From Amoebophrya sp. A120 (taxonomy: Eukaryota; Protista; Dinoflagellata): a DNA stretch of 64,000 bases. The stretch spans positions 7,671,429 to 7,735,428 of the forward strand of contig CAJINV010000001.1 of NCBI GenBank assembly GCA_905178155.1, written 5' to 3'. Positions 1 to 64,000 of the stretch are shown here, in pieces; the first letter of the stretch is position 1, and each line of letters begins with the position of its first letter. The translations under genes and the position numbers were made by a program. The notes below the pieces were generated by a model that worked only from the letters and a program-made list of their open reading frames with translations, was not told the DNA's origin and ran no database searches.

Positions 1-3000
1 ATAAATTGGCAACAAACACCAGCATCAACGTTAGTACGGTTTCGACAGCTCCTCGTCCTCTCCGAGGACGAGAGATATCGGCGAGCATCGATATTCGCGA
101 TCCCCTCTACCAGGAGCGCTACCTGAACAAGACCCCCTCTACCGCAGAGCTCATTTCTTCCGATGGAGAGACGGAACCGATTTCGTTCAAGCAGCAGCAC
201 GGAGCCGGGCTCCTCGCTGGCGCGTCGACGACTCGTTTCGGCTCGGGAAACGATATCGCAGAGGTATCGACGAGTGAGTATCTGGATCTAGCCACTCCTG
301 TCCGTGTCTCGTCTACCAATGAAGGCAGATTGTTTACCGCATTGACTGGATGCGACGCCCACGAGCAAGAGAAAACGTGGCCGAAACGCAATAGTGATGG
401 AAGCGTATCGGAGTGGAAATCCTGTCAGACGACGTGCCTCAAGGGGGGATCAGCATCCGCGCTGTACGATAAGGATCCGAGCTGGAAGCTTTACTTCCAA
501 GACGAGCCGGCCGAGTTCGAGCGGCCAACGTTCTGGCAAGCGTCGCCCAATGGTGACGACCAACACCCCACGGTGCAGTTTCACTTCAAGCAGGAGACAT
601 TCATCTCACGAGTGGTCGTGCATCCAGTGGCGGTCGGGGAGCATTCCGATAGTTGGTGTACTCACCGTGTCTGGCGAGCGCTCTATCTCGGCCATGACCA
701 GGTGCCCGACGGTGCGTCCACCTGGCATCGCACCGGCGTGCCAGACAAGCGAGCACAGCTCAACATCGGCATGGTGCCCGGAGCGGACGCATGCACGCAA
801 GATACGCTGAACGCGAAAACCGCAAACACGCAAGTTTACTGCACGAAGGTACCCGTGGCCAATTTATTAAATGCTCACTATCTACTTCGAACGGCTGGCG
901 AGCCTGTGAGTCCAGGCAGAGAGAAGAGAAGGGTAGGCAATTTGATAGGTATGCGAGGGCCGGGCTCCTCATCCTCAATGCCCTACTGATATGCATTTGC
1001 TTGGCGAAAAATTGGGCAAGCGCCCCGCCTCGGCTAAACGCCGCCCGACTCGATCGCGCGATCGAAATTTTCCCCACCCTCCCGCCCTGGAGTGGTATCA
1101 GGATCGTGCATATTCGCTGGCAGGCTTTGCCTACCCTCTTCCCCATTGAAGGAATATGAAATAAGCAGCTAGCAATACATGGTATAGGAGCGTCAGTTTC
1201 TGCATCAGTCTCTTCAGCGCCAGCTCGTTCTCACTCTCTAGCGAATCAGTTTTCCCTTTCGTACTGCACAAAGGTCCCGAGGGGAGGGAGCAACGACCGC
1301 ACCTGCTACACAGACGAGTTCGGGTTCTCGGACAAGGCCAGGAATACAGGGGAGCCGCGCGTAACGGGATGGTATCGCCGACTGGCGGTGGGCCCTGAGT
1401 ATATCAATGTGCGACGCATGAGGTTTGAGTGTGACCCGGTGAGCGTCCACGGAAGGTCGCTCGTGATTGAGTGGCCTTGGTGGGGGCATCTTCCGTATTT
1501 CTTTGCTCTGCGCCACGTCGAGATCCACGGCTACACCACAACCAGCACCACCACAGCCTGTCCGCTCCGGGCGGGTGCGGCGGTCGCGGTGCGTCGGGTT
1601 CTCAGGAAGGGAAACAACGCAACTGATGCGCTTTGCCGAATCGCGGCGGGCCCCGGGGTGAGCGAGACAGCCAGCGTCCGCTGTTGCCCTGACATTTCGC
1701 CGCAACAGATGATTACCATGACCAACTATCTCTGGGGAGCCAGCTGTGACGTGACGACAAACCTCGCGTACTGCGCGGCGGCGGACTTTTGCGGAGAGGC
1801 GCGGGTCCTGATGGAGGACGGCAGTCCCGAAATCAGCTCGCGTTTGTGCGCAACCTCCAGCGAGCTGCAGAGGCAAGAGGGTACGGGATGCGCGCTCGAT
1901 TGGGAGTATCTGTGGACGAGAGAGGAATGCTTCCTGTGCACGTGCGAAAACGGAGTCGCGGCGCCCTCCATGGCAGCCGGGTGTCCGGCGAGCGGTGGAA
2001 ACGTCTGCCTGGAGTGCGAAAACGGGTACACCCTCAAAGGAAACGAGTGCGCGCTCAAGGAATGTACCTGCCCCCACGGAGAACCCTCCGAACCGCACGA
2101 GTGCCCAGGAGACGGCGTGGAGCACTGCATAGCCTGCGATACAACGGGTTATTATTTGGAAGACAACAAGTGCGCGCTCAAGAAATGTACCTGCCCCGGC
2201 GACGGAGTCGGAGAACCCGCAACCGGCACCTTATCAGATGTGAAGACAGCTGCATCCCCCTGCCGAACTCCACCTCGTTGTAGTGCAACCCATAGCACAA
2301 CAAATACAAATGATAGAAAACCAAATTGTAACGCACTTATGTGAACAACAAATAAAAAATGCAGCGACATGATGAAAGCAGTACGAAAATTAGAAAAATA
2401 GAGAGCTTGATTAGTATCTGTATGACCACAAGTCCGCGAGGCATGAATGTTGTGTTTGGCATATTTATTAGTGTGAGCGGTCGTGTTGCCTACGAGAATC
2501 GAGGAGAGAGGGATTGTCTCTCACCTAATACCGGAGTTGCCCGAGTCACAATACGGAAGCCTGTGCGTCGTGTACCGCTCCTGGCTATGAGCTAAACGCT
2601 AATAGTAAGCAGTGCGAATGCACTGCGTCTGGCTTTCACGTGAACACCGATACAAACATCTGTGAGGGCAAGGTGTGTCACTGCGACAACGGAAATCCCG
2701 CGACCGGCACTGCGTGCCCCTCCCAGGACGATCACAAGTGTCAGTCGTGCTTTACCGATCAAGGCTACGTGAAAAACAACAACGACAGGTGCGTCGCGCA
2801 ATTCCAGTGCACCTGCAACGGCGGGACTGCGGCGACGGGCGACAGTTGCACTACTCACAACGTCGAACACTGCACGAGCTGTAACGCTAATCATGCACTC
2901 ACGCCTGTTAGCGGGGGCAAGAAGCACTGTTACGAGAAGTGTAAAAATAGGAACGCAGCGTGGTGCGCCAGCAACAGTGTAGATAATGGAAAAAATCGCG

Positions 3001-6000
3001 CTGCGTACTGGGACAACCCAAGTGACTGGGCGGGAAGCAGTGTCTGCGCTGCCAAGGCCTGCGATATCAGCACGGACCTGAACACCTGTTGCCGCCAGAA
3101 GTGTACCCATCCGGCCACGGGAGACTGCAACGGAAATCTCCAAAAATGGGACGTGGAGGAATACTCTTTCACCAAGAAGGGAACGCAAGGTCTAGCGAAT
3201 GGTTCCTGTCACAACACCGGAAACACCTGCGACGCTGCTAACAGCGACCATGCAGCTTGTTGTCAAAGAGATTGCAACATGAAAGACTGCAACGCGAAGG
3301 AGTTTGGGAACCCAAACTACCGAATGTATTTTTTGAAGCTCCACCCTCCGCATCCGTTCGTGTGCAGCGGCTACTTGTGCGGTGATGACGAATCTGTTGG
3401 TACTTGTTGCGAGAAAAGCTGCCAACGACCCAGCTCGCAGAACGACTACTTCGGCTATAACTTGGGCAGTGGGAAAGCTGTCGGCACGCTCTCGGACTGG
3501 AAAGAGGTGATCGGAGACGCCCGGCCGGGGGATTCACACAAGGACGAAAACGCCGGCGAGGGGCGCACCAGCTCGCTTCTGCAATGTGATTCCACCACCC
3601 ACATCGGGACCGCGTACTACCGGTGTACGAGCGCCGACGAGGAGCTGGCACTCACCGGCTGCCGGCAAAAGTGCAGTGCCACGGCCCTCAACTGCCAGAC
3701 CGAGCACAGTCGGACCCAGAAACCCTATTTCGATCCAGAAACCACCGTCTGTTTTTCAAACCGGTGCGACGCAACTAGGCAAGCAGACGTGGAGGCGTGC
3801 TGCGTTCCCAAATGCAGAGACGCCTTTTTCGGGAGCGGCAGCACGTGTCCGGGCCCCAGCGAAGGGTTTGTGGAAGGTGGGAATCGATCCGCCGCTGACT
3901 TCTGCTCTCCAGATTGTACAGCCGCTCAAGAGACCGTCTCCTGCTGCACCCGACGCAAAGTGTGCCCGCACATTCACCGCGTGACCCCAGACCCGCTGGC
4001 CATCTTTACGAGCGACGGAAATCTAGCCGCCTACTTTGGTGACGTCAACGAACACGGCGTCGTTGCAACGGAGAGCGAACTAAATTGCAAGCACGAAGAG
4101 TACCACATCAGTAATTTTGTGCCAATTTTCTCCCACCCTACTCTCATTTGGCTCCAACTGATTTTGCATCAATACCGATGATTTGTGTAGGTCGGTGGCG
4201 ACCTTGACCTAGGCGACGTCGCGCAGTAGTAGTTTGTAAAAGCTGCTTTCGTTTCTTCTAGCGCTAGCACAAAATCAGCTTGGCTGTGAAAATGCCTGGT
4301 CTCGAAGATAAGCTTGCTCGATTTGCATGATCTTGATCGTTGATACTTCGGTAGAGAGGCCCTAAGTCGTCCTGTGTCACAAATGAGATCGGGTCGGTGA
4401 AGATGAAATTGTCGTACAGGATACCAGCGTGTGGCTAAGCGGTCAATACGCCGTCTCCGGAACATTCTCCACAGAGCAGCGACTGAGGTTCTGTGCGGGC
4501 AGCGGCGAGTGCGACCCCGGTACTGCCAGCGCGCCGCTGGACGTTGTGGAGTGTTGCGAGCGGTACGAATCGCATGATGGATGGTTCTGTGACTCTTTCA
4601 ACACTCCGCGTTTCTACGCCTCTGAGGAAGCAGCCAAGCGAGCCTGCGACATTGGCTTCTGGGACACCGAGAACGAGGAGGTCGCGACGACGCTGTGCTA
4701 CGGATACCAGTATGACGGAAACTTTTTCAACTCCGAATTGCGAGAGACTTATGAAAAAGACAGTGCTGGTCTAGGTCTTGATGCTGAACAAGTTTTTGAA
4801 GTCTACGGGATGTGGAGCTTACTCCTGCCTCCGATTGAGCAGGTAGGCGACTCCGCCGTGATCGAGAAGGACGGCAAGGAGTATTTTGCCTACCAGCTCG
4901 CCGCAGACAACAGCAACATCGAGAAATCGAAATCGTCCTATCGACGGCATTCCAGTCATGGAATGAAGCCAAACTGCGCGGAAGTTTCAAGCAGCAGCAC
5001 CACTTCCAGTACGGAAAAGTATAACGCGACCAGCATTTCGGCCGGTGCGAACAGGGTGTTGTTAAAGAACTCGCGGGTGCCTGCGACGACGGAAGATTCA
5101 TTGGTGACTGTGAATTCCCAGTTCCTGAATGTTGAGCGATTGGCCGCATTGTTTCCACTGGAGGATGAAGTAGGTGGCAAACTTGCCGGGTTGTCCGAAG
5201 TTACCATCCGAATGCTCATGCATTCGAGTGAGGTGCAGGACCTGGAAAAAGAGCAGCAGGAGGCTGCATCATTGGAGAACGAGGAGAGCACTTCTGCAGC
5301 GGCTACTTCCGCGACCTCTAGTTTTGCAACACTCTTCGGCTCTGCTTTGCAAGAGCATGACGGCTCCTTATCAGACGAAGACCATCTTCACACGAGGAGA
5401 CGAAAGGCTGCAAGTCACCACCGGAATGAACTAAAAGAAGTGGGGTCGCACGGTAGGAAAGAGCGAAATAGCAGAAGGAGCTCCGCGGGAGGAGGAACTG
5501 GTCTCGGCCAGCAATACAAAGCAATCAAAAACGATACTACCTTTGGCGTTAAAGTGCAGCGAGCTATCGAAAGTAGCTTCAACCGATATCTCGTGGAGTC
5601 GGGACGGAGCTTCGATGTGATAGAGGGGTCAACCTTTACAGGTGGCGAGGATGGTGTCTCTTCAGCTGCGTCAAATGCAACCGAGGACGCTGATAGCGGC
5701 GGCGCGAGGCTGTCCTCTTCCTTGATACGGAAAGAGGAAGGTGGTCATGCTATCAACACGAATAAACGAGTGCAACAAGAAGGAGCACACACGAACTCCC
5801 TGGGTTCGCAGGTACGTAACCACAAACAAATGACGGCGCTTCATCTGGATTTGACAGAACAACAGCAGCAGCAACTTCGCAACACGCAAAGAATTGAACA
5901 GGCCATGGATGGTACCACTACAGCAATTGACCGCCTGTCAGTATTGGGCGGAAAAGTCGCGTCCGCAGACGAGGAGGGCGGGAACCCCTTCAACTTTTCC

Positions 6001-7332
6001 GCGTACTTCCTCGGCGCCATGCCGACGGCTGGCACCGAGGCAGCCAACAAGTTCCAGAATAACACAGAGCTGGATGAGATCATCACGAAGGCCATACAGA
6101 GGCACATTCTGAAGAAGTACCATAACGCGACCAAGAATACGACGACCTTGCGCTTGGACGGAATTTCCGTCCAACTGCGGCGCGAAGTTACTTTTCTCGG
6201 TATCGCGGATGCCAAGGCCGCTGCTGGTGGCGCGGATTCGCCGGCAGCGTCCTCGCTCCTTTTCGTCCAAGACCGGGAGCATCAGCAACAATTGGGCGCG
6301 CTGATGAGCGCAGAGCTCGACAAGGAACTTGACCTGGAGATGGCAACTTTTTTGGCCGCAGCCCGCAGGTCCAAGCTGCACCTGTCACCAACGTTCCAGC
6401 TGTTTCACGCCCGGAAGATGGAGAAAATCCTCATCGCCAAGCAGCGCAAGCGACTTGCCGAGGAAAACCGGAAAAGAGAGGCACGGCGGCGCGACCTGGT
6501 GGTGGAAAGCATGCGGAAGATGAAGAAGAAACAGCAGCTTTCGTCGGCGGGAGAGAAAAACAATAAAGGTCTTCACAAATATGCTGCGAAGACAGGAACT
6601 GGGGCGCAAGGGGGTGACCGAGCAGTTTCATCCGGCGCTAGAGGAGCAAGTGCGGAGACAAAACCAACAGAAAAATTGGTCACGCCGCGTTTCTCGTTCT
6701 TCGCCCTCCTCGAAAGACGCAGCCAGACCCTACTGAAAAAGGAAGCAGCAGAAAAAAACGCAACAAAAAGCGGCCCACCGTTCACTCTTTGGTGCGACTT
6801 GCAGCCCTCCGCGCTGGACGAAATCGACAGCTGGATCAATCCGTGTCTTGTGTTATTTGAGTACCCTGGTAGTATCGGGTTTGTGGGTCTCATCATTTCT
6901 TTCGTTATCACTTGTCTGATCGTCTGCCGCCACTACCTTTTGTGCAGACAGCGCAAGCGCCCCGCGGATCCAGCTCTGGTTCTGCTGGAGGGCGTCGGAC
7001 ATGAAGACGCACTTCTGGCGGGAGAATCGGCCGCTCCTGACCCCGCGGGTGCGCTGAAAAAGAAGCAGAAGAAGACCAAGAAAATGGAAAAGGAAAAGGC
7101 GGAGTCGAAAGTTGCGGGCATGAAATTGGGAATGACCACGGGAGGTGGGTCGTACACTGTGCAGCGTTCTCCAGCACTGCCCGGCGGCGGCGGAAGGCAG
7201 CCCGCAAACAAGGCACTCTCCGCCGCAGCTAGCGGTGGCTTTGCAGGGGCAAGTGCGGGTTTTGGCGCAGCTGTATCCGGCTCTGCTGCGTTCGGAGCGC
7301 CGAAAGCTACCCGTGGCTTCGGAAAGTACTAG
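1..7332 (+). CDS. Large Cys-rich type I membrane/surface protein (5' partial; 4 exons ~<1-848, 1274-2230, 2535-4111, 4428-7332)
   Basis: Four consecutive ORFs (6..989, 1388..2344, 2640..4181, 4429..7332) join in frame across three inferred introns. There is a discoidin-like segment (FWQASPNGDDQHPTVQFHFKQETFISRVVVHP), repeated furin/VSP-like Cys units (CTCPxGxPATGTxCPSxxxxCxSC), and a single TM helix (IGFVGLIISFVITCLIVC) followed by a basic tail. Confidence 0.75.
849..1273 (+). other. GT-AG intron bounded by a 17-bp direct repeat
   Basis: AAG|GTACCC...CAAAG|GTCCCG. tactgcacgaaggtacc (837-853) vs tactgcacaaaggtccc (1262-1278). Removal joins YCTK to VPRGGSNDR in the frame of ORF 1388. Confidence 0.75.
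2232..2530 (+). mobile_element. Aged TIR introner element (non-canonical intron ~2231-2534)
   Basis: Left end tatcagatgtgaagaca vs reverse complement of right end tattaggtgagagaca. TSD is decayed (cacct/ccgga). Removing 304 nt gives PATGT|SCPSHNTEACASC, matching neighbouring Cys repeats. Confidence 0.65.
4113..4423 (+). mobile_element. Aged TIR introner element (non-canonical intron ~4112-4427)
   Basis: Imperfect ~40-bp TIR (aattttgtgccaattttctcccaccctactctcattt / aaatgagatcgggtcggtgaagatgaaattgtcgtacaggata). Flanks are tcagt/ccagc. Removing 316 nt joins EEYHIS to VWLSGQY. Confidence 0.55.
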
Positions 7333-8693
7333 AACTGAGATTCTGTAGAATTCTTTTGGTCTCAACGTCAAGGAACTAATTATCGCTGTCACTATTCGCC
7401 GTCTTGTGCTCCATATGTAGTTTTTCTTTTTCCGATATGTCGTGCCTTGGCTGTGAATTTATAATATTAGTTCGTTATGATGTTCATGTTTCGGTGTGCT
7501 GTTTTTCTTTTTGGTAGTTTTCGTTTTTCGCTATTAATTTTTTCTTTGTTCTCGCCCAGAAGTTGGCGCTGAGCGTTTCTGCTTGATTTCAATCTACAAA
7601 GGTTTTCTGTCAAGAAGCACTGATTACAACTACAAGTTTCGTCAATCTAAGTACTCAATATTTCGTTGTCTTGTGTCTGATGAGATGTCATGGCACGAGG
7701 ACTGGCTCCCTCTGTAATTGCAATTGCTCGAGCGCTAAACGAAGAGCTCGCTTAGCGATCCCAACTGCACAAGTACCATATGGTGTAGCCGTCGCTCCTG
7801 TTTTTTTAAGTACTGCTCTCCTTTACACATAGTTGGAACTGGACGTTTAGTTTCGTGAGTTTGCTTTCTATTTATTTCGCTTTGTTGCCGCGCTTCGTCG
7901 CCGCTGCACTATAACTTTTATTTTCTCGGGTGGACCGAAGATTCAGATTGCATGATGACCTCAAAGCTGTCGATCAAAATGAAATATTTTGAAGCGGTGT
8001 ACGTCGCCAAGACTGACCACACAGCTGCCCTCACGGGCGCCACGTCTTCTCGCAGTTCCTGCGAGTTCGACCTAGGTGATAAAAAATATGAGTCAAAAAA
8101 CGTCAGTCTTTCTGTAAAGTTCGATTCGTTGCATCGTCGTGCGGGCTACTCGTTGATATTCGGTTGAATGAAATGTCAATGTGGTCTCCTATCGTTAAAT
8201 CGTGAGGTCCCGGTTTTGCCGCGGTCGTCAACAGTTCTCAGGCAATCGATCCAGCAGTATCCTACTCCTGTCTCAGTCGTTTCTGGTCTACCGTTGTTTT
8301 AGAAAAACTTCGGTTGCGTCGGCATTTCATATGTTGGGCCGCATCGCTGATGCCAGGGTCGTAACGTTAGTGTCTGATCCGACATGATGATTTTCAAACT
8401 TCTCAGTGTCGTCGCAAGCAGTCGTAGTATCTGTTGGTCTCCTAGTACTTCTAGTTGCACACTATTGGAGTTGGCCTTAAGATTCTTGCTCGCAATTTCG
8501 GCGGTACTTGGCTCTTTAACTGATCCATGCAGGGCGATGCAAGGCATCGAACTGCGCGCGGCCAGAAAGTGTGTGTGCTAGTAGCTTATTTATAATCCGG
8601 CAGTCCAGCAACAGCAAGCTCAAGCTGTGCTGACTTTGAGAAACACAAGCATACTGATTGCATTCAGCGCAAGCGCTGAATCCACTTTAAAAA

Positions 8694-11600
8694 ATGTTTG
8701 GTGGCGGGCGAAAGGTTCCATTCATGGAGGCTGTCTCCTACTTTGTGGCGACCATGGTTGGCGCCGTGATTTGCTTCTTGCCCGCGCAAGTCGCAAAGGG
8801 AGGCATCTACGGTGGCATGATTTTTGGTCTTGGCGTCGGCTACGTCATGTTCTGCATGGCGGCCTTGGCGGTGCCGCGATGCATCGACCTCTGCGAGGAG
8901 CTGGAGGATGCGCGCCAGCGTGGCGGCCTTGGGGAACAAGCAAATCCACCATCTCCAGGCGACGACGACGACGAGGAGACACAGATCGCACGAGAGGTGT
9001 CCAAGGAAACGGCAGCGGCCCTCAGCCTTCCTGCCAACGCGGTTCTTGGCAAAGGTGGACAAGAGGGAACAAAGAGTACTAGCCCAACAAAAAACCGAAC
9101 GGGTAGCACCGCTGCACAGGATCATAGTACAACAATCACAGATACACAACAAGCAGGAGCATCGGCAGCGTCCTCGTCTGCTAGGCAGGAAGATGAAGCT
9201 CCCACCCCCTCTGCGGTTAATACAACCCCGCGGCCGCCCAAGCCAGTGAGACCCCGCCCAGCTTTCCTGGGGCTGCCCGACGTCGCCGCGATTGCCTTCG
9301 GCAGCCGCACGTGGCACCGGGTCACGGTCGTCTGCATCAGCCTCCTGCTGACCCTCACCTGTTCGGTGTACCTGCTGATCTTGGGCGGCAGCCTGCACGC
9401 CACGGTCCGGGAGATCCGTGTGCTGACCGGCAACGACGCGCTGATGGCGACCCCGCCCCCCGTCGCTGTGCCGGGAGAGCTCCTCGCCGCCACCGCCTGC
9501 ATGGCGCTGCTCGTGCAAGTGCGCGATGTATCCGCCCTGGCGCGGCTCAGCATTGTCGGAACCACCGCCGTTGTCTTTGTGGTCCTGTTGTTCATTTGCA
9601 TGCCCATCTTGCTCGGATCGGAGCACATCGAAAAGGCACTGGAAGGTACTGATAAAGAAACTGTGTGTAGAAGTCGTGCAGTGCTGTCAAGTCAGTAATT
9701 TACTTCCTGCACAGCTTCTAGAGCTAAGGTTGCTCTGTCCCGCCTAGTTGCAACACACGATCATTGTTGAAGTTTATGTGCTTTTCACTGCATGATTTTC
9801 GTGACGAACGAGCAAAATTATACCCTTGACTTCAAAACGTCGTAAAAATTTATTGCAGGCAAGGAGCCCTTCGAGAAAGCGCAGCTGTCGCAGTTTCGAG
9901 AGGGACCGGGTTCGTCCATTCTGTACGGCAGCGGGATCACCCATGTTCTCCCTACCGGTCCGTCCAAGGTGGACGGGCCGCACGAACTCAGCGGCGCGGG
10001 TCGCAGCAGTGCGACGAACAGCGTGCTGGTTTGGGGCAAGGACTCCATCGTGCGCGAAGTCGTTGTGCACCCCGAAACGGAGTTTTTCTGGCAGGGCGCC
10101 AGCACGATCACGGAGTGCCTCGGTGTCGTCGGCTTCGCCTACGCCTGCGCCTTCGTGGCCCCCCATGTGCGCGCCTCCATGGAGCAGCCCCACCGCGTCT
10201 CCTATTACAATGAAAAATACCTCCACCCCCGAACTTTGGAGCATTTGTATTGCAAACCTCTCCAAATGAAACATTCGCCCTCTTGCATCTATCAGCATCA
10301 CAGGTTTCCAATCGTGAATAGCAAAAATTTGTATTGCAAAAGACCCCAGCAAGAGCGGCGCTTGTCATGCAAGCGATGCGATACACGCCTAGACTCTGCA
10401 TCAGAAAGATTCACACTTCTTTCATGCATGACAAAAAGTTTTCATTTGGAAACTTCGCATCACAGATTTTTCAATTTCAGGGGTGGGGGGCATTTTTCAC
10501 TGTAATATCTCCGAGGCCTTGTTCACCGCGAACACCCTGGTACTCTATGCATTGCAAATATGTCTGGGTCTGGAAACTTGTGATCCTAATTTATGAATTG
10601 CGGGGACACGGCAATAGGCAGCCACGCATGGCAAGTTTCTGGGCTCCTATGTGTTTCGCTTTCCGCATGACAAACTACATTTTTGCATGACAAACTACAT
10701 TTTTACAAACCGGCAGAAAATGGGGCCACGGAAGCGTTCTTGCTGGACATTACCAACATTTGCCCATGCAGAGCCGTCCTCTTGCCGGACACAACCAACA
10801 TCTGTCCGAAACAGCCTAGGGCCAAGACGACACCGTGAGGACGACCACAGGGGGTCCGTCTCAATGATGATGATGATGATGACAGGCAAGAGGGTCTTTT
10901 GCTGCTCACGCATTACAGGTTCAAGAATCATGTGAGACAAGCATGACAAACTAACATCTGCATTCTTCCAGACCCAGACATTTTTGCATTTGATATACTC
11001 GTCCTGTACGCAATTGTCGTCGTCGCGGGGCTGGGCGGTATCGGCTACGTGCGGCTCCTGGCGGCCGATGGCGATATTTTTCGGTCGCTGCAAGAGTTTT
11101 CGACCACCATCGTGAAGAAGGCAGAATTCGAGCAGGAGGGCGACTTGAGTCTGAAGCTCGCCGAATCCCGCGACGGCGAGTTCTTGCTGTTGAAAAACCA
11201 GGCGCACTACTACAACAACGTGCCGCGCGGCGACGTGCTCTCGCTGCTCATGGCCCTGCTTAGTTTGGTCAAGGTCTTCATCAGCTACCCCTTGAACATT
11301 TGGCCGGTGCTGGTGGAAGCTGAAACCCGCATGGCGCGCTGGCTGTCCGCGGGCGAGGAGGCGGACGAGAATCAAGACGCGGACGACGTGGACCAGACAC
11401 GCCCGTTATTGGACGAGCAGATAACTACCGGAGGAGCTACCAGTGGGATGAAGAACAAGGGCCAGGAGAATAAGGTTCTCCCCGGCCGCGTCCCCGTCCG
11501 GGTTGCGGTCGTTGCGCGTTTGCTCGTGGTGCTCACCACATTCATCATTTGCGCACTGTTCGGGTTTCAAATGCGGCAGCTCTCCGCGGTGGCGGACTTC

Positions 11601-11822
11601 ACCATCGGGACCGCGGGCGCCTACGTCCTCATTTTCCTCCCGCTGCTTGCCCAGCAGGCGCTGCAGGCCAAGTTGCGGGAGCGAAAGAAAACGCGTGCTG
11701 ATACGTCTGATTACCTGCAGATGGGCCGACATGGCGTCATCTGCCTCATGGGGCTCTCGCTCTCTGGACACGCGCTGATCACCGCCCCCGGCCGGATTAG
11801 CGAGGCGCTTTCGGCAATATGA
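8694..11822 (+). CDS. Amino acid/auxin permease (AAAP, Aa_trans) family transporter; exons ~8694-9645, 9859-10201, 10512-10544, 11000-11822
   Basis: TM1 motif AVSYFVATMVGAVICFLPAQVAKGG, then GVVGFAYACAFVAPHVRASMEQP, then SYPLNIWP. One GT-AG intron (9646-9858) and two TIR elements; their removal gives MEQPHRVSEALFTANTLVLVLYAIVVVAGLGGIG. Confidence 0.85.
10203..10507 (+). mobile_element. TIR introner element, family B (305 bp, TSD tctcc)
   Basis: TIR tattacaatgaaaaatacctccacccc / ggggtggggggcatttttcactgtaata. Perfect 5-bp duplication at 10198-10202 and 10508-10512. Confidence 0.92.
10546..10995 (+). mobile_element. TIR introner element, family A-related (450 bp, TSD tactc)
   Basis: TIR tatgcattgcaaatatgtctgggtctggaa / ttccagacccagacatttttgcatttgata. 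TSD at 10541-10545 and 10996-11000. Internal 20-bp tandem duplication gcatgacaaactacattttt (10665-10704). Confidence 0.93.
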
Positions 11823-12452
11823 AGAAGAACTTACTTTCTAACTCAGTTTCGATTATGATAATCATGTACTTAAAAATATGATAATTATGCGTTAACAATC
11901 AAGATCAAGATCGCTTTAACAAACACAAAGGCGGGCCCGTTCAGCTGTACCGGCTCGGTCTTTTTTCAATTTCTAATCTCATCTATACCGTACTTACACT
12001 CCACTTGTATTTTTGCTTTGTATCTATTCACCTGTATTTGTTTCAAGATGGCATCAAAAACCTGCTTAGGTTCTACTTTCTAGGTGGTAGCGTATTCTCG
12101 ATTGCATTAACTCCGGTTATCGACCTCCATTTCTATTGATCCTACGAGAACGAAGCAACATAGAAGCAAAGTTCTGCGCGCAGCTTGGACACCGTGGAAT
12201 TTATTGCGAACCAAAGAGGAGTTGGAGCTCCAGCTGCTGTTCTTTACCATCAACGAGCTCCATCAACAGAAAAAGTGTCAACAGGTTTCGATGTTTCTAT
12301 CCAAAAGTGCGCTCGACCTACGTAGCACTGCGCCGTCATTCTGGTCTCATTGCATAAGAGCGACAAAGTAAGATAAATACGTAGGAGCACATTCGGACTA
12401 CTACATACTTTGACTTTTCTGACTCTGATTCTACTATCGACAAAACTGCAAG

Positions 12453-13487
12453 ATGAGCGGAGTCACTGCAGCCCCAGCCGCCAGCACTAGTGGTGCGGCA
12501 CCGGCCCAAGAAGTGGGTGAAACGGCCAAGCAGCTATTGACAATTGGCGTCGCAGACAACAACCGCGCAAAATGCCGGTACTGCTTGGAACCTCTAAAAA
12601 CTGGCGACCGGAAGGTGACTATGGAAGCCTTTATGTTGGGGAGAACTTGCGTGATTTCCAAACACCTCAACTGCTTTGTGGAGAAGGACGTGTCGATTGA
12701 AATTGCAGACCGAGGCAACGCAGGAGCCTGCAAGCGAACGAAGGAGAAACTGCAGAAAGGACAGCCTCGCTTTGTCATATACAGTACTCACTTTTTCACG
12801 CGTGTTGCTGTTGGGGTTGGCATGTCTTAAATGCGGCGAATCTTCGATATGCATGATGTGCCAAAAGCGGAGAATTCGAAGTAAGGCGCGTGATGAACGA
12901 AAAGCTGCAGGTGCCACGTGCCTAATGTTCGCGGCAGATAGCATTCTTGCAGCTGGACCACATTATTCAACAACGACAACCATCACTCAGGTATTCCGAA
13001 AAAGCCCGAGTGTGGTGGAAATGGTTCGCGATTTTTCCTGAGCATGCAGGGCGCCAGCGCGCTATCGCCGGTTCTACGACAATACGTCGCGGACAACAAA
13101 CTGAAAGAGCCGGCCAACCTCAATGCCATTCTCGCTGGATTTTCCTCTCTTCCAGCGGACATTCAAGTCGAGGTGACGCAAGCGCTTGGGTTTTCTGCAG
13201 CGTCCACCTCCGCGAATTCTAAGCTGGACAAAAGCAGCATAGCTCGGCAAAAATCAAGTGACGAAAACGCATCCGCACAAAAAGAAAAAGGTAAAGCAGC
13301 AAATCGCGCGGCCAAAGAACAGACTCTGAACAAGCAGCAGACCACGAGTACGAGTAAAAATGCAAAAGGCAGGGAGGCTAAAACCACCGTAAAACCTCCA
13401 CCGTCGAGAAAAGCGAAACAGACATCGAATAATGGAGCGTCAAGTACAAAGAAGAAAACTCCAGTTGCAAAAACTTCAGCCAAATAG
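12453..13487 (+). CDS. PARP-type zinc-finger protein with Lys-rich tail; exons 12453-12783, 12991-13487
   Basis: IGVADNNRAKCRYCLEPLKTGDRK...KHLNCF fits zf-PARP. A second, degenerate unit runs IEIADRGNAGACKRTKEKLQKG...ILAGFSSLPADIQ. A GT-AG intron at 12784-12990 joins the frames. Confidence 0.7.
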
Positions 13488-14295
13488 TTCGTGACCGTCA
13501 TGCGTCTGCGCATCAAATCTGGAAAAATTTTCATCGATCATAACGTTAAGGTTAACGAGAAGTAGTACATTTATTTGTTGCTTTTTCGCGAAGCGAGGCA
13601 TGAGGCCCACCAATGAATTCGGCCTTGCGACTCTGAGGTGTTGTTCTGAACAATTCGCAGGAGTCCGACATATCGTTGCTAGGAGTTAATAATCGCATGA
13701 AGGCGTCATATAAATGTGCCACTCTTGATGTGAAGGCTAATGTCCGCTCCCGAGAGTAGAAAGACAAATGAACAAAGAAGTCGAGCGTCCCTATAGGAAC
13801 GAGCGTCCTTCGTTCCTATCTACCGGCTGGCTTTGCTGCAACTAGATTGAACCCGAAAATGAAATAACGGCTTCCTTTCCTCTACGACAACACTAGGTAG
13901 GTACCAACATCTGTCGAAATGATCTCCGCGATACTCAGCCCCATTGCTACCCCATTAACTTCATGTGTCTCGTCTTTCTGCAGCCTCCTCGACCTCACCA
14001 AATTTCCTAGCGAACCCACTAGCCTTTATTCAAGATCGACCCTACCCGGCATCACGTTTCTATCAATCAAAAAAGCTGTCTAGTCGTTTTTCTCCTTTTA
14101 CTCATTGTAGTTCGCACAAGCTTTCCTCGTCGTTGTCATTTCCTTTTGGTTTTCAGCGTACTATGAATTTTCCCAGCACACTTTTAGTAGACAAGACCTA
14201 GTAGAGCAGGTGCAGGACCTAACATCAAGGCACGAGCACCCCTTTTTTCGAGAGCGTTAGTGCAAGTCGACAAAAACAAACACCGACATAAAAAA

Positions 14296-14829
14296 ATGGG
14301 GTATTACGGGCTGGGACCGGGCATGCGGGTCGCGGACCAGCTGTCCACGTTTGAGAAAGCGCTGCGCAACGTTCCCCTGGACCAGCACTACATGACGTTG
14401 GATTTGCTGGAGACCCTACTGAAGAACATCGCCCAAAATCCGCGGGAGGAAAAGTTTCGGAAAATCAAGCTGACCAACCCGAAAATCGGGGCCGCCATCA
14501 CGTCGGTAATACCCGCCCTCGAGGCCTTGTTCGCGCTCGGCTTCCAGATCGACCAAACCGCGGCCGACGGCACACTTTTCCTGGTCCTCCCGGAAACCAT
14601 CAAGCTCACCTTCCCGGCCCATGTCGCGAAGGTCATCGATGCTCGCGACGACTTTTTCCGCAAGGAAGTCGAGAAGATGCGGGTTGCCAAGGGCTTGGGG
14701 CGTGTTGCGCCCGCGGGGGAAGGGAAGCCGGAGGACCCGCGCAGCACGGCGGACATCGAGCAGGCCACCACGGCAAACCTGCAGTGGATAAAAACCACCG
14801 ACACGAAAGCTTACTACGTGGGCGCGTGA
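14296..14829 (+). CDS. PUB (PUG) domain protein, putative p97/Cdc48 cofactor
   Basis: LDLLETLLKNIAQNPREEKFRKIKLTNPKI...LEALFALGF is the PUB signature; GC3-rich coding bias. Confidence 0.85.
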   Translation: MGYYGLGPGMRVADQLSTFEKALRNVPLDQHYMTLDLLETLLKNIAQNPREEKFRKIKLTNPKIGAAITSVIPALEALFALGFQIDQTAADGTLFLVLPETIKLTFPAHVAKVIDARDDFFRKEVEKMRVAKGLGRVAPAGEGKPEDPRSTADIEQATTANLQWIKTTDTKAYYVGA

Positions 14830-14999
14830 GGGTCGTCGCGAGAGCTACCTGTAGAAGAACTCACGTGTCATTTGCTTGCTTGGACCATATTGAAGACCTG
14901 CCCTTCACCTTATTTATTTTCAATGCATGCCGTTGCTTTTTCTAGTAGCGAAAGATGAGAATGCTCGACTTTTTGACGCTACAATTATTCTCGGGGTTG

Positions 15000-16052
15000 C
15001 CTATTGTTCAAAGCAGTCTTGCATTAATTTCTGCTTGTGTTTCCAGCTGTCCTCCGCCTTGATGAAGTCCGCTGCTTGATTGTCATACAGTCGCAAGCAA
15101 AAACTTTTTACTTTTGAGGATGCGCTAGCTTGTTTTGATCTCTGTCTTCGCGTTTTTCTCTTTCTTGTTGGCTTCTGGGAAAATGAACAACTTTTTGAAC
15201 CACTTCGTACCTGCATCATAGTTTTCCTTTTCTTCAATTTTCTTTCTAATCTTTTGAGGGATCACTTTTTGAGCTTGATAGTAGATTTTTTGTGCTTGAA
15301 ATGAACATTACGATTACGCTAGCTCATCGGCGAAGGAGTCTCGAATAGCATACTCGTGAAAGCGTATCTCCTACTCGGTGAATGACAACTCCTCAGCTAT
15401 TTTGTGCAGAATATTTTTTCGCTTTTTTTCCTGTTGAATTTATCGCGTTGTTGCATTAGACCTTCAGAAGCAATCATTTTCCTCGCGCATCGACACGGAG
15501 AACTTTTTACGAGGTCTCTGTATTGAAGCACGTCGCTGGTAAAAACAAACGTTTCTTCAGATGCACCCAATTGCGCAACAAAAACACACAACGAATATTC
15601 CTTGTGTCCGCTCGCTTGATACGGTATGTATCAGAAGAAAATGCGTGTTGCTGTTTTTTGGCGATGTGTCGTGTATACTCAATTCGGTACATTTTGTTGC
15701 TCAGCTTGCTGTTTCTTTTTTTCTTTCTGCACATTCAAACAGAGGCAGGAGCAGTCCACGCTCGCCGTACTTTGTTTTTTACGAGAGCATCTTTTTAATG
15801 AACGCACGAATGACAGAGCGGGGTTACACCTTGGTTTTTCATCGTGGTGTCGTAGCTCTTTTTTCCTCGAGAGTGGGTGGGATTCAGCTTTCGCTGTGGT
15901 TTCTGATTTTATTTTTTTTTTTATTTCTTTTTGATTTTGACAGGGTGTTGTAGTGTTTTTCGCTGAGAGTCCTCGTCCCAGTCACACTTTCTTCAGTATT
16001 CTTTTGCTAGCAAATTTTGATTCTTCTTCGTGTTCGTTCTGTCGACATTCAT
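15000..16052 (-). pseudogene. Degraded Lys-rich gene remnant; 15735-16051 is homologous to 22355-22652
   Basis: Fragmented minus-strand Lys-rich ORFs. Visible alignment with 22355-22652 (e.g. gcggggttaca, ttttgattttgacagggtgtt, gtcctcgtccca, ttcgttctgtcgacattca). Confidence 0.4.
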
Positions 16053-16908
16053 ATGCCAGGCTTAGGAAAATTCGAACACTGTAAGAACCTCGTATCCTAC
16101 CGTACCCAAAATCCCAACTTGACAAGGAGGCACTTCATGGAAGGTTTTGCATTGTATTGAGCAAAGTGGTCCGGTCTGCCGCAGCTTCCGATAAAATAAG
16201 TGTAGCTTCCTCCTCTAGTGCGGTGCAGAAGATCTTCAGACATGATGACGAGTCCTATTTTTTATAGCGTTTGTCTTCCTATCTCAGCTTCCGACTAAAC
16301 AGCGATCTCGTCTGTTGTTTGTCCAAGATAAAATTCTACTCTAGGCCGCTACCGCAAGAAAAGCGAAGCGCAGAGATGGGTCAAATTCGTTAGGTGGGAC
16401 AGTGTCCGACGCCCTCCGTATGTTTTTGCTCATTTTCATCCAATTTTCCGGCCCAAGGCGAAGATCCGACTTTTGAACTCGTTTACATTTATTTTTGTTC
16501 TGGATCCCGAATCATTCAAGACCTTTCGTCGCGTCCGCAATTCTGATTTGCAACTAAACAAACCCAAACAAAATCGCCATGTTTAGAGCAAGAGTACTCA
16601 GTGACCATTCATCGCAGCCCACTTCGCCTGAAGCAGGAGCAGCGAAAAGCGACGCGATGCCTTCGCTTGCAAACAAAAATGCCTCGGACGATGCCTGTCT
16701 CAGTCTCTTCTACCCATTTGTTCCGTACGCTGTGCAGCGACAGGCGTTTGCGCACATTGACAAGGCCCTGAACAGCAGCGACAGCCGGGGCGGCAAAAAT
16801 GCTGCCAGCGCGGGGGACAGTGACGTCGACAGCAGCGCAGGCGCGGATGAAAACACAACTACCAAGAAAAGCGCCGGCGAGGTTGTTTTCTTGAAGCAGG
16901 GAACGGCG

Positions 16909-17626
16909 TAGCACATTTAAAAACGGCAGCGCCCCGAATTCGCGGCGCCCTCGAGAAAAAAGAACTGTAGCCGGCCCCCGTAGGGCAGCGCTTGCTATCC
17001 CATTTTCGCCCGGGCATTGCAGAAACAGAGGCCACAGCGATATTGAGTAAACGTGGGCGCGTTGTGCTTGTGGGCCCTGTGCTTGTGGACCGGTACTGGC
17101 GGATCGCGTGCGCCCTGTTGGGAGTGCGGGCGACCGATGTCGTGCACGCAGCCCCGCTGCCGCGTTCTAGCGGGCGGCCCGAGAGAGGGAGCCGGCCGAG
17201 CGCAGCCCCTGCCGGCCCTCTGCCCGGCGATTCGCTTCCTTTTATGGGGCCCCATTTCTCTTGGTCCCGTTTTATGTATGGTTTGCGGGCTGGAGATACA
17301 GTGCCCGCCGCTGATCCCATACTCGGTCTCCGGCACGCAGAGTCCGGAGCAAGGCATGCAGCCTCCCGGGCGCGACGGTCGGCCGGGTGGCAGCGCCGCG
17401 GGCGCGACCTGGGTGGGCGGAGCCAAGGTTCCGGCGCCCGCTCTGCGGCGCTTGCCAGAGCGGGGGCGGTGGTTGTTGCTCCGCCGGCGTTTTCTGCTTT
17501 TGCCTTTGGGAGATTTCCTGTCTTTGCTTGGGGTCGAGCATTTATTTTCGCGGGACTGTAGCGCGATACATCGCTTCGTCGCGCCCGCCTGACGCTGTGT
17601 GTGCGCTGCCGTTTTTTTATTGGATA
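16909..17626 (+). mobile_element. Long GC-rich TIR introner element (718 bp) splitting Walker A
   Basis: tagcacatttaaaaacggcagcgc / gcgctgccgtttttttattggata (14-bp perfect core). Flanks are cggcg/cttcg. Confidence 0.8.
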
Positions 17627-17676
17627 CTTCGGCGGGGAAGACAATCACGATGCTCGCCTGCTGCAAGGCCGACAGC

Positions 17677-17945
17677 ACTCGGGGCCCGGCGGACCGTGTG
17701 GAAAATTTACCCAAAAGGCCCCGCCCCCCCCCGCCCCGCCCTCCCCCGCCCCCTTTTTTATTAATGCGACCGGAGGCTACAGCATTTTTATTTTTAAGCA
17801 TGTGATATCTGTGCAGAACAGCTACAGCCCTACTTCTTGCCCGCTCGTCGCTCAAAAAATATACAATTTGCTCGCTGTTGCGTTCTCGATTGAAGTAATT
17901 GCATTTCGTAAACTTTTGACTGCAGCAGGAGTCTTTGATAACAGC
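17677..17945 (+). other. Possible second non-canonical intron in helicase remnant
   Basis: Direct repeat acagca at 17672-17677 and 17941-17946; right end ...tttgata. Removal joins CCKADS to KRARNF...IFFFS. Left TIR is not recognisable. Confidence 0.35.
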
Positions 17946-18204
17946 AAAAGGGCGAGAAACTTCAGCGCCGTGCAAGAACGGCGACTGGAGCGGCCCCGGA
18001 GGAGCATCGCAAAACGCAAGCCATCGGCGGTTCCTCCCGGTTTTTTCCGGCGAACTACGGAGGTAGCCGAGGAGTGCAGCATGAACATCTTCTTTTTTTC
18101 ACCAGCACGGCCCCCGAAGTCGCAGCTTCTATTTTCCGACGCCACAGATGAAGTGCTGATCGACTAGCCACACGGAGAGGAGGAAATCGTCCAGCATGAC
18201 GTCG

Positions 18205-18466
18205 TATCAACTGGAAAAGTGTCTGGGTCTGGAAGAATCCAACTTGTCATGCTGATTTTGGATTCTAAAAAAATCTGTATTGCATCAGCAGCAAAGAGAC
18301 TCCAAGTTTTGCTACACGGAAAGAACGTTTGTCATGCGGTAGGTGCATCAAGAAGCCCTCACAAAATCAGTGATGCTAGGGCATGCATCACAGACATCAG
18401 GAGTCAGGCAAAATGTGCATGACAAACCTGGCAATCTTCCAGACCCAGACACTTTTACACTTGATA
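18205..18466 (+). mobile_element. TIR introner element, family A (262 bp, TSD cgtcg)
   Basis: tatcaactggaaaagtgtctgggtctggaaga / tcttccagacccagacacttttacacttgata. TSD at 18200-18204 and 18467-18471. Reverse-complement homologue of the 31506 and 31814 copies over their full length. Confidence 0.93.
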
Positions 18467-19166
18467 CGTCGTCGCAAGCGGCTGTGGCTGCACCGCGGGA
18501 GATCATTTTGCAGCTGCGGCTGCCGATGCGCGTGGACGCGGATCGTCGTCGACGTCCGTCGACTGCAGTGCTCCGAGTTCATCTCGGCAACCTGGAACCA
18601 CGGGGAGTGAGTTTTCTAGGACCATGACGCGGTAGGACAATCTGTCGCGGAGGCACGAGGTCATCTTATGAGGGTGCACAAGTGCACGACGCATCTTCAT
18701 CCTCCCCCTCATTTGTGTTGCATGAGCAGCAACACAAGCGCTGACAAAGATGCAGCTTTTGCATGACAAATTCCTAGAGGATTGCAGTGTCTCATTCAGG
18801 CTAGTTTTGACCTGCCACGGTAATTTGTTCTTTCACCTCTTCTTTCAAGTTTCTTACCCCCCTAGTTTGATGCAGCATCAAGAAGTCAACATGTTCTCTC
18901 CTCACGAGCGCAATCGGGATCCTCATTTCCACACCGATGGCCCGCTTCTTCCTTCATCTGTAGAAGACATCAACTCCGCGGCTTTACAGGTCAGGGCGGA
19001 TTAGGCCTCCGTGGATGATGAATCCAATTCTTCTTGGTGGTCGATAGCTGAAATTTGGGCAGCCGTGCTACACGCGTTCAACCCGAAAATCAGGTGCTAC
19101 ACGCGTTCAACGCCTGAGCCGTGCTACACGCGTTCAGTTGCAGCAGCTTCCCGCCCTCCATAGAAG

Positions 19167-21749
19167 ATGGAAGCACTTCCCCCGGAAGAACACTTCGCGA
19201 ACGCGGACGCGGAGTGCAAAGCGAGGAACTTCAAAAAAGCCCAGCGCGAATTAGACTGGTATGTCTCTCGCCTCGAAGCGACGACCGGGAAGAATATTAG
19301 TTCGTTGAACAAGTCGGATAAGTTTTTCGAACTGGAGAAGAAGATCCGAAAGGGTTTGCAGTCCGCATGGGACGAACACGGAGAAAAAAACAGTAATGAT
19401 ACCGCCGGCGGGTTTCGCTCCTGTGGCAGTGTGTTATCACAGAGTGAGACTTTTGCCACGTCTGGAGGACAAGGTGCTTTGTGTTTCTCCTTTGCCAGCT
19501 CCTCGTCACAGGAGCAAGCAGTTGCGAGCAAGACCGACAGTGGCTGCGCCAAGATCGGAAATCAAAGCTCATCGTCATCTTCCACGCTCGTCGTGAGCGG
19601 GCAAGCGGGCGGCTTAGCCTTTCCTAGCGGGGAAAATAAGCCACAGTCCCGACGAGATCGGGCACAAGACATCATTGAGAGACTCAAGAAATACTACCAC
19701 GAAAAAAAACTGGCGAGCCGAATTCTTCTTCCCGGTGGGGCCACAACAAAAGAAGAGCTGCTCGCCTTTTGGAAGAGCGTTTTCAAGGAAGCGACTTCTG
19801 CAGCACGTGAGATCGACTCCTTGTACGAGCAGGATGCTGATGAACATCACGTATCGGATGTTCGCCGCGCGGACTTGCAGCAGTCTGCCGGCCACGAGGT
19901 AGATAACCTTGGCGAAAAACCTGGCAGCTCGAACGATATTGCGTCAGCACCTACATCCTCTCCTCCTTTGTCACCTTGGACTCTGGAAGAAATGGACGCA
20001 GCTTTCGAGGAAATGAGGAAAGACACGGGGCCTCCACCGGTATACCTAATAGATGTAGATCACGTATCGGATGTTCGCCGCGCGGACTTGAGACGACAAG
20101 AGCAGTTCCAGTACACAGTGCCGGTTACCGCCGATGAAACACGCAGCACAGCTTGCACGACCGCGTCAGAACACGAAGAAGCAGAAAAAATCAACTCTAG
20201 AATAAATGAAGGGATACCCACTGAACGTGCAGGATCATTTCGTCGACAAATAGCAGTTTTCCTGACGACGGAAGTGATACAAGGCCCGTGGACAATTGAA
20301 ATGTGCACTGCAGACGGCCGGGAGCTTGGAACACTATTTGACCATGGTGACGGTCAGCCTGTGGCACAGTCTGCCCCGCTTGCACCCAAATCAACAAAAA
20401 GATTGACTTGCCGGTCTTTCGTTTTTGCCTCTAGACCAATCGACTTCGAAGTAAGATTGGACTACGAGGACCGCCACACGGAAACGGTTGAAGAGACGAT
20501 CACCCAAGTTGCTCAGCGTGATGCCGCACGTTTGGCACAGCGACTCGCGGAGGAACTCCAAAAAGCCCTCCGCTTGACGACCGGCGCCGTCCAACCTGTG
20601 ACGCAGTCGCGGTCCTGCGGCCGTTGCCCGTACGTATTTGGACGTTTCATCGCTGCATCGAGACGGTTTGAGCTCTCGGTCTCGGCACTATTTGCGCTCC
20701 ATCTTGTTGGAACAGCTGAGAGGCCATTGATCAAATGCGAAATAGAAATGGAGGAAACAAACAAAGTGAGCGGCGACTCAACGATCTACAAAGCGTACAG
20801 CGAGAGCTTCCCCGTCGTGTTCGTGGGCGCCCGCGAAGGCGACCGATCAGCGCTTGACGTCCAGCTCAAGTGGCGCCGCGGTGGTCTGCAGCCGGAGCCT
20901 TCACACCCTGTTCATTCTACTCGTCATTTTCATTACGAGTTGGAGTCGTATCTACTGATGCGAGGCAATTTAGGGACCGACTGTGTGTTTACACAAGATG
21001 ACATCACGCGCACCGGGAACCAAATCGAATTGAGGATTCCAAATGTTGACGCATATTCTCAAACCCAGATTGAGACGTTGACCCAGGTTCTCTCTTTCGG
21101 TCCCGCGGTGCACTCCACAGTTGGTGACCAGCTAAAGCAGCTTCTCGCGGCTTCGCCCGTCAAAGGGCGCTTCTTGTCCGTGCGCTTTACATTCCCAATT
21201 GTGGCCTGGGCAGAGGAGTTCCTCGACCTTGTACGCGTCAAAAACGCGGGGACCGTTCGGCGCGAGGGAATTGGCATGGACGCTTCGTCTAGTAGTACGA
21301 TTTCGGGATGCCTTCGAACCGTCGTGGAAAAGCAAATCAAAGACTGCATCGAAAACAGCCTGCCACCGCATCCATGGGTATATGCTCTCGCAACTTCGCC
21401 GGGATACCAGCTCTTTGAAACGCACACTGCAGTGGGCACGTCACCACAAATACTTTGGCGTGGAGCTGGAGGTCGTGCCAATCCGGATTCCAAATGGATC
21501 TCCTTACTCGCTACCATCCTCGTAGCGCGCGCTAATACGACTTCTGTTCGCGATCACGATAGCAACAACTCGACACCGAGCAACAATAACCGAGAAAACT
21601 CCTTCTCATCCCCCCATACCTCCGAGCATTTTCCTAGCAGCTCTCCAACGAAATCCGACCGTTCCGGTAGAGATGGAACAGAAGAGGAGGACAAGACGAT
21701 TCGGCTTACACTGTATGCCAGCAGTCGGGAGGAAGAGGAAGAAGAGTAA
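19167..21749 (+). CDS. Hypothetical protein, tandem paralog copy 1 (homologous 5' part from ~18870 carries in-frame TAGs)
   Basis: 860-aa ORF strongly similar to 22725..25274; no recognisable domain. Confidence 0.65.
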   Translation: MEALPPEEHFANADAECKARNFKKAQRELDWYVSRLEATTGKNISSLNKSDKFFELEKKIRKGLQSAWDEHGEKNSNDTAGGFRSCGSVLSQSETFATSGGQGALCFSFASSSSQEQAVASKTDSGCAKIGNQSSSSSSTLVVSGQAGGLAFPSGENKPQSRRDRAQDIIERLKKYYHEKKLASRILLPGGATTKEELLAFWKSVFKEATSAAREIDSLYEQDADEHHVSDVRRADLQQSAGHEVDNLGEKPGSSNDIASAPTSSPPLSPWTLEEMDAAFEEMRKDTGPPPVYLIDVDHVSDVRRADLRRQEQFQYTVPVTADETRSTACTTASEHEEAEKINSRINEGIPTERAGSFRRQIAVFLTTEVIQGPWTIEMCTADGRELGTLFDHGDGQPVAQSAPLAPKSTKRLTCRSFVFASRPIDFEVRLDYEDRHTETVEETITQVAQRDAARLAQRLAEELQKALRLTTGAVQPVTQSRSCGRCPYVFGRFIAASRRFELSVSALFALHLVGTAERPLIKCEIEMEETNKVSGDSTIYKAYSESFPVVFVGAREGDRSALDVQLKWRRGGLQPEPSHPVHSTRHFHYELESYLLMRGNLGTDCVFTQDDITRTGNQIELRIPNVDAYSQTQIETLTQVLSFGPAVHSTVGDQLKQLLAASPVKGRFLSVRFTFPIVAWAEEFLDLVRVKNAGTVRREGIGMDASSSSTISGCLRTVVEKQIKDCIENSLPPHPWVYALATSPGYQLFETHTAVGTSPQILWRGAGGRANPDSKWISLLATILVARANTTSVRDHDSNNSTPSNNNRENSFSSPHTSEHFPSSSPTKSDRSGRDGTEEEDKTIRLTLYASSREEEEEE
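19846..20090 (+). repeat. 32-bp perfect direct repeat flanking an in-frame 213-bp insertion
   Basis: atcacgtatcggatgttcgccgcgcggacttg at 19846-19877 and 20059-20090; the segment is absent from the paralog. Confidence 0.9.
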
Positions 21750-22724
21750 AGACGATCTCTTTTGCGCTCTTGCAACGATTTCCTGAAACTGTAACACACT
21801 CAGAATCATGAAGTACAACATGATAAATATAGATGGGTGAACATTTAATGAACTTTTTCTGAACGAACATTGAAACCACGACGATTACCAGCTATCCTCC
21901 AAATATTGAGTAAGTAAACTGCATATACATTGCAAAGAGTTTATAGAAATATGTTTGACGCGCAAACATGCATACACAAAAGTTCAACTTGAAAGAGAAA
22001 TGCGAAGGAATGTAGGCAAAGATAACGCTGAGATTGATGAAGCAAGTACTGAGTTTGCGTCAATCATGTAATTCGTGTACTCTAACTGTTGGGGGTGTCA
22101 TACGACTAAGCTCTGCTCGCGTGAGTGTGTCAGTATGTAGGAAATCAATGACTCACAAAATGCAACGAAATATACCGCATGAGACTCCGAGAAGTTGTTA
22201 GTTCGATATACTGATACTGCAGCAGGTCTACTCTGTCAGTTCTCCGGTTGTATTCGTATTTCTATCAGTCTCGGTCAGCGGTCTTTCGCCTTCCGTATTC
22301 AAACCGTACGCCTGTGTGTATTCGGTACATTTCTTTCTTGTTTTCTTCCCGCACAAACAAACGCAGGAGGCAGGAGTAGTCCTTACTTGCCGAGATTGGT
22401 TTTTTAAGAAATCCTCGTTTTTATGAGAAAACGGATGCTGCGACAGCGGGGTTACAACTTGGTTTTTTTTATCGTGTCGGAGCATTTTTTTCTTCGAGAG
22501 GGAGCGGTATTCAACGCGCGCTGTGGATTCTACTCTAGTGTCTTTTTGATTTTGACAGGGTGTTTTTCGCTGAGTGTCCTCGTCCCAATCAAACTTTCTT
22601 CTGTACTCTTCTGCTAACAAATATTGATTTTATTTTCGTTCTGTCGACATTCAAATTAGATTTTTAAATGGCCACGTACTTGTTCTTTCATCTTCTCTTT
22701 CACAGTTAACATGAGGTTCTTAGT

Positions 22725-25274
22725 TTGATGCAGTGTCACGAGAAAGTTAACATGTTGACAATGTCTTCTCCTAGCGAGCGCGATCGGGAACATCACGACC
22801 ATGCCGAGGTGGATGGCCCGCTTGTCCCTTCTGCAGAAGACAACACCTCCGCGGCTTTACACGCGAGTGTCGGTGAGAACCCCGTGGACGATGAATCGAA
22901 TTCTTCTTGGCGGTCGATCGGTGAAATTTGGGCCGCCGTGCTGCACGCGTTGAACCCGAAGAACTGCTTTCAAAAAGAGCCCGATCTTCCCAATGCAACT
23001 GCAGCTACCAGCGACTTGACCTCGCCGCTGATTGTGAACTGCAGACAACCAGCTCCAACACAGGAACCAGTTCCCGTACCATCGAGCGCCAAGCTTCAGT
23101 TTGACGAGCCTGCTGCTGTCGGACAAGTACAAGCCGCGCAGAAGAAACAAGATTCTCATGCTCAGACGGAGAAATCGCTTCCGCACGATGATGTAGTTGA
23201 GGGCAGTGACAAGCAGGCCCTTCACAATACGATCGCTGCACAGTCCCTTGTTAGCGCACAGGTGCCATCCATTGCGAGCAAGACAGACAGTGCCAGTGGC
23301 TGCGACAAGATCGGAAATGAAAGCTCATCGTCATCTTCCACGCTCGCGGACGCCTTGACTTCTCCTAGCGGGGTGAATAAGACACAGTCCCGACGAGATC
23401 GAACAGAAGCCATCATCGAAAAACTCAAGAAAAACTACCACGAAACAAAACTCGCTAACCGCATTCTTCTTCCCGGTGCGTCCACAACAAAGGACGAGCT
23501 GCTTGCCTTCTGGAAGAATGTTTTTGACGAAGCGACTTCTGCAGCACGTGAAATCGAGAACTTGTACAAGGATGCGGAGGAAAGGTGGAAAGCATTATCG
23601 GAAGAACGCCGGGCGGACTTGCAGCGACAAGAGGAGTTCGACTACACAACGCCGGTTACCACCGATGTTGAAACAAATAGCACGGCTTGCACGACCGCAT
23701 CCGAAAAAGATGAAGAAGCGGAGAAAATTAAGTCTAGCATCAATGACCGGCTTCTCACTGAACGCGCGGCATTTCGCCGGCAATTAGTAGTTTTTTTGAC
23801 GACGGAAGTGACGCAAGGCCCGTGGACGATTGAAATGCGCACGGCAGACGGCAGAGAGTTAGGAACATTATTTGACCATGGTGACGGTCAACATAAATTC
23901 TTGCAGTCTGACCCGCTTGCACCCAAACCAAAAACAAAACTGACTTGCCGGTCTGTTTTTTTGCCTTCGTCTCGCGAGGTCAGGTTCAGCCTAGGTCTGG
24001 ACTATGCGGACCGCCACACGGAAACGGTTGAAGAGACGATCGCCCGAGTTGCTGAGCGTGATGCCGCGCGTTTGGCGCAACGACTCGCGAAGGAACTCCA
24101 AAAAGCCCTCCTCTTGCCGACCAGTGTCGTCCAACCTGTATCGCTGTGCTCGTTCTCCGGGGTATTTGGTACCCCCGACGTATTTCGACGCTTCGACGGG
24201 GCCGACTTTTCATCGGGACTGTTTTCGCTCCGTCTTCCAGAGGGACTGTTTGCGCTCCGTCTCGGAACAGCTGAGAGCACATTGATGAAATGCGAACTAG
24301 AAATGGAGGAGACGAACAAAGTGAGCGGCGACGCAACGATCTACAAAGCGCACAGCCAGTGCTTCCCCGTCGTGGTCGTGGGTACCCGCGAAGGCGATCG
24401 ATCAGCGATTCGCGTTCAGCTCGACTGGCACCGCGGTGTTCTGCAGCCGGAGCCTTCATCACACCTTGGTCCTGCAGAAGCTCAGTACGAGTTCGAGTGG
24501 AATCGACTGATACTAGGTAATGTAGGGACCGCCTGTGTGTTTACACAAGATGACATCACGCGCACCGGGAACCAAATCGAATTGAGGATTCCAGATAGTA
24601 ACTCTACTTTCGGTCCCGCGGAGCACAACTGCAACTCCGATCTTGTTGACTACCTAAACGAGCTTGCCGCGGCTTTGCCCTTTAAACGACGCTTCTCGTC
24701 CCTGCGCTTTACATTCCCAACTGCGGCCTGGGCGGAAAACTTCCTCGATCTTCTCCCCGTGAAAAATGCGGAGACCGTCCGGGGCGATGGAATCGGCATG
24801 GACGCTTCGTCTAGTACAATTTCGGAATGCCTTCGAACCCTCGTAGAAGAGCAACTGTCCGGCTTGATCAAAGACTGCATCGAAAACAGGCTGCCACCAC
24901 ATCCATGGGTGTATGCTCACGCACAATCGCCAGGATACCTACTCTTTGAAACGGACACTGCAGCGGGCATGTCGCCACAGATACTTTGGTGCGGACAAAA
25001 TCGGGGTTTTTACGAATGGCGCCTCTTACTTGCTGCCATCCTCGTTGCGCGCAATAAACATGCGACCTCTGTTCGCGATCACGATAGCAACAACTCGACA
25101 CCGAGCAACAATAACCGAGAAAACTCCTCTTCATCCCCCCATACCTCCGAGCACTCTGCTGGCAGCTCTCCGACGAAATCCGACCGCTCCGGTAGAGATG
25201 GAACAGAAGAGGAGGACAAGACAATTCGGCTTACACTGTATGCCAACAATCCGGAGGAAGAGGAAGAAGAGTAA
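22725..25274 (+). CDS. Hypothetical protein, tandem paralog copy 2
   Basis: 849-aa ORF, paralog of 19167..21749 (shared VFLTTEVxQGPWTIEM, TQDDITRTGNQIELRIP and acidic C-terminus). Confidence 0.75.
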   Translation: MMQCHEKVNMLTMSSPSERDREHHDHAEVDGPLVPSAEDNTSAALHASVGENPVDDESNSSWRSIGEIWAAVLHALNPKNCFQKEPDLPNATAATSDLTSPLIVNCRQPAPTQEPVPVPSSAKLQFDEPAAVGQVQAAQKKQDSHAQTEKSLPHDDVVEGSDKQALHNTIAAQSLVSAQVPSIASKTDSASGCDKIGNESSSSSSTLADALTSPSGVNKTQSRRDRTEAIIEKLKKNYHETKLANRILLPGASTTKDELLAFWKNVFDEATSAAREIENLYKDAEERWKALSEERRADLQRQEEFDYTTPVTTDVETNSTACTTASEKDEEAEKIKSSINDRLLTERAAFRRQLVVFLTTEVTQGPWTIEMRTADGRELGTLFDHGDGQHKFLQSDPLAPKPKTKLTCRSVFLPSSREVRFSLGLDYADRHTETVEETIARVAERDAARLAQRLAKELQKALLLPTSVVQPVSLCSFSGVFGTPDVFRRFDGADFSSGLFSLRLPEGLFALRLGTAESTLMKCELEMEETNKVSGDATIYKAHSQCFPVVVVGTREGDRSAIRVQLDWHRGVLQPEPSSHLGPAEAQYEFEWNRLILGNVGTACVFTQDDITRTGNQIELRIPDSNSTFGPAEHNCNSDLVDYLNELAAALPFKRRFSSLRFTFPTAAWAENFLDLLPVKNAETVRGDGIGMDASSSTISECLRTLVEEQLSGLIKDCIENRLPPHPWVYAHAQSPGYLLFETDTAAGMSPQILWCGQNRGFYEWRLLLAAILVARNKHATSVRDHDSNNSTPSNNNRENSSSSPHTSEHSAGSSPTKSDRSGRDGTEEEDKTIRLTLYANNPEEEEEE

Positions 25275-26976
25275 GGACGATCTCTTTTGCGCTCTTGCAA
25301 CGATTTCCAGATATTGTAACACACCGGAAATCGTATAAGCATAGAAACTTTTTCTGAACGAACTCGAACATAAAAAGTGAAGTTAGTGCATATGCATAGC
25401 GTAAAGTTTCAAAATGTGCATAGAAATGGGTCTAACGAAGAAGCAAAAGAATATAGACAAACATTAAATATTGAGTTCACGTCAATCATGTAACCCCTGT
25501 ACCATAGCTGTTGAATGTCTCATCCCCATGTGAAAATATAAATTATGGGCACACAGAAAAAACAAAATGCGAATGGCCGATGATAATTTTAAGGATGGAC
25601 GAGAAGATACATGGACTTTGTGTTCCTCTGGTCCGTGATAGGAACATCGATGTCACCATCCATCCCGGATCATACGACATAATTATTCAGGGGGTTTCGG
25701 ATATGATTCTCATTGATATCAAACATATCGAAATCCATTCATTCTGTGAGAAGAAGAACCAGAAAATGATGATAAATGAAATATTTTCGAATTTATTTCG
25801 ATTTTCCTATTAATACCAAAAAAGAATCTGATTCTCAAAATTTCATATGATTTCATATGATATTGATTTATGAAAATGGAAAAAAATATTGGAAACATGA
25901 TGGATCCAAGATTTTCGAAAAAATTGTAATTCTGATTTCCAAAAAATTTTCGAAAATGATTGATATACCCAAAATTTTTTGAATATTTATTTCAGATTCA
26001 TGAAAGAATTCCATCATGGATATGATAATTTCGATCAAAAAAAAATGGGATAGAGAAAATGAAAAAATTCAATGTATCCCCATGGAATCGGAATCGATGG
26101 AATATAAATATATTAATCAAAATCATCCAGAATCATCCATCGACATAGTTGGGGTTCCGGGCGCTCCGCCATATTGTTGTGGGTGGGATTCTGTTGGCAA
26201 CAGACGGAAGCTTTTCGCAGAAGACGAAGTGGGGCGCCGCGGCTACCGTGGTTATTTCCCTGCAACAAACCCGTTGCTGCGCGTACAGACGGGCGCGAAC
26301 AAGTAGCGCGTACGCCATGGAGCGCATGGGATTCGAGCGGGGACTCACGGACCTGTTGCACTCCCGCTGGGGGGGCACCGAGCGCAAGCAAAAAGAGGTG
26401 CTCGTCCTCGTCGACAGCCTGGGTCTTGTGGAGCGCTTGGAAAAGCTCCTCAGTACAGTTTTAGATGGGGTGGGGCAGGATGTGCGCTTGGCGGAACTCG
26501 TAGGACAGGTCGCGAGCACCTACAAGAGCGTCACAATCGCTTACATACCGGCGCACTGCTCTAACGACGCCAACGAACTCGCGGATGCCATCTGCGGCGC
26601 AGCGGCAGAAGGCCTGCCACGGGAGGACGAACTGCAGCTGCTCGACCCTCCTTGCCACGAAGAAGTGAAGGAGGCAGTAGTGGCACAGCTCGAGGCGGAG
26701 GAGCGGGAGGCCATTGCCCGCCTCGCCCAGGAGGGGTCAAGGTCGGGGGAAATCATCCTCGACCTGAACCTCACGCGCAAAAAGGTGAGAGACATTTATA
26801 GGGCGGCCAGGGGGGAAGGGAGATGGTTACAAAAAACCCTTGGCGACATAGCAGGGGCCACAAGATTCAAGACATTGCAGGCGGGCGGGATTACGACCAA
26901 ACTCTGCCCGAGGTGCAAAGATGATTGAAGTGGACTCATGGACCCACGTACGCCTATGCCACGAGTACAGGGACAT

Positions 26977-27738
26977 CAACGGGATCGGCCCCCAGTAGTC
27001 AGAAAAGCAAAAAAATCACAAAAGCCGGAAAATTTTCGCGCTTTTAAGTTTTCGCAGGGTTTTCGCAGTTCTTGCAGCCGCTCGCTGGTGCGTTTTCTTT
27101 TTCTGGTTGTGTGTCTTGGGTTTGTGGGTTGGGCGGGAAACGCAGGCTTGGGCGCAAGGGATTGGAGTGGGTCCGGCAGAGGGAGCCCATGTTGCCGGTG
27201 TGTGTTTCGGGATGGGAGAGGGATTTTGGGTGGGAAAGTTTTGGGTGGGCGAGTGGCCAATTAATTCTTCGACAAAAAATCGCCTTTGTTGCGACAAAAA
27301 ATCTGAAATAATTAAAAAAAATCGGCTTTCGGCCGTGGTTTTTTTTTTCTTAGGGATTTCAGGAAGAAGCCGAAAAATGTCGCACCCGTGTCGCACCGGT
27401 GTCGCACCCGTGTCGCACTCATGTCGCAAAGAAAGCAATTTTTTGGCGCAAATTTATTCGGTGTTTTTCTGTTTTTTCGGTGAAGTTGTGTTTGCCCGAA
27501 CAAAAGTTGCGTGCTCGATTTCATGTGGCGCAGTTCTTCGAAAACCCCGGAGCCCACAGGTCCGCAGCCTGTTGACAAAGCCCCGGCGTTATTTTAGGGC
27601 CTACAGATTTCCTATCGAGCGAGCCCCGGCGGAGTGGTTTGGCACAATAGGGTGGCAGTGAAAAAATTTTTTTTTTCGTTTTTCTTTTGGGATTCATGAT
27701 TTTTTTATTTCCGGGCCCATTGGGGTCCGATCCCGTTG
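26977..27738. mobile_element. hAT-like MITE (762 bp) inserted in the LINE ORF
   Basis: TIR caacgggatcggcccca / tggggtccgatcccgttg with CA...TG ends. 8-bp TSD agggacat (26969-26976, 27739-27746). Removal restores CHEYRDITGLQDAEDIFDFLR. Confidence 0.9.
27378..27428. repeat. 11-bp tandem repeat (tgtcgcacccg x ~4.6) inside the MITE
   Basis: Read directly from the sequence. Confidence 0.9.
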
Positions 27739-29819
27739 AGGGACATCACCGGCCTCCAAGACGCGGAAGACATATTTGACTTCCTGCGAACGGTGAGGGA
27801 CGCGGAGGTAGCAAGCGAGAATTCCGAGTCAGACCCGGGCATTTCGGGGTCAGAGGGCGAGGACGAAGAGGGACAAGCACCACAGCAGACACAAACATGA
27901 AGCAGAGCCCACGAGGGCCAACACGCGCCAGCCAGCCACGGAAACCGCCCGTGCAAATCGCGAAGCGAGGCGCGGCAGATCTGGGGTAACGGGGATCGAC
28001 CGATCGGTAGCCGGTTTGCTTGGCGGTTTTGGCGCCATGCGCGACCGTTTTCTACCATACAGTCGGGGGAACGAAAGGGCCAAGTACTACCGTTAGTGTA
28101 CTACTTTCTTGACTATGCGCCGGATACGAAAAACCACTATTCACACTGGCCACCTAACCAAGGTGCCTGGAGATCGCAAATGCCGCGCCATCCCACCCAT
28201 AGGCCGGCCAAGGTGCCTTGATCCAGAGAGGCATCTTGAAAGACTCTACCAAGTTTTGTTTGCAAGGTCCGTATAAAAATAACGATCTCCGCGAAGGGGA
28301 TGCCGACGGCGACAGGGGCGCAAGTGTTCTAAATGACGATCCTAACCCGCAGTGCATATCCATGCACAATAGATCCACAATCTCGTAGTTCGTCGTCGGA
28401 AGGTTCGTCCATTTACTTGTGCCTCGTGTGCATTCATTGTCGTTGCCCGATGTGGAGCTCGTCAAAACGCCGTACCAGCGGCGCAGGGGGTGCTGCGGCC
28501 ACTCGCCGCGGAACCCCGGGAACCGCCGGCCGAAACCGCGGACCGGAGCCCACGACGGTAGGACAGGACACGGCACTACCGTGTCGTCCTGCACCCCCCC
28601 CCACAGAGTCAGGTCCCATACCGGTGATCCTGGGGTGGCAACTGGGGAAACACCTGCGGGTACGAGAGGACAGACGACAACCACACCACAGCTTCCCTTA
28701 ACCTAGAGTAGTAGATCCATCGACATATATGCCGGAGAATTGAATCTTGTTCATTCTTCCTCTATTCATGAAAAAAAATGATATCCCTATGGATATGCAT
28801 ATGATAATTGGATTCGATATGATAATTAATTTTTCTTGAATCAAAAAAAAACCCAACTACATGAAACATCGATGAATCCCAAAAGCATACCTATAAATCC
28901 GAAGAATTCGATATTTTCTTTCTTTCTTTCTTGTCATGTCTGGGCATGACTCAAATTATCTCATAGGCCCGGTCCGAAATTATCTTTCTTCATTCTCATC
29001 TTCTCATCATTCTCTCAAAGATGGATTGATGAAGAAATGAAAAAATGATATTCGAAAAATAAAGATCATCAGGTTCTGGATCGAGAATCACAAATTCGAT
29101 ATTTTATTGCAACAATGGATTCACTCATATTTTTCCGAATCAAACAATTATTTTTTTGGATGGTTTTCACCTTTCGAGAGAATTGGATGATGATGAGATC
29201 GAAGACAGAATAAGAATTTCGGATTGGACCAAAACGACAATGAATTTGAATTATGCACAGACATGGAAAAAAAGATGATTTTCAAAATCTCATTTGAATT
29301 CAATGAAAATTTTTCCTCAAAAATTTTTCATTTCTTTCGTTCTTTCTCATCCTGTCTGGATATGATTGAAATTGTGAAATCGAGAATGAAATTTTCATGA
29401 TCCTGCATTTTTGATACCTTTGACCTAAAAAAAAAATATTAAAACAAGAAAATCTCCATCCTCATGAATAGAATCATACTTCATCAAAAATTTAAGAGAA
29501 TAGATGAAAAAAAATAGTTCGTGTGATAGGTTCAAGATTCTTTCTTTCTCTCGTGCCTGGGCATGTTGTCAAAGGTTCAAGGTCCGAATTGGTCCGTCAC
29601 ATTCTCTTGTTTCATATTCCTACGCTCAACATTCCATATAATTTGTTGTTCCAATTTCCAGATGTGTGTTATATCTCTCTGTTGATATCATCCAAACAAT
29701 TGTTTCGTTTTCTTTCATCTTCCTCTTCTTGTTCTTGTGTTTTGATCCATGAAATCATACCAGAAAAATTCGTCCTGACATACCATGGGTATAGAGTACT
29801 TATTCAATTTCTTGTCGAT

Positions 29820-32800
29820 TCATTCCACCGACCTCTCAGCGACCTTGAGTGTGTCAAGAATCTCGGCCCAGATTTGATCGTCCGGTTTCGCAGTTGTCGC
29901 GACGCCGAGGGATTTCAAGAAAAATCGTGGTTTCATGTTGGTGGTTTGCTTTTGTGGTTTGTCGCTTGCCAAACCCGGAAGCAATTTGCACAAAAGCACC
30001 ACAACTTTTTTCCCCCGCGCCAAAATTTCCGCCCTCTCTTGCGCCTGGTCGCGTGCCGTCCAGGCCCGGTGTACCACGTCCAGAAATTGAAACAGAATAC
30101 TCCGCTCCGCATAGCGCTGCCTCGTTTCCTCAAAATCATTCACGGCCTTTGTAGATTTTCTCTCATCCTTGAGCCGCATCTCGGCGCCGGGAATGGTGCC
30201 GTCGCAGAACCCCAGCGGATCGTGAAACCAGTACGGCAGAAATGGTGCTTTGAGTAGTTTCTCCTTGTCCGTGTGAGGTAGATTTTTTGTAGTTTCGATT
30301 TCCGCATTGCGCGCGAATTCGAGCAGGTCATGCGCCACCAGAAACCACTCCCTTTCCAACAGCAGGTCCAGCAGAGATTGTTCGACAACCACAGGTCGTG
30401 ATCTTGACCCTGAAGCCTTTTCTTCCTGTGCTTTTTTGTTCCGGTTTTTCTCGTTCCCCAAAGTAGCCGCGGTGCTTTTTCTACCATCGACACTTGTTGC
30501 ATTTTTCTCTCTTTGTTCTGCATGCAGTACTTCGTTCGTCACGAAGCGGGCGGAGCCGAAGTCCTCGGCCTGAACCAATGCCTTCGTAAGGAATTCCTTT
30601 CGCAGCAGTGCCCGTGCTCTTCCCTCGTTGTCCGCTGGAATCCGTTATCAAAATGAAAAATCCCCCCTCCCCATATCAAAACGGAAATTTGTGATGCTGA
30701 TTTGTGGCCACAAATCAGCTTTGTATTGCAGAGAGGCACTGCGGCCAGATCCCCAGGCTAGGCAGGGGCGTATGGGTCTCTAGTAGGCCAGCATGGCAAA
30801 CGACCCCCCTTTAGGCCCAACAGCATGAAAAACCGCTTCCATAATGGGGCGGAAGCTTCTGCCCTTGTCTTCTTGCAAGACGCAACGCAAGTTTTTGAAT
30901 ATATACCTTTTCAATATGGGGAGGGGGGATTTTTCCTCTCAATATCCTTCGCAACTGCGCTAAAGCTGCTCGCCGGTCGCAACCGGCATGCTTACCGGCT
31001 TGGTTCAAACCTTTACAGAGGGCTTTATAACAGAGAATGCGTTTCGGCTCGTCCTTCCTTGCTGCGAGTCCAAGCCCGAAGCAGAGGTCATCCGGTATTT
31101 CATCAGACAGACCAGACGTCTGGTGCGCAGCGTGAGTATCCCTACCCTGTGCGACGAGTTTTTGCTTTGATAAATCCTCTTCCATTGTAGCAGTAGTTCC
31201 TGAAGAAGATGTTGGCTCTGGAAGTACCTTGCGGTCCGAAGACGTTGACAGGCGGGAAACCCTGTGGAGGTCGCCGACAGGATTCTCTTTTTCCACCCCG
31301 GCGTCTCGTCTGTCCTTTCCCACAACCAGCCCCGCAAGAATTGCGGATGTGAGCGCCTTCGTACGCCTCGCGGTCAGAATCTTGTGTCGCTTGCGGATGG
31401 CGGCGTGCAAGGTCTGCAACGCGGTGTCGTTGCGGCACCGCAACAACTTCGGCCTGCACTTTGTCGTGTCTCCGGGCCGCACGGGAATCAACACATATGG
31501 GTCCTTATCAATTGCAAAAGTGTCTGGGGGTGGAAGATTCTGACACTTGTCATGCACGGTTTGCATGAGCCCTGATGTCTGTGATGCATGCCCTAGCATC
31601 GCAGATTTTTTGAGAGCTTCTTGATGCCTATCCCGCATGACAAATGCCCTCTCCATGTAGCAAAAATTAAATTCCTTTTGGTACTCATGCAATACAGATT
31701 CTTCTGGAATCCAAATGCAGCATCACAAGTTGCATTCTTCCAGACCCAGACATTTTTACATTTGATAGTCCTCGACGGCGCAGGAGTGGTGGGAATCGCC
31801 TCCGATGGTGGACTATCAAATGCAAAAATGTCTGGGTCTGGAAGAGTCCGAGTTTGTCATGCACATTTTGCATGACCCGTGAGGTCTGTGATGCAGGTCC
31901 TAGCATCACAGAGTCTTTGAGGGCTTCTTGATGCTTATCACGCATGAGAAATGCCCTCTCCGCGTGCCAAGAACTGGACTCCTCTTGCTGCTCATGCAAC
32001 ACAGATACTTTTAGAATCCGTAGACAGCATTACAAGTTCCACCCTTCCAGACCCAGACATATTTGCATTGGATATGGACAGCCCGCCCTGGTGCACGGAA
32101 AAGTGCTGCACAGATGTTTGCGTGGACTCCTGGCAGCGGCAGTTCCAGAACGCGAAAAAGTTGTACTCCAGCTCTAGCAAAGATGCGTCCAACAGCTCCC
32201 GGCTCGAGAAAACCTCGTCCGGGTCGAGCGGCAGATCAACTTCGTCGGAGCAGGCCAGACTTGTCTGCGTGTGACCACCGACCGCGTTCGTTTTCGCAGT
32301 GGCTGTGCTCGACGTCAATTTGTTCCTGGCCGCCGAGGTCGTGCACGACGTCGAAGAAGAACTAGAACTAGCTGTACCCATGCGGTCGTACAACGAGGTT
32401 GCCTCGCTGCTGTTCATCTCCAGAGCGTCAGCGTCAACTTCGATCTGCAAACTGTCCTGTGCGTGCAACAGGCTTAACGAGGATCCAACTGACGCTGCAC
32501 TCCCATTATGCGGCGCAGGCAGTGACGTGGAGAAAGACATGCGGCCGTCTGCAGCGCCGAGGACGTTGTCACTGGAGGTCCTCAACTCTGGCGAAGAATT
32601 CGACTGGAGATTTCGTGCAGAATGGCCCGCTTTATTCGGCAGGACGAGATCTTCATGATCCGTTGAACACATGGATCGCTTGTCGCCGTAGGCGACATAG
32701 ACTCGATTCAAGAACTGCACCGCTTTGCAGTAGTGCTTGTCCGCCATGCTTAACTCGCGCCAGGCCCATTTTTCGCCGATCCGCGCGCACGTCAGGGCGT

Positions 32801-35792
32801 GTTCCCGTTGCACGTTCGGCACCAGACCGCGGAGCTGCAAGTAGCTGATGACAATGAGCGTGTAGGCGTAGCTGGACAGCAGCCCGTTTTCGCAGTTCAA
32901 CACTAAGCTGTTGCGCTTCGCCCAGGCCTTCACCCGGCGGACCAGCCCGAGACACAACGGGCTGGTCGCGTACTGGGCAAGCAGCAAGCTGTTCTGCACG
33001 CCGCACACGTTGTTCAGCGTGATGTCCACCGACACGGTGGTTTGTCGCTGCGTGCGCGCACACTTGCGCACCTCGTTGCACTTCAGCAGCGGCACGCGGG
33101 CCTGGTCAACGACCTCAATGTTCTCGTACTTGATCTGTAGTTGCGGTTGTTTCAGACACGACATCTTCGATACAGATAAGGAATTCGAGTTGTCTTTTTG
33201 TTTTTCCAGATTCGCTTCCGCGAGCCGCTTCGCGCAAGCTTGCAGGAAGGAAACCGTTTTTGTGTGGTCGAAGCTGCTGCTCAGGGTTTCGAAGACGCAG
33301 TCCGGCATGATTTCGTCGCGCAGATAGGTGAGGTCCAGGTCGAAGCCCACGCCCGCGTCGGCCGGCAGTGAAAACCCGGTTTTCTGAGAACCGAACACCG
33401 AACTGGTGTGTCCGATGATGTAGTCCACGCGGCGTTTCGTGCCGAGGATGTCGCTGTTCAGATCCACTTCCTGCGATGACAGCTGATGATCCGTTTGCTC
33501 GTGTATCAACGGGGGGCACTGCTTCGACGGTGTACCTACAGACACGACCCTGTGCGACAGTTTTCTAGTCGTGCAGCCGGGTGGGGGGCCATCCGCCGAC
33601 GATTCTAGTTCGGGTGTGATTGGCGCCGAGGAACCTCTCGCGCTCTCTGTTCCGAAGCTGGTCGCGGTCGCTGTCGTTGTAGAAGAGCTAGTGTGTGAAG
33701 ACGAGTGCGAGGCATTACAGGAGTGCTGCATATTTTTACCGGGCCGCAGCACTGGTTCTCCCTCGTGGTCTAAATTGTCTGCAGTGCGGCGACCCTTTGT
33801 TTGCTGGCTCGTGAAACCATCTTCAACTAGCAAATCCTCAATTGGTAAAATTGCGATCCACACCGGCGTCTTGGAACGTAGTACCAAAGTACCTGCATCA
33901 ACGTCGGCACCATAGCCCTGTCGCTTCGTCCTCGTCTTTGTGCTGAACTCGTTTTCTATGAGCTGAATGTGCACCGACGGGCGGGTCGTGTCTTCTTTTT
34001 GCAGGCTCGTGTGACACGCGCCCAACTCGTACGTGTAGTGAAGGTGGTCCGGAAATGGGTCATGGGAGGTGATTTTGTCAGTACGGCTGGCACCGTAAAG
34101 ACGCCCACCGTCCTCGCCCTCGATGTCCATGTGGACAGCGGTGGCGCAGACTTGGTAAGATGAACCACTTCCACTGTACTGGTAGCTGGTGCTCATCGTA
34201 GACGACGACCCTGACGCAGCCGTGGTGCTTGTGGTGGTCGTGGAGTCACCGCTTGTCGCAGGATCCAAATTGTAGGTCATTTTTGTACTCGAATGTTGAC
34301 TAGGAAAATGTTCATGATCTTGACCCATGTAATTAGACGTAGACGAATCGTGAAAAAGATCTCTGGTGTCGTGCCGTCTAATACTGTAGTTTTCGGTGCG
34401 GTCGCCACTTGCTTGTGCCGCTTGTGCCCGTCGCTGCGCAGCCCCGGAGTGATGATTTTCGTCGTATAATGAAGAAGCACCGGCGCCCTGTGGTCGTTGA
34501 TTTAACGATGAAGCGAAGTCAGGATCGTCGCTGCCATTTTTGCCGCCGTTGGTGTCGACCCAGAAACACGAGTGCAGCAGCCGGGCTGCGAGCGTTTGCA
34601 TGAATTCCGCCGTCGTCAATGAGTCAGATATCCTTGCTTGTGCAGTGCCCAAAAATGCGTCCCACTGCTCACGCGACAAGAGGTACCGAAGCTGCAACAC
34701 GTTCTCTTTTGTGCTGTACGGCACTTCGTCTTGCTGTCTTCGACGATGAAGATCCTGCTTCCTGTTTAGACATTCTGTGCGTCCCGCTCCGTCCATCGGC
34801 TCACTTCCGACTCCAACGAGGTCTGAAAAAATCGCATCGATGCGCTGCTGCCGCTTCGTAATTGCGTAGAAGGACCCGGTGCTGTGTCGAGACGCGGTCC
34901 CTCTGCTTTTCGCGAGCGCAGCACAAGTAGGCTGTGATGCGGTCGAATTATTTCGGTAGTACCCCGGTTCGTCGTTACCAAAGCATTTTCCTGATGATGA
35001 AGAACCACGTGCGCGGTTCTCGTGCACAGCCAGAAAGGTTGTAGGCGGCCGAGTTTGAGAGCGATCATGTTCCGCCACCTGTTGGCAGTTGCTGCAAGCC
35101 GGGTCATCTTGCACGACGGAGTGCCAGTCTGTTCCGCTGCTCTCGCGCCCAGGGTAGTTTTCTGGCCTGAACCCGTTTTTTTTCTCAGTTTCGTTTTCTA
35201 GTACCGGTTTCTGTCTGCTGGAGAAATTGGGCTCCCAAGAAGAACCAGCTGGGTCTTCGTGCTCGTCATACTTGTGGTTCACGACCTTCTTTGCCCTCGC
35301 TTGCCTGGTGGTACTCGTATTTTGCGAGCCAGTGGGAACAAAATGACCCGTCGGTTTTTTGTCATCAGCATGAGCATCTTTATACTCAAGTCCCTCGCCG
35401 CCCCTTTTTGGCTTCCGCAAAGTTCGCTCAAAGCCCAGGGCGCGCACTAGTTCCTTCGCTTTCTTTGCAAATTCGGTCGTGGACGGCTCTGGCGGCTTTG
35501 ATTTGTTGTACCAAGATGGCCGCGGGTTGTACAGATTTTCGCACACGTCACCGGGGTACCCCGCATAACCGTCATGGTAGTTGCTCGTTAGTGCTTTTTT
35601 CTTGTTCTTCTGGTTGCGTGCTTTCTTCGGCTGTTTGGCTAGCGGGGGTTTCGTACTACCTTCATCCGTTTTACTTCTCGTTTCGCCGTTTTGGGGAGAG
35701 TAGTCCATTCCGGGCGGGTAGAAGTCGTTGCCGTCGCCGGAACCGGAAGGAGGGGCACGGTGCTGCGCACGATACGCATAGTTTGAAGGCAT
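29820..35792 (-). CDS. Cid1/Trf4/GLD-2-family non-canonical poly(A) polymerase / terminal uridylyltransferase; exons ~35792-32076, 31809-31769, 31501-30946, 30641-29820
   Basis: FGSQKTGF...FDLDL and VSVDITLNN form the catalytic triad, followed by VKAWAKR...LSSYAYTLIVISYLQ. The PAP-associated LLELEYNFFAFW...CAVEDPY is reconstructed by removing three TIR elements. Start codon uncertain. Confidence 0.85.
30646..30944 (-). mobile_element. TIR introner element, family B (299 bp, TSD tccgt/tcctt)
   Basis: tatcaaaatgaaaaatcccccctccccatat / atatggggaggggggatttttcctctcaata. Removal joins AQLRR to IPADNEGRARALL and into ORF 29820..30578. Confidence 0.9.
31506..31767 (-). mobile_element. TIR introner element, family A (262 bp, TSD gtcct)
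   Basis: TIR tatcaattgcaaaagtgtctgggggtggaaga / tcttccagacccagacatttttacatttgata. TSD at 31501-31505 and 31768-31772. Splits VED|PY. Confidence 0.93.
31814..32074 (-). mobile_element. TIR introner element, family A (261 bp, TSD tggac)
   Basis: TIR tatcaaatgcaaaaatgtctgggtctggaag / cttccagacccagacatatttgcattggata. TSD at 31809-31813 and 32075-32079. Confidence 0.93.
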
Positions 35793-37819
35793 CCTGGGCC
35801 ACCGATTATGCGATTGCTTCTTGTCTTGCAGGTATGGACATAGAGAATAAGAAATACGCCCTACTCTTGATGCCTGAGGTTGAGGTTCGTGCTGCTCGTG
35901 ATCGTTTGTTATTCGTTTCTTGGTTTTTCCCGATGGCCCCGTGTTTCCCAACGGAGCGTTTTGTTGCTTTTCTTTTAGATAAAAGATTAATGGATGTTGA
36001 CGTCGCACCAGAAGGACCCCCGCCTAATCTGCAGGACTGATACTAGGTTGAGCGAGACTAGATGAGAACTGCAGTGGGAAAATGTAGAAGCTGGATTCCG
36101 TATCTCCGAACGGACCAAAGCAGCTGTCTTCGTAGTATCCGTATCTAATCGATATATCACTGGGCCGCTTCTCTTTCAAAAGGTAAAGGATTGCTGTTGC
36201 TACAACTCTTCTTCAGAGACTCTTTCGTTGTCTATGTCTTTATTCTCTACTACTAACTTTCTGTCATCCGATTTTTCACTTCTGCGGCGCAACTGCAACA
36301 AGCACTTTTTTATTTTTTCTTCTGTTGCTTCTTCTTACTTTGGTTGGGAGGCCTGGTACCTATCGGCTGCAACGTGTTTGCACTCCACGACGAAGCCGCA
36401 ATGCTGGCACCTCAATGCTCGTGGTTGAAGGACTCAATTGGACGTGATCCACTGGTTTACCGAAAGTAGAGTTTCATACGAGGCGTCGCAGCAGCGGCGC
36501 TCTGCTTTCGCGCAGCTCCCCAGGTGTCGCAAGTCGAGTACGAAGTATCACGCAGCTGGATATTTGCGTTGTATTATTCGCATCAAGTCATGCAATTCTT
36601 ATCGGCCCGATTTTCAGTCGTGGATTTCGATCACTTCAATCTAAGTACCTCCATATTTATTGCCGCCTGCAATTATTTGCAGCTTCATTCAAAAATCGTC
36701 ACGACACAGATAGACGAGACGGGTGTGCGGTAGCACGCGCTCACTAAAGTCATATGTTTTAGTTGCAGTAAAGTGGCGCGTTTCTTGAAACAAAAGTCGG
36801 CACTGCTGTCGCTGTGGTGGTGTAGAATTGTAGACTGCGCAATAGAATTTTTGTTTTTAGATTCTATCTTGTTCTTACAGCAGTTGCCTCGATAAATGCA
36901 AATTCGGACTTTATTGCTTGTGGTTAGTACGTTTCTGATACTTTTTTCTCATACATTCATCCTGGGACAACAAAAAAATATCTTGAATCACAATCAGGAT
37001 CTGGTCGCCTACACGAGAGAAACATAAAAGTTCATGCTCATCGCATATGATCCGCATCATCTTCCGCAAACGTGCACGATCGCATTCCTGAAAAGAAGCG
37101 GACCGGCGTACGATGAAAGTACTCAATTCATGGACATTGAGACTCGAGAAAACGCATCGCAAATAGAACATGTGACTGCATGGGTGCAAGTAAGACCTTC
37201 TGCGGTGACAAGAACCAGTGCTCTCGGCTCACTGCCGATCTTTTTTTGTTCTACCTAGCCTTTTTCCCCCCGCATTTGCCTGCTCAGTTTCTGACTGTTT
37301 CGCATGTCTTGTTTTCACGGCGCGGTCAACGCGCGTTTTCTGTCAAAACAAAATATCTCCACCTCTGCAGAAGCAGAGTGTCGTGCTTGCTGTTCAGGAA
37401 AAAAACATTTTGACAGACTATACGCGAGCGAGCATTCCAATGCAAGGTGTCTACGAGAAAAAAAAGCTATGTATGGATGCGTGATGTAGAGAAGGAGCAG
37501 CCAGGCCCTGATTCTTGGAAAACCAAAATGATATGTACAACGCATGTGTAAATGAACCAAAAAATAAGTACAAGGTATGTTTATGAATGTTTCTTTGTCG
37601 ACTTCTTGTTGCCAATAGCTGCTAATAGAGTCAGATGATATGTTTGATGTTGATGGTCTGTACAACTGTCATAATGAAAAAAAAACGCGAGTCAAAAATG
37701 TCAAACGCTTACGAAAACGACTACAACCTCTGGAAATGGAATAAAAAAAAAACAGATGAAGACAATCTTTGAAACTTTTTTCCCTCTACTTGTCCGATCT
37801 ACGACGTTTTCATCTTCTC

Positions 37820-40800
37820 CTAGGAAAGCGTTCCCAGCACGGGTGGTCCCTTCGCGAGCTCCCGGTCCAAGCAGGTTTTCGTCGGATCGTAGACGGAATC
37901 CGGGATCAGAGACTCGCCGACTTCCGTGCTAGACCAGAGGGTGGTGTTCATCACGGACTTCTTGGGTGTTCCTCTTTTGGCGAGCACCAGTCCCTCGGGC
38001 CGCATCACGTACCCGGACTCGCTGCTAGGACCGTAGGCCTTGCGCATCTTCATGTCGCGCGGCGTGGCCACCTTCTGACCGAGCTGGCCCTTGAGGGGCA
38101 CCGTCGGCAGACTCATGGTGCTGACGCCGATCTTTTTGCCGCCGCGGCCCCGCGCGGCGGAACTCGAGCTCATCGGCGGCTGCTGCCCCTCTTGCTTGGG
38201 CAACATGGTTTTGGATCCCGGGTACTGGATCGCGAGCTTCGTGGATGCCGGTGGAGCGGGCTCCAGTTGCAGCGAGTTTTGCAACTTTTGCAGCAACAGA
38301 TCCGTGACGGCATCCAGAGCAATGGGCTTGTTGTGCCCTTTGTTGTTTCCAACAGCATCTTCCGCAGCGTTCTGCAAGAGCGCCGAGGCTGCGTGTCTCT
38401 CCGCTTCGGACACGACCACCACTTCGCCGGAGACCGGGGACACGATCTGACGGGTACGCGCGGCCATCTCGAGCAGGGCGTGCAGCGAGGGGCCGAACCG
38501 TCGGTCGAGCAGCTTGTCCCGCGCGTCCGCCGCGTCGTTCATGTCTCCCACCAGCATATCCGCCTCGTCGGCGTTCGCCAGCTCCTTTTCTTTCGCCACG
38601 ACATACGCCCGGTCACGGGGCTCCAGGTCAAGTGGCTGTTGCTGTGGTCTTTCGTCGTCGACGGGCGAGAGTGCTCCTCCGTCCACCGGACTTGCTGGCG
38701 CACTGATCTGCGCACCTCCGGTGGCCTTGACGTACTTGCGTTTGATCGGCGTGGTGCTGTGCTTTGGCGCGGCGGTGTGTGGGTCGTTCTGCACGACCTG
38801 GAGGTCCTCGCCCCGGCTCAGCGTCGTGGTCGACAGCGTCGTGTCACCGAGGGACTTATTCGTGCCGGAGAAGCGATTCCATTCCCTGGCGCGTTTGATC
38901 TCCTTCCGCGGTCCGCGGAGCTTGGGCAAGGGGTGGCGCGGACCCCCGACGCCGAGGGCGAAGTGGTACTCCCCGTGATTCAGGTACTGACTGACCATCA
39001 GCTCCTGTACGCTGGCGTTCTTGTTCTTCATCAGCAACCGCTGCGCGGCCCGACCGACTTCGGCCACGCGCGCGGCGTGCTTCTCGCGGAGCAAGGGGTT
39101 GCTGATCTCGTTCGTGTCCACCTGGCCGTCCTTCGGATCAGGAAGTACTCTTTGTAGCGACAAGGTCTCCCCGGCCAGGGCTTTCTTCTTCGTCTCGCTG
39201 TCCGACTTGGCCGCTTTCGTCAGTGCCAGCGTCCGCGTGAAATCCGACAATGCCTCCGGGCCGGTTGGCGTCGCAAGAACTTTGTCCTTGCTCAGAACCG
39301 TGCTGCCGCTGCTCTCGCTCGTTGCCATCACGCTCTGGTCCAGTTGCGTACTGAGCTCGTTCAGCTCCTGCGCGGACAGCAGCTCCTGCTTTTGCTTCAG
39401 CGTCAGCTCGGTTTCGCGCAGCGCCTGCACCAGCCAGTGGGCGTAGGAGAACATGCCGTGCTGGATCTCGGGGAAGTTCTTCAGGCCTGGGAAGTTGTTG
39501 TCGCGCACCCGCGGGTAGAGCGACACCTGATCGCCAAACTCATCCAGCAGCGCGTCTTTCCGGTCCTGGGACAAAATCCTAACAGCCTTTTCCATTTGCT
39601 GGTTCAGATCCTTGTCCAGCAGAAACTTGTTGTAGTGCCACGATCGCAGGTTCCGCCTTTGTGCCCGCAGGTACTTCCGCACCAGCTCCTCCGCCGCGCG
39701 CTGCTTGCGCTCCAGTTGCAGCTCCTTGTCGTCGTCGACTGGGAGTGGGAAGTGGATCAACGGGGAATACTCCGGTTTGCGCGTGCAGGCGTGCCGCAAG
39801 GAGTCGTAGTCCGTCCAATTCGTGAGCACCTCCTGCAAGCAGTGGAACACGTCGTGCGGCGCGAGGTTTTTCAGGAAGCGGCAGAATTCGCTGTTGTGGT
39901 CTTCCAGCACCTCCTTACAGTTGTGCAGCATGGTCCGGGCCTGGTCGTTGTAGTGTGCCTGGATCACTTCCTTCTCGAATTCCCGGACGTTCCCGTCGTT
40001 TTTGTCGTGCAGACTTTCCGCGTCGAAGGGCGCGACGAACCGGGTGTTGCGTCCCATTTCTTCCGCCGCCTCCGCCGACCCGAGCAAGTCGTACAAATTG
40101 TGCTCCATATTCTCCCGCTCCTTCTCCATCCACCACCGAGCTCGGTTCTCCATGCCGCGCTCGGTAACCAGGCGGAAAAACGCGTCTTCGCGCAGGTCCG
40201 TGGCCTCCATGGCGTTCAGTTTTTTGCCCTGCTCCACCTGCGCCGCTTCGCTGGTGTCGCCGTCGTGCAGCGTCTCGTCGTCCGCCGTGTCTTTGCTGCG
40301 AGCGGATTCTTTCTTCGCGAGCTGGAAAAAAGACGGCTTTAATGCGGTCGGAGACTGCTCCTCCTCCTTCTTGTTCGCGTCGCCCTTGTACACGACGAAG
40401 GCCTCCGGCTCGCGCCCGGACAGGCCTTTCAAAACGCGCTCGGAGTCCACCTCGGTCAAGCCCTCGGTAGCGTAGAAGGCCGTTCCGATCTGCACCAACA
40501 AGCGGGACACGATTTGCTCCCGTAATTCCTCCTTCCGCCGCTTCTCCTCCTCGTCCTCCTCCTCCTCCTCGTCTTTGTTCTTTTCTTTCTCGGCGTCCTC
40601 CTCTTCGGACGACTCCAGCTCGCTCGCCGGCAGGATCTTCATGGACTCCAGCAGTGTGGACAGCAGGATGCACTCGACCTTGTAGTCGACCACGCCCGCC
40701 TTCGCGAGCGCCTTCTTGCACTCCCGTTCGAACTCGACACTGCCGGTGACGTCCACGCGGGGCAAAAATTCCTTTCCGTACTTCAAAACCAGCTCTCGCA

Positions 40801-43800
40801 CGACGGCGGTTGGCACATCCTCTTCCGGGTTGATGGCGTTGCCGGCCTTGTTCTGCTTGCCAAAGAGCGTCTGCAAGGACGGCGGCATCCCCATCTGCAC
40901 CCGCTTCAGCTGGTGGTCCAGGTACCACTGCCGCACCTGCTCGTAAATCTTGCTCTTCTTCGGGGCAGAGTGCTTGTGCTTCTTCGGAGATAAAGCTGCA
41001 TGGGCTGGCTCGATCGTGGTGGACCCCTGTCGTGAGTGCGCAACACTGCTGTGCTCGCCGTCCTCCGAGAGCGCAGGCACAAAATCTCCTCCGATTTCGT
41101 CTCCGTGTTCTGCTAAAAATTCTGCGCGCTCCTCGGCCAAGCGCTGTTCTTCCTCCGCGGCTCGCGCAGCCTCTTCCGCCTCTTTCGCGAGTTGCGCGTC
41201 CTTTTCGGCGCAAACTAGGTTATAGGCTTCCTTGACCGCCGCAACCCGCTTCTTCTCGAACTCTTTCAGAGCCAGCGTCAATTCCGTCGGCTTCTCCACT
41301 TGGTCCAGCGGAAACGGCGGCTTCTTCGACTCGTCCAGGTCCCGCGGCGAAAACACCTGGCGCATCTTGTCCGCGGGGAACACACCCTTCACACTCGGCT
41401 CCTGCTGCCACAAGTGCGCCTCCGTGGCGTCCACGCCGAACAGACCGAAGCGGGCGCCGCGCGAGCCCTGCAGCTCGGAAACCAGCCGCTCCTTCTTCAT
41501 CTGCTTCAGCGTCTTCTTCGTTTCTGCCGGGTCGACCACGTCCACTGGCGTGTCGATTGCCGCGCGCGAAAAGATGCCCATCCCCGTGGTCTTGCCTGCG
41601 GACTGCAGCTTGCTCAGCGGGATGCCGACCAGGTTGGACAGCGCGACCATTTTTTCCAATTCCCCGTCCTCCTCCTGCTTCCGCGTCTCCAGACGGGTCC
41701 GGTACTCGTTGAACCACTCGGTTTTCACGTCGCTCCCGACCGTGAACTCGGACAAGGACCGCTGGACGATCTTCTCGGTCACGCCCAGGCCCTGCAGAAT
41801 CCCGGTCTCCTGATCCTCCTCGGAGGCGGAGATGACGATGTCGTGCGCGAAGGAGTAGGAGCTCTGCAGACGGCCCGACATCCGGCGGGCGGGCGCCTTG
41901 GCCAGAATCGTCAGGACCCCGTCGTTGTCGAACATGCCGTGGCGGTGGCCGTCGTGATCCGGGCTGGGCGGGCCCTGCCTTTGGAGGTCCTGTGAGTTGT
42001 CCGTCAGCGTGGCCTGCTCGTGCGACCCCACCTGGAGGTGCCCGTAGAACTCCTTGCCGGACGAGAGCAGCCGCCGCCGCATGTCGTCCGTCGCTGGATC
42101 CATGCGGTTCTGCGTCTTCTTCATGTGGCGCCGCAGCGACTTCTGCTCCCGCCGGCGGGACTTCACGGAGGGATCTTCGGCGTCTAGCTGCGTCGTGGAC
42201 TCGGGCGTCGACTCGCGGAGCTCGGGAATCGCTTGGTCAACCTCGTGCTTGTAGAAGTGGAACACACTGCTCTCGTGCTCCATACTAGTGTTGCACTGGC
42301 TGGGGGTGCTGTCGTCCTTGGATAGCACATCAGCACGATTTTGATTCATTTCCTGCGCTACAATTTTTGTTTCGTCAACACGACTCCCCGTCTTGCTCTC
42401 CAGCGCATGATCCTCTTCGCGCACGCTGACGCTCGGCTCGCTTCGGAGGCGCTTGGAGGAGGTAAAGAAGCTGGCACCGCGAGAAATCAGTTCTTCGTCC
42501 GTCGAGGGCTGCAAAGGGATGTACTGCACGTCTTCGGATGAGGATCCACCACAGGAGGACGAGGCTAAGCTAGTGAGGTTCGCAGCACGCTCGTGATCAC
42601 CTTCCAGTGCGATAGGACTTTCAGTTGCTTCGTTTTGCTGTTCGTCGTTAGGAGAGACATTTTCTGCTTCATTTTCTCCAGCAGGCACCTCCACTTCCAC
42701 AGTCGCTCCTGGTTGTAGTTCTACTGGTGCATCATCAACAACATCCGGCGTGCCTTCTTCCGCCTGATCTAAATCCTGCATGTTTGCGACCAGTGCGTGC
42801 GCCACAATCGTCGCACCGACATCGTCGTCGCTCGGCTCCGAGTTGCGCATGAAACTGCGCGCAGGCCGGTCGGTGTCCGCACTGTGCACCGACATCGCCA
42901 TCTCGCGCTCCACGTCAGACGGCAAGTCATCCGCGTCGACCACGTAGCCCGGAACGACCATGCTGTCGGAAGCGATCTGCTGGACGAGAGCTTCGTCACC
43001 CTCCTGTGCGTCGGCGCCGAGAATGTCCTGCTGCAACTGGTCCTCGCCCGCACTGGAGCTGGAGGAGCCCAGAGCGCCAAACAGGCGGTCCTCGCGGGAG
43101 ATCTGCTGCGCTTGCTCCGCAAAGGGAGCTAATCCACTTGGCGTTTCCGGGCGCGAGCCGCCACCGACCAAGGCGCCGACATCCAACAGCTCCTCATCTA
43201 CCGTGTAGTCTTTCTCCGCGGTCGCGCGCGCGCGGCGACTCTGCGGCGTCTGTTCGACCGAGAAGTCGATCTTCGCACCGGACCCGGCGTTCAGCAGTTG
43301 CGTCGGAAGTCGCAGCAGCGCGCTGCCGCGCGGCCGGGCCTTCGCCGGCTGCTTCGGCGAGGAAAAACCGCTGCGCTGGCCATCAGACGCGCCGGAGCCC
43401 TGGGGGGAGAAGTGAACGTGTTTGTCGTGGTCGACGTGGTCTGCGCCGCTTTCCCGACTCAGAATGCTGGCTCTCGGGGAGGAGTGTTCCGCACAGGGGG
43501 AGGAGGCCACCGTGCTTCCCGGCTGTGTCGACGCCGTACTGGGCGGTGCGAGGAATTTTGCCACCTTCGCAAATTTCGCGTGCGACCAAGATTGCGTCTG
43601 CTCCAGCCAGTCCGGCAGCGGCGCAACGTCGGGCTCGAGCTTGTCCAGCCGCTCCACGTTTGCGGCAAAGATGGTCTCCTTGATCGCGAACGGCTCGCAC
43701 CCCTTCACCACGTAGTGCCCTCCGTGCTGCAAATCTTTAAACACCTTCACTCGCTTTCGCGTGAACGCGTCGAACAGCGCGTGTACCCGTCCCGTGCTCG

Positions 43801-46164
43801 GCGGCGCGTACTTCTGGACCAGGGTCAAAACCAGTTGCAGACTCTTCACGCTCTTGCTGCCCTTGATCAGCAACGGCACCGGGCCGTCCTTGGTCTTGTG
43901 GTTCTGGTGCAAAAAAAGCAGCATTTGCTTTGGATAATCCCTCCGCCCCATCTCGAGGAAAATGCTTTCACTGCCGTGCGCGCCCGGCGTGGCCTGGTGG
44001 CCCTGGCGGGTGAACAGACTGGCGACGTTTTCCGTCTCATCCGAGAACAGATCGATTTTTTTCGCCGCGTTCTTGTCCACGCGCGAGGCAAAGTAGCCGC
44101 CCGTGGACGTCTGCGAAGAGTCTTGCTTCGAGGAATCCATTTCACTGTCGTCGCCCCTGGATGACGGTCGCTCCGCCTGAATGCGCTGATCCAGCGACAC
44201 CAAAGCTTTCTTCGCTTTCTTGTTCTTCACGTCGTCACTGTGCTGCTCCTCCGCGGCCTTCAGCTGCTCCGGGGTCAGCGGCCGGGAAAACTGCCGCTGC
44301 AGCTCCTCGCGCGTGGGCTTGTCGTTGACGAGGGGCTGCAACTTACTCAAGTTCGTGCCCGTGTTGTTCTGAATGTGGATCACCATGTCCTGGAAGTATG
44401 GCATCAGCGAGTAAAGGTCTTCAAACGTGATGAAGCCCTTGTGCGCCTCATCGAGCAGAGAGTAGAGCAGTGTCGCCTCGAGCCGCACGTTGTCCCACAG
44501 GAATTTTATGAACCTCCGCTTGGACACTTTGCCTTTCTCGCTCGACTCTTCGCCTTGCATCGCCTCGAACACCTTGCGCAAGCTGCCGTACCCGTCAATG
44601 ACAAACGTCAAAAACCGCTCGACATCCAAAGAACCGGAGGCGCTCTGATCGATCTTTTCTTGCAGCGTCAAGTGGTCCGGATTCCGGACGTGGTCCACGT
44701 CCTTCTTCTGCGCGCCCTCCGCCATCATCAACAACATGTTTGCGCCGAGCACATTCCCCCACAGCTGCATCGACTGCCGCAATTGCGTCTGCGTTTGCAG
44801 CGTTTGCACCTGGCCCTTCTCGGTTTGCAGCCGCTTCAGTGCGCCGAACTGGTGGACGCCGGGCGGCTTTTCCGACCCATACAGGGCCACGTTGATCCGA
44901 TCCAACTCCGGCTTCATGGGGATTATCTTCGGCCGCGCATCTATCGGCGCGCCCGCTTGTTGCTCCGCAGAAGCGTCGGGCTGCTTGCTCTGCTCCTTTT
45001 CCGCCTCCTGGGCTTTGTTATACGCCTCGCGTTCCACGCGGTCCGCAACCGCGACCATGCGCGGGCCGTGCCAGAACATCAGCTCCTGTGTGTCCTCCTT
45101 CCGGTAGTAGTACTTGACGTGACGGGACTTGTCTTGCAGCGAAACGGCCATGCGTCGGCGGTCCTTGTCGGCGGTGTAGGGAATGAACCCCATGGACCGC
45201 CACCGGATCATCGGATCCAGCATTACTTCCTTGAATTCGCGAAACAGCTGCGCGTCCTCCCCAATCTGCTTGAAGCACTTCTCAGCGACGGCGAACCAAG
45301 ATTTGCGTCCGCGGCGGGCCTGGGGTTGGATTTTTGAAAATTTCCGCGACGAGAGTAACTACTTCAAGCATCAATCTATCATCGCTAGAAGAACGCAGAA
45401 CCTCAAAAAAGGAGCTTAAAAAAAGTGCACGGTTTCTATTTTTCATTTATACTCAAAAGTACCTTCGCAAGTTTCCTCGCCACCCTCGCGTCCAACGAGG
45501 AAGCCTGTTTCGTTTTCTCGATCGACGCTTTTGCCAAGCCCGACTGCATGTCGAAGAATTCTTGAAAGGCTTGCGAGATCGACACGCGCTTCTCTTTCAC
45601 CTTGGACTCGGGGTCCTTCGGCTCGCGCTTTTTCACCTCCCGGGTCTCCGCCGCGTCGGCCTGCGCCTTTGCCAAAAACAGCCGCGTTTGCGACAGACTC
45701 TTCGCCACGTCGGCGAAGGATTTCCGCGGTTTGGCCGCCATCTCCGGGTCCTCCAGTGGGTTCGCGACCGTCCGGTCCAGCGCCTTTTTCTCTTCCTCCG
45801 CCTGCTCCGCGACCTGTTTCCGCTTGAAGTGCAAAAACTCGTCGATCAACTGCTTGGTCCGCACCAGCATCGGAAATTTTCGTCGGCGCTGCGAGAACCC
45901 AATGATGGTGGTCGAGTCGTTCAGGTGTTTCGGCGGGCCCTTTTTCACCTCCTTCTTCGGGTACTGCTGTTTCACGAACTGCGTCATGCTCAGCATCGGC
46001 GCCAGTGCGTCCAGCAGTTTCTTCTTGCCGGAGCCGGAAGTGGGCTGCACATGCCCGAGCACGGCCCCAAACGCGGTGGACCCGGGCGCGGACGTCGTGG
46101 CCGCCACGTCGGTGGTGGGCTCGGCCTCCGGGAGAAGATCCATCTCCTCGTCGGAACTCGCCAT
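37820..46164 (-). CDS. ~2730-aa protein with EF-hand pair, doublecortin (DCX) domain and coiled coils; exons 46164-45463, 45319-37820
   Basis: GT-AG intron 45320-45462 joins in phase 0. EF-hand-like LLDEAHKGFITFEDL; DCX-like GRVHALFDAFTRKRVKVFKDLQHGGHYVVKGCEPF. Confidence 0.8.
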
Positions 46165-46831
46165 TGTGACTGTGGATGTAAATGAGGAAAAAAAAACACA
46201 ATCCAACGCCAAGTCCACGGCCCTCCCTTACTCGTACTGAAGTGCAGCAATAAAGTTCAAAAATGCGAAAAATTATGGGTTTGGTACCACTTATACACGT
46301 ACGAATCAGAGGGAAGACACCACAAATTGAAATCCAAATCTGTCCATGTGTGTTGGTACGACGCTGTGTCAATTACGTAAAACCACGACGACGACAATTG
46401 CAAGAGAAAACGGCATAGAAAGTGCTTCAGACGTTGCTTGTTTGATTCAGCACGAAAAATTTTGTACGAACGTTTTGTACGAACGTATCAGATTGATTCG
46501 TTGCACGACAGACATCAAACACGACGGGACGAAGGTAGGTAGTCGTAACAGTCAGGTCACGCACTTTAATGAGTAGATGTCAAACTTGCGAAGCCAGCAC
46601 GTACGAAGATACTACGAATACCGGATTCAACACTTCTTGTTCCTGATTAGATTTCGCTGAGACTGACTTTGCAGCACGGCGGAGACTGACTTTAGGAAAG
46701 TTTTCTTTTCCTCAAGCAACAGCCTCGCTATTCGCCAAGGTTTGTTTTCTTCCGATCAATATGCACCTGTAGTGTTAGAGTGAGGGAACGACTGAAGGTC
46801 TTGCGAAATCCCGTTGTACAACGAACACGCA

Positions 46832-48181
46832 TTAAAGATTACGCCCTCTCCAAAGCAAGAAACAAACTTGATGATCGTCCGAATCCTGCCCAAAATCGGG
46901 AGCTAGTAGGCAAATTGGCAGCGCTGGAACACGACGTTCTCGGCCTCGTGGGTGCGCCTCGTCCCAGTCCTCCGCTTCAGTAATACTCATCTTCAGATCG
47001 TCTTCAGCGAAGAGCAGGCGCGCGACGCCCTGCACGTGGTCGGCCAGCAGCGGCCCCCCTAGCATTTCGTGCAAGTCCCGCGCGAATAGTGGAGGAAGGT
47101 CTCCGTTTGGCAACCGAGGAGCTCCATTCCATTCTTCCTCCGTCAAAACGTACTCTGGCGAACCGGCCGCAAAAGCTTTCGTCGCTTGAGCCATGATGTA
47201 CTCGCACGCACGAAAGCACCCAGCATTTATCGCATCAACTAGTACTTTTTTTGGCCCGGACAACATCATGCTCGGTTCGGGAAGTGACTCCTTGTCCAGC
47301 GAGTTAAATCGCCGCATTTGGTCCATCCGGAAAATTTCGCGAGTACTATAGAACCGCTCGCCCATCCCCTCCCACTCTATCTTGAATGGTAATTTTCGGT
47401 GCCCGGCCACAAAGATGAACTCGACCCGCTTTCCCCGAGTACTCAGCGGCGCAGCGGCCAAAACTTCTGCCGTGACGCTAAGAAAACCCTCGCCCCGCCG
47501 CGCCGCCTCCATGCACAGTGCCTCATAGTAGGCGCATGCCCGCAGCCGGTCGCTGGCCCGGACTTCTGCAAGCACTTTCTTGACGCCTCGGCACCTGCTT
47601 CGATGGGCTGGGCTGACCCGGGTGGCCCGAGAAACACGCGAATCTTCTGGCGCAATTCCTCCGGAAAGCTTGATGCGGGTAAAACCTCTCCCTTGGCGCG
47701 GATTCGGTTGACCGCCCGGACGACAAAAGTGCTTATCTGAGCCAAGAAGTTTTGATTTTCTCATTGGAGCGCACCATGATGTTGAGGCTTGAGCATAGCT
47801 TGCACGCTTAGCATCACGCGGCTAACTTCACGCGTCCCATTGACTGACTACGGATACAACAAGGACCGCCACTACGACTGCCTCCAACACGAGCCTACTA
47901 CTTCGTTATCGTTGGTTAGCGTCTGCAAAAGTAACATCAAATTTACCGCACGTCGTTACCTGCGCGTTCTTTATCGCCTTGTCAATGCGGTCCGGCTTCA
48001 TATTACCTCCCCCTGCTTTTTCCAAAGTGGACGCCCAGTCTTTGAACTCTCCAGAGTAGTTGGCCAGAATTTCGTCGAACGGCTGCGGTCGTAGAGCTGC
48101 CGTGCCAGCCACAGGTACTGACGTCGCAGCATCGACAGAGGACGCAGAGGCAAAACCAACCGCCTCCGCCGCCATCACCAT
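46832..48181 (-). CDS. Hypothetical protein (2+ exons; acceptor uncertain or frameshift near 47590)
   Basis: ORF 47906..48181 ends at CAG|GTAACG (47959). Downstream protein-like frames are 47443..47745 and 46832..47764. Confidence 0.45.
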
Positions 48182-48482
48182 CTCTTCCTTTTACAAGAAA
48201 AAGAACTTTATCCCTTTGGATGGAAGTACCTACTTAAGTATAAGTACGTGACCGAATCGAAGATAAAGACCTCGCAAATCTGTCGGAAAATCGATCAACT
48301 TTTCAGAACCCCTTCTTCGTGCTTTCGTCTCGTAGCGCAACTTCTTTCCAGCAGAGCAAATCCACAAGAACAACAGCCGTACCAGAAAAGAAAGAGTCGC
48401 CTGCCCTTATGTTTTGAGGCTTCTCGCATTTTTGTTCAGTTTTCGAAATTGCCAGCAAAGCGGAAGGGATTGCCAATTATCA

Positions 48483-51400
48483 TCATTGACTCTTGCACTC
48501 TACGGCGACATGGAGACGGGCCTTTGAGAGGTCCCAACCTCCTCCAGACTCTGCCCCTGGCGCATAATGGAGCCGGAGGCCGCGGTGCCCGAAGTGCTGC
48601 AGAAGAGTGGCGCTCGGGATGCTCAATTGCCCGATCAGGTACTTCTCCCGCCCGCCAAAGAAGGCTTTCAGTACCGCGTTCGGTTTTCCCTCGTAGAACA
48701 GCTGAAGGTAGAAGTACACGTCCTCGCTGTGCGTAACGTCGTCAGCCACCAGCTTCAAAACTTCATTGAACTCAGGCCTTCGGGAATTCAGGTTCGCCTT
48801 CCCGGAGGAACGAGCTTTTGCTGCACGGGTTTTGGCGGAAAACAGCATAGTTGCCGGCTTCACCGTCTTGTACAGCGTGCAGTCGTCTAGCTCGGCATCC
48901 GTCAGGCAGTGCCGTGGGTCTCCGCCCTTGCATAAACGCGCTTCGGCGAAGAGCTTGACGGGTTCCCGCACGTTTTCTAATGGGAACGGCGGAAAGTGCG
49001 ACGGCAGCACGGCTTTCAGCAACCGCACTTGTACGCCGAGCTCCTTATCCGCTTCATATTCCACCTTCTCAAACTTCAGAAAAAACTCCCCCTCGGTCGT
49101 CGCAGGCCGGTCGCCATTTTCATGATCTCCTTCCATTCTTGCGCTAGTTGCCCCGCGACTTACACCGCCACCGAGCAGACCGCCTTCTAAAGATTCATCG
49201 TCCTGCCGCTGACCCGAGGCGAAAAGCTTCAGTTTGCGCGACCGCACGCCGCGGAGCTGAAAGATTTCGTGCACGCCGATGCTGCAGCGGCCCAGAAGGT
49301 CATGCGCGAGGAGCATCGAGGAATCGAAAACTTCGACATGGACAAACAGGTTCCTCTCCTCAGAAGACAAAGGCCCCAGCGCCAGCCGCTGCTTGAAGTT
49401 GACCGACGTGCCCGCTCGGGTGTGGGTGGTTTTCTGCTCAAGTACCGCACTGGCATCCTCATCATCTTTGAGCGGATTTCCCCGAGTCAAGTTCACCCGC
49501 GCGAAGGGGTAGCAGCCCTTGCCACCGAACATTTTCGTCCGCGTCTGCGGTAGGCCTCGCGCGTGCGTCACGTTCACGGCAAGGAGGACTTTTTTGGGCG
49601 GTTCCGGCAATTGATCGGTCTCATGATCAGTTCCGATCCCCGCCAGGTATGAACTGTTCCGAGTGCCAACCTCTTCTAATGAACCCGCAGGCGCTAACCG
49701 CACGACTAGTCCGGCTTTCGCCTTGCTGCGCCTCATGCGCGCATGCACTACGTCTATCGCCTGCGGGAGGATTGAACCGCTGGTCAGACTGCCGAAGAGA
49801 CGAAGGACGGTCGATGAGTCCGCGTGTCGTTGAAATTCTGATTGTTCTTGTGAACTTTCCTCCACCCGCTGTGCGGGTCTTCTGGTTCCGTCCAGAGTAG
49901 AGGCAACTTTACCATTTTGATTTTCGTCAGAGAAATTTCCGTCCGAGCTGCTCGTGTCGCCGCTCGCGTCGTCTACGCTGGCGCTCCGAGCACAGTGCAG
50001 GCGAACAGGTTGCAGGCCGTGATACTGCAGCAGGTTGGAGAAGGGGATCTTAAAGTGGCACAACGGCTGCCAGTCGCGCGCGAACAAGTAGCTGGTCGAC
50101 TCTTCCTGCCCCCACACAACGACGTGAAACATCGAAAAGAGCTGGTCGGCGACGTCGTGCAGGTCCCAGCTTTCATACAGTGCGTCGCTCTGGTTCTCTG
50201 GTGGCCGGAACAACTTTCCCGTTAGAGCCTCCAAATCGAAACTGAGCTCGGAATCGAACGCAAAAACAGCTCCCGGCTGCGCTGACACCTTGTCCGTTTC
50301 CTGCGAAGCCGCGGTCATCGCGGCCAAGTCCTTCCCACAGCGCGCCTCGAGATTCTTCTTCGCGCGCACCTCCTGCCGCGACGGCCGCTTAATCTTTTCG
50401 AACAGCTCGCGCTTCCGCTCGTAGTCTGCTGCGCGCTCCTCGGGAAAAAAAAAGTACTCGTCTTCTTCAGGATCGTAAGAATCCTGCTCGTCTCGCAGCA
50501 GCAATCGCATTTCCACCTTCACCTTTGCCCGAGAAAAAAGGTCCCGCCTCCCCAAGTTTCGCACTGCGCCCACCTTCCACACCACTTGCTCCGTGTTCAG
50601 TGTGGTCAGTCCCAAATCAATCTCCGCGGCACTGACATCCACTGCCTGCGTAAGTCGCAACGGCTGCTGAAAGTCGGAGTTGTTCGGCTGCCTTTGCGCG
50701 GCGCTCCCGGAGCGAGAAATTCGCTCAGCAATATGTCGCGGCACAGCGACGCGCACGAAATTCTTCCAGGGTCGCAGTCCCGCGGACTCAAATACTCCAC
50801 GAAGCGGCATCTCGCCCTGCACGATCTCCTCGAACAAGTTTTGCTGCGTTCGTGAGTCCACACGGAAGTGAAGCACGCGAAGGCCCAGCGAGAGTGTTTC
50901 GTCGTGGAGCGGCACGGTGTCGAGAACGAGCTCCTCCTCTCCCCAGCCGTAGAAGGCAGGAAACTGCTTTCCGTTATTCAGTTCCGTCGTGGCAGGTTCT
51001 AGGGCTAGGAATTTCCCCACGCCACTGTCTTGCAAAAGACACACTTCCACGAACAACGCCCCGTCCACGACAGTGCCTTTCATTCGGCTGGTTTCCTTCA
51101 CAAGCACCTTCCCAGTGGCCGACAGTGCGAGGTCGGATCTGGACCGCCACGGACGAGGCAGATTGCGAGCATAATCGACGCGGATACGCACCGGCAGGAG
51201 CTGCTCCCCGCCTGCCCGCAGCGCGGCAGCGTCCAAAATGTTCGGCACCACCTCCGTCCTCGTGCGCGTTCGCTCGTCAGGTTCGATAGCATTGTCGTAG
51301 TCGGGTAGCGGTTCCTCCATGACGCCGCTGGCCAGGAAACTGCACCAGATCCCAGCGTTGGCGACCAGCGGAAACTTCGGCCGCGACAGTGCGGGTTCGA

Positions 51401-53792
51401 ACACGGGCTGGAGCTTGATAGGGCGCTGGCCCGAGTACCGCAGTAGCTTGTATAGGTTGATGGACCAGTGCCCTAGCGCGTTCTCGAGGCTCACCTGGCT
51501 AGACCGGTACAACACGAGCGACACAAAGATGTCGTTCGCAGGAACCGTAGAAACCGAGAGCTCCGTGTTCCACTCGCAACTGCGGTGCTCGCAGAACTTG
51601 GAGGCCGTCCGACTCGACGCCAGCGCACCCTCGGCGTCACAAGGCTTTTTGCGGGGGTCTCCGCGGACGCAGCGAAGCTCCACGAACGCCTTCAGTTGAA
51701 AGGAAGACACGCCCAGCACGTGACCCACAAAGCAGGTGACGGTGATACGGCCGGACTTGTCGGGCGCCACTTTGCCGAATCGCGCACGCAGCCGCAAAAT
51801 GCGGAAGTTGGTGGAAAAGTGCCGTTTCCGGTGCACGTTCATCTGCACCATGTTCCCCGCACCGCGGCTCGGCGCGTCGTCTGCGTCCGAACCGCCCGCG
51901 CTGGTCGCTTCGTCGTTTGCCGAGCTGTCCGTGGTCGGCAAGCTGCCCTCCGACATGACTGACGGGTTTTCGCTTTCTGCATCTCCGACAGCGCGGTCAC
52001 CGGCGGAGTTTGATCTTTTCATGCCTTTTTCCCGCTTGTTGTTGGCTGCGGGCGTATTTGATGATGAAGAAGTTGCCTTCATGACGCCCGTGTCGCCGTC
52101 CTCGTCCATTTTCGCCGCCCCACTTCTTCGACGCTCACTCATTCGCCTGTCCTTGCGCAGCAGCTTGTCAGCACTTTTCCTCCCCATCGCTCCGCGTCTT
52201 GCACCCCCACCCCGACGGCCGGTAACCAGGGGTCGGATGCGTAGATACTTGACGCCGCGCACCTCAAGCAGATCTGCGAAGGGCACAGTGCAGTGCGCGA
52301 ATTTCTGATCAAGTACGTAGTCGGCGTCCCAACACTCAATGTACACGAACATATCCTCTCCGTCCCACGGCTGCACGATGTGGTTGCCTACGTCGAGGTC
52401 CACCAGCGTGTCCCAAACCGGCTCCTGCGATCCGCTGACGAAGTCGGTGCGGCTAACGGGCGTTTGCACCTCGTACCGGGGAACCCGCTGCAGCGGTTCC
52501 CCCTTCACCAATGAGACGCACACATAGGGATCGCACCGCCCCACCGTGCCCGCGGAATGTTCCCAGGCCGTGTCCGTTGCGGGGAGCCCGCGCGCGTGAT
52601 GCACCAACACCTGCATCGCCACAAAATACGGGTCCGTTTCATCGTCAAAAGGCACCAGCGCAGCCCCCAGCTGCGATCCCAGTTGAGACAGCCAGTCCCC
52701 CGCGGCTGCCCTACGCGGCTCCACCTCGAGCACTGGTTTCTTCACCGACGCCGCTCCTACCAGCCGCGCTTCCTGTAGGCTCATTTCCGCAGTGCCTACG
52801 CCGTCCAGCTTGTTTGCCGAACTGGTAGCAGTGGACGACTTGTCCATACCAACAGACAAGCCCTTAGTGTCGCCAGTGGGACTCTGGCTCTTGTTCCCTT
52901 CTTGCTCAGAGACTGGAGCACTGGATCCCTCTTTCCCTGCCCGGCCAAGGTGCTTCTTTAGCTGTGCCTGCGCCCGAGCCACCATCATGCGCGTATTGGC
53001 AGTCTTCTCAAGATCGGCCGTGGCGCGGTGCTGCGCTTCTTGCTCGGATCGAAGCCGCTTCATTTCTGCCGCCAGCGCTGCTTCCTCGGCGGCCGCCTGG
53101 CGCTTGCGCTCCTGCTGCTCTCGCTCGGCGTCTTCCTTAGCCTCGGCCTCCAAGCGCAAGCGCTTTCGTTCCTCCCACAAATTTACAGCCCCAAAAAAGT
53201 GCTGCTGATTTGATAATACCACTTGCTGGCGACTTTCCTCAGAAATGACGGTGTTTGGTAGTTGGGATCCTGTTGCGGCATGGTAGGTGTCACCGAAGAA
53301 TGTCCCCTCTGCAGACCCTGCTGCCGCACCCGTGACAGCAGAACTCTCCAATGGCTCTGTCAGCGAGTTTGCGGGGCCCGCCGAAATAACGGAGCGCGTC
53401 GCAGCTTGTCCATGTCGAGGAGTTTGGAGAAGGCTCGCCGGGTCATATTCCTCGGGAAAAAAAGTACTCAGATGTTGGTATTTCCTGTGTTTGCGATCGA
53501 CTGGTTGCGCGGTTGGCTGTTGCTGGGAAACCACTTTTACAGCTCTGCTTTTCGCTGCAGAGTGCGGGGTCCTAGTCTGCGGCAAAAAATTCGCTTGCAG
53601 TCCTGTCGCATTTTCCCTTTGGTGAGCACCACCACCATGGTGGTACTGATATCCCCGAAGATCAAGCGAACGACGCTGAGATGCGCTACTGGAGTCCAGC
53701 TCTGGTTGCCTTGGCTGGAGAACCGGAGGCCGCTGCGTGAGCAGCTCTGACCAGGCCGTCTGACCATATCGCTGTCCTTCGCAACCAAGCAT
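48483..53792 (-). CDS. Multiple C2-domain protein (5' exons uncertain)
   Basis: 1769-aa ORF with repeated C2 motifs, e.g. VLVHHARGLPATD...CDPYVCVSL...TDFVSGSQEPVW...VYIECWDAD and VNVTHARGLP...YPFARV...VHVEVFDS...DLLGRCSI. Confidence 0.85.
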   Translation of the reverse strand: MLGCEGQRYGQTAWSELLTQRPPVLQPRQPELDSSSASQRRSLDLRGYQYHHGGGAHQRENATGLQANFLPQTRTPHSAAKSRAVKVVSQQQPTAQPVDRKHRKYQHLSTFFPEEYDPASLLQTPRHGQAATRSVISAGPANSLTEPLESSAVTGAAAGSAEGTFFGDTYHAATGSQLPNTVISEESRQQVVLSNQQHFFGAVNLWEERKRLRLEAEAKEDAEREQQERKRQAAAEEAALAAEMKRLRSEQEAQHRATADLEKTANTRMMVARAQAQLKKHLGRAGKEGSSAPVSEQEGNKSQSPTGDTKGLSVGMDKSSTATSSANKLDGVGTAEMSLQEARLVGAASVKKPVLEVEPRRAAAGDWLSQLGSQLGAALVPFDDETDPYFVAMQVLVHHARGLPATDTAWEHSAGTVGRCDPYVCVSLVKGEPLQRVPRYEVQTPVSRTDFVSGSQEPVWDTLVDLDVGNHIVQPWDGEDMFVYIECWDADYVLDQKFAHCTVPFADLLEVRGVKYLRIRPLVTGRRGGGARRGAMGRKSADKLLRKDRRMSERRRSGAAKMDEDGDTGVMKATSSSSNTPAANNKREKGMKRSNSAGDRAVGDAESENPSVMSEGSLPTTDSSANDEATSAGGSDADDAPSRGAGNMVQMNVHRKRHFSTNFRILRLRARFGKVAPDKSGRITVTCFVGHVLGVSSFQLKAFVELRCVRGDPRKKPCDAEGALASSRTASKFCEHRSCEWNTELSVSTVPANDIFVSLVLYRSSQVSLENALGHWSINLYKLLRYSGQRPIKLQPVFEPALSRPKFPLVANAGIWCSFLASGVMEEPLPDYDNAIEPDERTRTRTEVVPNILDAAALRAGGEQLLPVRIRVDYARNLPRPWRSRSDLALSATGKVLVKETSRMKGTVVDGALFVEVCLLQDSGVGKFLALEPATTELNNGKQFPAFYGWGEEELVLDTVPLHDETLSLGLRVLHFRVDSRTQQNLFEEIVQGEMPLRGVFESAGLRPWKNFVRVAVPRHIAERISRSGSAAQRQPNNSDFQQPLRLTQAVDVSAAEIDLGLTTLNTEQVVWKVGAVRNLGRRDLFSRAKVKVEMRLLLRDEQDSYDPEEDEYFFFPEERAADYERKRELFEKIKRPSRQEVRAKKNLEARCGKDLAAMTAASQETDKVSAQPGAVFAFDSELSFDLEALTGKLFRPPENQSDALYESWDLHDVADQLFSMFHVVVWGQEESTSYLFARDWQPLCHFKIPFSNLLQYHGLQPVRLHCARSASVDDASGDTSSSDGNFSDENQNGKVASTLDGTRRPAQRVEESSQEQSEFQRHADSSTVLRLFGSLTSGSILPQAIDVVHARMRRSKAKAGLVVRLAPAGSLEEVGTRNSSYLAGIGTDHETDQLPEPPKKVLLAVNVTHARGLPQTRTKMFGGKGCYPFARVNLTRGNPLKDDEDASAVLEQKTTHTRAGTSVNFKQRLALGPLSSEERNLFVHVEVFDSSMLLAHDLLGRCSIGVHEIFQLRGVRSRKLKLFASGQRQDDESLEGGLLGGGVSRGATSARMEGDHENGDRPATTEGEFFLKFEKVEYEADKELGVQVRLLKAVLPSHFPPFPLENVREPVKLFAEARLCKGGDPRHCLTDAELDDCTLYKTVKPATMLFSAKTRAAKARSSGKANLNSRRPEFNEVLKLVADDVTHSEDVYFYLQLFYEGKPNAVLKAFFGGREKYLIGQLSIPSATLLQHFGHRGLRLHYAPGAESGGGWDLSKARLHVAVECKSQ

Positions 53793-54970
53793 TGTGGTGC
53801 CACAAGTTGGATTCGGATTGGTAGGCTCAGATGCGATGCGAATGCCCGTGCTAGTTGAGAACTAATTTCGGGTGGAAATGGTGATGTTGCGCGGTTACAA
53901 TTACCGTCCGATCGCTGCCCCAAGGGCTATTACCTTCAAGAATTCGCCGACACCGTAGGCCGGATCAGCCAAGAAGTGGTCGCGCAGCTAAGTCAAAAGC
54001 GTCTGGCTCGGTTGCGCGCGCTTCCTCGGGATGATGCACGAAGGTCAGACGTCGCGCTTTCATTCTTAGCCTCAAAGAAGTGATTTAGCTCTTACTCTGT
54101 TGCATTTGAGGTCTTGAGGTGATGGGCCAGTAATAGCACCAAAAACGCCGTCGTCATTTTTTAGCAATCCCGGCATGCAAGTCTGAGAAGTTCTTGAAAC
54201 TTTATGTTAGAGAACAAAAAACGGAGGAAAACACAAAAGCGAAACCGCCCATTTCATATCTATAGCGGCAAGCATAAATATCTTCACAAATTGGCACACC
54301 TAAAGGTACTCCGTGATACCACAGCACTGACGACAATCATGCGAAACACCCACGACCGAGTCCAAGACGGTTCTGCTGTGCAACATATCGAAATATTTAT
54401 CCTCGAGAGACGATTTCCAATGAATCTTTGTTCGATCATATTTACAACCACTCGAAAGGCTACAACAATTTATTATACAACAATGGGACGACTATGGTTA
54501 GTTTGAGCGCACCTCGTCCGCCTCCAATCTAGCGACGACTTGATCGACGACGTAATCACGACGAGCGACGCGACTCAAACAGAGCTAGGAACGACCTTCA
54601 CACTTGAGTTCGGGGGCTCCGGACGAAGGAAAAGGTTACTACTTTTTCACCGATGTGGAATCGAATTCAAGGGACCTGGTCTACACTAATGGAAACAGCC
54701 GAATGCAAGCGGTGTTATGGTCGCTTCAGGCTCTTCGTGTTTTCGTGCCCCCTTCGATTTTGATTAGCCAAGCAGCTAATCCAGCGGTACAGAGATTGAT
54801 TGATAGATTCATTTAGAATTAGAATTAGATATAATAAAATTACAAAATCTTTCGTTGTCATTTTTGCAGCAGAGCGCGACCATGCTGTTGTGGACTCATT
54901 ATGTATTGAAACACAAACGATAGAAATTGTCCAAGTTCATTTTTTTACAACTACTGTGGTCCCTGTGACC

Positions 54971-57467
54971 TTAGACCCTCCCGCTGCCTGCGAATAAATC
55001 TCCGGTCGTCTGCAGTGCAGGTGACGCTGGCGGCATGCTACTTGATCGCTTTTTACCCTCCTTGCTAGCGGTATCACTATCGTCCGTCTTCGCCAAAAAC
55101 TCCCTGTACAAGACCTTGATCTCGTCGCGATACGCGTGCAGGAAGAATCCGACGATTGGCCCCATCGCCGTGCTCCACCCGATCAGTTCCAGCCATCCAG
55201 ACTTCGGCGGTCGCAGGAACACATCCGTGATGAAAAGAGCGAGTAGCAGGCCTCCAGTCAACACCGGACCGACATAACGAATGCACACGGCGAGTATTCT
55301 CCGATTGTTCAAAAGAAACGTCTCCAACTTCGGTGGAAATAAGGAGCCCTGTTGTTCTGCTTCTAAAGTTCGCTCGGCTGCTGGAACTACATTCTCCGGA
55401 CCGGTCCCACCTGCGTTTGGCGACGTTGCATTGCTAAAACTCGATAACCGGTTCTGCTGACTTGCTTCGTTCCGGCAGCACGCATCTACGATGAGGCAGT
55501 GCGTCTTTTCTACGCCCACCACGTAGCCGAAGAGAATGAACTCTAGAAAAGCAGAGAAGAGCAAGCAGTACGTTGGCGCAAAGTGGTCTACCGTTTCCAG
55601 CATGTACACGCCATTTCGACTCGCGTAGACCAAACTTGTGAGCCCCAAGAAGAGGCAAATCAAGCCGGTGACGCGCTCGCGGAGGTGACTGGCAGAAGTG
55701 GATCGTGTTTCCTCGTCGAGCGCATCTGCATTGCTGCGATTTGTGTTGTTCCGGGCACTGCTTCCGAAGCGATGGACTATGCTTTTCCACATACTTTGCG
55801 GATTGCTACCCGCATTTCTCGAAGTCGAGTCAAGGCCGACATTCGGTGCTTGTTCTACTGACGCGCTGTTTGCAGAAATCCCTCCCTCTTCCCGCAAGGA
55901 GGACAGCGCCTTCTTTATCCTCGTTTCGCTCGCGGTTGCAAAATGGTCCATGGCATAGGTAACCAAAGTCTGCACCCATGCGAAACTGCTGTCCAGCCCG
56001 AGCAGCACCAAAGTGAAGAAAAAGAACCAGGAAAAGATCGTGGGCATCTGCGCTAATGCCCGTGGAAACACGACGAAGGTCAGGCCCGCGCCCTCCTGCG
56101 CCACGGCTTCCACGGTCGTATTCTCGGCGAACGCCAGGTTGCCGCACACGGAAAACACGACAAAGCCGGCGAAAATGGAGAACCCGGAGTTACTAACGGT
56201 GATCAGCAACGCATCGGACAGCAAGTGCGAGTAGTTCGGCGGGTTGTAGCTCGCGAGGGCGATCGCCGCGCCGGTGGCGGGGGACAGCGAGAAGAGAATT
56301 TGTCCGCACGCTGCGGACCACGTGTCGAGACGAAAGATGTACTCGAGCTTCGGTTTCAGATAGTACGCGATTCCGTTGCCCGCACCCTCGAGCGACGCGG
56401 CCTTGATCAGCAGAATCGTGATCAAAACGAAGGGCATGATGACGGTGAAGTACGCGACCTTCCCCGCACTGTGGATCCCCTTCACGAGGCACAGATACGT
56501 GATTACCCAGACGCCAATCACGGCGAACAGCAAGTGCGCCGGCGCCTGCCAATTGTAGGCCTTGTAGGCGTCAAAGGAGTCCGCCTTCTGCAACACGTCG
56601 TCCTCAAAGTAGTCCTTCGTGTCTGCGTCTGACCAGGGAACCTCGGACGCCCTGTCATTGTAATTCACAAATTGATATTTAGATGTTCGTTTATTTTTCA
56701 TATCCACAGTGCAGAATTTTGAATTTGAAGAGTGCGCGCCCCGCCCTTGCAGCTCGCACTTCTGATGGTGAGACACCGCAAAGAACGGCCAATGCTGAAT
56801 CGAAGAACAAGATAGAAGCTGCTTCCTTCAGTTATCTTCTACGCTGCAAGTTTATTGTGAATCAGAATTTCTATTTTCAAGGCACCAACAGCTCCTACCA
56901 TCCGAAGCTCCGGCAGAAGAAAACCAACGCCCAGGCGATGACCATCTGGTAGTATCCCAATATCCACACGTTCATCCAGGCGGCGATGTAGGCGACACCC
57001 TCAAACCTCTTGTTCAGCGCCCGGAAACACTGGACCGGGCCCGTCTGATAGATTTGCCCGATCACCAGTTCCAGGAAGAAAAGCGGAAACGCGCAGAGAC
57101 ACAAGCAGACCAAGTACACAACCACAAAAGCGCCGCCGCCGTGCTTCCCGCACAGAAAGGGGAACCGCCACAGGTTGCCGATGCCGATCGCGTAGCCCAT
57201 CAGCACCATGAGGAAATCCCCGCGGTTGCGCCATTGGGGCCGGTCGAGCGTTTGGCTTTCGTTAGCAGAAGACGCAGGCGTTTGCGCTTCTAGGTTTTCA
57301 ACTACTAGAGCGTCCGCAGGAATGGTGCCGATTGCCTCCGTTGCAGCGTCCGGCCGCTTCGTTGCACTCGTGCGACCGATCACGGTTGCCGAGCCTTTGG
57401 TGTCGACGGAGGTATCCATGGCGCTGGCGTCGGTCCTACCGGGGGAACGACCAAAAAGCGCCGGCAT
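54971..57467 (-). CDS. Sodium:neurotransmitter symporter (SLC6/NSS) family transporter; exons 57467-56899, 56651-54971
   Basis: RPQWRNRGDFLMVLMGYAIGIGNLWRFPFLCGKHGGGAF signature, WSAACGQILFSLS and GLTFVVFP...GLDSSF. GT-AG intron at 56652-56898. Confidence 0.92.
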
Positions 57468-58120
57468 CTTCGTACGTTCTTAGAAGACAGACTGGTGCAC
57501 TACCGTGGGTTGTGGCTAACTACATGTAAACCAAGGGGGCAAATCAATGACTCAGTCAGACGCAGATCTTCAGACGAACATTGCATTTTTTTACATGTCC
57601 ATCATAGATGTGTTATTGAATCACGTTGTTCTCGCTCATCGTCCGTCCAAACGTGAAGTCGGGGCGTCTCCAACGCTCTCAAATTACATGACGTCTGCAT
57701 GTACTCGTCGAGAACGAGGAGGAGACTCGCAAAAGCACACAGCCGGCATTCCCGACAGGAAATTTCATATTCGTAGTATACTAGCCATGCATACTTGCGT
57801 CCAAAGTAGTACTCTCTTTCTTTCCAGTACATGCGTTGACCAAAATGTCGTGTACAGGTAAATTGTGGCAACAGCACACGACGTTGCACTTCTGTTCAAG
57901 TCGCGCTTTTACGATCTATTTTACATAGACCGCAAGGAATGACAAGGAAAACGAGATTAGGAGCATATGCAACGGAAACGGAAACTTGAAGCACAACGAC
58001 TTTCAATCGAATTTGTCATGAATTTTGATTTTCACAATTTGAGTAGATCTTTCAATGGGTATAGAAGAATAAAAGCACTGGTTGGAAATAACCTGCGGGG
58101 TTAAGGAGCGGAAATGCTGT

Positions 58121-61100
58121 CTATCTACACAGCCAAGCGCCGAACTCGCCGCTCTCAAAAGCCCGGTGCATGTGCGTGATCAGTAGTCGGAGCCTCTCAA
58201 ACTGTTCGGGAAGATGCATGGCTCGCTGGAGCGGCGAGTCATATGGGGGGACCGTACAGGTGCGATCAAGAGACGCTCGTGCCCGCAGAAGCATTTGGAC
58301 TACATCAAGCGTGCCAGCTGCCACCGGATTCCGCAGAACCGCCAACAATGGGGTGACACCGTCCGACTCGATGGTTGAGTCTACTGGTAAGTCATCAAGA
58401 AGTTGCTCGACCAAGGCGACGTCTCCACTCAGGCAGGCTGTGTGTAAATCTCCTGGTGTTGCGATTCGTGCGGCTTGCGCCTGATGATATGATTTTCTCA
58501 ATCGCATACACGTACAAAAAAACAGAAACAGAGAGAAGATGCAAAAATGGTGTTGAGAACGAAATCGCGACTTTTTTGTACCTTGTCGCCGTCAGCCGTA
58601 GAAGCCACAACGTCGTCGCACACAACCACATCCTTCTTTCTCGAGGAACGCTCCCTACTTGTTTTCTTCTGCGAAGAAAAGCAAGAAAATTTCTTGCTTT
58701 TCTTCGCAGTTGACACAGATACGGACGAACATGTCGTAGAGTTGCTCGCACTACTTTTTTTGTCCACTTTCTCAACCTGCTGAATCATCGCCAGCGCTTT
58801 ACCGAGTGCGGCTTTCTCGTCTGGAGCTTTTGTGTCTCCGGGCACTGCTGATACCGCCGCCGGTGTCCAGGGACGGTGCGAGGCGATCTGAGACGCGATC
58901 TTCGCATTCCGCTCGACGTGGTCCTCTGTTGTACCACTTTCCTCCACAATGACATCGTGTTCGACCGCTGCTACGCCAGCAGCGTGTCTCAAGGGGGAAA
59001 CACTCGACGGCGAGCTTGCGTTTGTGTTCGTCCCCGGCGTAGTTCCTGCACCGCGCCGGCGCCGGTGTGTTTTTCCGGGCATGGGCGGCGGACTTGACGT
59101 TGCGGAGAGCGTGTTACTCGTCAGTGCCGCTGCCGACATGGTTTTCTGCAAGCGGTTGCGCGGATGTTTATTTCGCACAGAAGGGGACACAGATACCGAC
59201 GCATGTTCCGCAGCTTCGAGTATGTTCTCGCGGCGAATCGACAGAGGATTGTGATCCGCAGTACAGCCAGAAGCTGGAATAGGAGGAGCTCCTGCTGAAC
59301 AGGTAGTGTCTTGGTCTTCCTTCACAGCTGCTGCAGGCAACGCAGACTTGTTTGTTGTGCCCACCAGGCGGCTCAGGCTTGGGCTTTTGGCGCAGCTGGT
59401 TAGCTGCGGCCCTGGTACTGTCGTCGTGGAAGTGCCCGTACTTGTACCGGTTGCGTTGCTGCTCTTTTTTTTCGCAGCCGCCGCTAGCATGTCTGGGAAT
59501 TTGATGTCGGTGACCACGGAGTTTGAGTTCGCAGCAAACGAAAAGCCCTGCTCTTTCTCTTTCTTGTCTCTCACCGGGGAAGGAGACGACAGCGCGTCGG
59601 AATATGCATCGAAGTCCTCAATTACCGGAATAGTTTCCAAAGACGGCATGGTCAATTTTACGCGCTCCACCGGCGGGGAGTCCACACTCATCGGTAGCCA
59701 CCCATTGGGCCGCAACAGCTTCTCCGGCGTTTGTCCGCTGGCCGCCAGCGCGCACGCGTTCCGCAGCCGGTCGGGGGAGGACAGATGCGGTTGGGCGACG
59801 ACCGCGGTGTTCGTGCGGTTCCGGGTTTTGTTGCGACTGCATGGCGTCGTGGTGCCACTGCTCAACTGCACTGGGCTTCCGAAGGTGTTTGGGTTGAACC
59901 CCGGATAGTGGTTGGGTTTTTGAATCGTGGGAGAACTCGTTTCCAGCAGCGTTGGACCACCGGCTCGGGACTGCGGGACGGAGCACACGGGAGAGAGCGC
60001 GGTAGAGGAAGAGGAGGCGTTCACCAAGTGCCATGCCTTGGTGGCGCGAGCAGGAGATGATGTCGATGCACTTCCTTGATTACTATGTGCGGCAAAAGTG
60101 CCCCCCGCCTGATTCGGCGGACTCAAACTCGGACTACTCGCAGAAGTAGTTCCGACGTTCCCCAGTGTTGGCTGCGGAATTATATGGTTGCCAACCGTGG
60201 GTGAGCCTCCCGTGGGGGAAGATGCAGCTCCGTTGTTAAATGTGTTCCATGTGACCTGCTTCTGGTTCGCACTGGCTCCAAACTCTGCGTGCACGTAGCC
60301 ACCTCGCCGGTGGCGCCACGCCATCGGGCTTCTGCAAGACGGACTCTTCTTCAATCGCGCAATGTCTTCCTCGAAAAGCACCACTTGATCCTCCTGAGTC
60401 TCCCCTGGGCTGCGCAGGTCAGATGGTTTGATGAAGTTGTCCTGAAGCTCTGTTTTATTTTCCAGCAGCTGCTCCATCGTCGGACTGGAGCCGTTGATCC
60501 CGGTTCCGCCCTGCGTGGCTGCACGAGGAGGACTTGCTCCCTCGGATTTGCACGGAGACAACGAGGTCGGCGTGCTGGGGGCGCAGTCCTGATAGGAGTT
60601 GGAATCTTTTGCATTTCCCCAAAAACTGATTTAAAGCTGTCACATCCGACTGAGTAGGAAGAAGTCCAAGTACCAAATATAGCCGCCGGGGCGGGGGTAG
60701 TGAGGTCGTGGGCGTTTTCTTGCCGGCCGTCGCCTTGGCCGCGGCTTTGCTTTTTCTGGGCTCGCCATACCGCCGTGAGTAACGTTAAGCCGCACGGTAT
60801 GGCGGCCGCTTGATAAACGCCGCAAATTTTGGCAAATTCCCGATATTCCTTTCCGACAGCCAGCCCCCATGCTATGGGGTCGATCCGGGTACCACGGGGG
60901 GCGCCCAAAAAGCGAAGAAAAATCGGGCTCATAGCATGCGGATTGGCTTTGCGCGTCTGGCGCGCTTTTGCTTTTTTGCGTTTTTATTTTTCTAGCCGGC
61001 GCCTTTTGCAAAGCTTCCCAGGCTCTGAAACCGGCGAAAATGCGGCCACTTTCGCGGCCGCCAAAAATGCTCCGAAACCGCGACCGTGCCGCGCTGTTTT

Positions 61101-61641
61101 GCTGTTCTGATTTTGGGCGCGTTTTTTGCGCTCCCCTTTTTGGGCGCCTCAAATCGCCAGAAACCAAGGCGGTGGGCGCCTCAGAAAGGCGCCCCCTTTG
61201 CCGGCTCCCCTGCGCCGTTTTATCAAGCGGGAATCGATAGAATCCGCCCGGGCTATTTTGCCGCTAAAGCCCCGGCCGCTTGATAATTGAAAATCTTTTT
61301 TGTCAAAAAACACTTTCGCCCACTTTGAAACTGCCGGTCGTTTTGCTGTCTGGCTGGCAAAAAAACTCCCTGGTTAGAACCGTTCGGTGACCTCACTACA
61401 TACTACATGCAGAAAACCTCACCTTCAGCAGCGGTCGTTGAAACGCCGAGTACAGATCCGACACCGGAGTCTCCAGGTTGCGCACTACGTTTGACGACAA
61501 TGTTTCGAGCTGCTTACGGCTCATGCGCTGCGGCATGAAGGGAAGACTGCCGCCGGTAACCTGCTTGTGCCGGTGCTGTTTCAGCATTCTGCTGTTATTC
61601 TCGATGATGCTGTGCCCGCGCGAAGCGAGCGGGCTCGACAT
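58121..61641 (-). CDS. Ser/Pro-rich protein with C-terminal ankyrin repeats; exons 61641-61423, 60588-58582, 58480-58121
   Basis: Two phase-0 GT-AG introns (60589-61422, 58481-58581). Ankyrin motifs LHTACLSGDVALVEQLL and DGVTPLLAV...VVQMLLRARA. Confidence 0.7.
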
Positions 61642-61976
61642 CTTGAATGAGTTCCCTACTGGGTTCCTGGGCAGAATGGTTTAGTGCTCAGTTTTGGTTT
61701 TATGATAAGGTTGATTCTGTCCTCCGCTTTCGAAATAAAAACTCCCTCCGTTGTTCCAATCTGCCTTTCACAAATCTGTCAAACTCAAATTGTTCTCACT
61801 CTCAGCGCGCAAACAATAAAGAAACGGAACTCATGCCAAGATTCTGGCCGCACCTATCCACGTGCGAAAAAAATGTATGAAGGAAAATGATCCTCTGAGT
61901 GTTGTTGCAACTGCTGCAACTACTGGTACTGCACCTGCTAGGTATAAAAATCGACGTGCCGAGTCCTTGCAATTAT

Positions 61977-62504
61977 TCATTTCTTCGCTGATTTTCTTGA
62001 CGTTTTGTTTTTCTGCCTGGTTTCCTTCCTCAACTTTTCTAGGTCCCAAACCCGCGTTTCGTCCCTTTTCGAAAATTCCGGCAGCCGCTCCCGCGTGACC
62101 CGTATTCCCATGCCGCGACACGTGCCGAGCACCGCCAGGACCACGGACTTCAGAGGCACCCCGATCCACTGCGGGTCGCGGCTTTTCGCTACCGCCACGT
62201 GATACAGCTCCTTGAGCGTGATGTTGCCCACGTCCACCGGTGCGGCGAGCGGGAGGCGCGCGACGCGGTGCAGAAACCACTTGGTACTGGGCGAGCGGAT
62301 GAGGTACTTGAAGGTTTTGTCCGTCTTCGGGAACAGGGTCACCTGCAGCGGAACCTCCGGTCGCACCTGCGACGTCCGGCTGTTGAAGTCCTTGCAAAAC
62401 GCCATCATGTTGATGCCCAGAGGCCCCAACGCCTGCCCCACCGCGGGACTGGGCTTGGCCGTCGCGGCCGGAACGAAAAGCCGAAAGTTACCGATCACGG
62501 ACAT
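61977..62504 (-). CDS. MRPL11: Mitochondrial ribosomal protein uL11m
   Basis: RLFVPAATAKPSPAVGQALGPLGINMMAFCKDFN...VGNITLKELYHVAVAK...VLGTCRGMGIRV is bacterial-type L11, here in a nuclear genomic context. Confidence 0.92.
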   Translation of the reverse strand: MSVIGNFRLFVPAATAKPSPAVGQALGPLGINMMAFCKDFNSRTSQVRPEVPLQVTLFPKTDKTFKYLIRSPSTKWFLHRVARLPLAAPVDVGNITLKELYHVAVAKSRDPQWIGVPLKSVVLAVLGTCRGMGIRVTRERLPEFSKRDETRVWDLEKLRKETRQKNKTSRKSAKK

Positions 62505-62800
62505 TTTCGGGTTGATCTTACTGTACTGGCTGTCTACATGACGACGTCGAGATCAGGAATCAACGTAGACGGAGGGGATCGACCTGTATGAGAAAGTCTT
62601 CAAACGACCTTCTTGCGCTCTGATGAAGAGGCCGAGGAGAAGGAGATCGCGACCAATGCATCCATTCCACAAGGAAGAAACGACGCCTTGATCTTCTTCT
62701 ATCTTAGCACGACGTAGAGGTGAACACCCAGCTGCTCTTCACACTCTCCACAAAGTGTGAAGTGTGGTCGCGACTTCGCATTTCTTCTGGTGTTGCGTGT

Positions 62801-63334
62801 TCATGACGGTATTTTCCGCATGGCTTCGCGCATGCCTTCTTGGCGCAGCTTCGCCTTGGTTGGGCGTGACGTGATGGAACTGCTGTCTGCGCGCCCCACG
62901 GGTACCCAAATTGGGCTGCGAACCCGCACGCGAGTTGCCGCAGGGGAAGACGGTGATCGGACTCGCGAGCCATTGCTGTCGGCGCTGCGAACCTGCAATC
63001 TTGTTGCGCTTGAGCTGCGCTCGCCTGAGCGTGTTCTTCCCGGCGACCGTAGGCGAGACGCCATCGTGGTGGACAGGCTACTCTGCAAGGAGGGTGGGGT
63101 CAAACCGCGGCGAGACGACGTGGATCGTTGGCGATCGAAGGCGTGGCGGGACGTCGGCGAATCGATATCCATGTCTGCTTCCCGGTATCGGACCTCTCTC
63201 CTCAAATCGTTCCGGTAGTCGCCTTCCCGCGACAAAAACTGGGCCGCGATGCGCTCCTCCAAGTAGGTGCGGTTTCGCTTAAGCTTCTCGATCTGCTTCG
63301 CTTGCTTTTCCAGGACCTTGTGGCGGTCATTTCG
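62801..63334 (-). CDS. Hypothetical Arg/Ser-rich coiled-coil protein exon (5' part unresolved)
   Basis: Open frame RNDRHKVLEKQAKQIEKLKRNRTYLEERIAAQF...KIPS*. Confidence 0.45.
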   Translation of the reverse strand, partial: RNDRHKVLEKQAKQIEKLKRNRTYLEERIAAQFLSREGDYRNDLRREVRYREADMDIDSPTSRHAFDRQRSTSSRRGLTPPSLQSSLSTTMASRLRSPGRTRSGERSSSATRLQVRSADSNGSRVRSPSSPAATRVRVRSPIWVPVGRADSSSITSRPTKAKLRQEGMREAMRKIPS

Positions 63335-63913
63335 ATTTCATTTTTCGAAAATCGTTGCGCCCATGCATTGGGTGGCCGGCCGAAGGCAAGCGGCGCTTTG
63401 TTTTTGGCCGCCACTGCCGCACGCGCAGCGGGGCAAAACGGCCACAAGCTTTGGCTCTGCGCCCGTGTGGGGCCGGAAAATACAATAATGAGGTCATATA
63501 GGTGCAGGCACCCCCTCTAGAGGCTACAAAGACGCTTCCCTTGCTTCCTTCGTAATCCCGACTGCGGGGCCTCCGGGGCGATTTTAATTGTATATAACAT
63601 ATAACATATGAACCCCCAGCGGTAAGCTACTCACATCTCCTTTTTGGCAGAGAACGAGAAGCCATTTCCGACAAGCGGCACCACTTTCAATTTCTAGGTC
63701 GCCGAAGGGCCGTGCACGCATTCAAACAACTTTTTGCCGTCTCTCGCCTGCACGGCGCACTTTTCGCGTTTTCTCAGTTTTCGGTCCTTCAAAAGCCGGG
63801 ACAGAAGGTCTCGGCATGGTTCTCTTTCAACTTTCCAGTGTGCCACGCCACAATTTTTGAAAAGCTTCTTCAGCACGCGAGGCTGCGACGTTTTGTTTTT
63901 TTTTACTGTCACT

Positions 63914-64000
63914 CCCCCCACAGCGTCTACGCCGGCAGGTCGTAGACGCTGTGGCCCCCCACAGTGTCTACAAAAGCAGGTCGTAGACGCTGTGCCCCCC
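63914..64000. repeat. Tandem ~41-bp palindromic (hairpin) repeat, running off the window end
   Basis: Two units of the form cccccc-acagygtctac-loop-gtagacgctgtg. Unit 1 has a perfect 14-bp stem, ccacagcgtctacg/cgtagacgctgtgg. Confidence 0.85.

Follow-up and report, generated by a model that had tools for sequence, protein, structure and literature searches.

Farhat et al. 2021 (PMC7789003), in the sections available, report 29,850 repeated introns in Amoebophrya sp. A120. The inverted repeat (IR) of these introners consists of TAT, 7 nt and at least three A, and the accompanying direct repeats (DR) are 3-5 nt long at varied positions, with 5 bp given in the legend of Fig. S19. The same sections assign the IR/DR layout to 15% of canonical A120 introns as well, and credit A120 with 83 of 89 spliceosomal proteins, while neither U1 snRNA nor a minor spliceosome was found. 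The hairpin idea is already present in the legend of Fig. 4; a statement of orientation independence or of a fixed cut register was not found in those sections. Gozashti et al. 2025 (PMC12130899, available portions) describe massive intron gain in A120 from DNA transposons with terminal inverted repeats (TIRs), and suggest that elements flanked by TIRs and bearing Copia/Gypsy-like ORFs may act as mobilisers. The literature searched on introners and nonconventional introns gave no resolution of the excision mechanism.

The window, the whole 64,000-nt stretch of A120 DNA that was analysed, holds nine inverted-repeat elements in four genes, each referred to here by its first position. They are almost certainly A120-type introner elements. 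Proteins encoded in the window match public entries labelled Amoebophrya sp. A120 at 100% and 99% identity, and the element ends carry the motif already described for A120, which makes this a known system: the intron class was published for A120 by Farhat et al. 2021 (PMC7789003, sections available). The link to Amoebophrya is therefore closer than the resemblance that the first-pass annotation had drawn. The window elements share with the introners of that report, as far as its available text describes them, the IR motif, the direct repeats, the lack of fixed splice dinucleotides, the presence in genes that mix both intron types, a MITE-like make-up without transposase, and a length comparable to the mean NCI length of about 240 nt. 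There is no difference in kind from what those sections describe; in the window family the target site duplication (TSD) is uniformly 5 bp and abuts the TIR directly. The A120 introner families in the available portions of PMC12130899 (including family 38) have the same TIR DNA-transposon origin. Because the class is published with so many repeated introns in A120, finding nine elements in one window comes as no surprise.

Recomputation from the sequence placed all nine elements at the starts and with the lengths first claimed, and TSDs do range from perfect to largely decayed. Five are perfect (10203, 10546, 18205, 31506 and 31814, 5/5), and the remainder match at 4/5 (30646), 3/5 (4113 and 16909) and only 1/5 positions (2232). 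Direct repeats of the A120 kind (3-5 nt at the exon-intron boundary) are present, as perfect 5-mers in 5/9. The two TIRs of an element agree at 15-18 of 20 nt in seven cases, at 11 in 2232 and at 9 in 4113, and the window elements have inverted repeats of the A120 kind (8-20 nt or more, both ends). TAT followed by 7 nt and at least three A is found at 13 of 18 window ends; the exceptions are 2232 and 4113, each at both ends, and 16909 at its left end. In a scan of the window for TAT...ATA pairs with TIR of at least 15/20 and TSD of at least 4/5, thresholds that miss 2232, 4113 and 16909, 6 pairs were found; the same scan on 20 block shuffles gave 0 pairs in 18 and 1 pair in 2. RNA folding predicts end-to-end pairing in eight of the nine elements and in neither of two ordinary introns. 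The combination of TIR, fixed-length TSD and no coding capacity is that of a MITE. The elements, being short, non-coding and inverted-repeat with a 5-base target duplication, are likely non-autonomous DNA transposons. A transposase was found neither in the window nor in the 5 metagenome copies that exceed 400 nt, whose longest open frame is 150 aa, and a search of 139 metagenome copies, limited to 1400 nt, gave no autonomous partner with the same ends. Viral contigs gave no TIR match, and no Rfam families were found in the window. The motif CATGACAA, which lies some 50 nt short of the 3' end, was considered as a branch point and rejected as unproven, since in the 262-nt family its reverse complement occupies the mirror-image position; this mirrored placement fits a subterminal transposon motif.

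Many dispersed copies exist beyond the window, and their 5-bp duplication has no target preference. An exact 5-bp TSD flanks 124 of 139 metagenome copies, and a TSD of 6-9 bp flanks none. Elements 10203, 10546 and 18205 are repeated in the genome, with a summed depth in dataset X5 of 10^4-10^5 in their bins; at 2232, 4113 and 16909 the X5 contigs are unbroken and the summed depth, which is not copy number and does not include 30646, is about 25. A codon-model frame caller returned frames for 46 of 73 copies examined, and 35 of the 46 need the extra 5 nt modulo 3 (p = 4e-9) and 11 do not. On 300 control breakpoints drawn from its own training ORFs, 261 of 268 calls were right. The 35 copies lie in their coding frames in the same orientation (18), in the opposite one (12) or unclearly (5). 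A six-frame test for any open frame on 88 metagenome copies gave no discrimination (+3, 45; +4, 43; +5, 47). Selection on the RNA stem left no signal in 38 strand-called young copies (28 G-U vs 33 A-C mismatches), a comparison of low power.

Other described systems resemble these elements in part. The nonconventional introns of euglenids, in the available portions of PMC11282704 and PMC12501133, also have a TIR hairpin that joins the ends, TSD-like repeats and GT-AG introns alongside, and a further likeness is that the length of the spacer between motif and cut matters. Their signature is CAG/CDG...CTG/CHG, whereas that of the window is TAT...ATA; the end consensus here begins TATCAAATGC, and the CDG...CHG boundary is not found. 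Circular products are known in euglenids. Introners of Polarella, Symbiodinium and Aureococcus (bioRxiv 10.1101/2020.10.14.339549) have the same origin from DNA transposons with TIR and TSD, and some classes function in either orientation. They carry GT/GC/GA and AG or recruit them from the TSD, whereas 30 of the 35 A120 copies that need +5 have no GT/GC/GA-AG register. As first described, none of the nine window elements has a GT-AG register inside its TSD; this was seen on both strands, and GA-AG occurs in one (31506, sense strand). IS3EU/GingerRoot elements (PMC10045372) share the TA..TA termini, which are found at 17 of 18 window ends and at all 278 ends of the 139 copies (a search that required TA). 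Their TSD is usually 6 bp as against 5 bp here, and membership was rejected on TSD length (6 bp in 0/139, 5 bp in 124/139).

Gene 2 is amino-acid transporter-like, with a PF01490 match under the curated cut-off. It carries, on the plus strand, a canonical GT-AG intron of 213 nt (9646..9858) and two introner elements with perfect 5-bp TSDs (10203..10507 and 10546..10995). A contig (record 4) of assembly X1, which is likely RNA (its origin is guessed, and no listed dataset is recorded as RNA), lacks 978 nt of this region, the sum of the 213-nt intron, 310 nt (10203 plus 5) and 455 nt (10546 plus 5). This is a net length; the contig's middle exons are not displayed. The contig picks up again at 10996. 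Between 10990 and 11005 there is no AG ending; the 3' end of 10546 is therefore not AG. Six homologues align gaplessly across 10203 and 10546 once each element and 5 nt are removed, and with the GT-AG alternative for 10203 (10197-10515) 3 residues are lost and the score falls in 5/5 homologues. Raw-read runs X9 and X10 contain 37 and 9 matching reads, all of them partial and uninformative about junctions.

Gene 4 is poly(A) polymerase-like (PF22600) and has three introner elements on the minus strand. These are 30646..30944, removed as 304 nt, in which the one TSD mismatch is synonymous; 31506..31767, of the 262-nt family, removed as 267 nt and with one GA-AG register possible; and 31814..32074, a 261-nt member of the same family removed as 266 nt. 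The public protein P0005 follows element plus 5 at all three, and the public gene model may share its data with the likely-RNA contig. Removal from RNA at non-GT-AG ends is thus read from the contig at 10203 and 10546, and from the public protein only at 30646, 31506 and 31814. For these five elements the evidence supports that they derive from a transposon, that one TSD copy goes with them on removal and that their ends are not GT-AG. Canonical GT-AG introns had been said to coexist with the elements in the same genes; this is so in gene 2 and none was found in gene 4.

The proposal that deletion of element plus 5 restores a frame was borne out in seven of nine elements, where long frames are joined, and not at 18205 (best 49+48 codons). 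Frame joining fixes the removed length only modulo 3. Gene 1 encodes a Cys-rich repeat protein and contains two decayed elements on the plus strand. The second (4113-4423) is enclosed by a likely canonical, in-frame GT-AG intron of 328 nt (4100..4427). The public protein P0006, the gene 1 model, reads HE-D-VWL at this point, as expected for intron 4100-4427, and a piece of a likely-RNA contig starts at 4428, which fits 328 nt and not 316 (leftmost placement by the tool). Element 4113 is therefore most likely cut as this GT-AG intron and not as element plus 5 (316 nt), so that a nearby GT-AG junction, named at the outset as a refuting case, most likely holds here; removal at non-GT-AG ends was not found for it. 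Its hairpin is still predicted (20.6 pairs). Element 2232 (2232..2530) is single-copy and would be removed as 304 nt. Stretches of 357 and 1493 open codons are brought together by this removal and the Cys-repeat spacing of the gene is preserved, and two in-frame GT-AG alternatives within 30 nt both give stops. No stem is predicted for 2232 (0.5 pairs end to end), so that the stem would be dispensable if 2232 is spliced.

Gene 3 has what we take to be a helicase-like motif I; no homologue, informative Pfam family or solved structure was found for it. Its elements, both on the plus strand, are 16909..17626, a single-copy element of 718 nt with left end TAG, a putative intron whose removal with 5 nt joins 117+57 codons, and 18205..18466, a 262-nt family element that is 79-82% identical over its full length to 31506 and 31814 and lies outside any intact reading frame. 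The host gene is decayed. For 16909 and 18205 the chances are about even that they are plain MITE insertions in dead genes, never spliced. An in-frame stop precedes 18205 and no long frame follows its removal, the likely-RNA depth over 16025-17815 is 0-1.6, and the gene lacks detected homologues. No RNA junctions were seen in the likely-RNA assembly at 16909, 18205 or 2232. The same explanation perhaps extends to 2232, as P0006 begins at 3279, downstream of it; the joined frame and retained Cys-repeat spacing speak against this, and genes 2 and 4 cannot be covered in this way.

How the spliced elements leave the RNA can be stated with less certainty. The first-pass annotation proposed that the TIR stem and the TSD direct excision, which may be the case. 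Taken as a whole, the mechanism is probably that of a relaxed spliceosome, which likely recognises not GT-AG but the symmetric ends of the element. A DDE transposase acting in trans would make the 5-bp staggered cut. If one cut lay at a set distance from the TAT end and the other at a set distance from the ATA end, with the two distances adding up to 5 nt, the pre-insertion mRNA would be restored for any target sequence, and either insertion orientation would be tolerated because the ends are symmetric. The major spliceosome would do the chemistry, the hairpin would help by drawing the ends together, and ageing copies could shift to nearby GT-AG sites, as at 4113.

It is rather unlikely that the same elements are removed without a spliceosome, by a hairpin-recognising endonuclease and a ligase that release linear or circular RNA, a route that has been proposed for the nonconventional introns of euglenids. 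Such enzymes would suit the lack of fixed boundary dinucleotides, the tolerance of both orientations, the strong predicted stems and the failure to find U1 snRNA in A120 (PMC7789003, sections available), and euglenid introns, which likewise have TIRs and repeats resembling TSDs, leave as circles. Against them stand the near-complete set of spliceosomal proteins in A120, including U1-70K, U1A and U1C, and the missing signal of stem selection; the IR/DR layout of canonical A120 introns, to which 4113 is apparently alike, suggests one continuous system. Least probable by far is that every element leaves by ordinary GT-AG splicing at sites close by, with TIR and TSD a mere trace of origin: stop-free in-frame GT-AG pairs do lie within 30 nt of 7/8 elements tested, and 4113 most likely uses one, but against it stand the absence of an AG where the contig resumes, removed lengths of exactly element plus 5, the 3-residue gap at 10203, the three agreements of P0005 and the 65% of RNA-supported A120 introns that are non-canonical. 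For 10203 and 10546 this reading is already largely refuted.

It is tentatively suggested that the splicing code of A120 works as a ruler. The machinery would bind the symmetric TAT-N7-AAA ends and cut at one fixed register, whatever the target sequence, the orientation or the identity of the TSD, and mobilisation would fall to a transposase, integrase-like, that has TA..TA ends and makes 5-bp cuts. At 2232 the Cys-repeat pattern favours an intron start 1-2 nt before TAT and an end 3-4 nt after ATA. The window supplies test cases, as the cut position, masked where the TSD is perfect, would show at 2232, 16909 and 30646, whose TSDs are decayed; under a ruler, the register of decayed-TSD copies would be directly readable from RNA-seq. 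Were this code true, any insertion would be silent at once, and ageing copies would later be handed to GT-AG splicing; 4113 resembles an element taken over in this manner. A splicing signal independent of orientation and target would explain how a transposon could come to occupy tens of thousands of exons while its host survived.

All nine elements listed in the first-pass annotation (named by their starts: 2232, 4113, 10203, 10546, 16909, 18205, 30646, 31506 and 31814) were located at those positions. They are members of the introner class of Amoebophrya sp. A120, already known and here met in the strain where it was first described. The encoded proteins carry the A120 label (in database searches, two of the exons hit entries named 'unnamed protein product [Amoebophrya sp. 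A120]', 100% and 99% identical) and 13 of 18 element ends match the published inverted-repeat motif, so the elements are a rediscovery of that class. In the available text of Farhat et al. 2021 (PMC7789003), 65% of RNA-supported A120 introns are non-canonical, 29,850 are repeated, and a hairpin model is proposed. Introner elements there have direct repeats of 3–5 nt (5 bp in the legend of Fig. S19) and inverted repeats that start with TAT, followed after seven nucleotides by three or more A. The available part of PMC12130899 describes A120 elements with terminal inverted repeats (TIRs) and integrase-like ORFs; its file 3 yielded no 'Amoebophrya' row. The introners in the accessible portion of bioRxiv 10.1101/2020.10.14.339549 recruit canonical splice sites, whereas the window elements do not. 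TA..TA ends are shared with IS3EU/GingerRoot, as far as described in the part of PMC10045372 available, but the 5-bp target-site duplication (TSD) of the window family does not fit membership.

The TSDs range from perfect to largely decayed, as had been described: 5/5 bp at 10203, 10546, 18205, 31506 and 31814, 4/5 at 30646, 3/5 at 4113 and 16909, and 1/5 at 2232. TIR identity over 20 nt is 15–18 in seven elements, 11 in 2232 and 9 in 4113. A scan of the whole window for TAT...ATA pairs with TIRs of at least 15/20 and TSDs of at least 4/5 gave six; 18 of 20 shuffled controls gave none and two gave one. No register within the TSD yields GT-AG in any of the nine, also as claimed, and 31506 has a GA-AG register. 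Elements 18205, 31506 and 31814 are 79–82% identical to one another. None of the nine lies beyond the window's midpoint; the very long open frames at 37820–45358 (2512 aa) and 48483–53861 (1792 aa), with DCX and C2 domains, are element-free.

For the seven elements in genes 1, 2 and 4, long frames are joined when the element plus one TSD copy (element+5) is deleted, and not by deletions 1 or 2 bases longer or shorter. The claimed restoration of frames does not extend to gene 3: deletion gives no long frame at 18205, and at 16909 it yields 117+57 codons, with an in-frame stop further along the gene. These two elements sit in a decayed gene. The left 5-mer of 16909 (16904–16908) recurs perfectly at 17630–17634, 3 nt past the right TIR, and removing 726 nt, with this perfect TSD, would keep the frame just as 723 nt does.

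Four runs were aligned over window positions 1100–19000. The GT-AG intron 12784–12990 is absent from the assembled run X1 and retained in contigs of the assembled run X5, and therefore X1 is read as spliced RNA (its RNA status is a guess) and X5 as DNA. X1 record 4 spans 8421–9643 and 10996–12170 with 374 letters between, so that 978 nt are missing; this total equals 213 (GT-AG intron 9646–9858) + 310 + 455 nt, the last two being element+5 for 10203 and 10546. The record picks up again at 10996, and with no AG ending within 10990–11005, element 10546 has a non-canonical 3' end. Of nine homologous proteins, three fragments were set aside (two 100% identical, one of 295 aa); the other six show no gap over either junction, and a GT-AG alternative at 10203 loses three residues and scores lower in 5/5 comparisons. 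P0005, a public gene model rather than a read, follows element+5 at 31814, 31506 and 30646. Net removal with one TSD copy thus holds at 10203 and 10546 in X1 and at these three in the P0005 model, but most likely not at 4113. No RNA junction turned up at 2232, 16909 or 18205.

There the first-pass annotation, which otherwise described real elements mostly correctly, most likely misread the junction. The public protein model P0006 reads HE-D-VWL, matching a GT-AG intron at 4100–4427, and X1 record 2 starts at 4428 with 144 letters preceding. Joints elsewhere (9643, 10996) are placed leftmost; by the convention inferred from these, the record would start at 4423, 4425 or 4429 under 316-nt models and at 4428 under the 328-nt intron, although a 316-nt model placed rightmost would give 4428 too. 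The case for cutting as a 328-nt GT-AG intron is strong but not final, and P0006 and X1 may share data. A nearby GT-AG junction is thus most likely used at 4113 and not at 10203 or 10546. Folding prediction still pairs the two ends of element 4113, which fits the inverted- and direct-repeat (IR/DR) layout of 15% of canonical A120 introns in the accessible text of PMC7789003. At 2232 both neighbouring in-frame GT-AG pairs produce stops. Registers 3–4 give ATGTSCP, which comes nearest to the repeats ATGTACP and ATGDSCT of the same gene, a hint from sequence that the cut may fall there.

The family is repeated beyond the window. X5 depth is ~25 at 2232, 4113 and 16909 and 10^4–10^5 in bins with 10203, 10546 and 18205, and up to 167 contigs diverge from the window sequence at one TIR end. 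At 5523–6777 and 7883–8265, X5 also contains a second variant that differs by substitutions and small indels; depth is raised there, and the variant may be a duplicate or another allele. In the raw RNA run X9, reads match the TIR with other flanks at 10964–10996 and 18221–18253 and none fall on exons; therefore a related genotype has the same family. Five of 12 X9 molecules stop at 18221, which lies 16 nt within the TIR; this number is too small for interpretation. The further TIR copies looked for were found: a pattern scan of 16/64 parts of a metagenome collection gave 148 loci with 139 distinct complete copies. An exact 5-bp TSD flanks 124 of the 139 and none has one of 6–9 bp; no target-site preference was found among them. 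Ninety-four align to 18205 at 66–94%, on contigs that may be another strain. Viral contigs gave no family match. With a codon model trained on 12 ORFs of the window, the host frame could be called on both flanks in 46 of the 73 copies with enough flank: +5 modulo 3 is needed in 35 and the other classes in 8 and 3 (p = 4e-9); longer flanks gave 22 of 31 called, of 69 copies. Both orientations relative to the host frame occur among the 35 (same 18, opposite 12, unclear 5), and 30 lack any GT/GC/GA-AG register.

Other repeats were also seen. A 764-nt element of another family (26976–27739), with 43-nt inverted ends starting TCAACGGG and a 6-bp flanking duplication, lies in a region that resembles a decayed retroelement and carries an RNase H domain (PF00075 at 26149–26925). 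On the minus strand, a long intron-like gap beginning GT (60630–61400), with an 11-nt inverted repeat at ~60697 and 61389–61399, may be a canonical intron that contains an element. Region 17695–17810 has a TAT-type right end at ~17807 and no clear left end, and 18700–18790 is a repeat fragment without TIRs (X5 depth ~8,000 at 18744); the first-pass annotation has neither. An intronless gene of ~860 aa is present in tandem (19164–21749 and 22710–25274; 81–93% identical in blocks), its first copy without a Pfam match. Two adjoining 36-nt hairpin-like repeats close the window (63919–63994).

The elements would be mobilised by a transposase in trans. Their symmetric ends would set both cuts, at distances from the ends that add to 5 nt, and a relaxed major spliceosome would do the chemistry. 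Such a spliceosome is suggested because 83/89 spliceosomal proteins were found in A120 and introns with the IR/DR layout form a continuum with canonical ones; U1 snRNA was not found, according to the same portion of PMC7789003. The main rival, by analogy with suggestions for euglenids in the available parts of PMC11282704 and PMC12501133, is that removal may be independent of the spliceosome. Guidance by the TIR stem, as first proposed, is opposed by sense-strand G-U mismatches that do not exceed A-C (28 vs 33, 38 copies) and by 2232, which has no predicted stem. A literature search found no paper resolving excision of A120 non-canonical introns, and the accessible parts of PMC12787238 and PMC9860276 hold nothing further on mechanism. 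The copies with decayed TSDs make the cut register testable.
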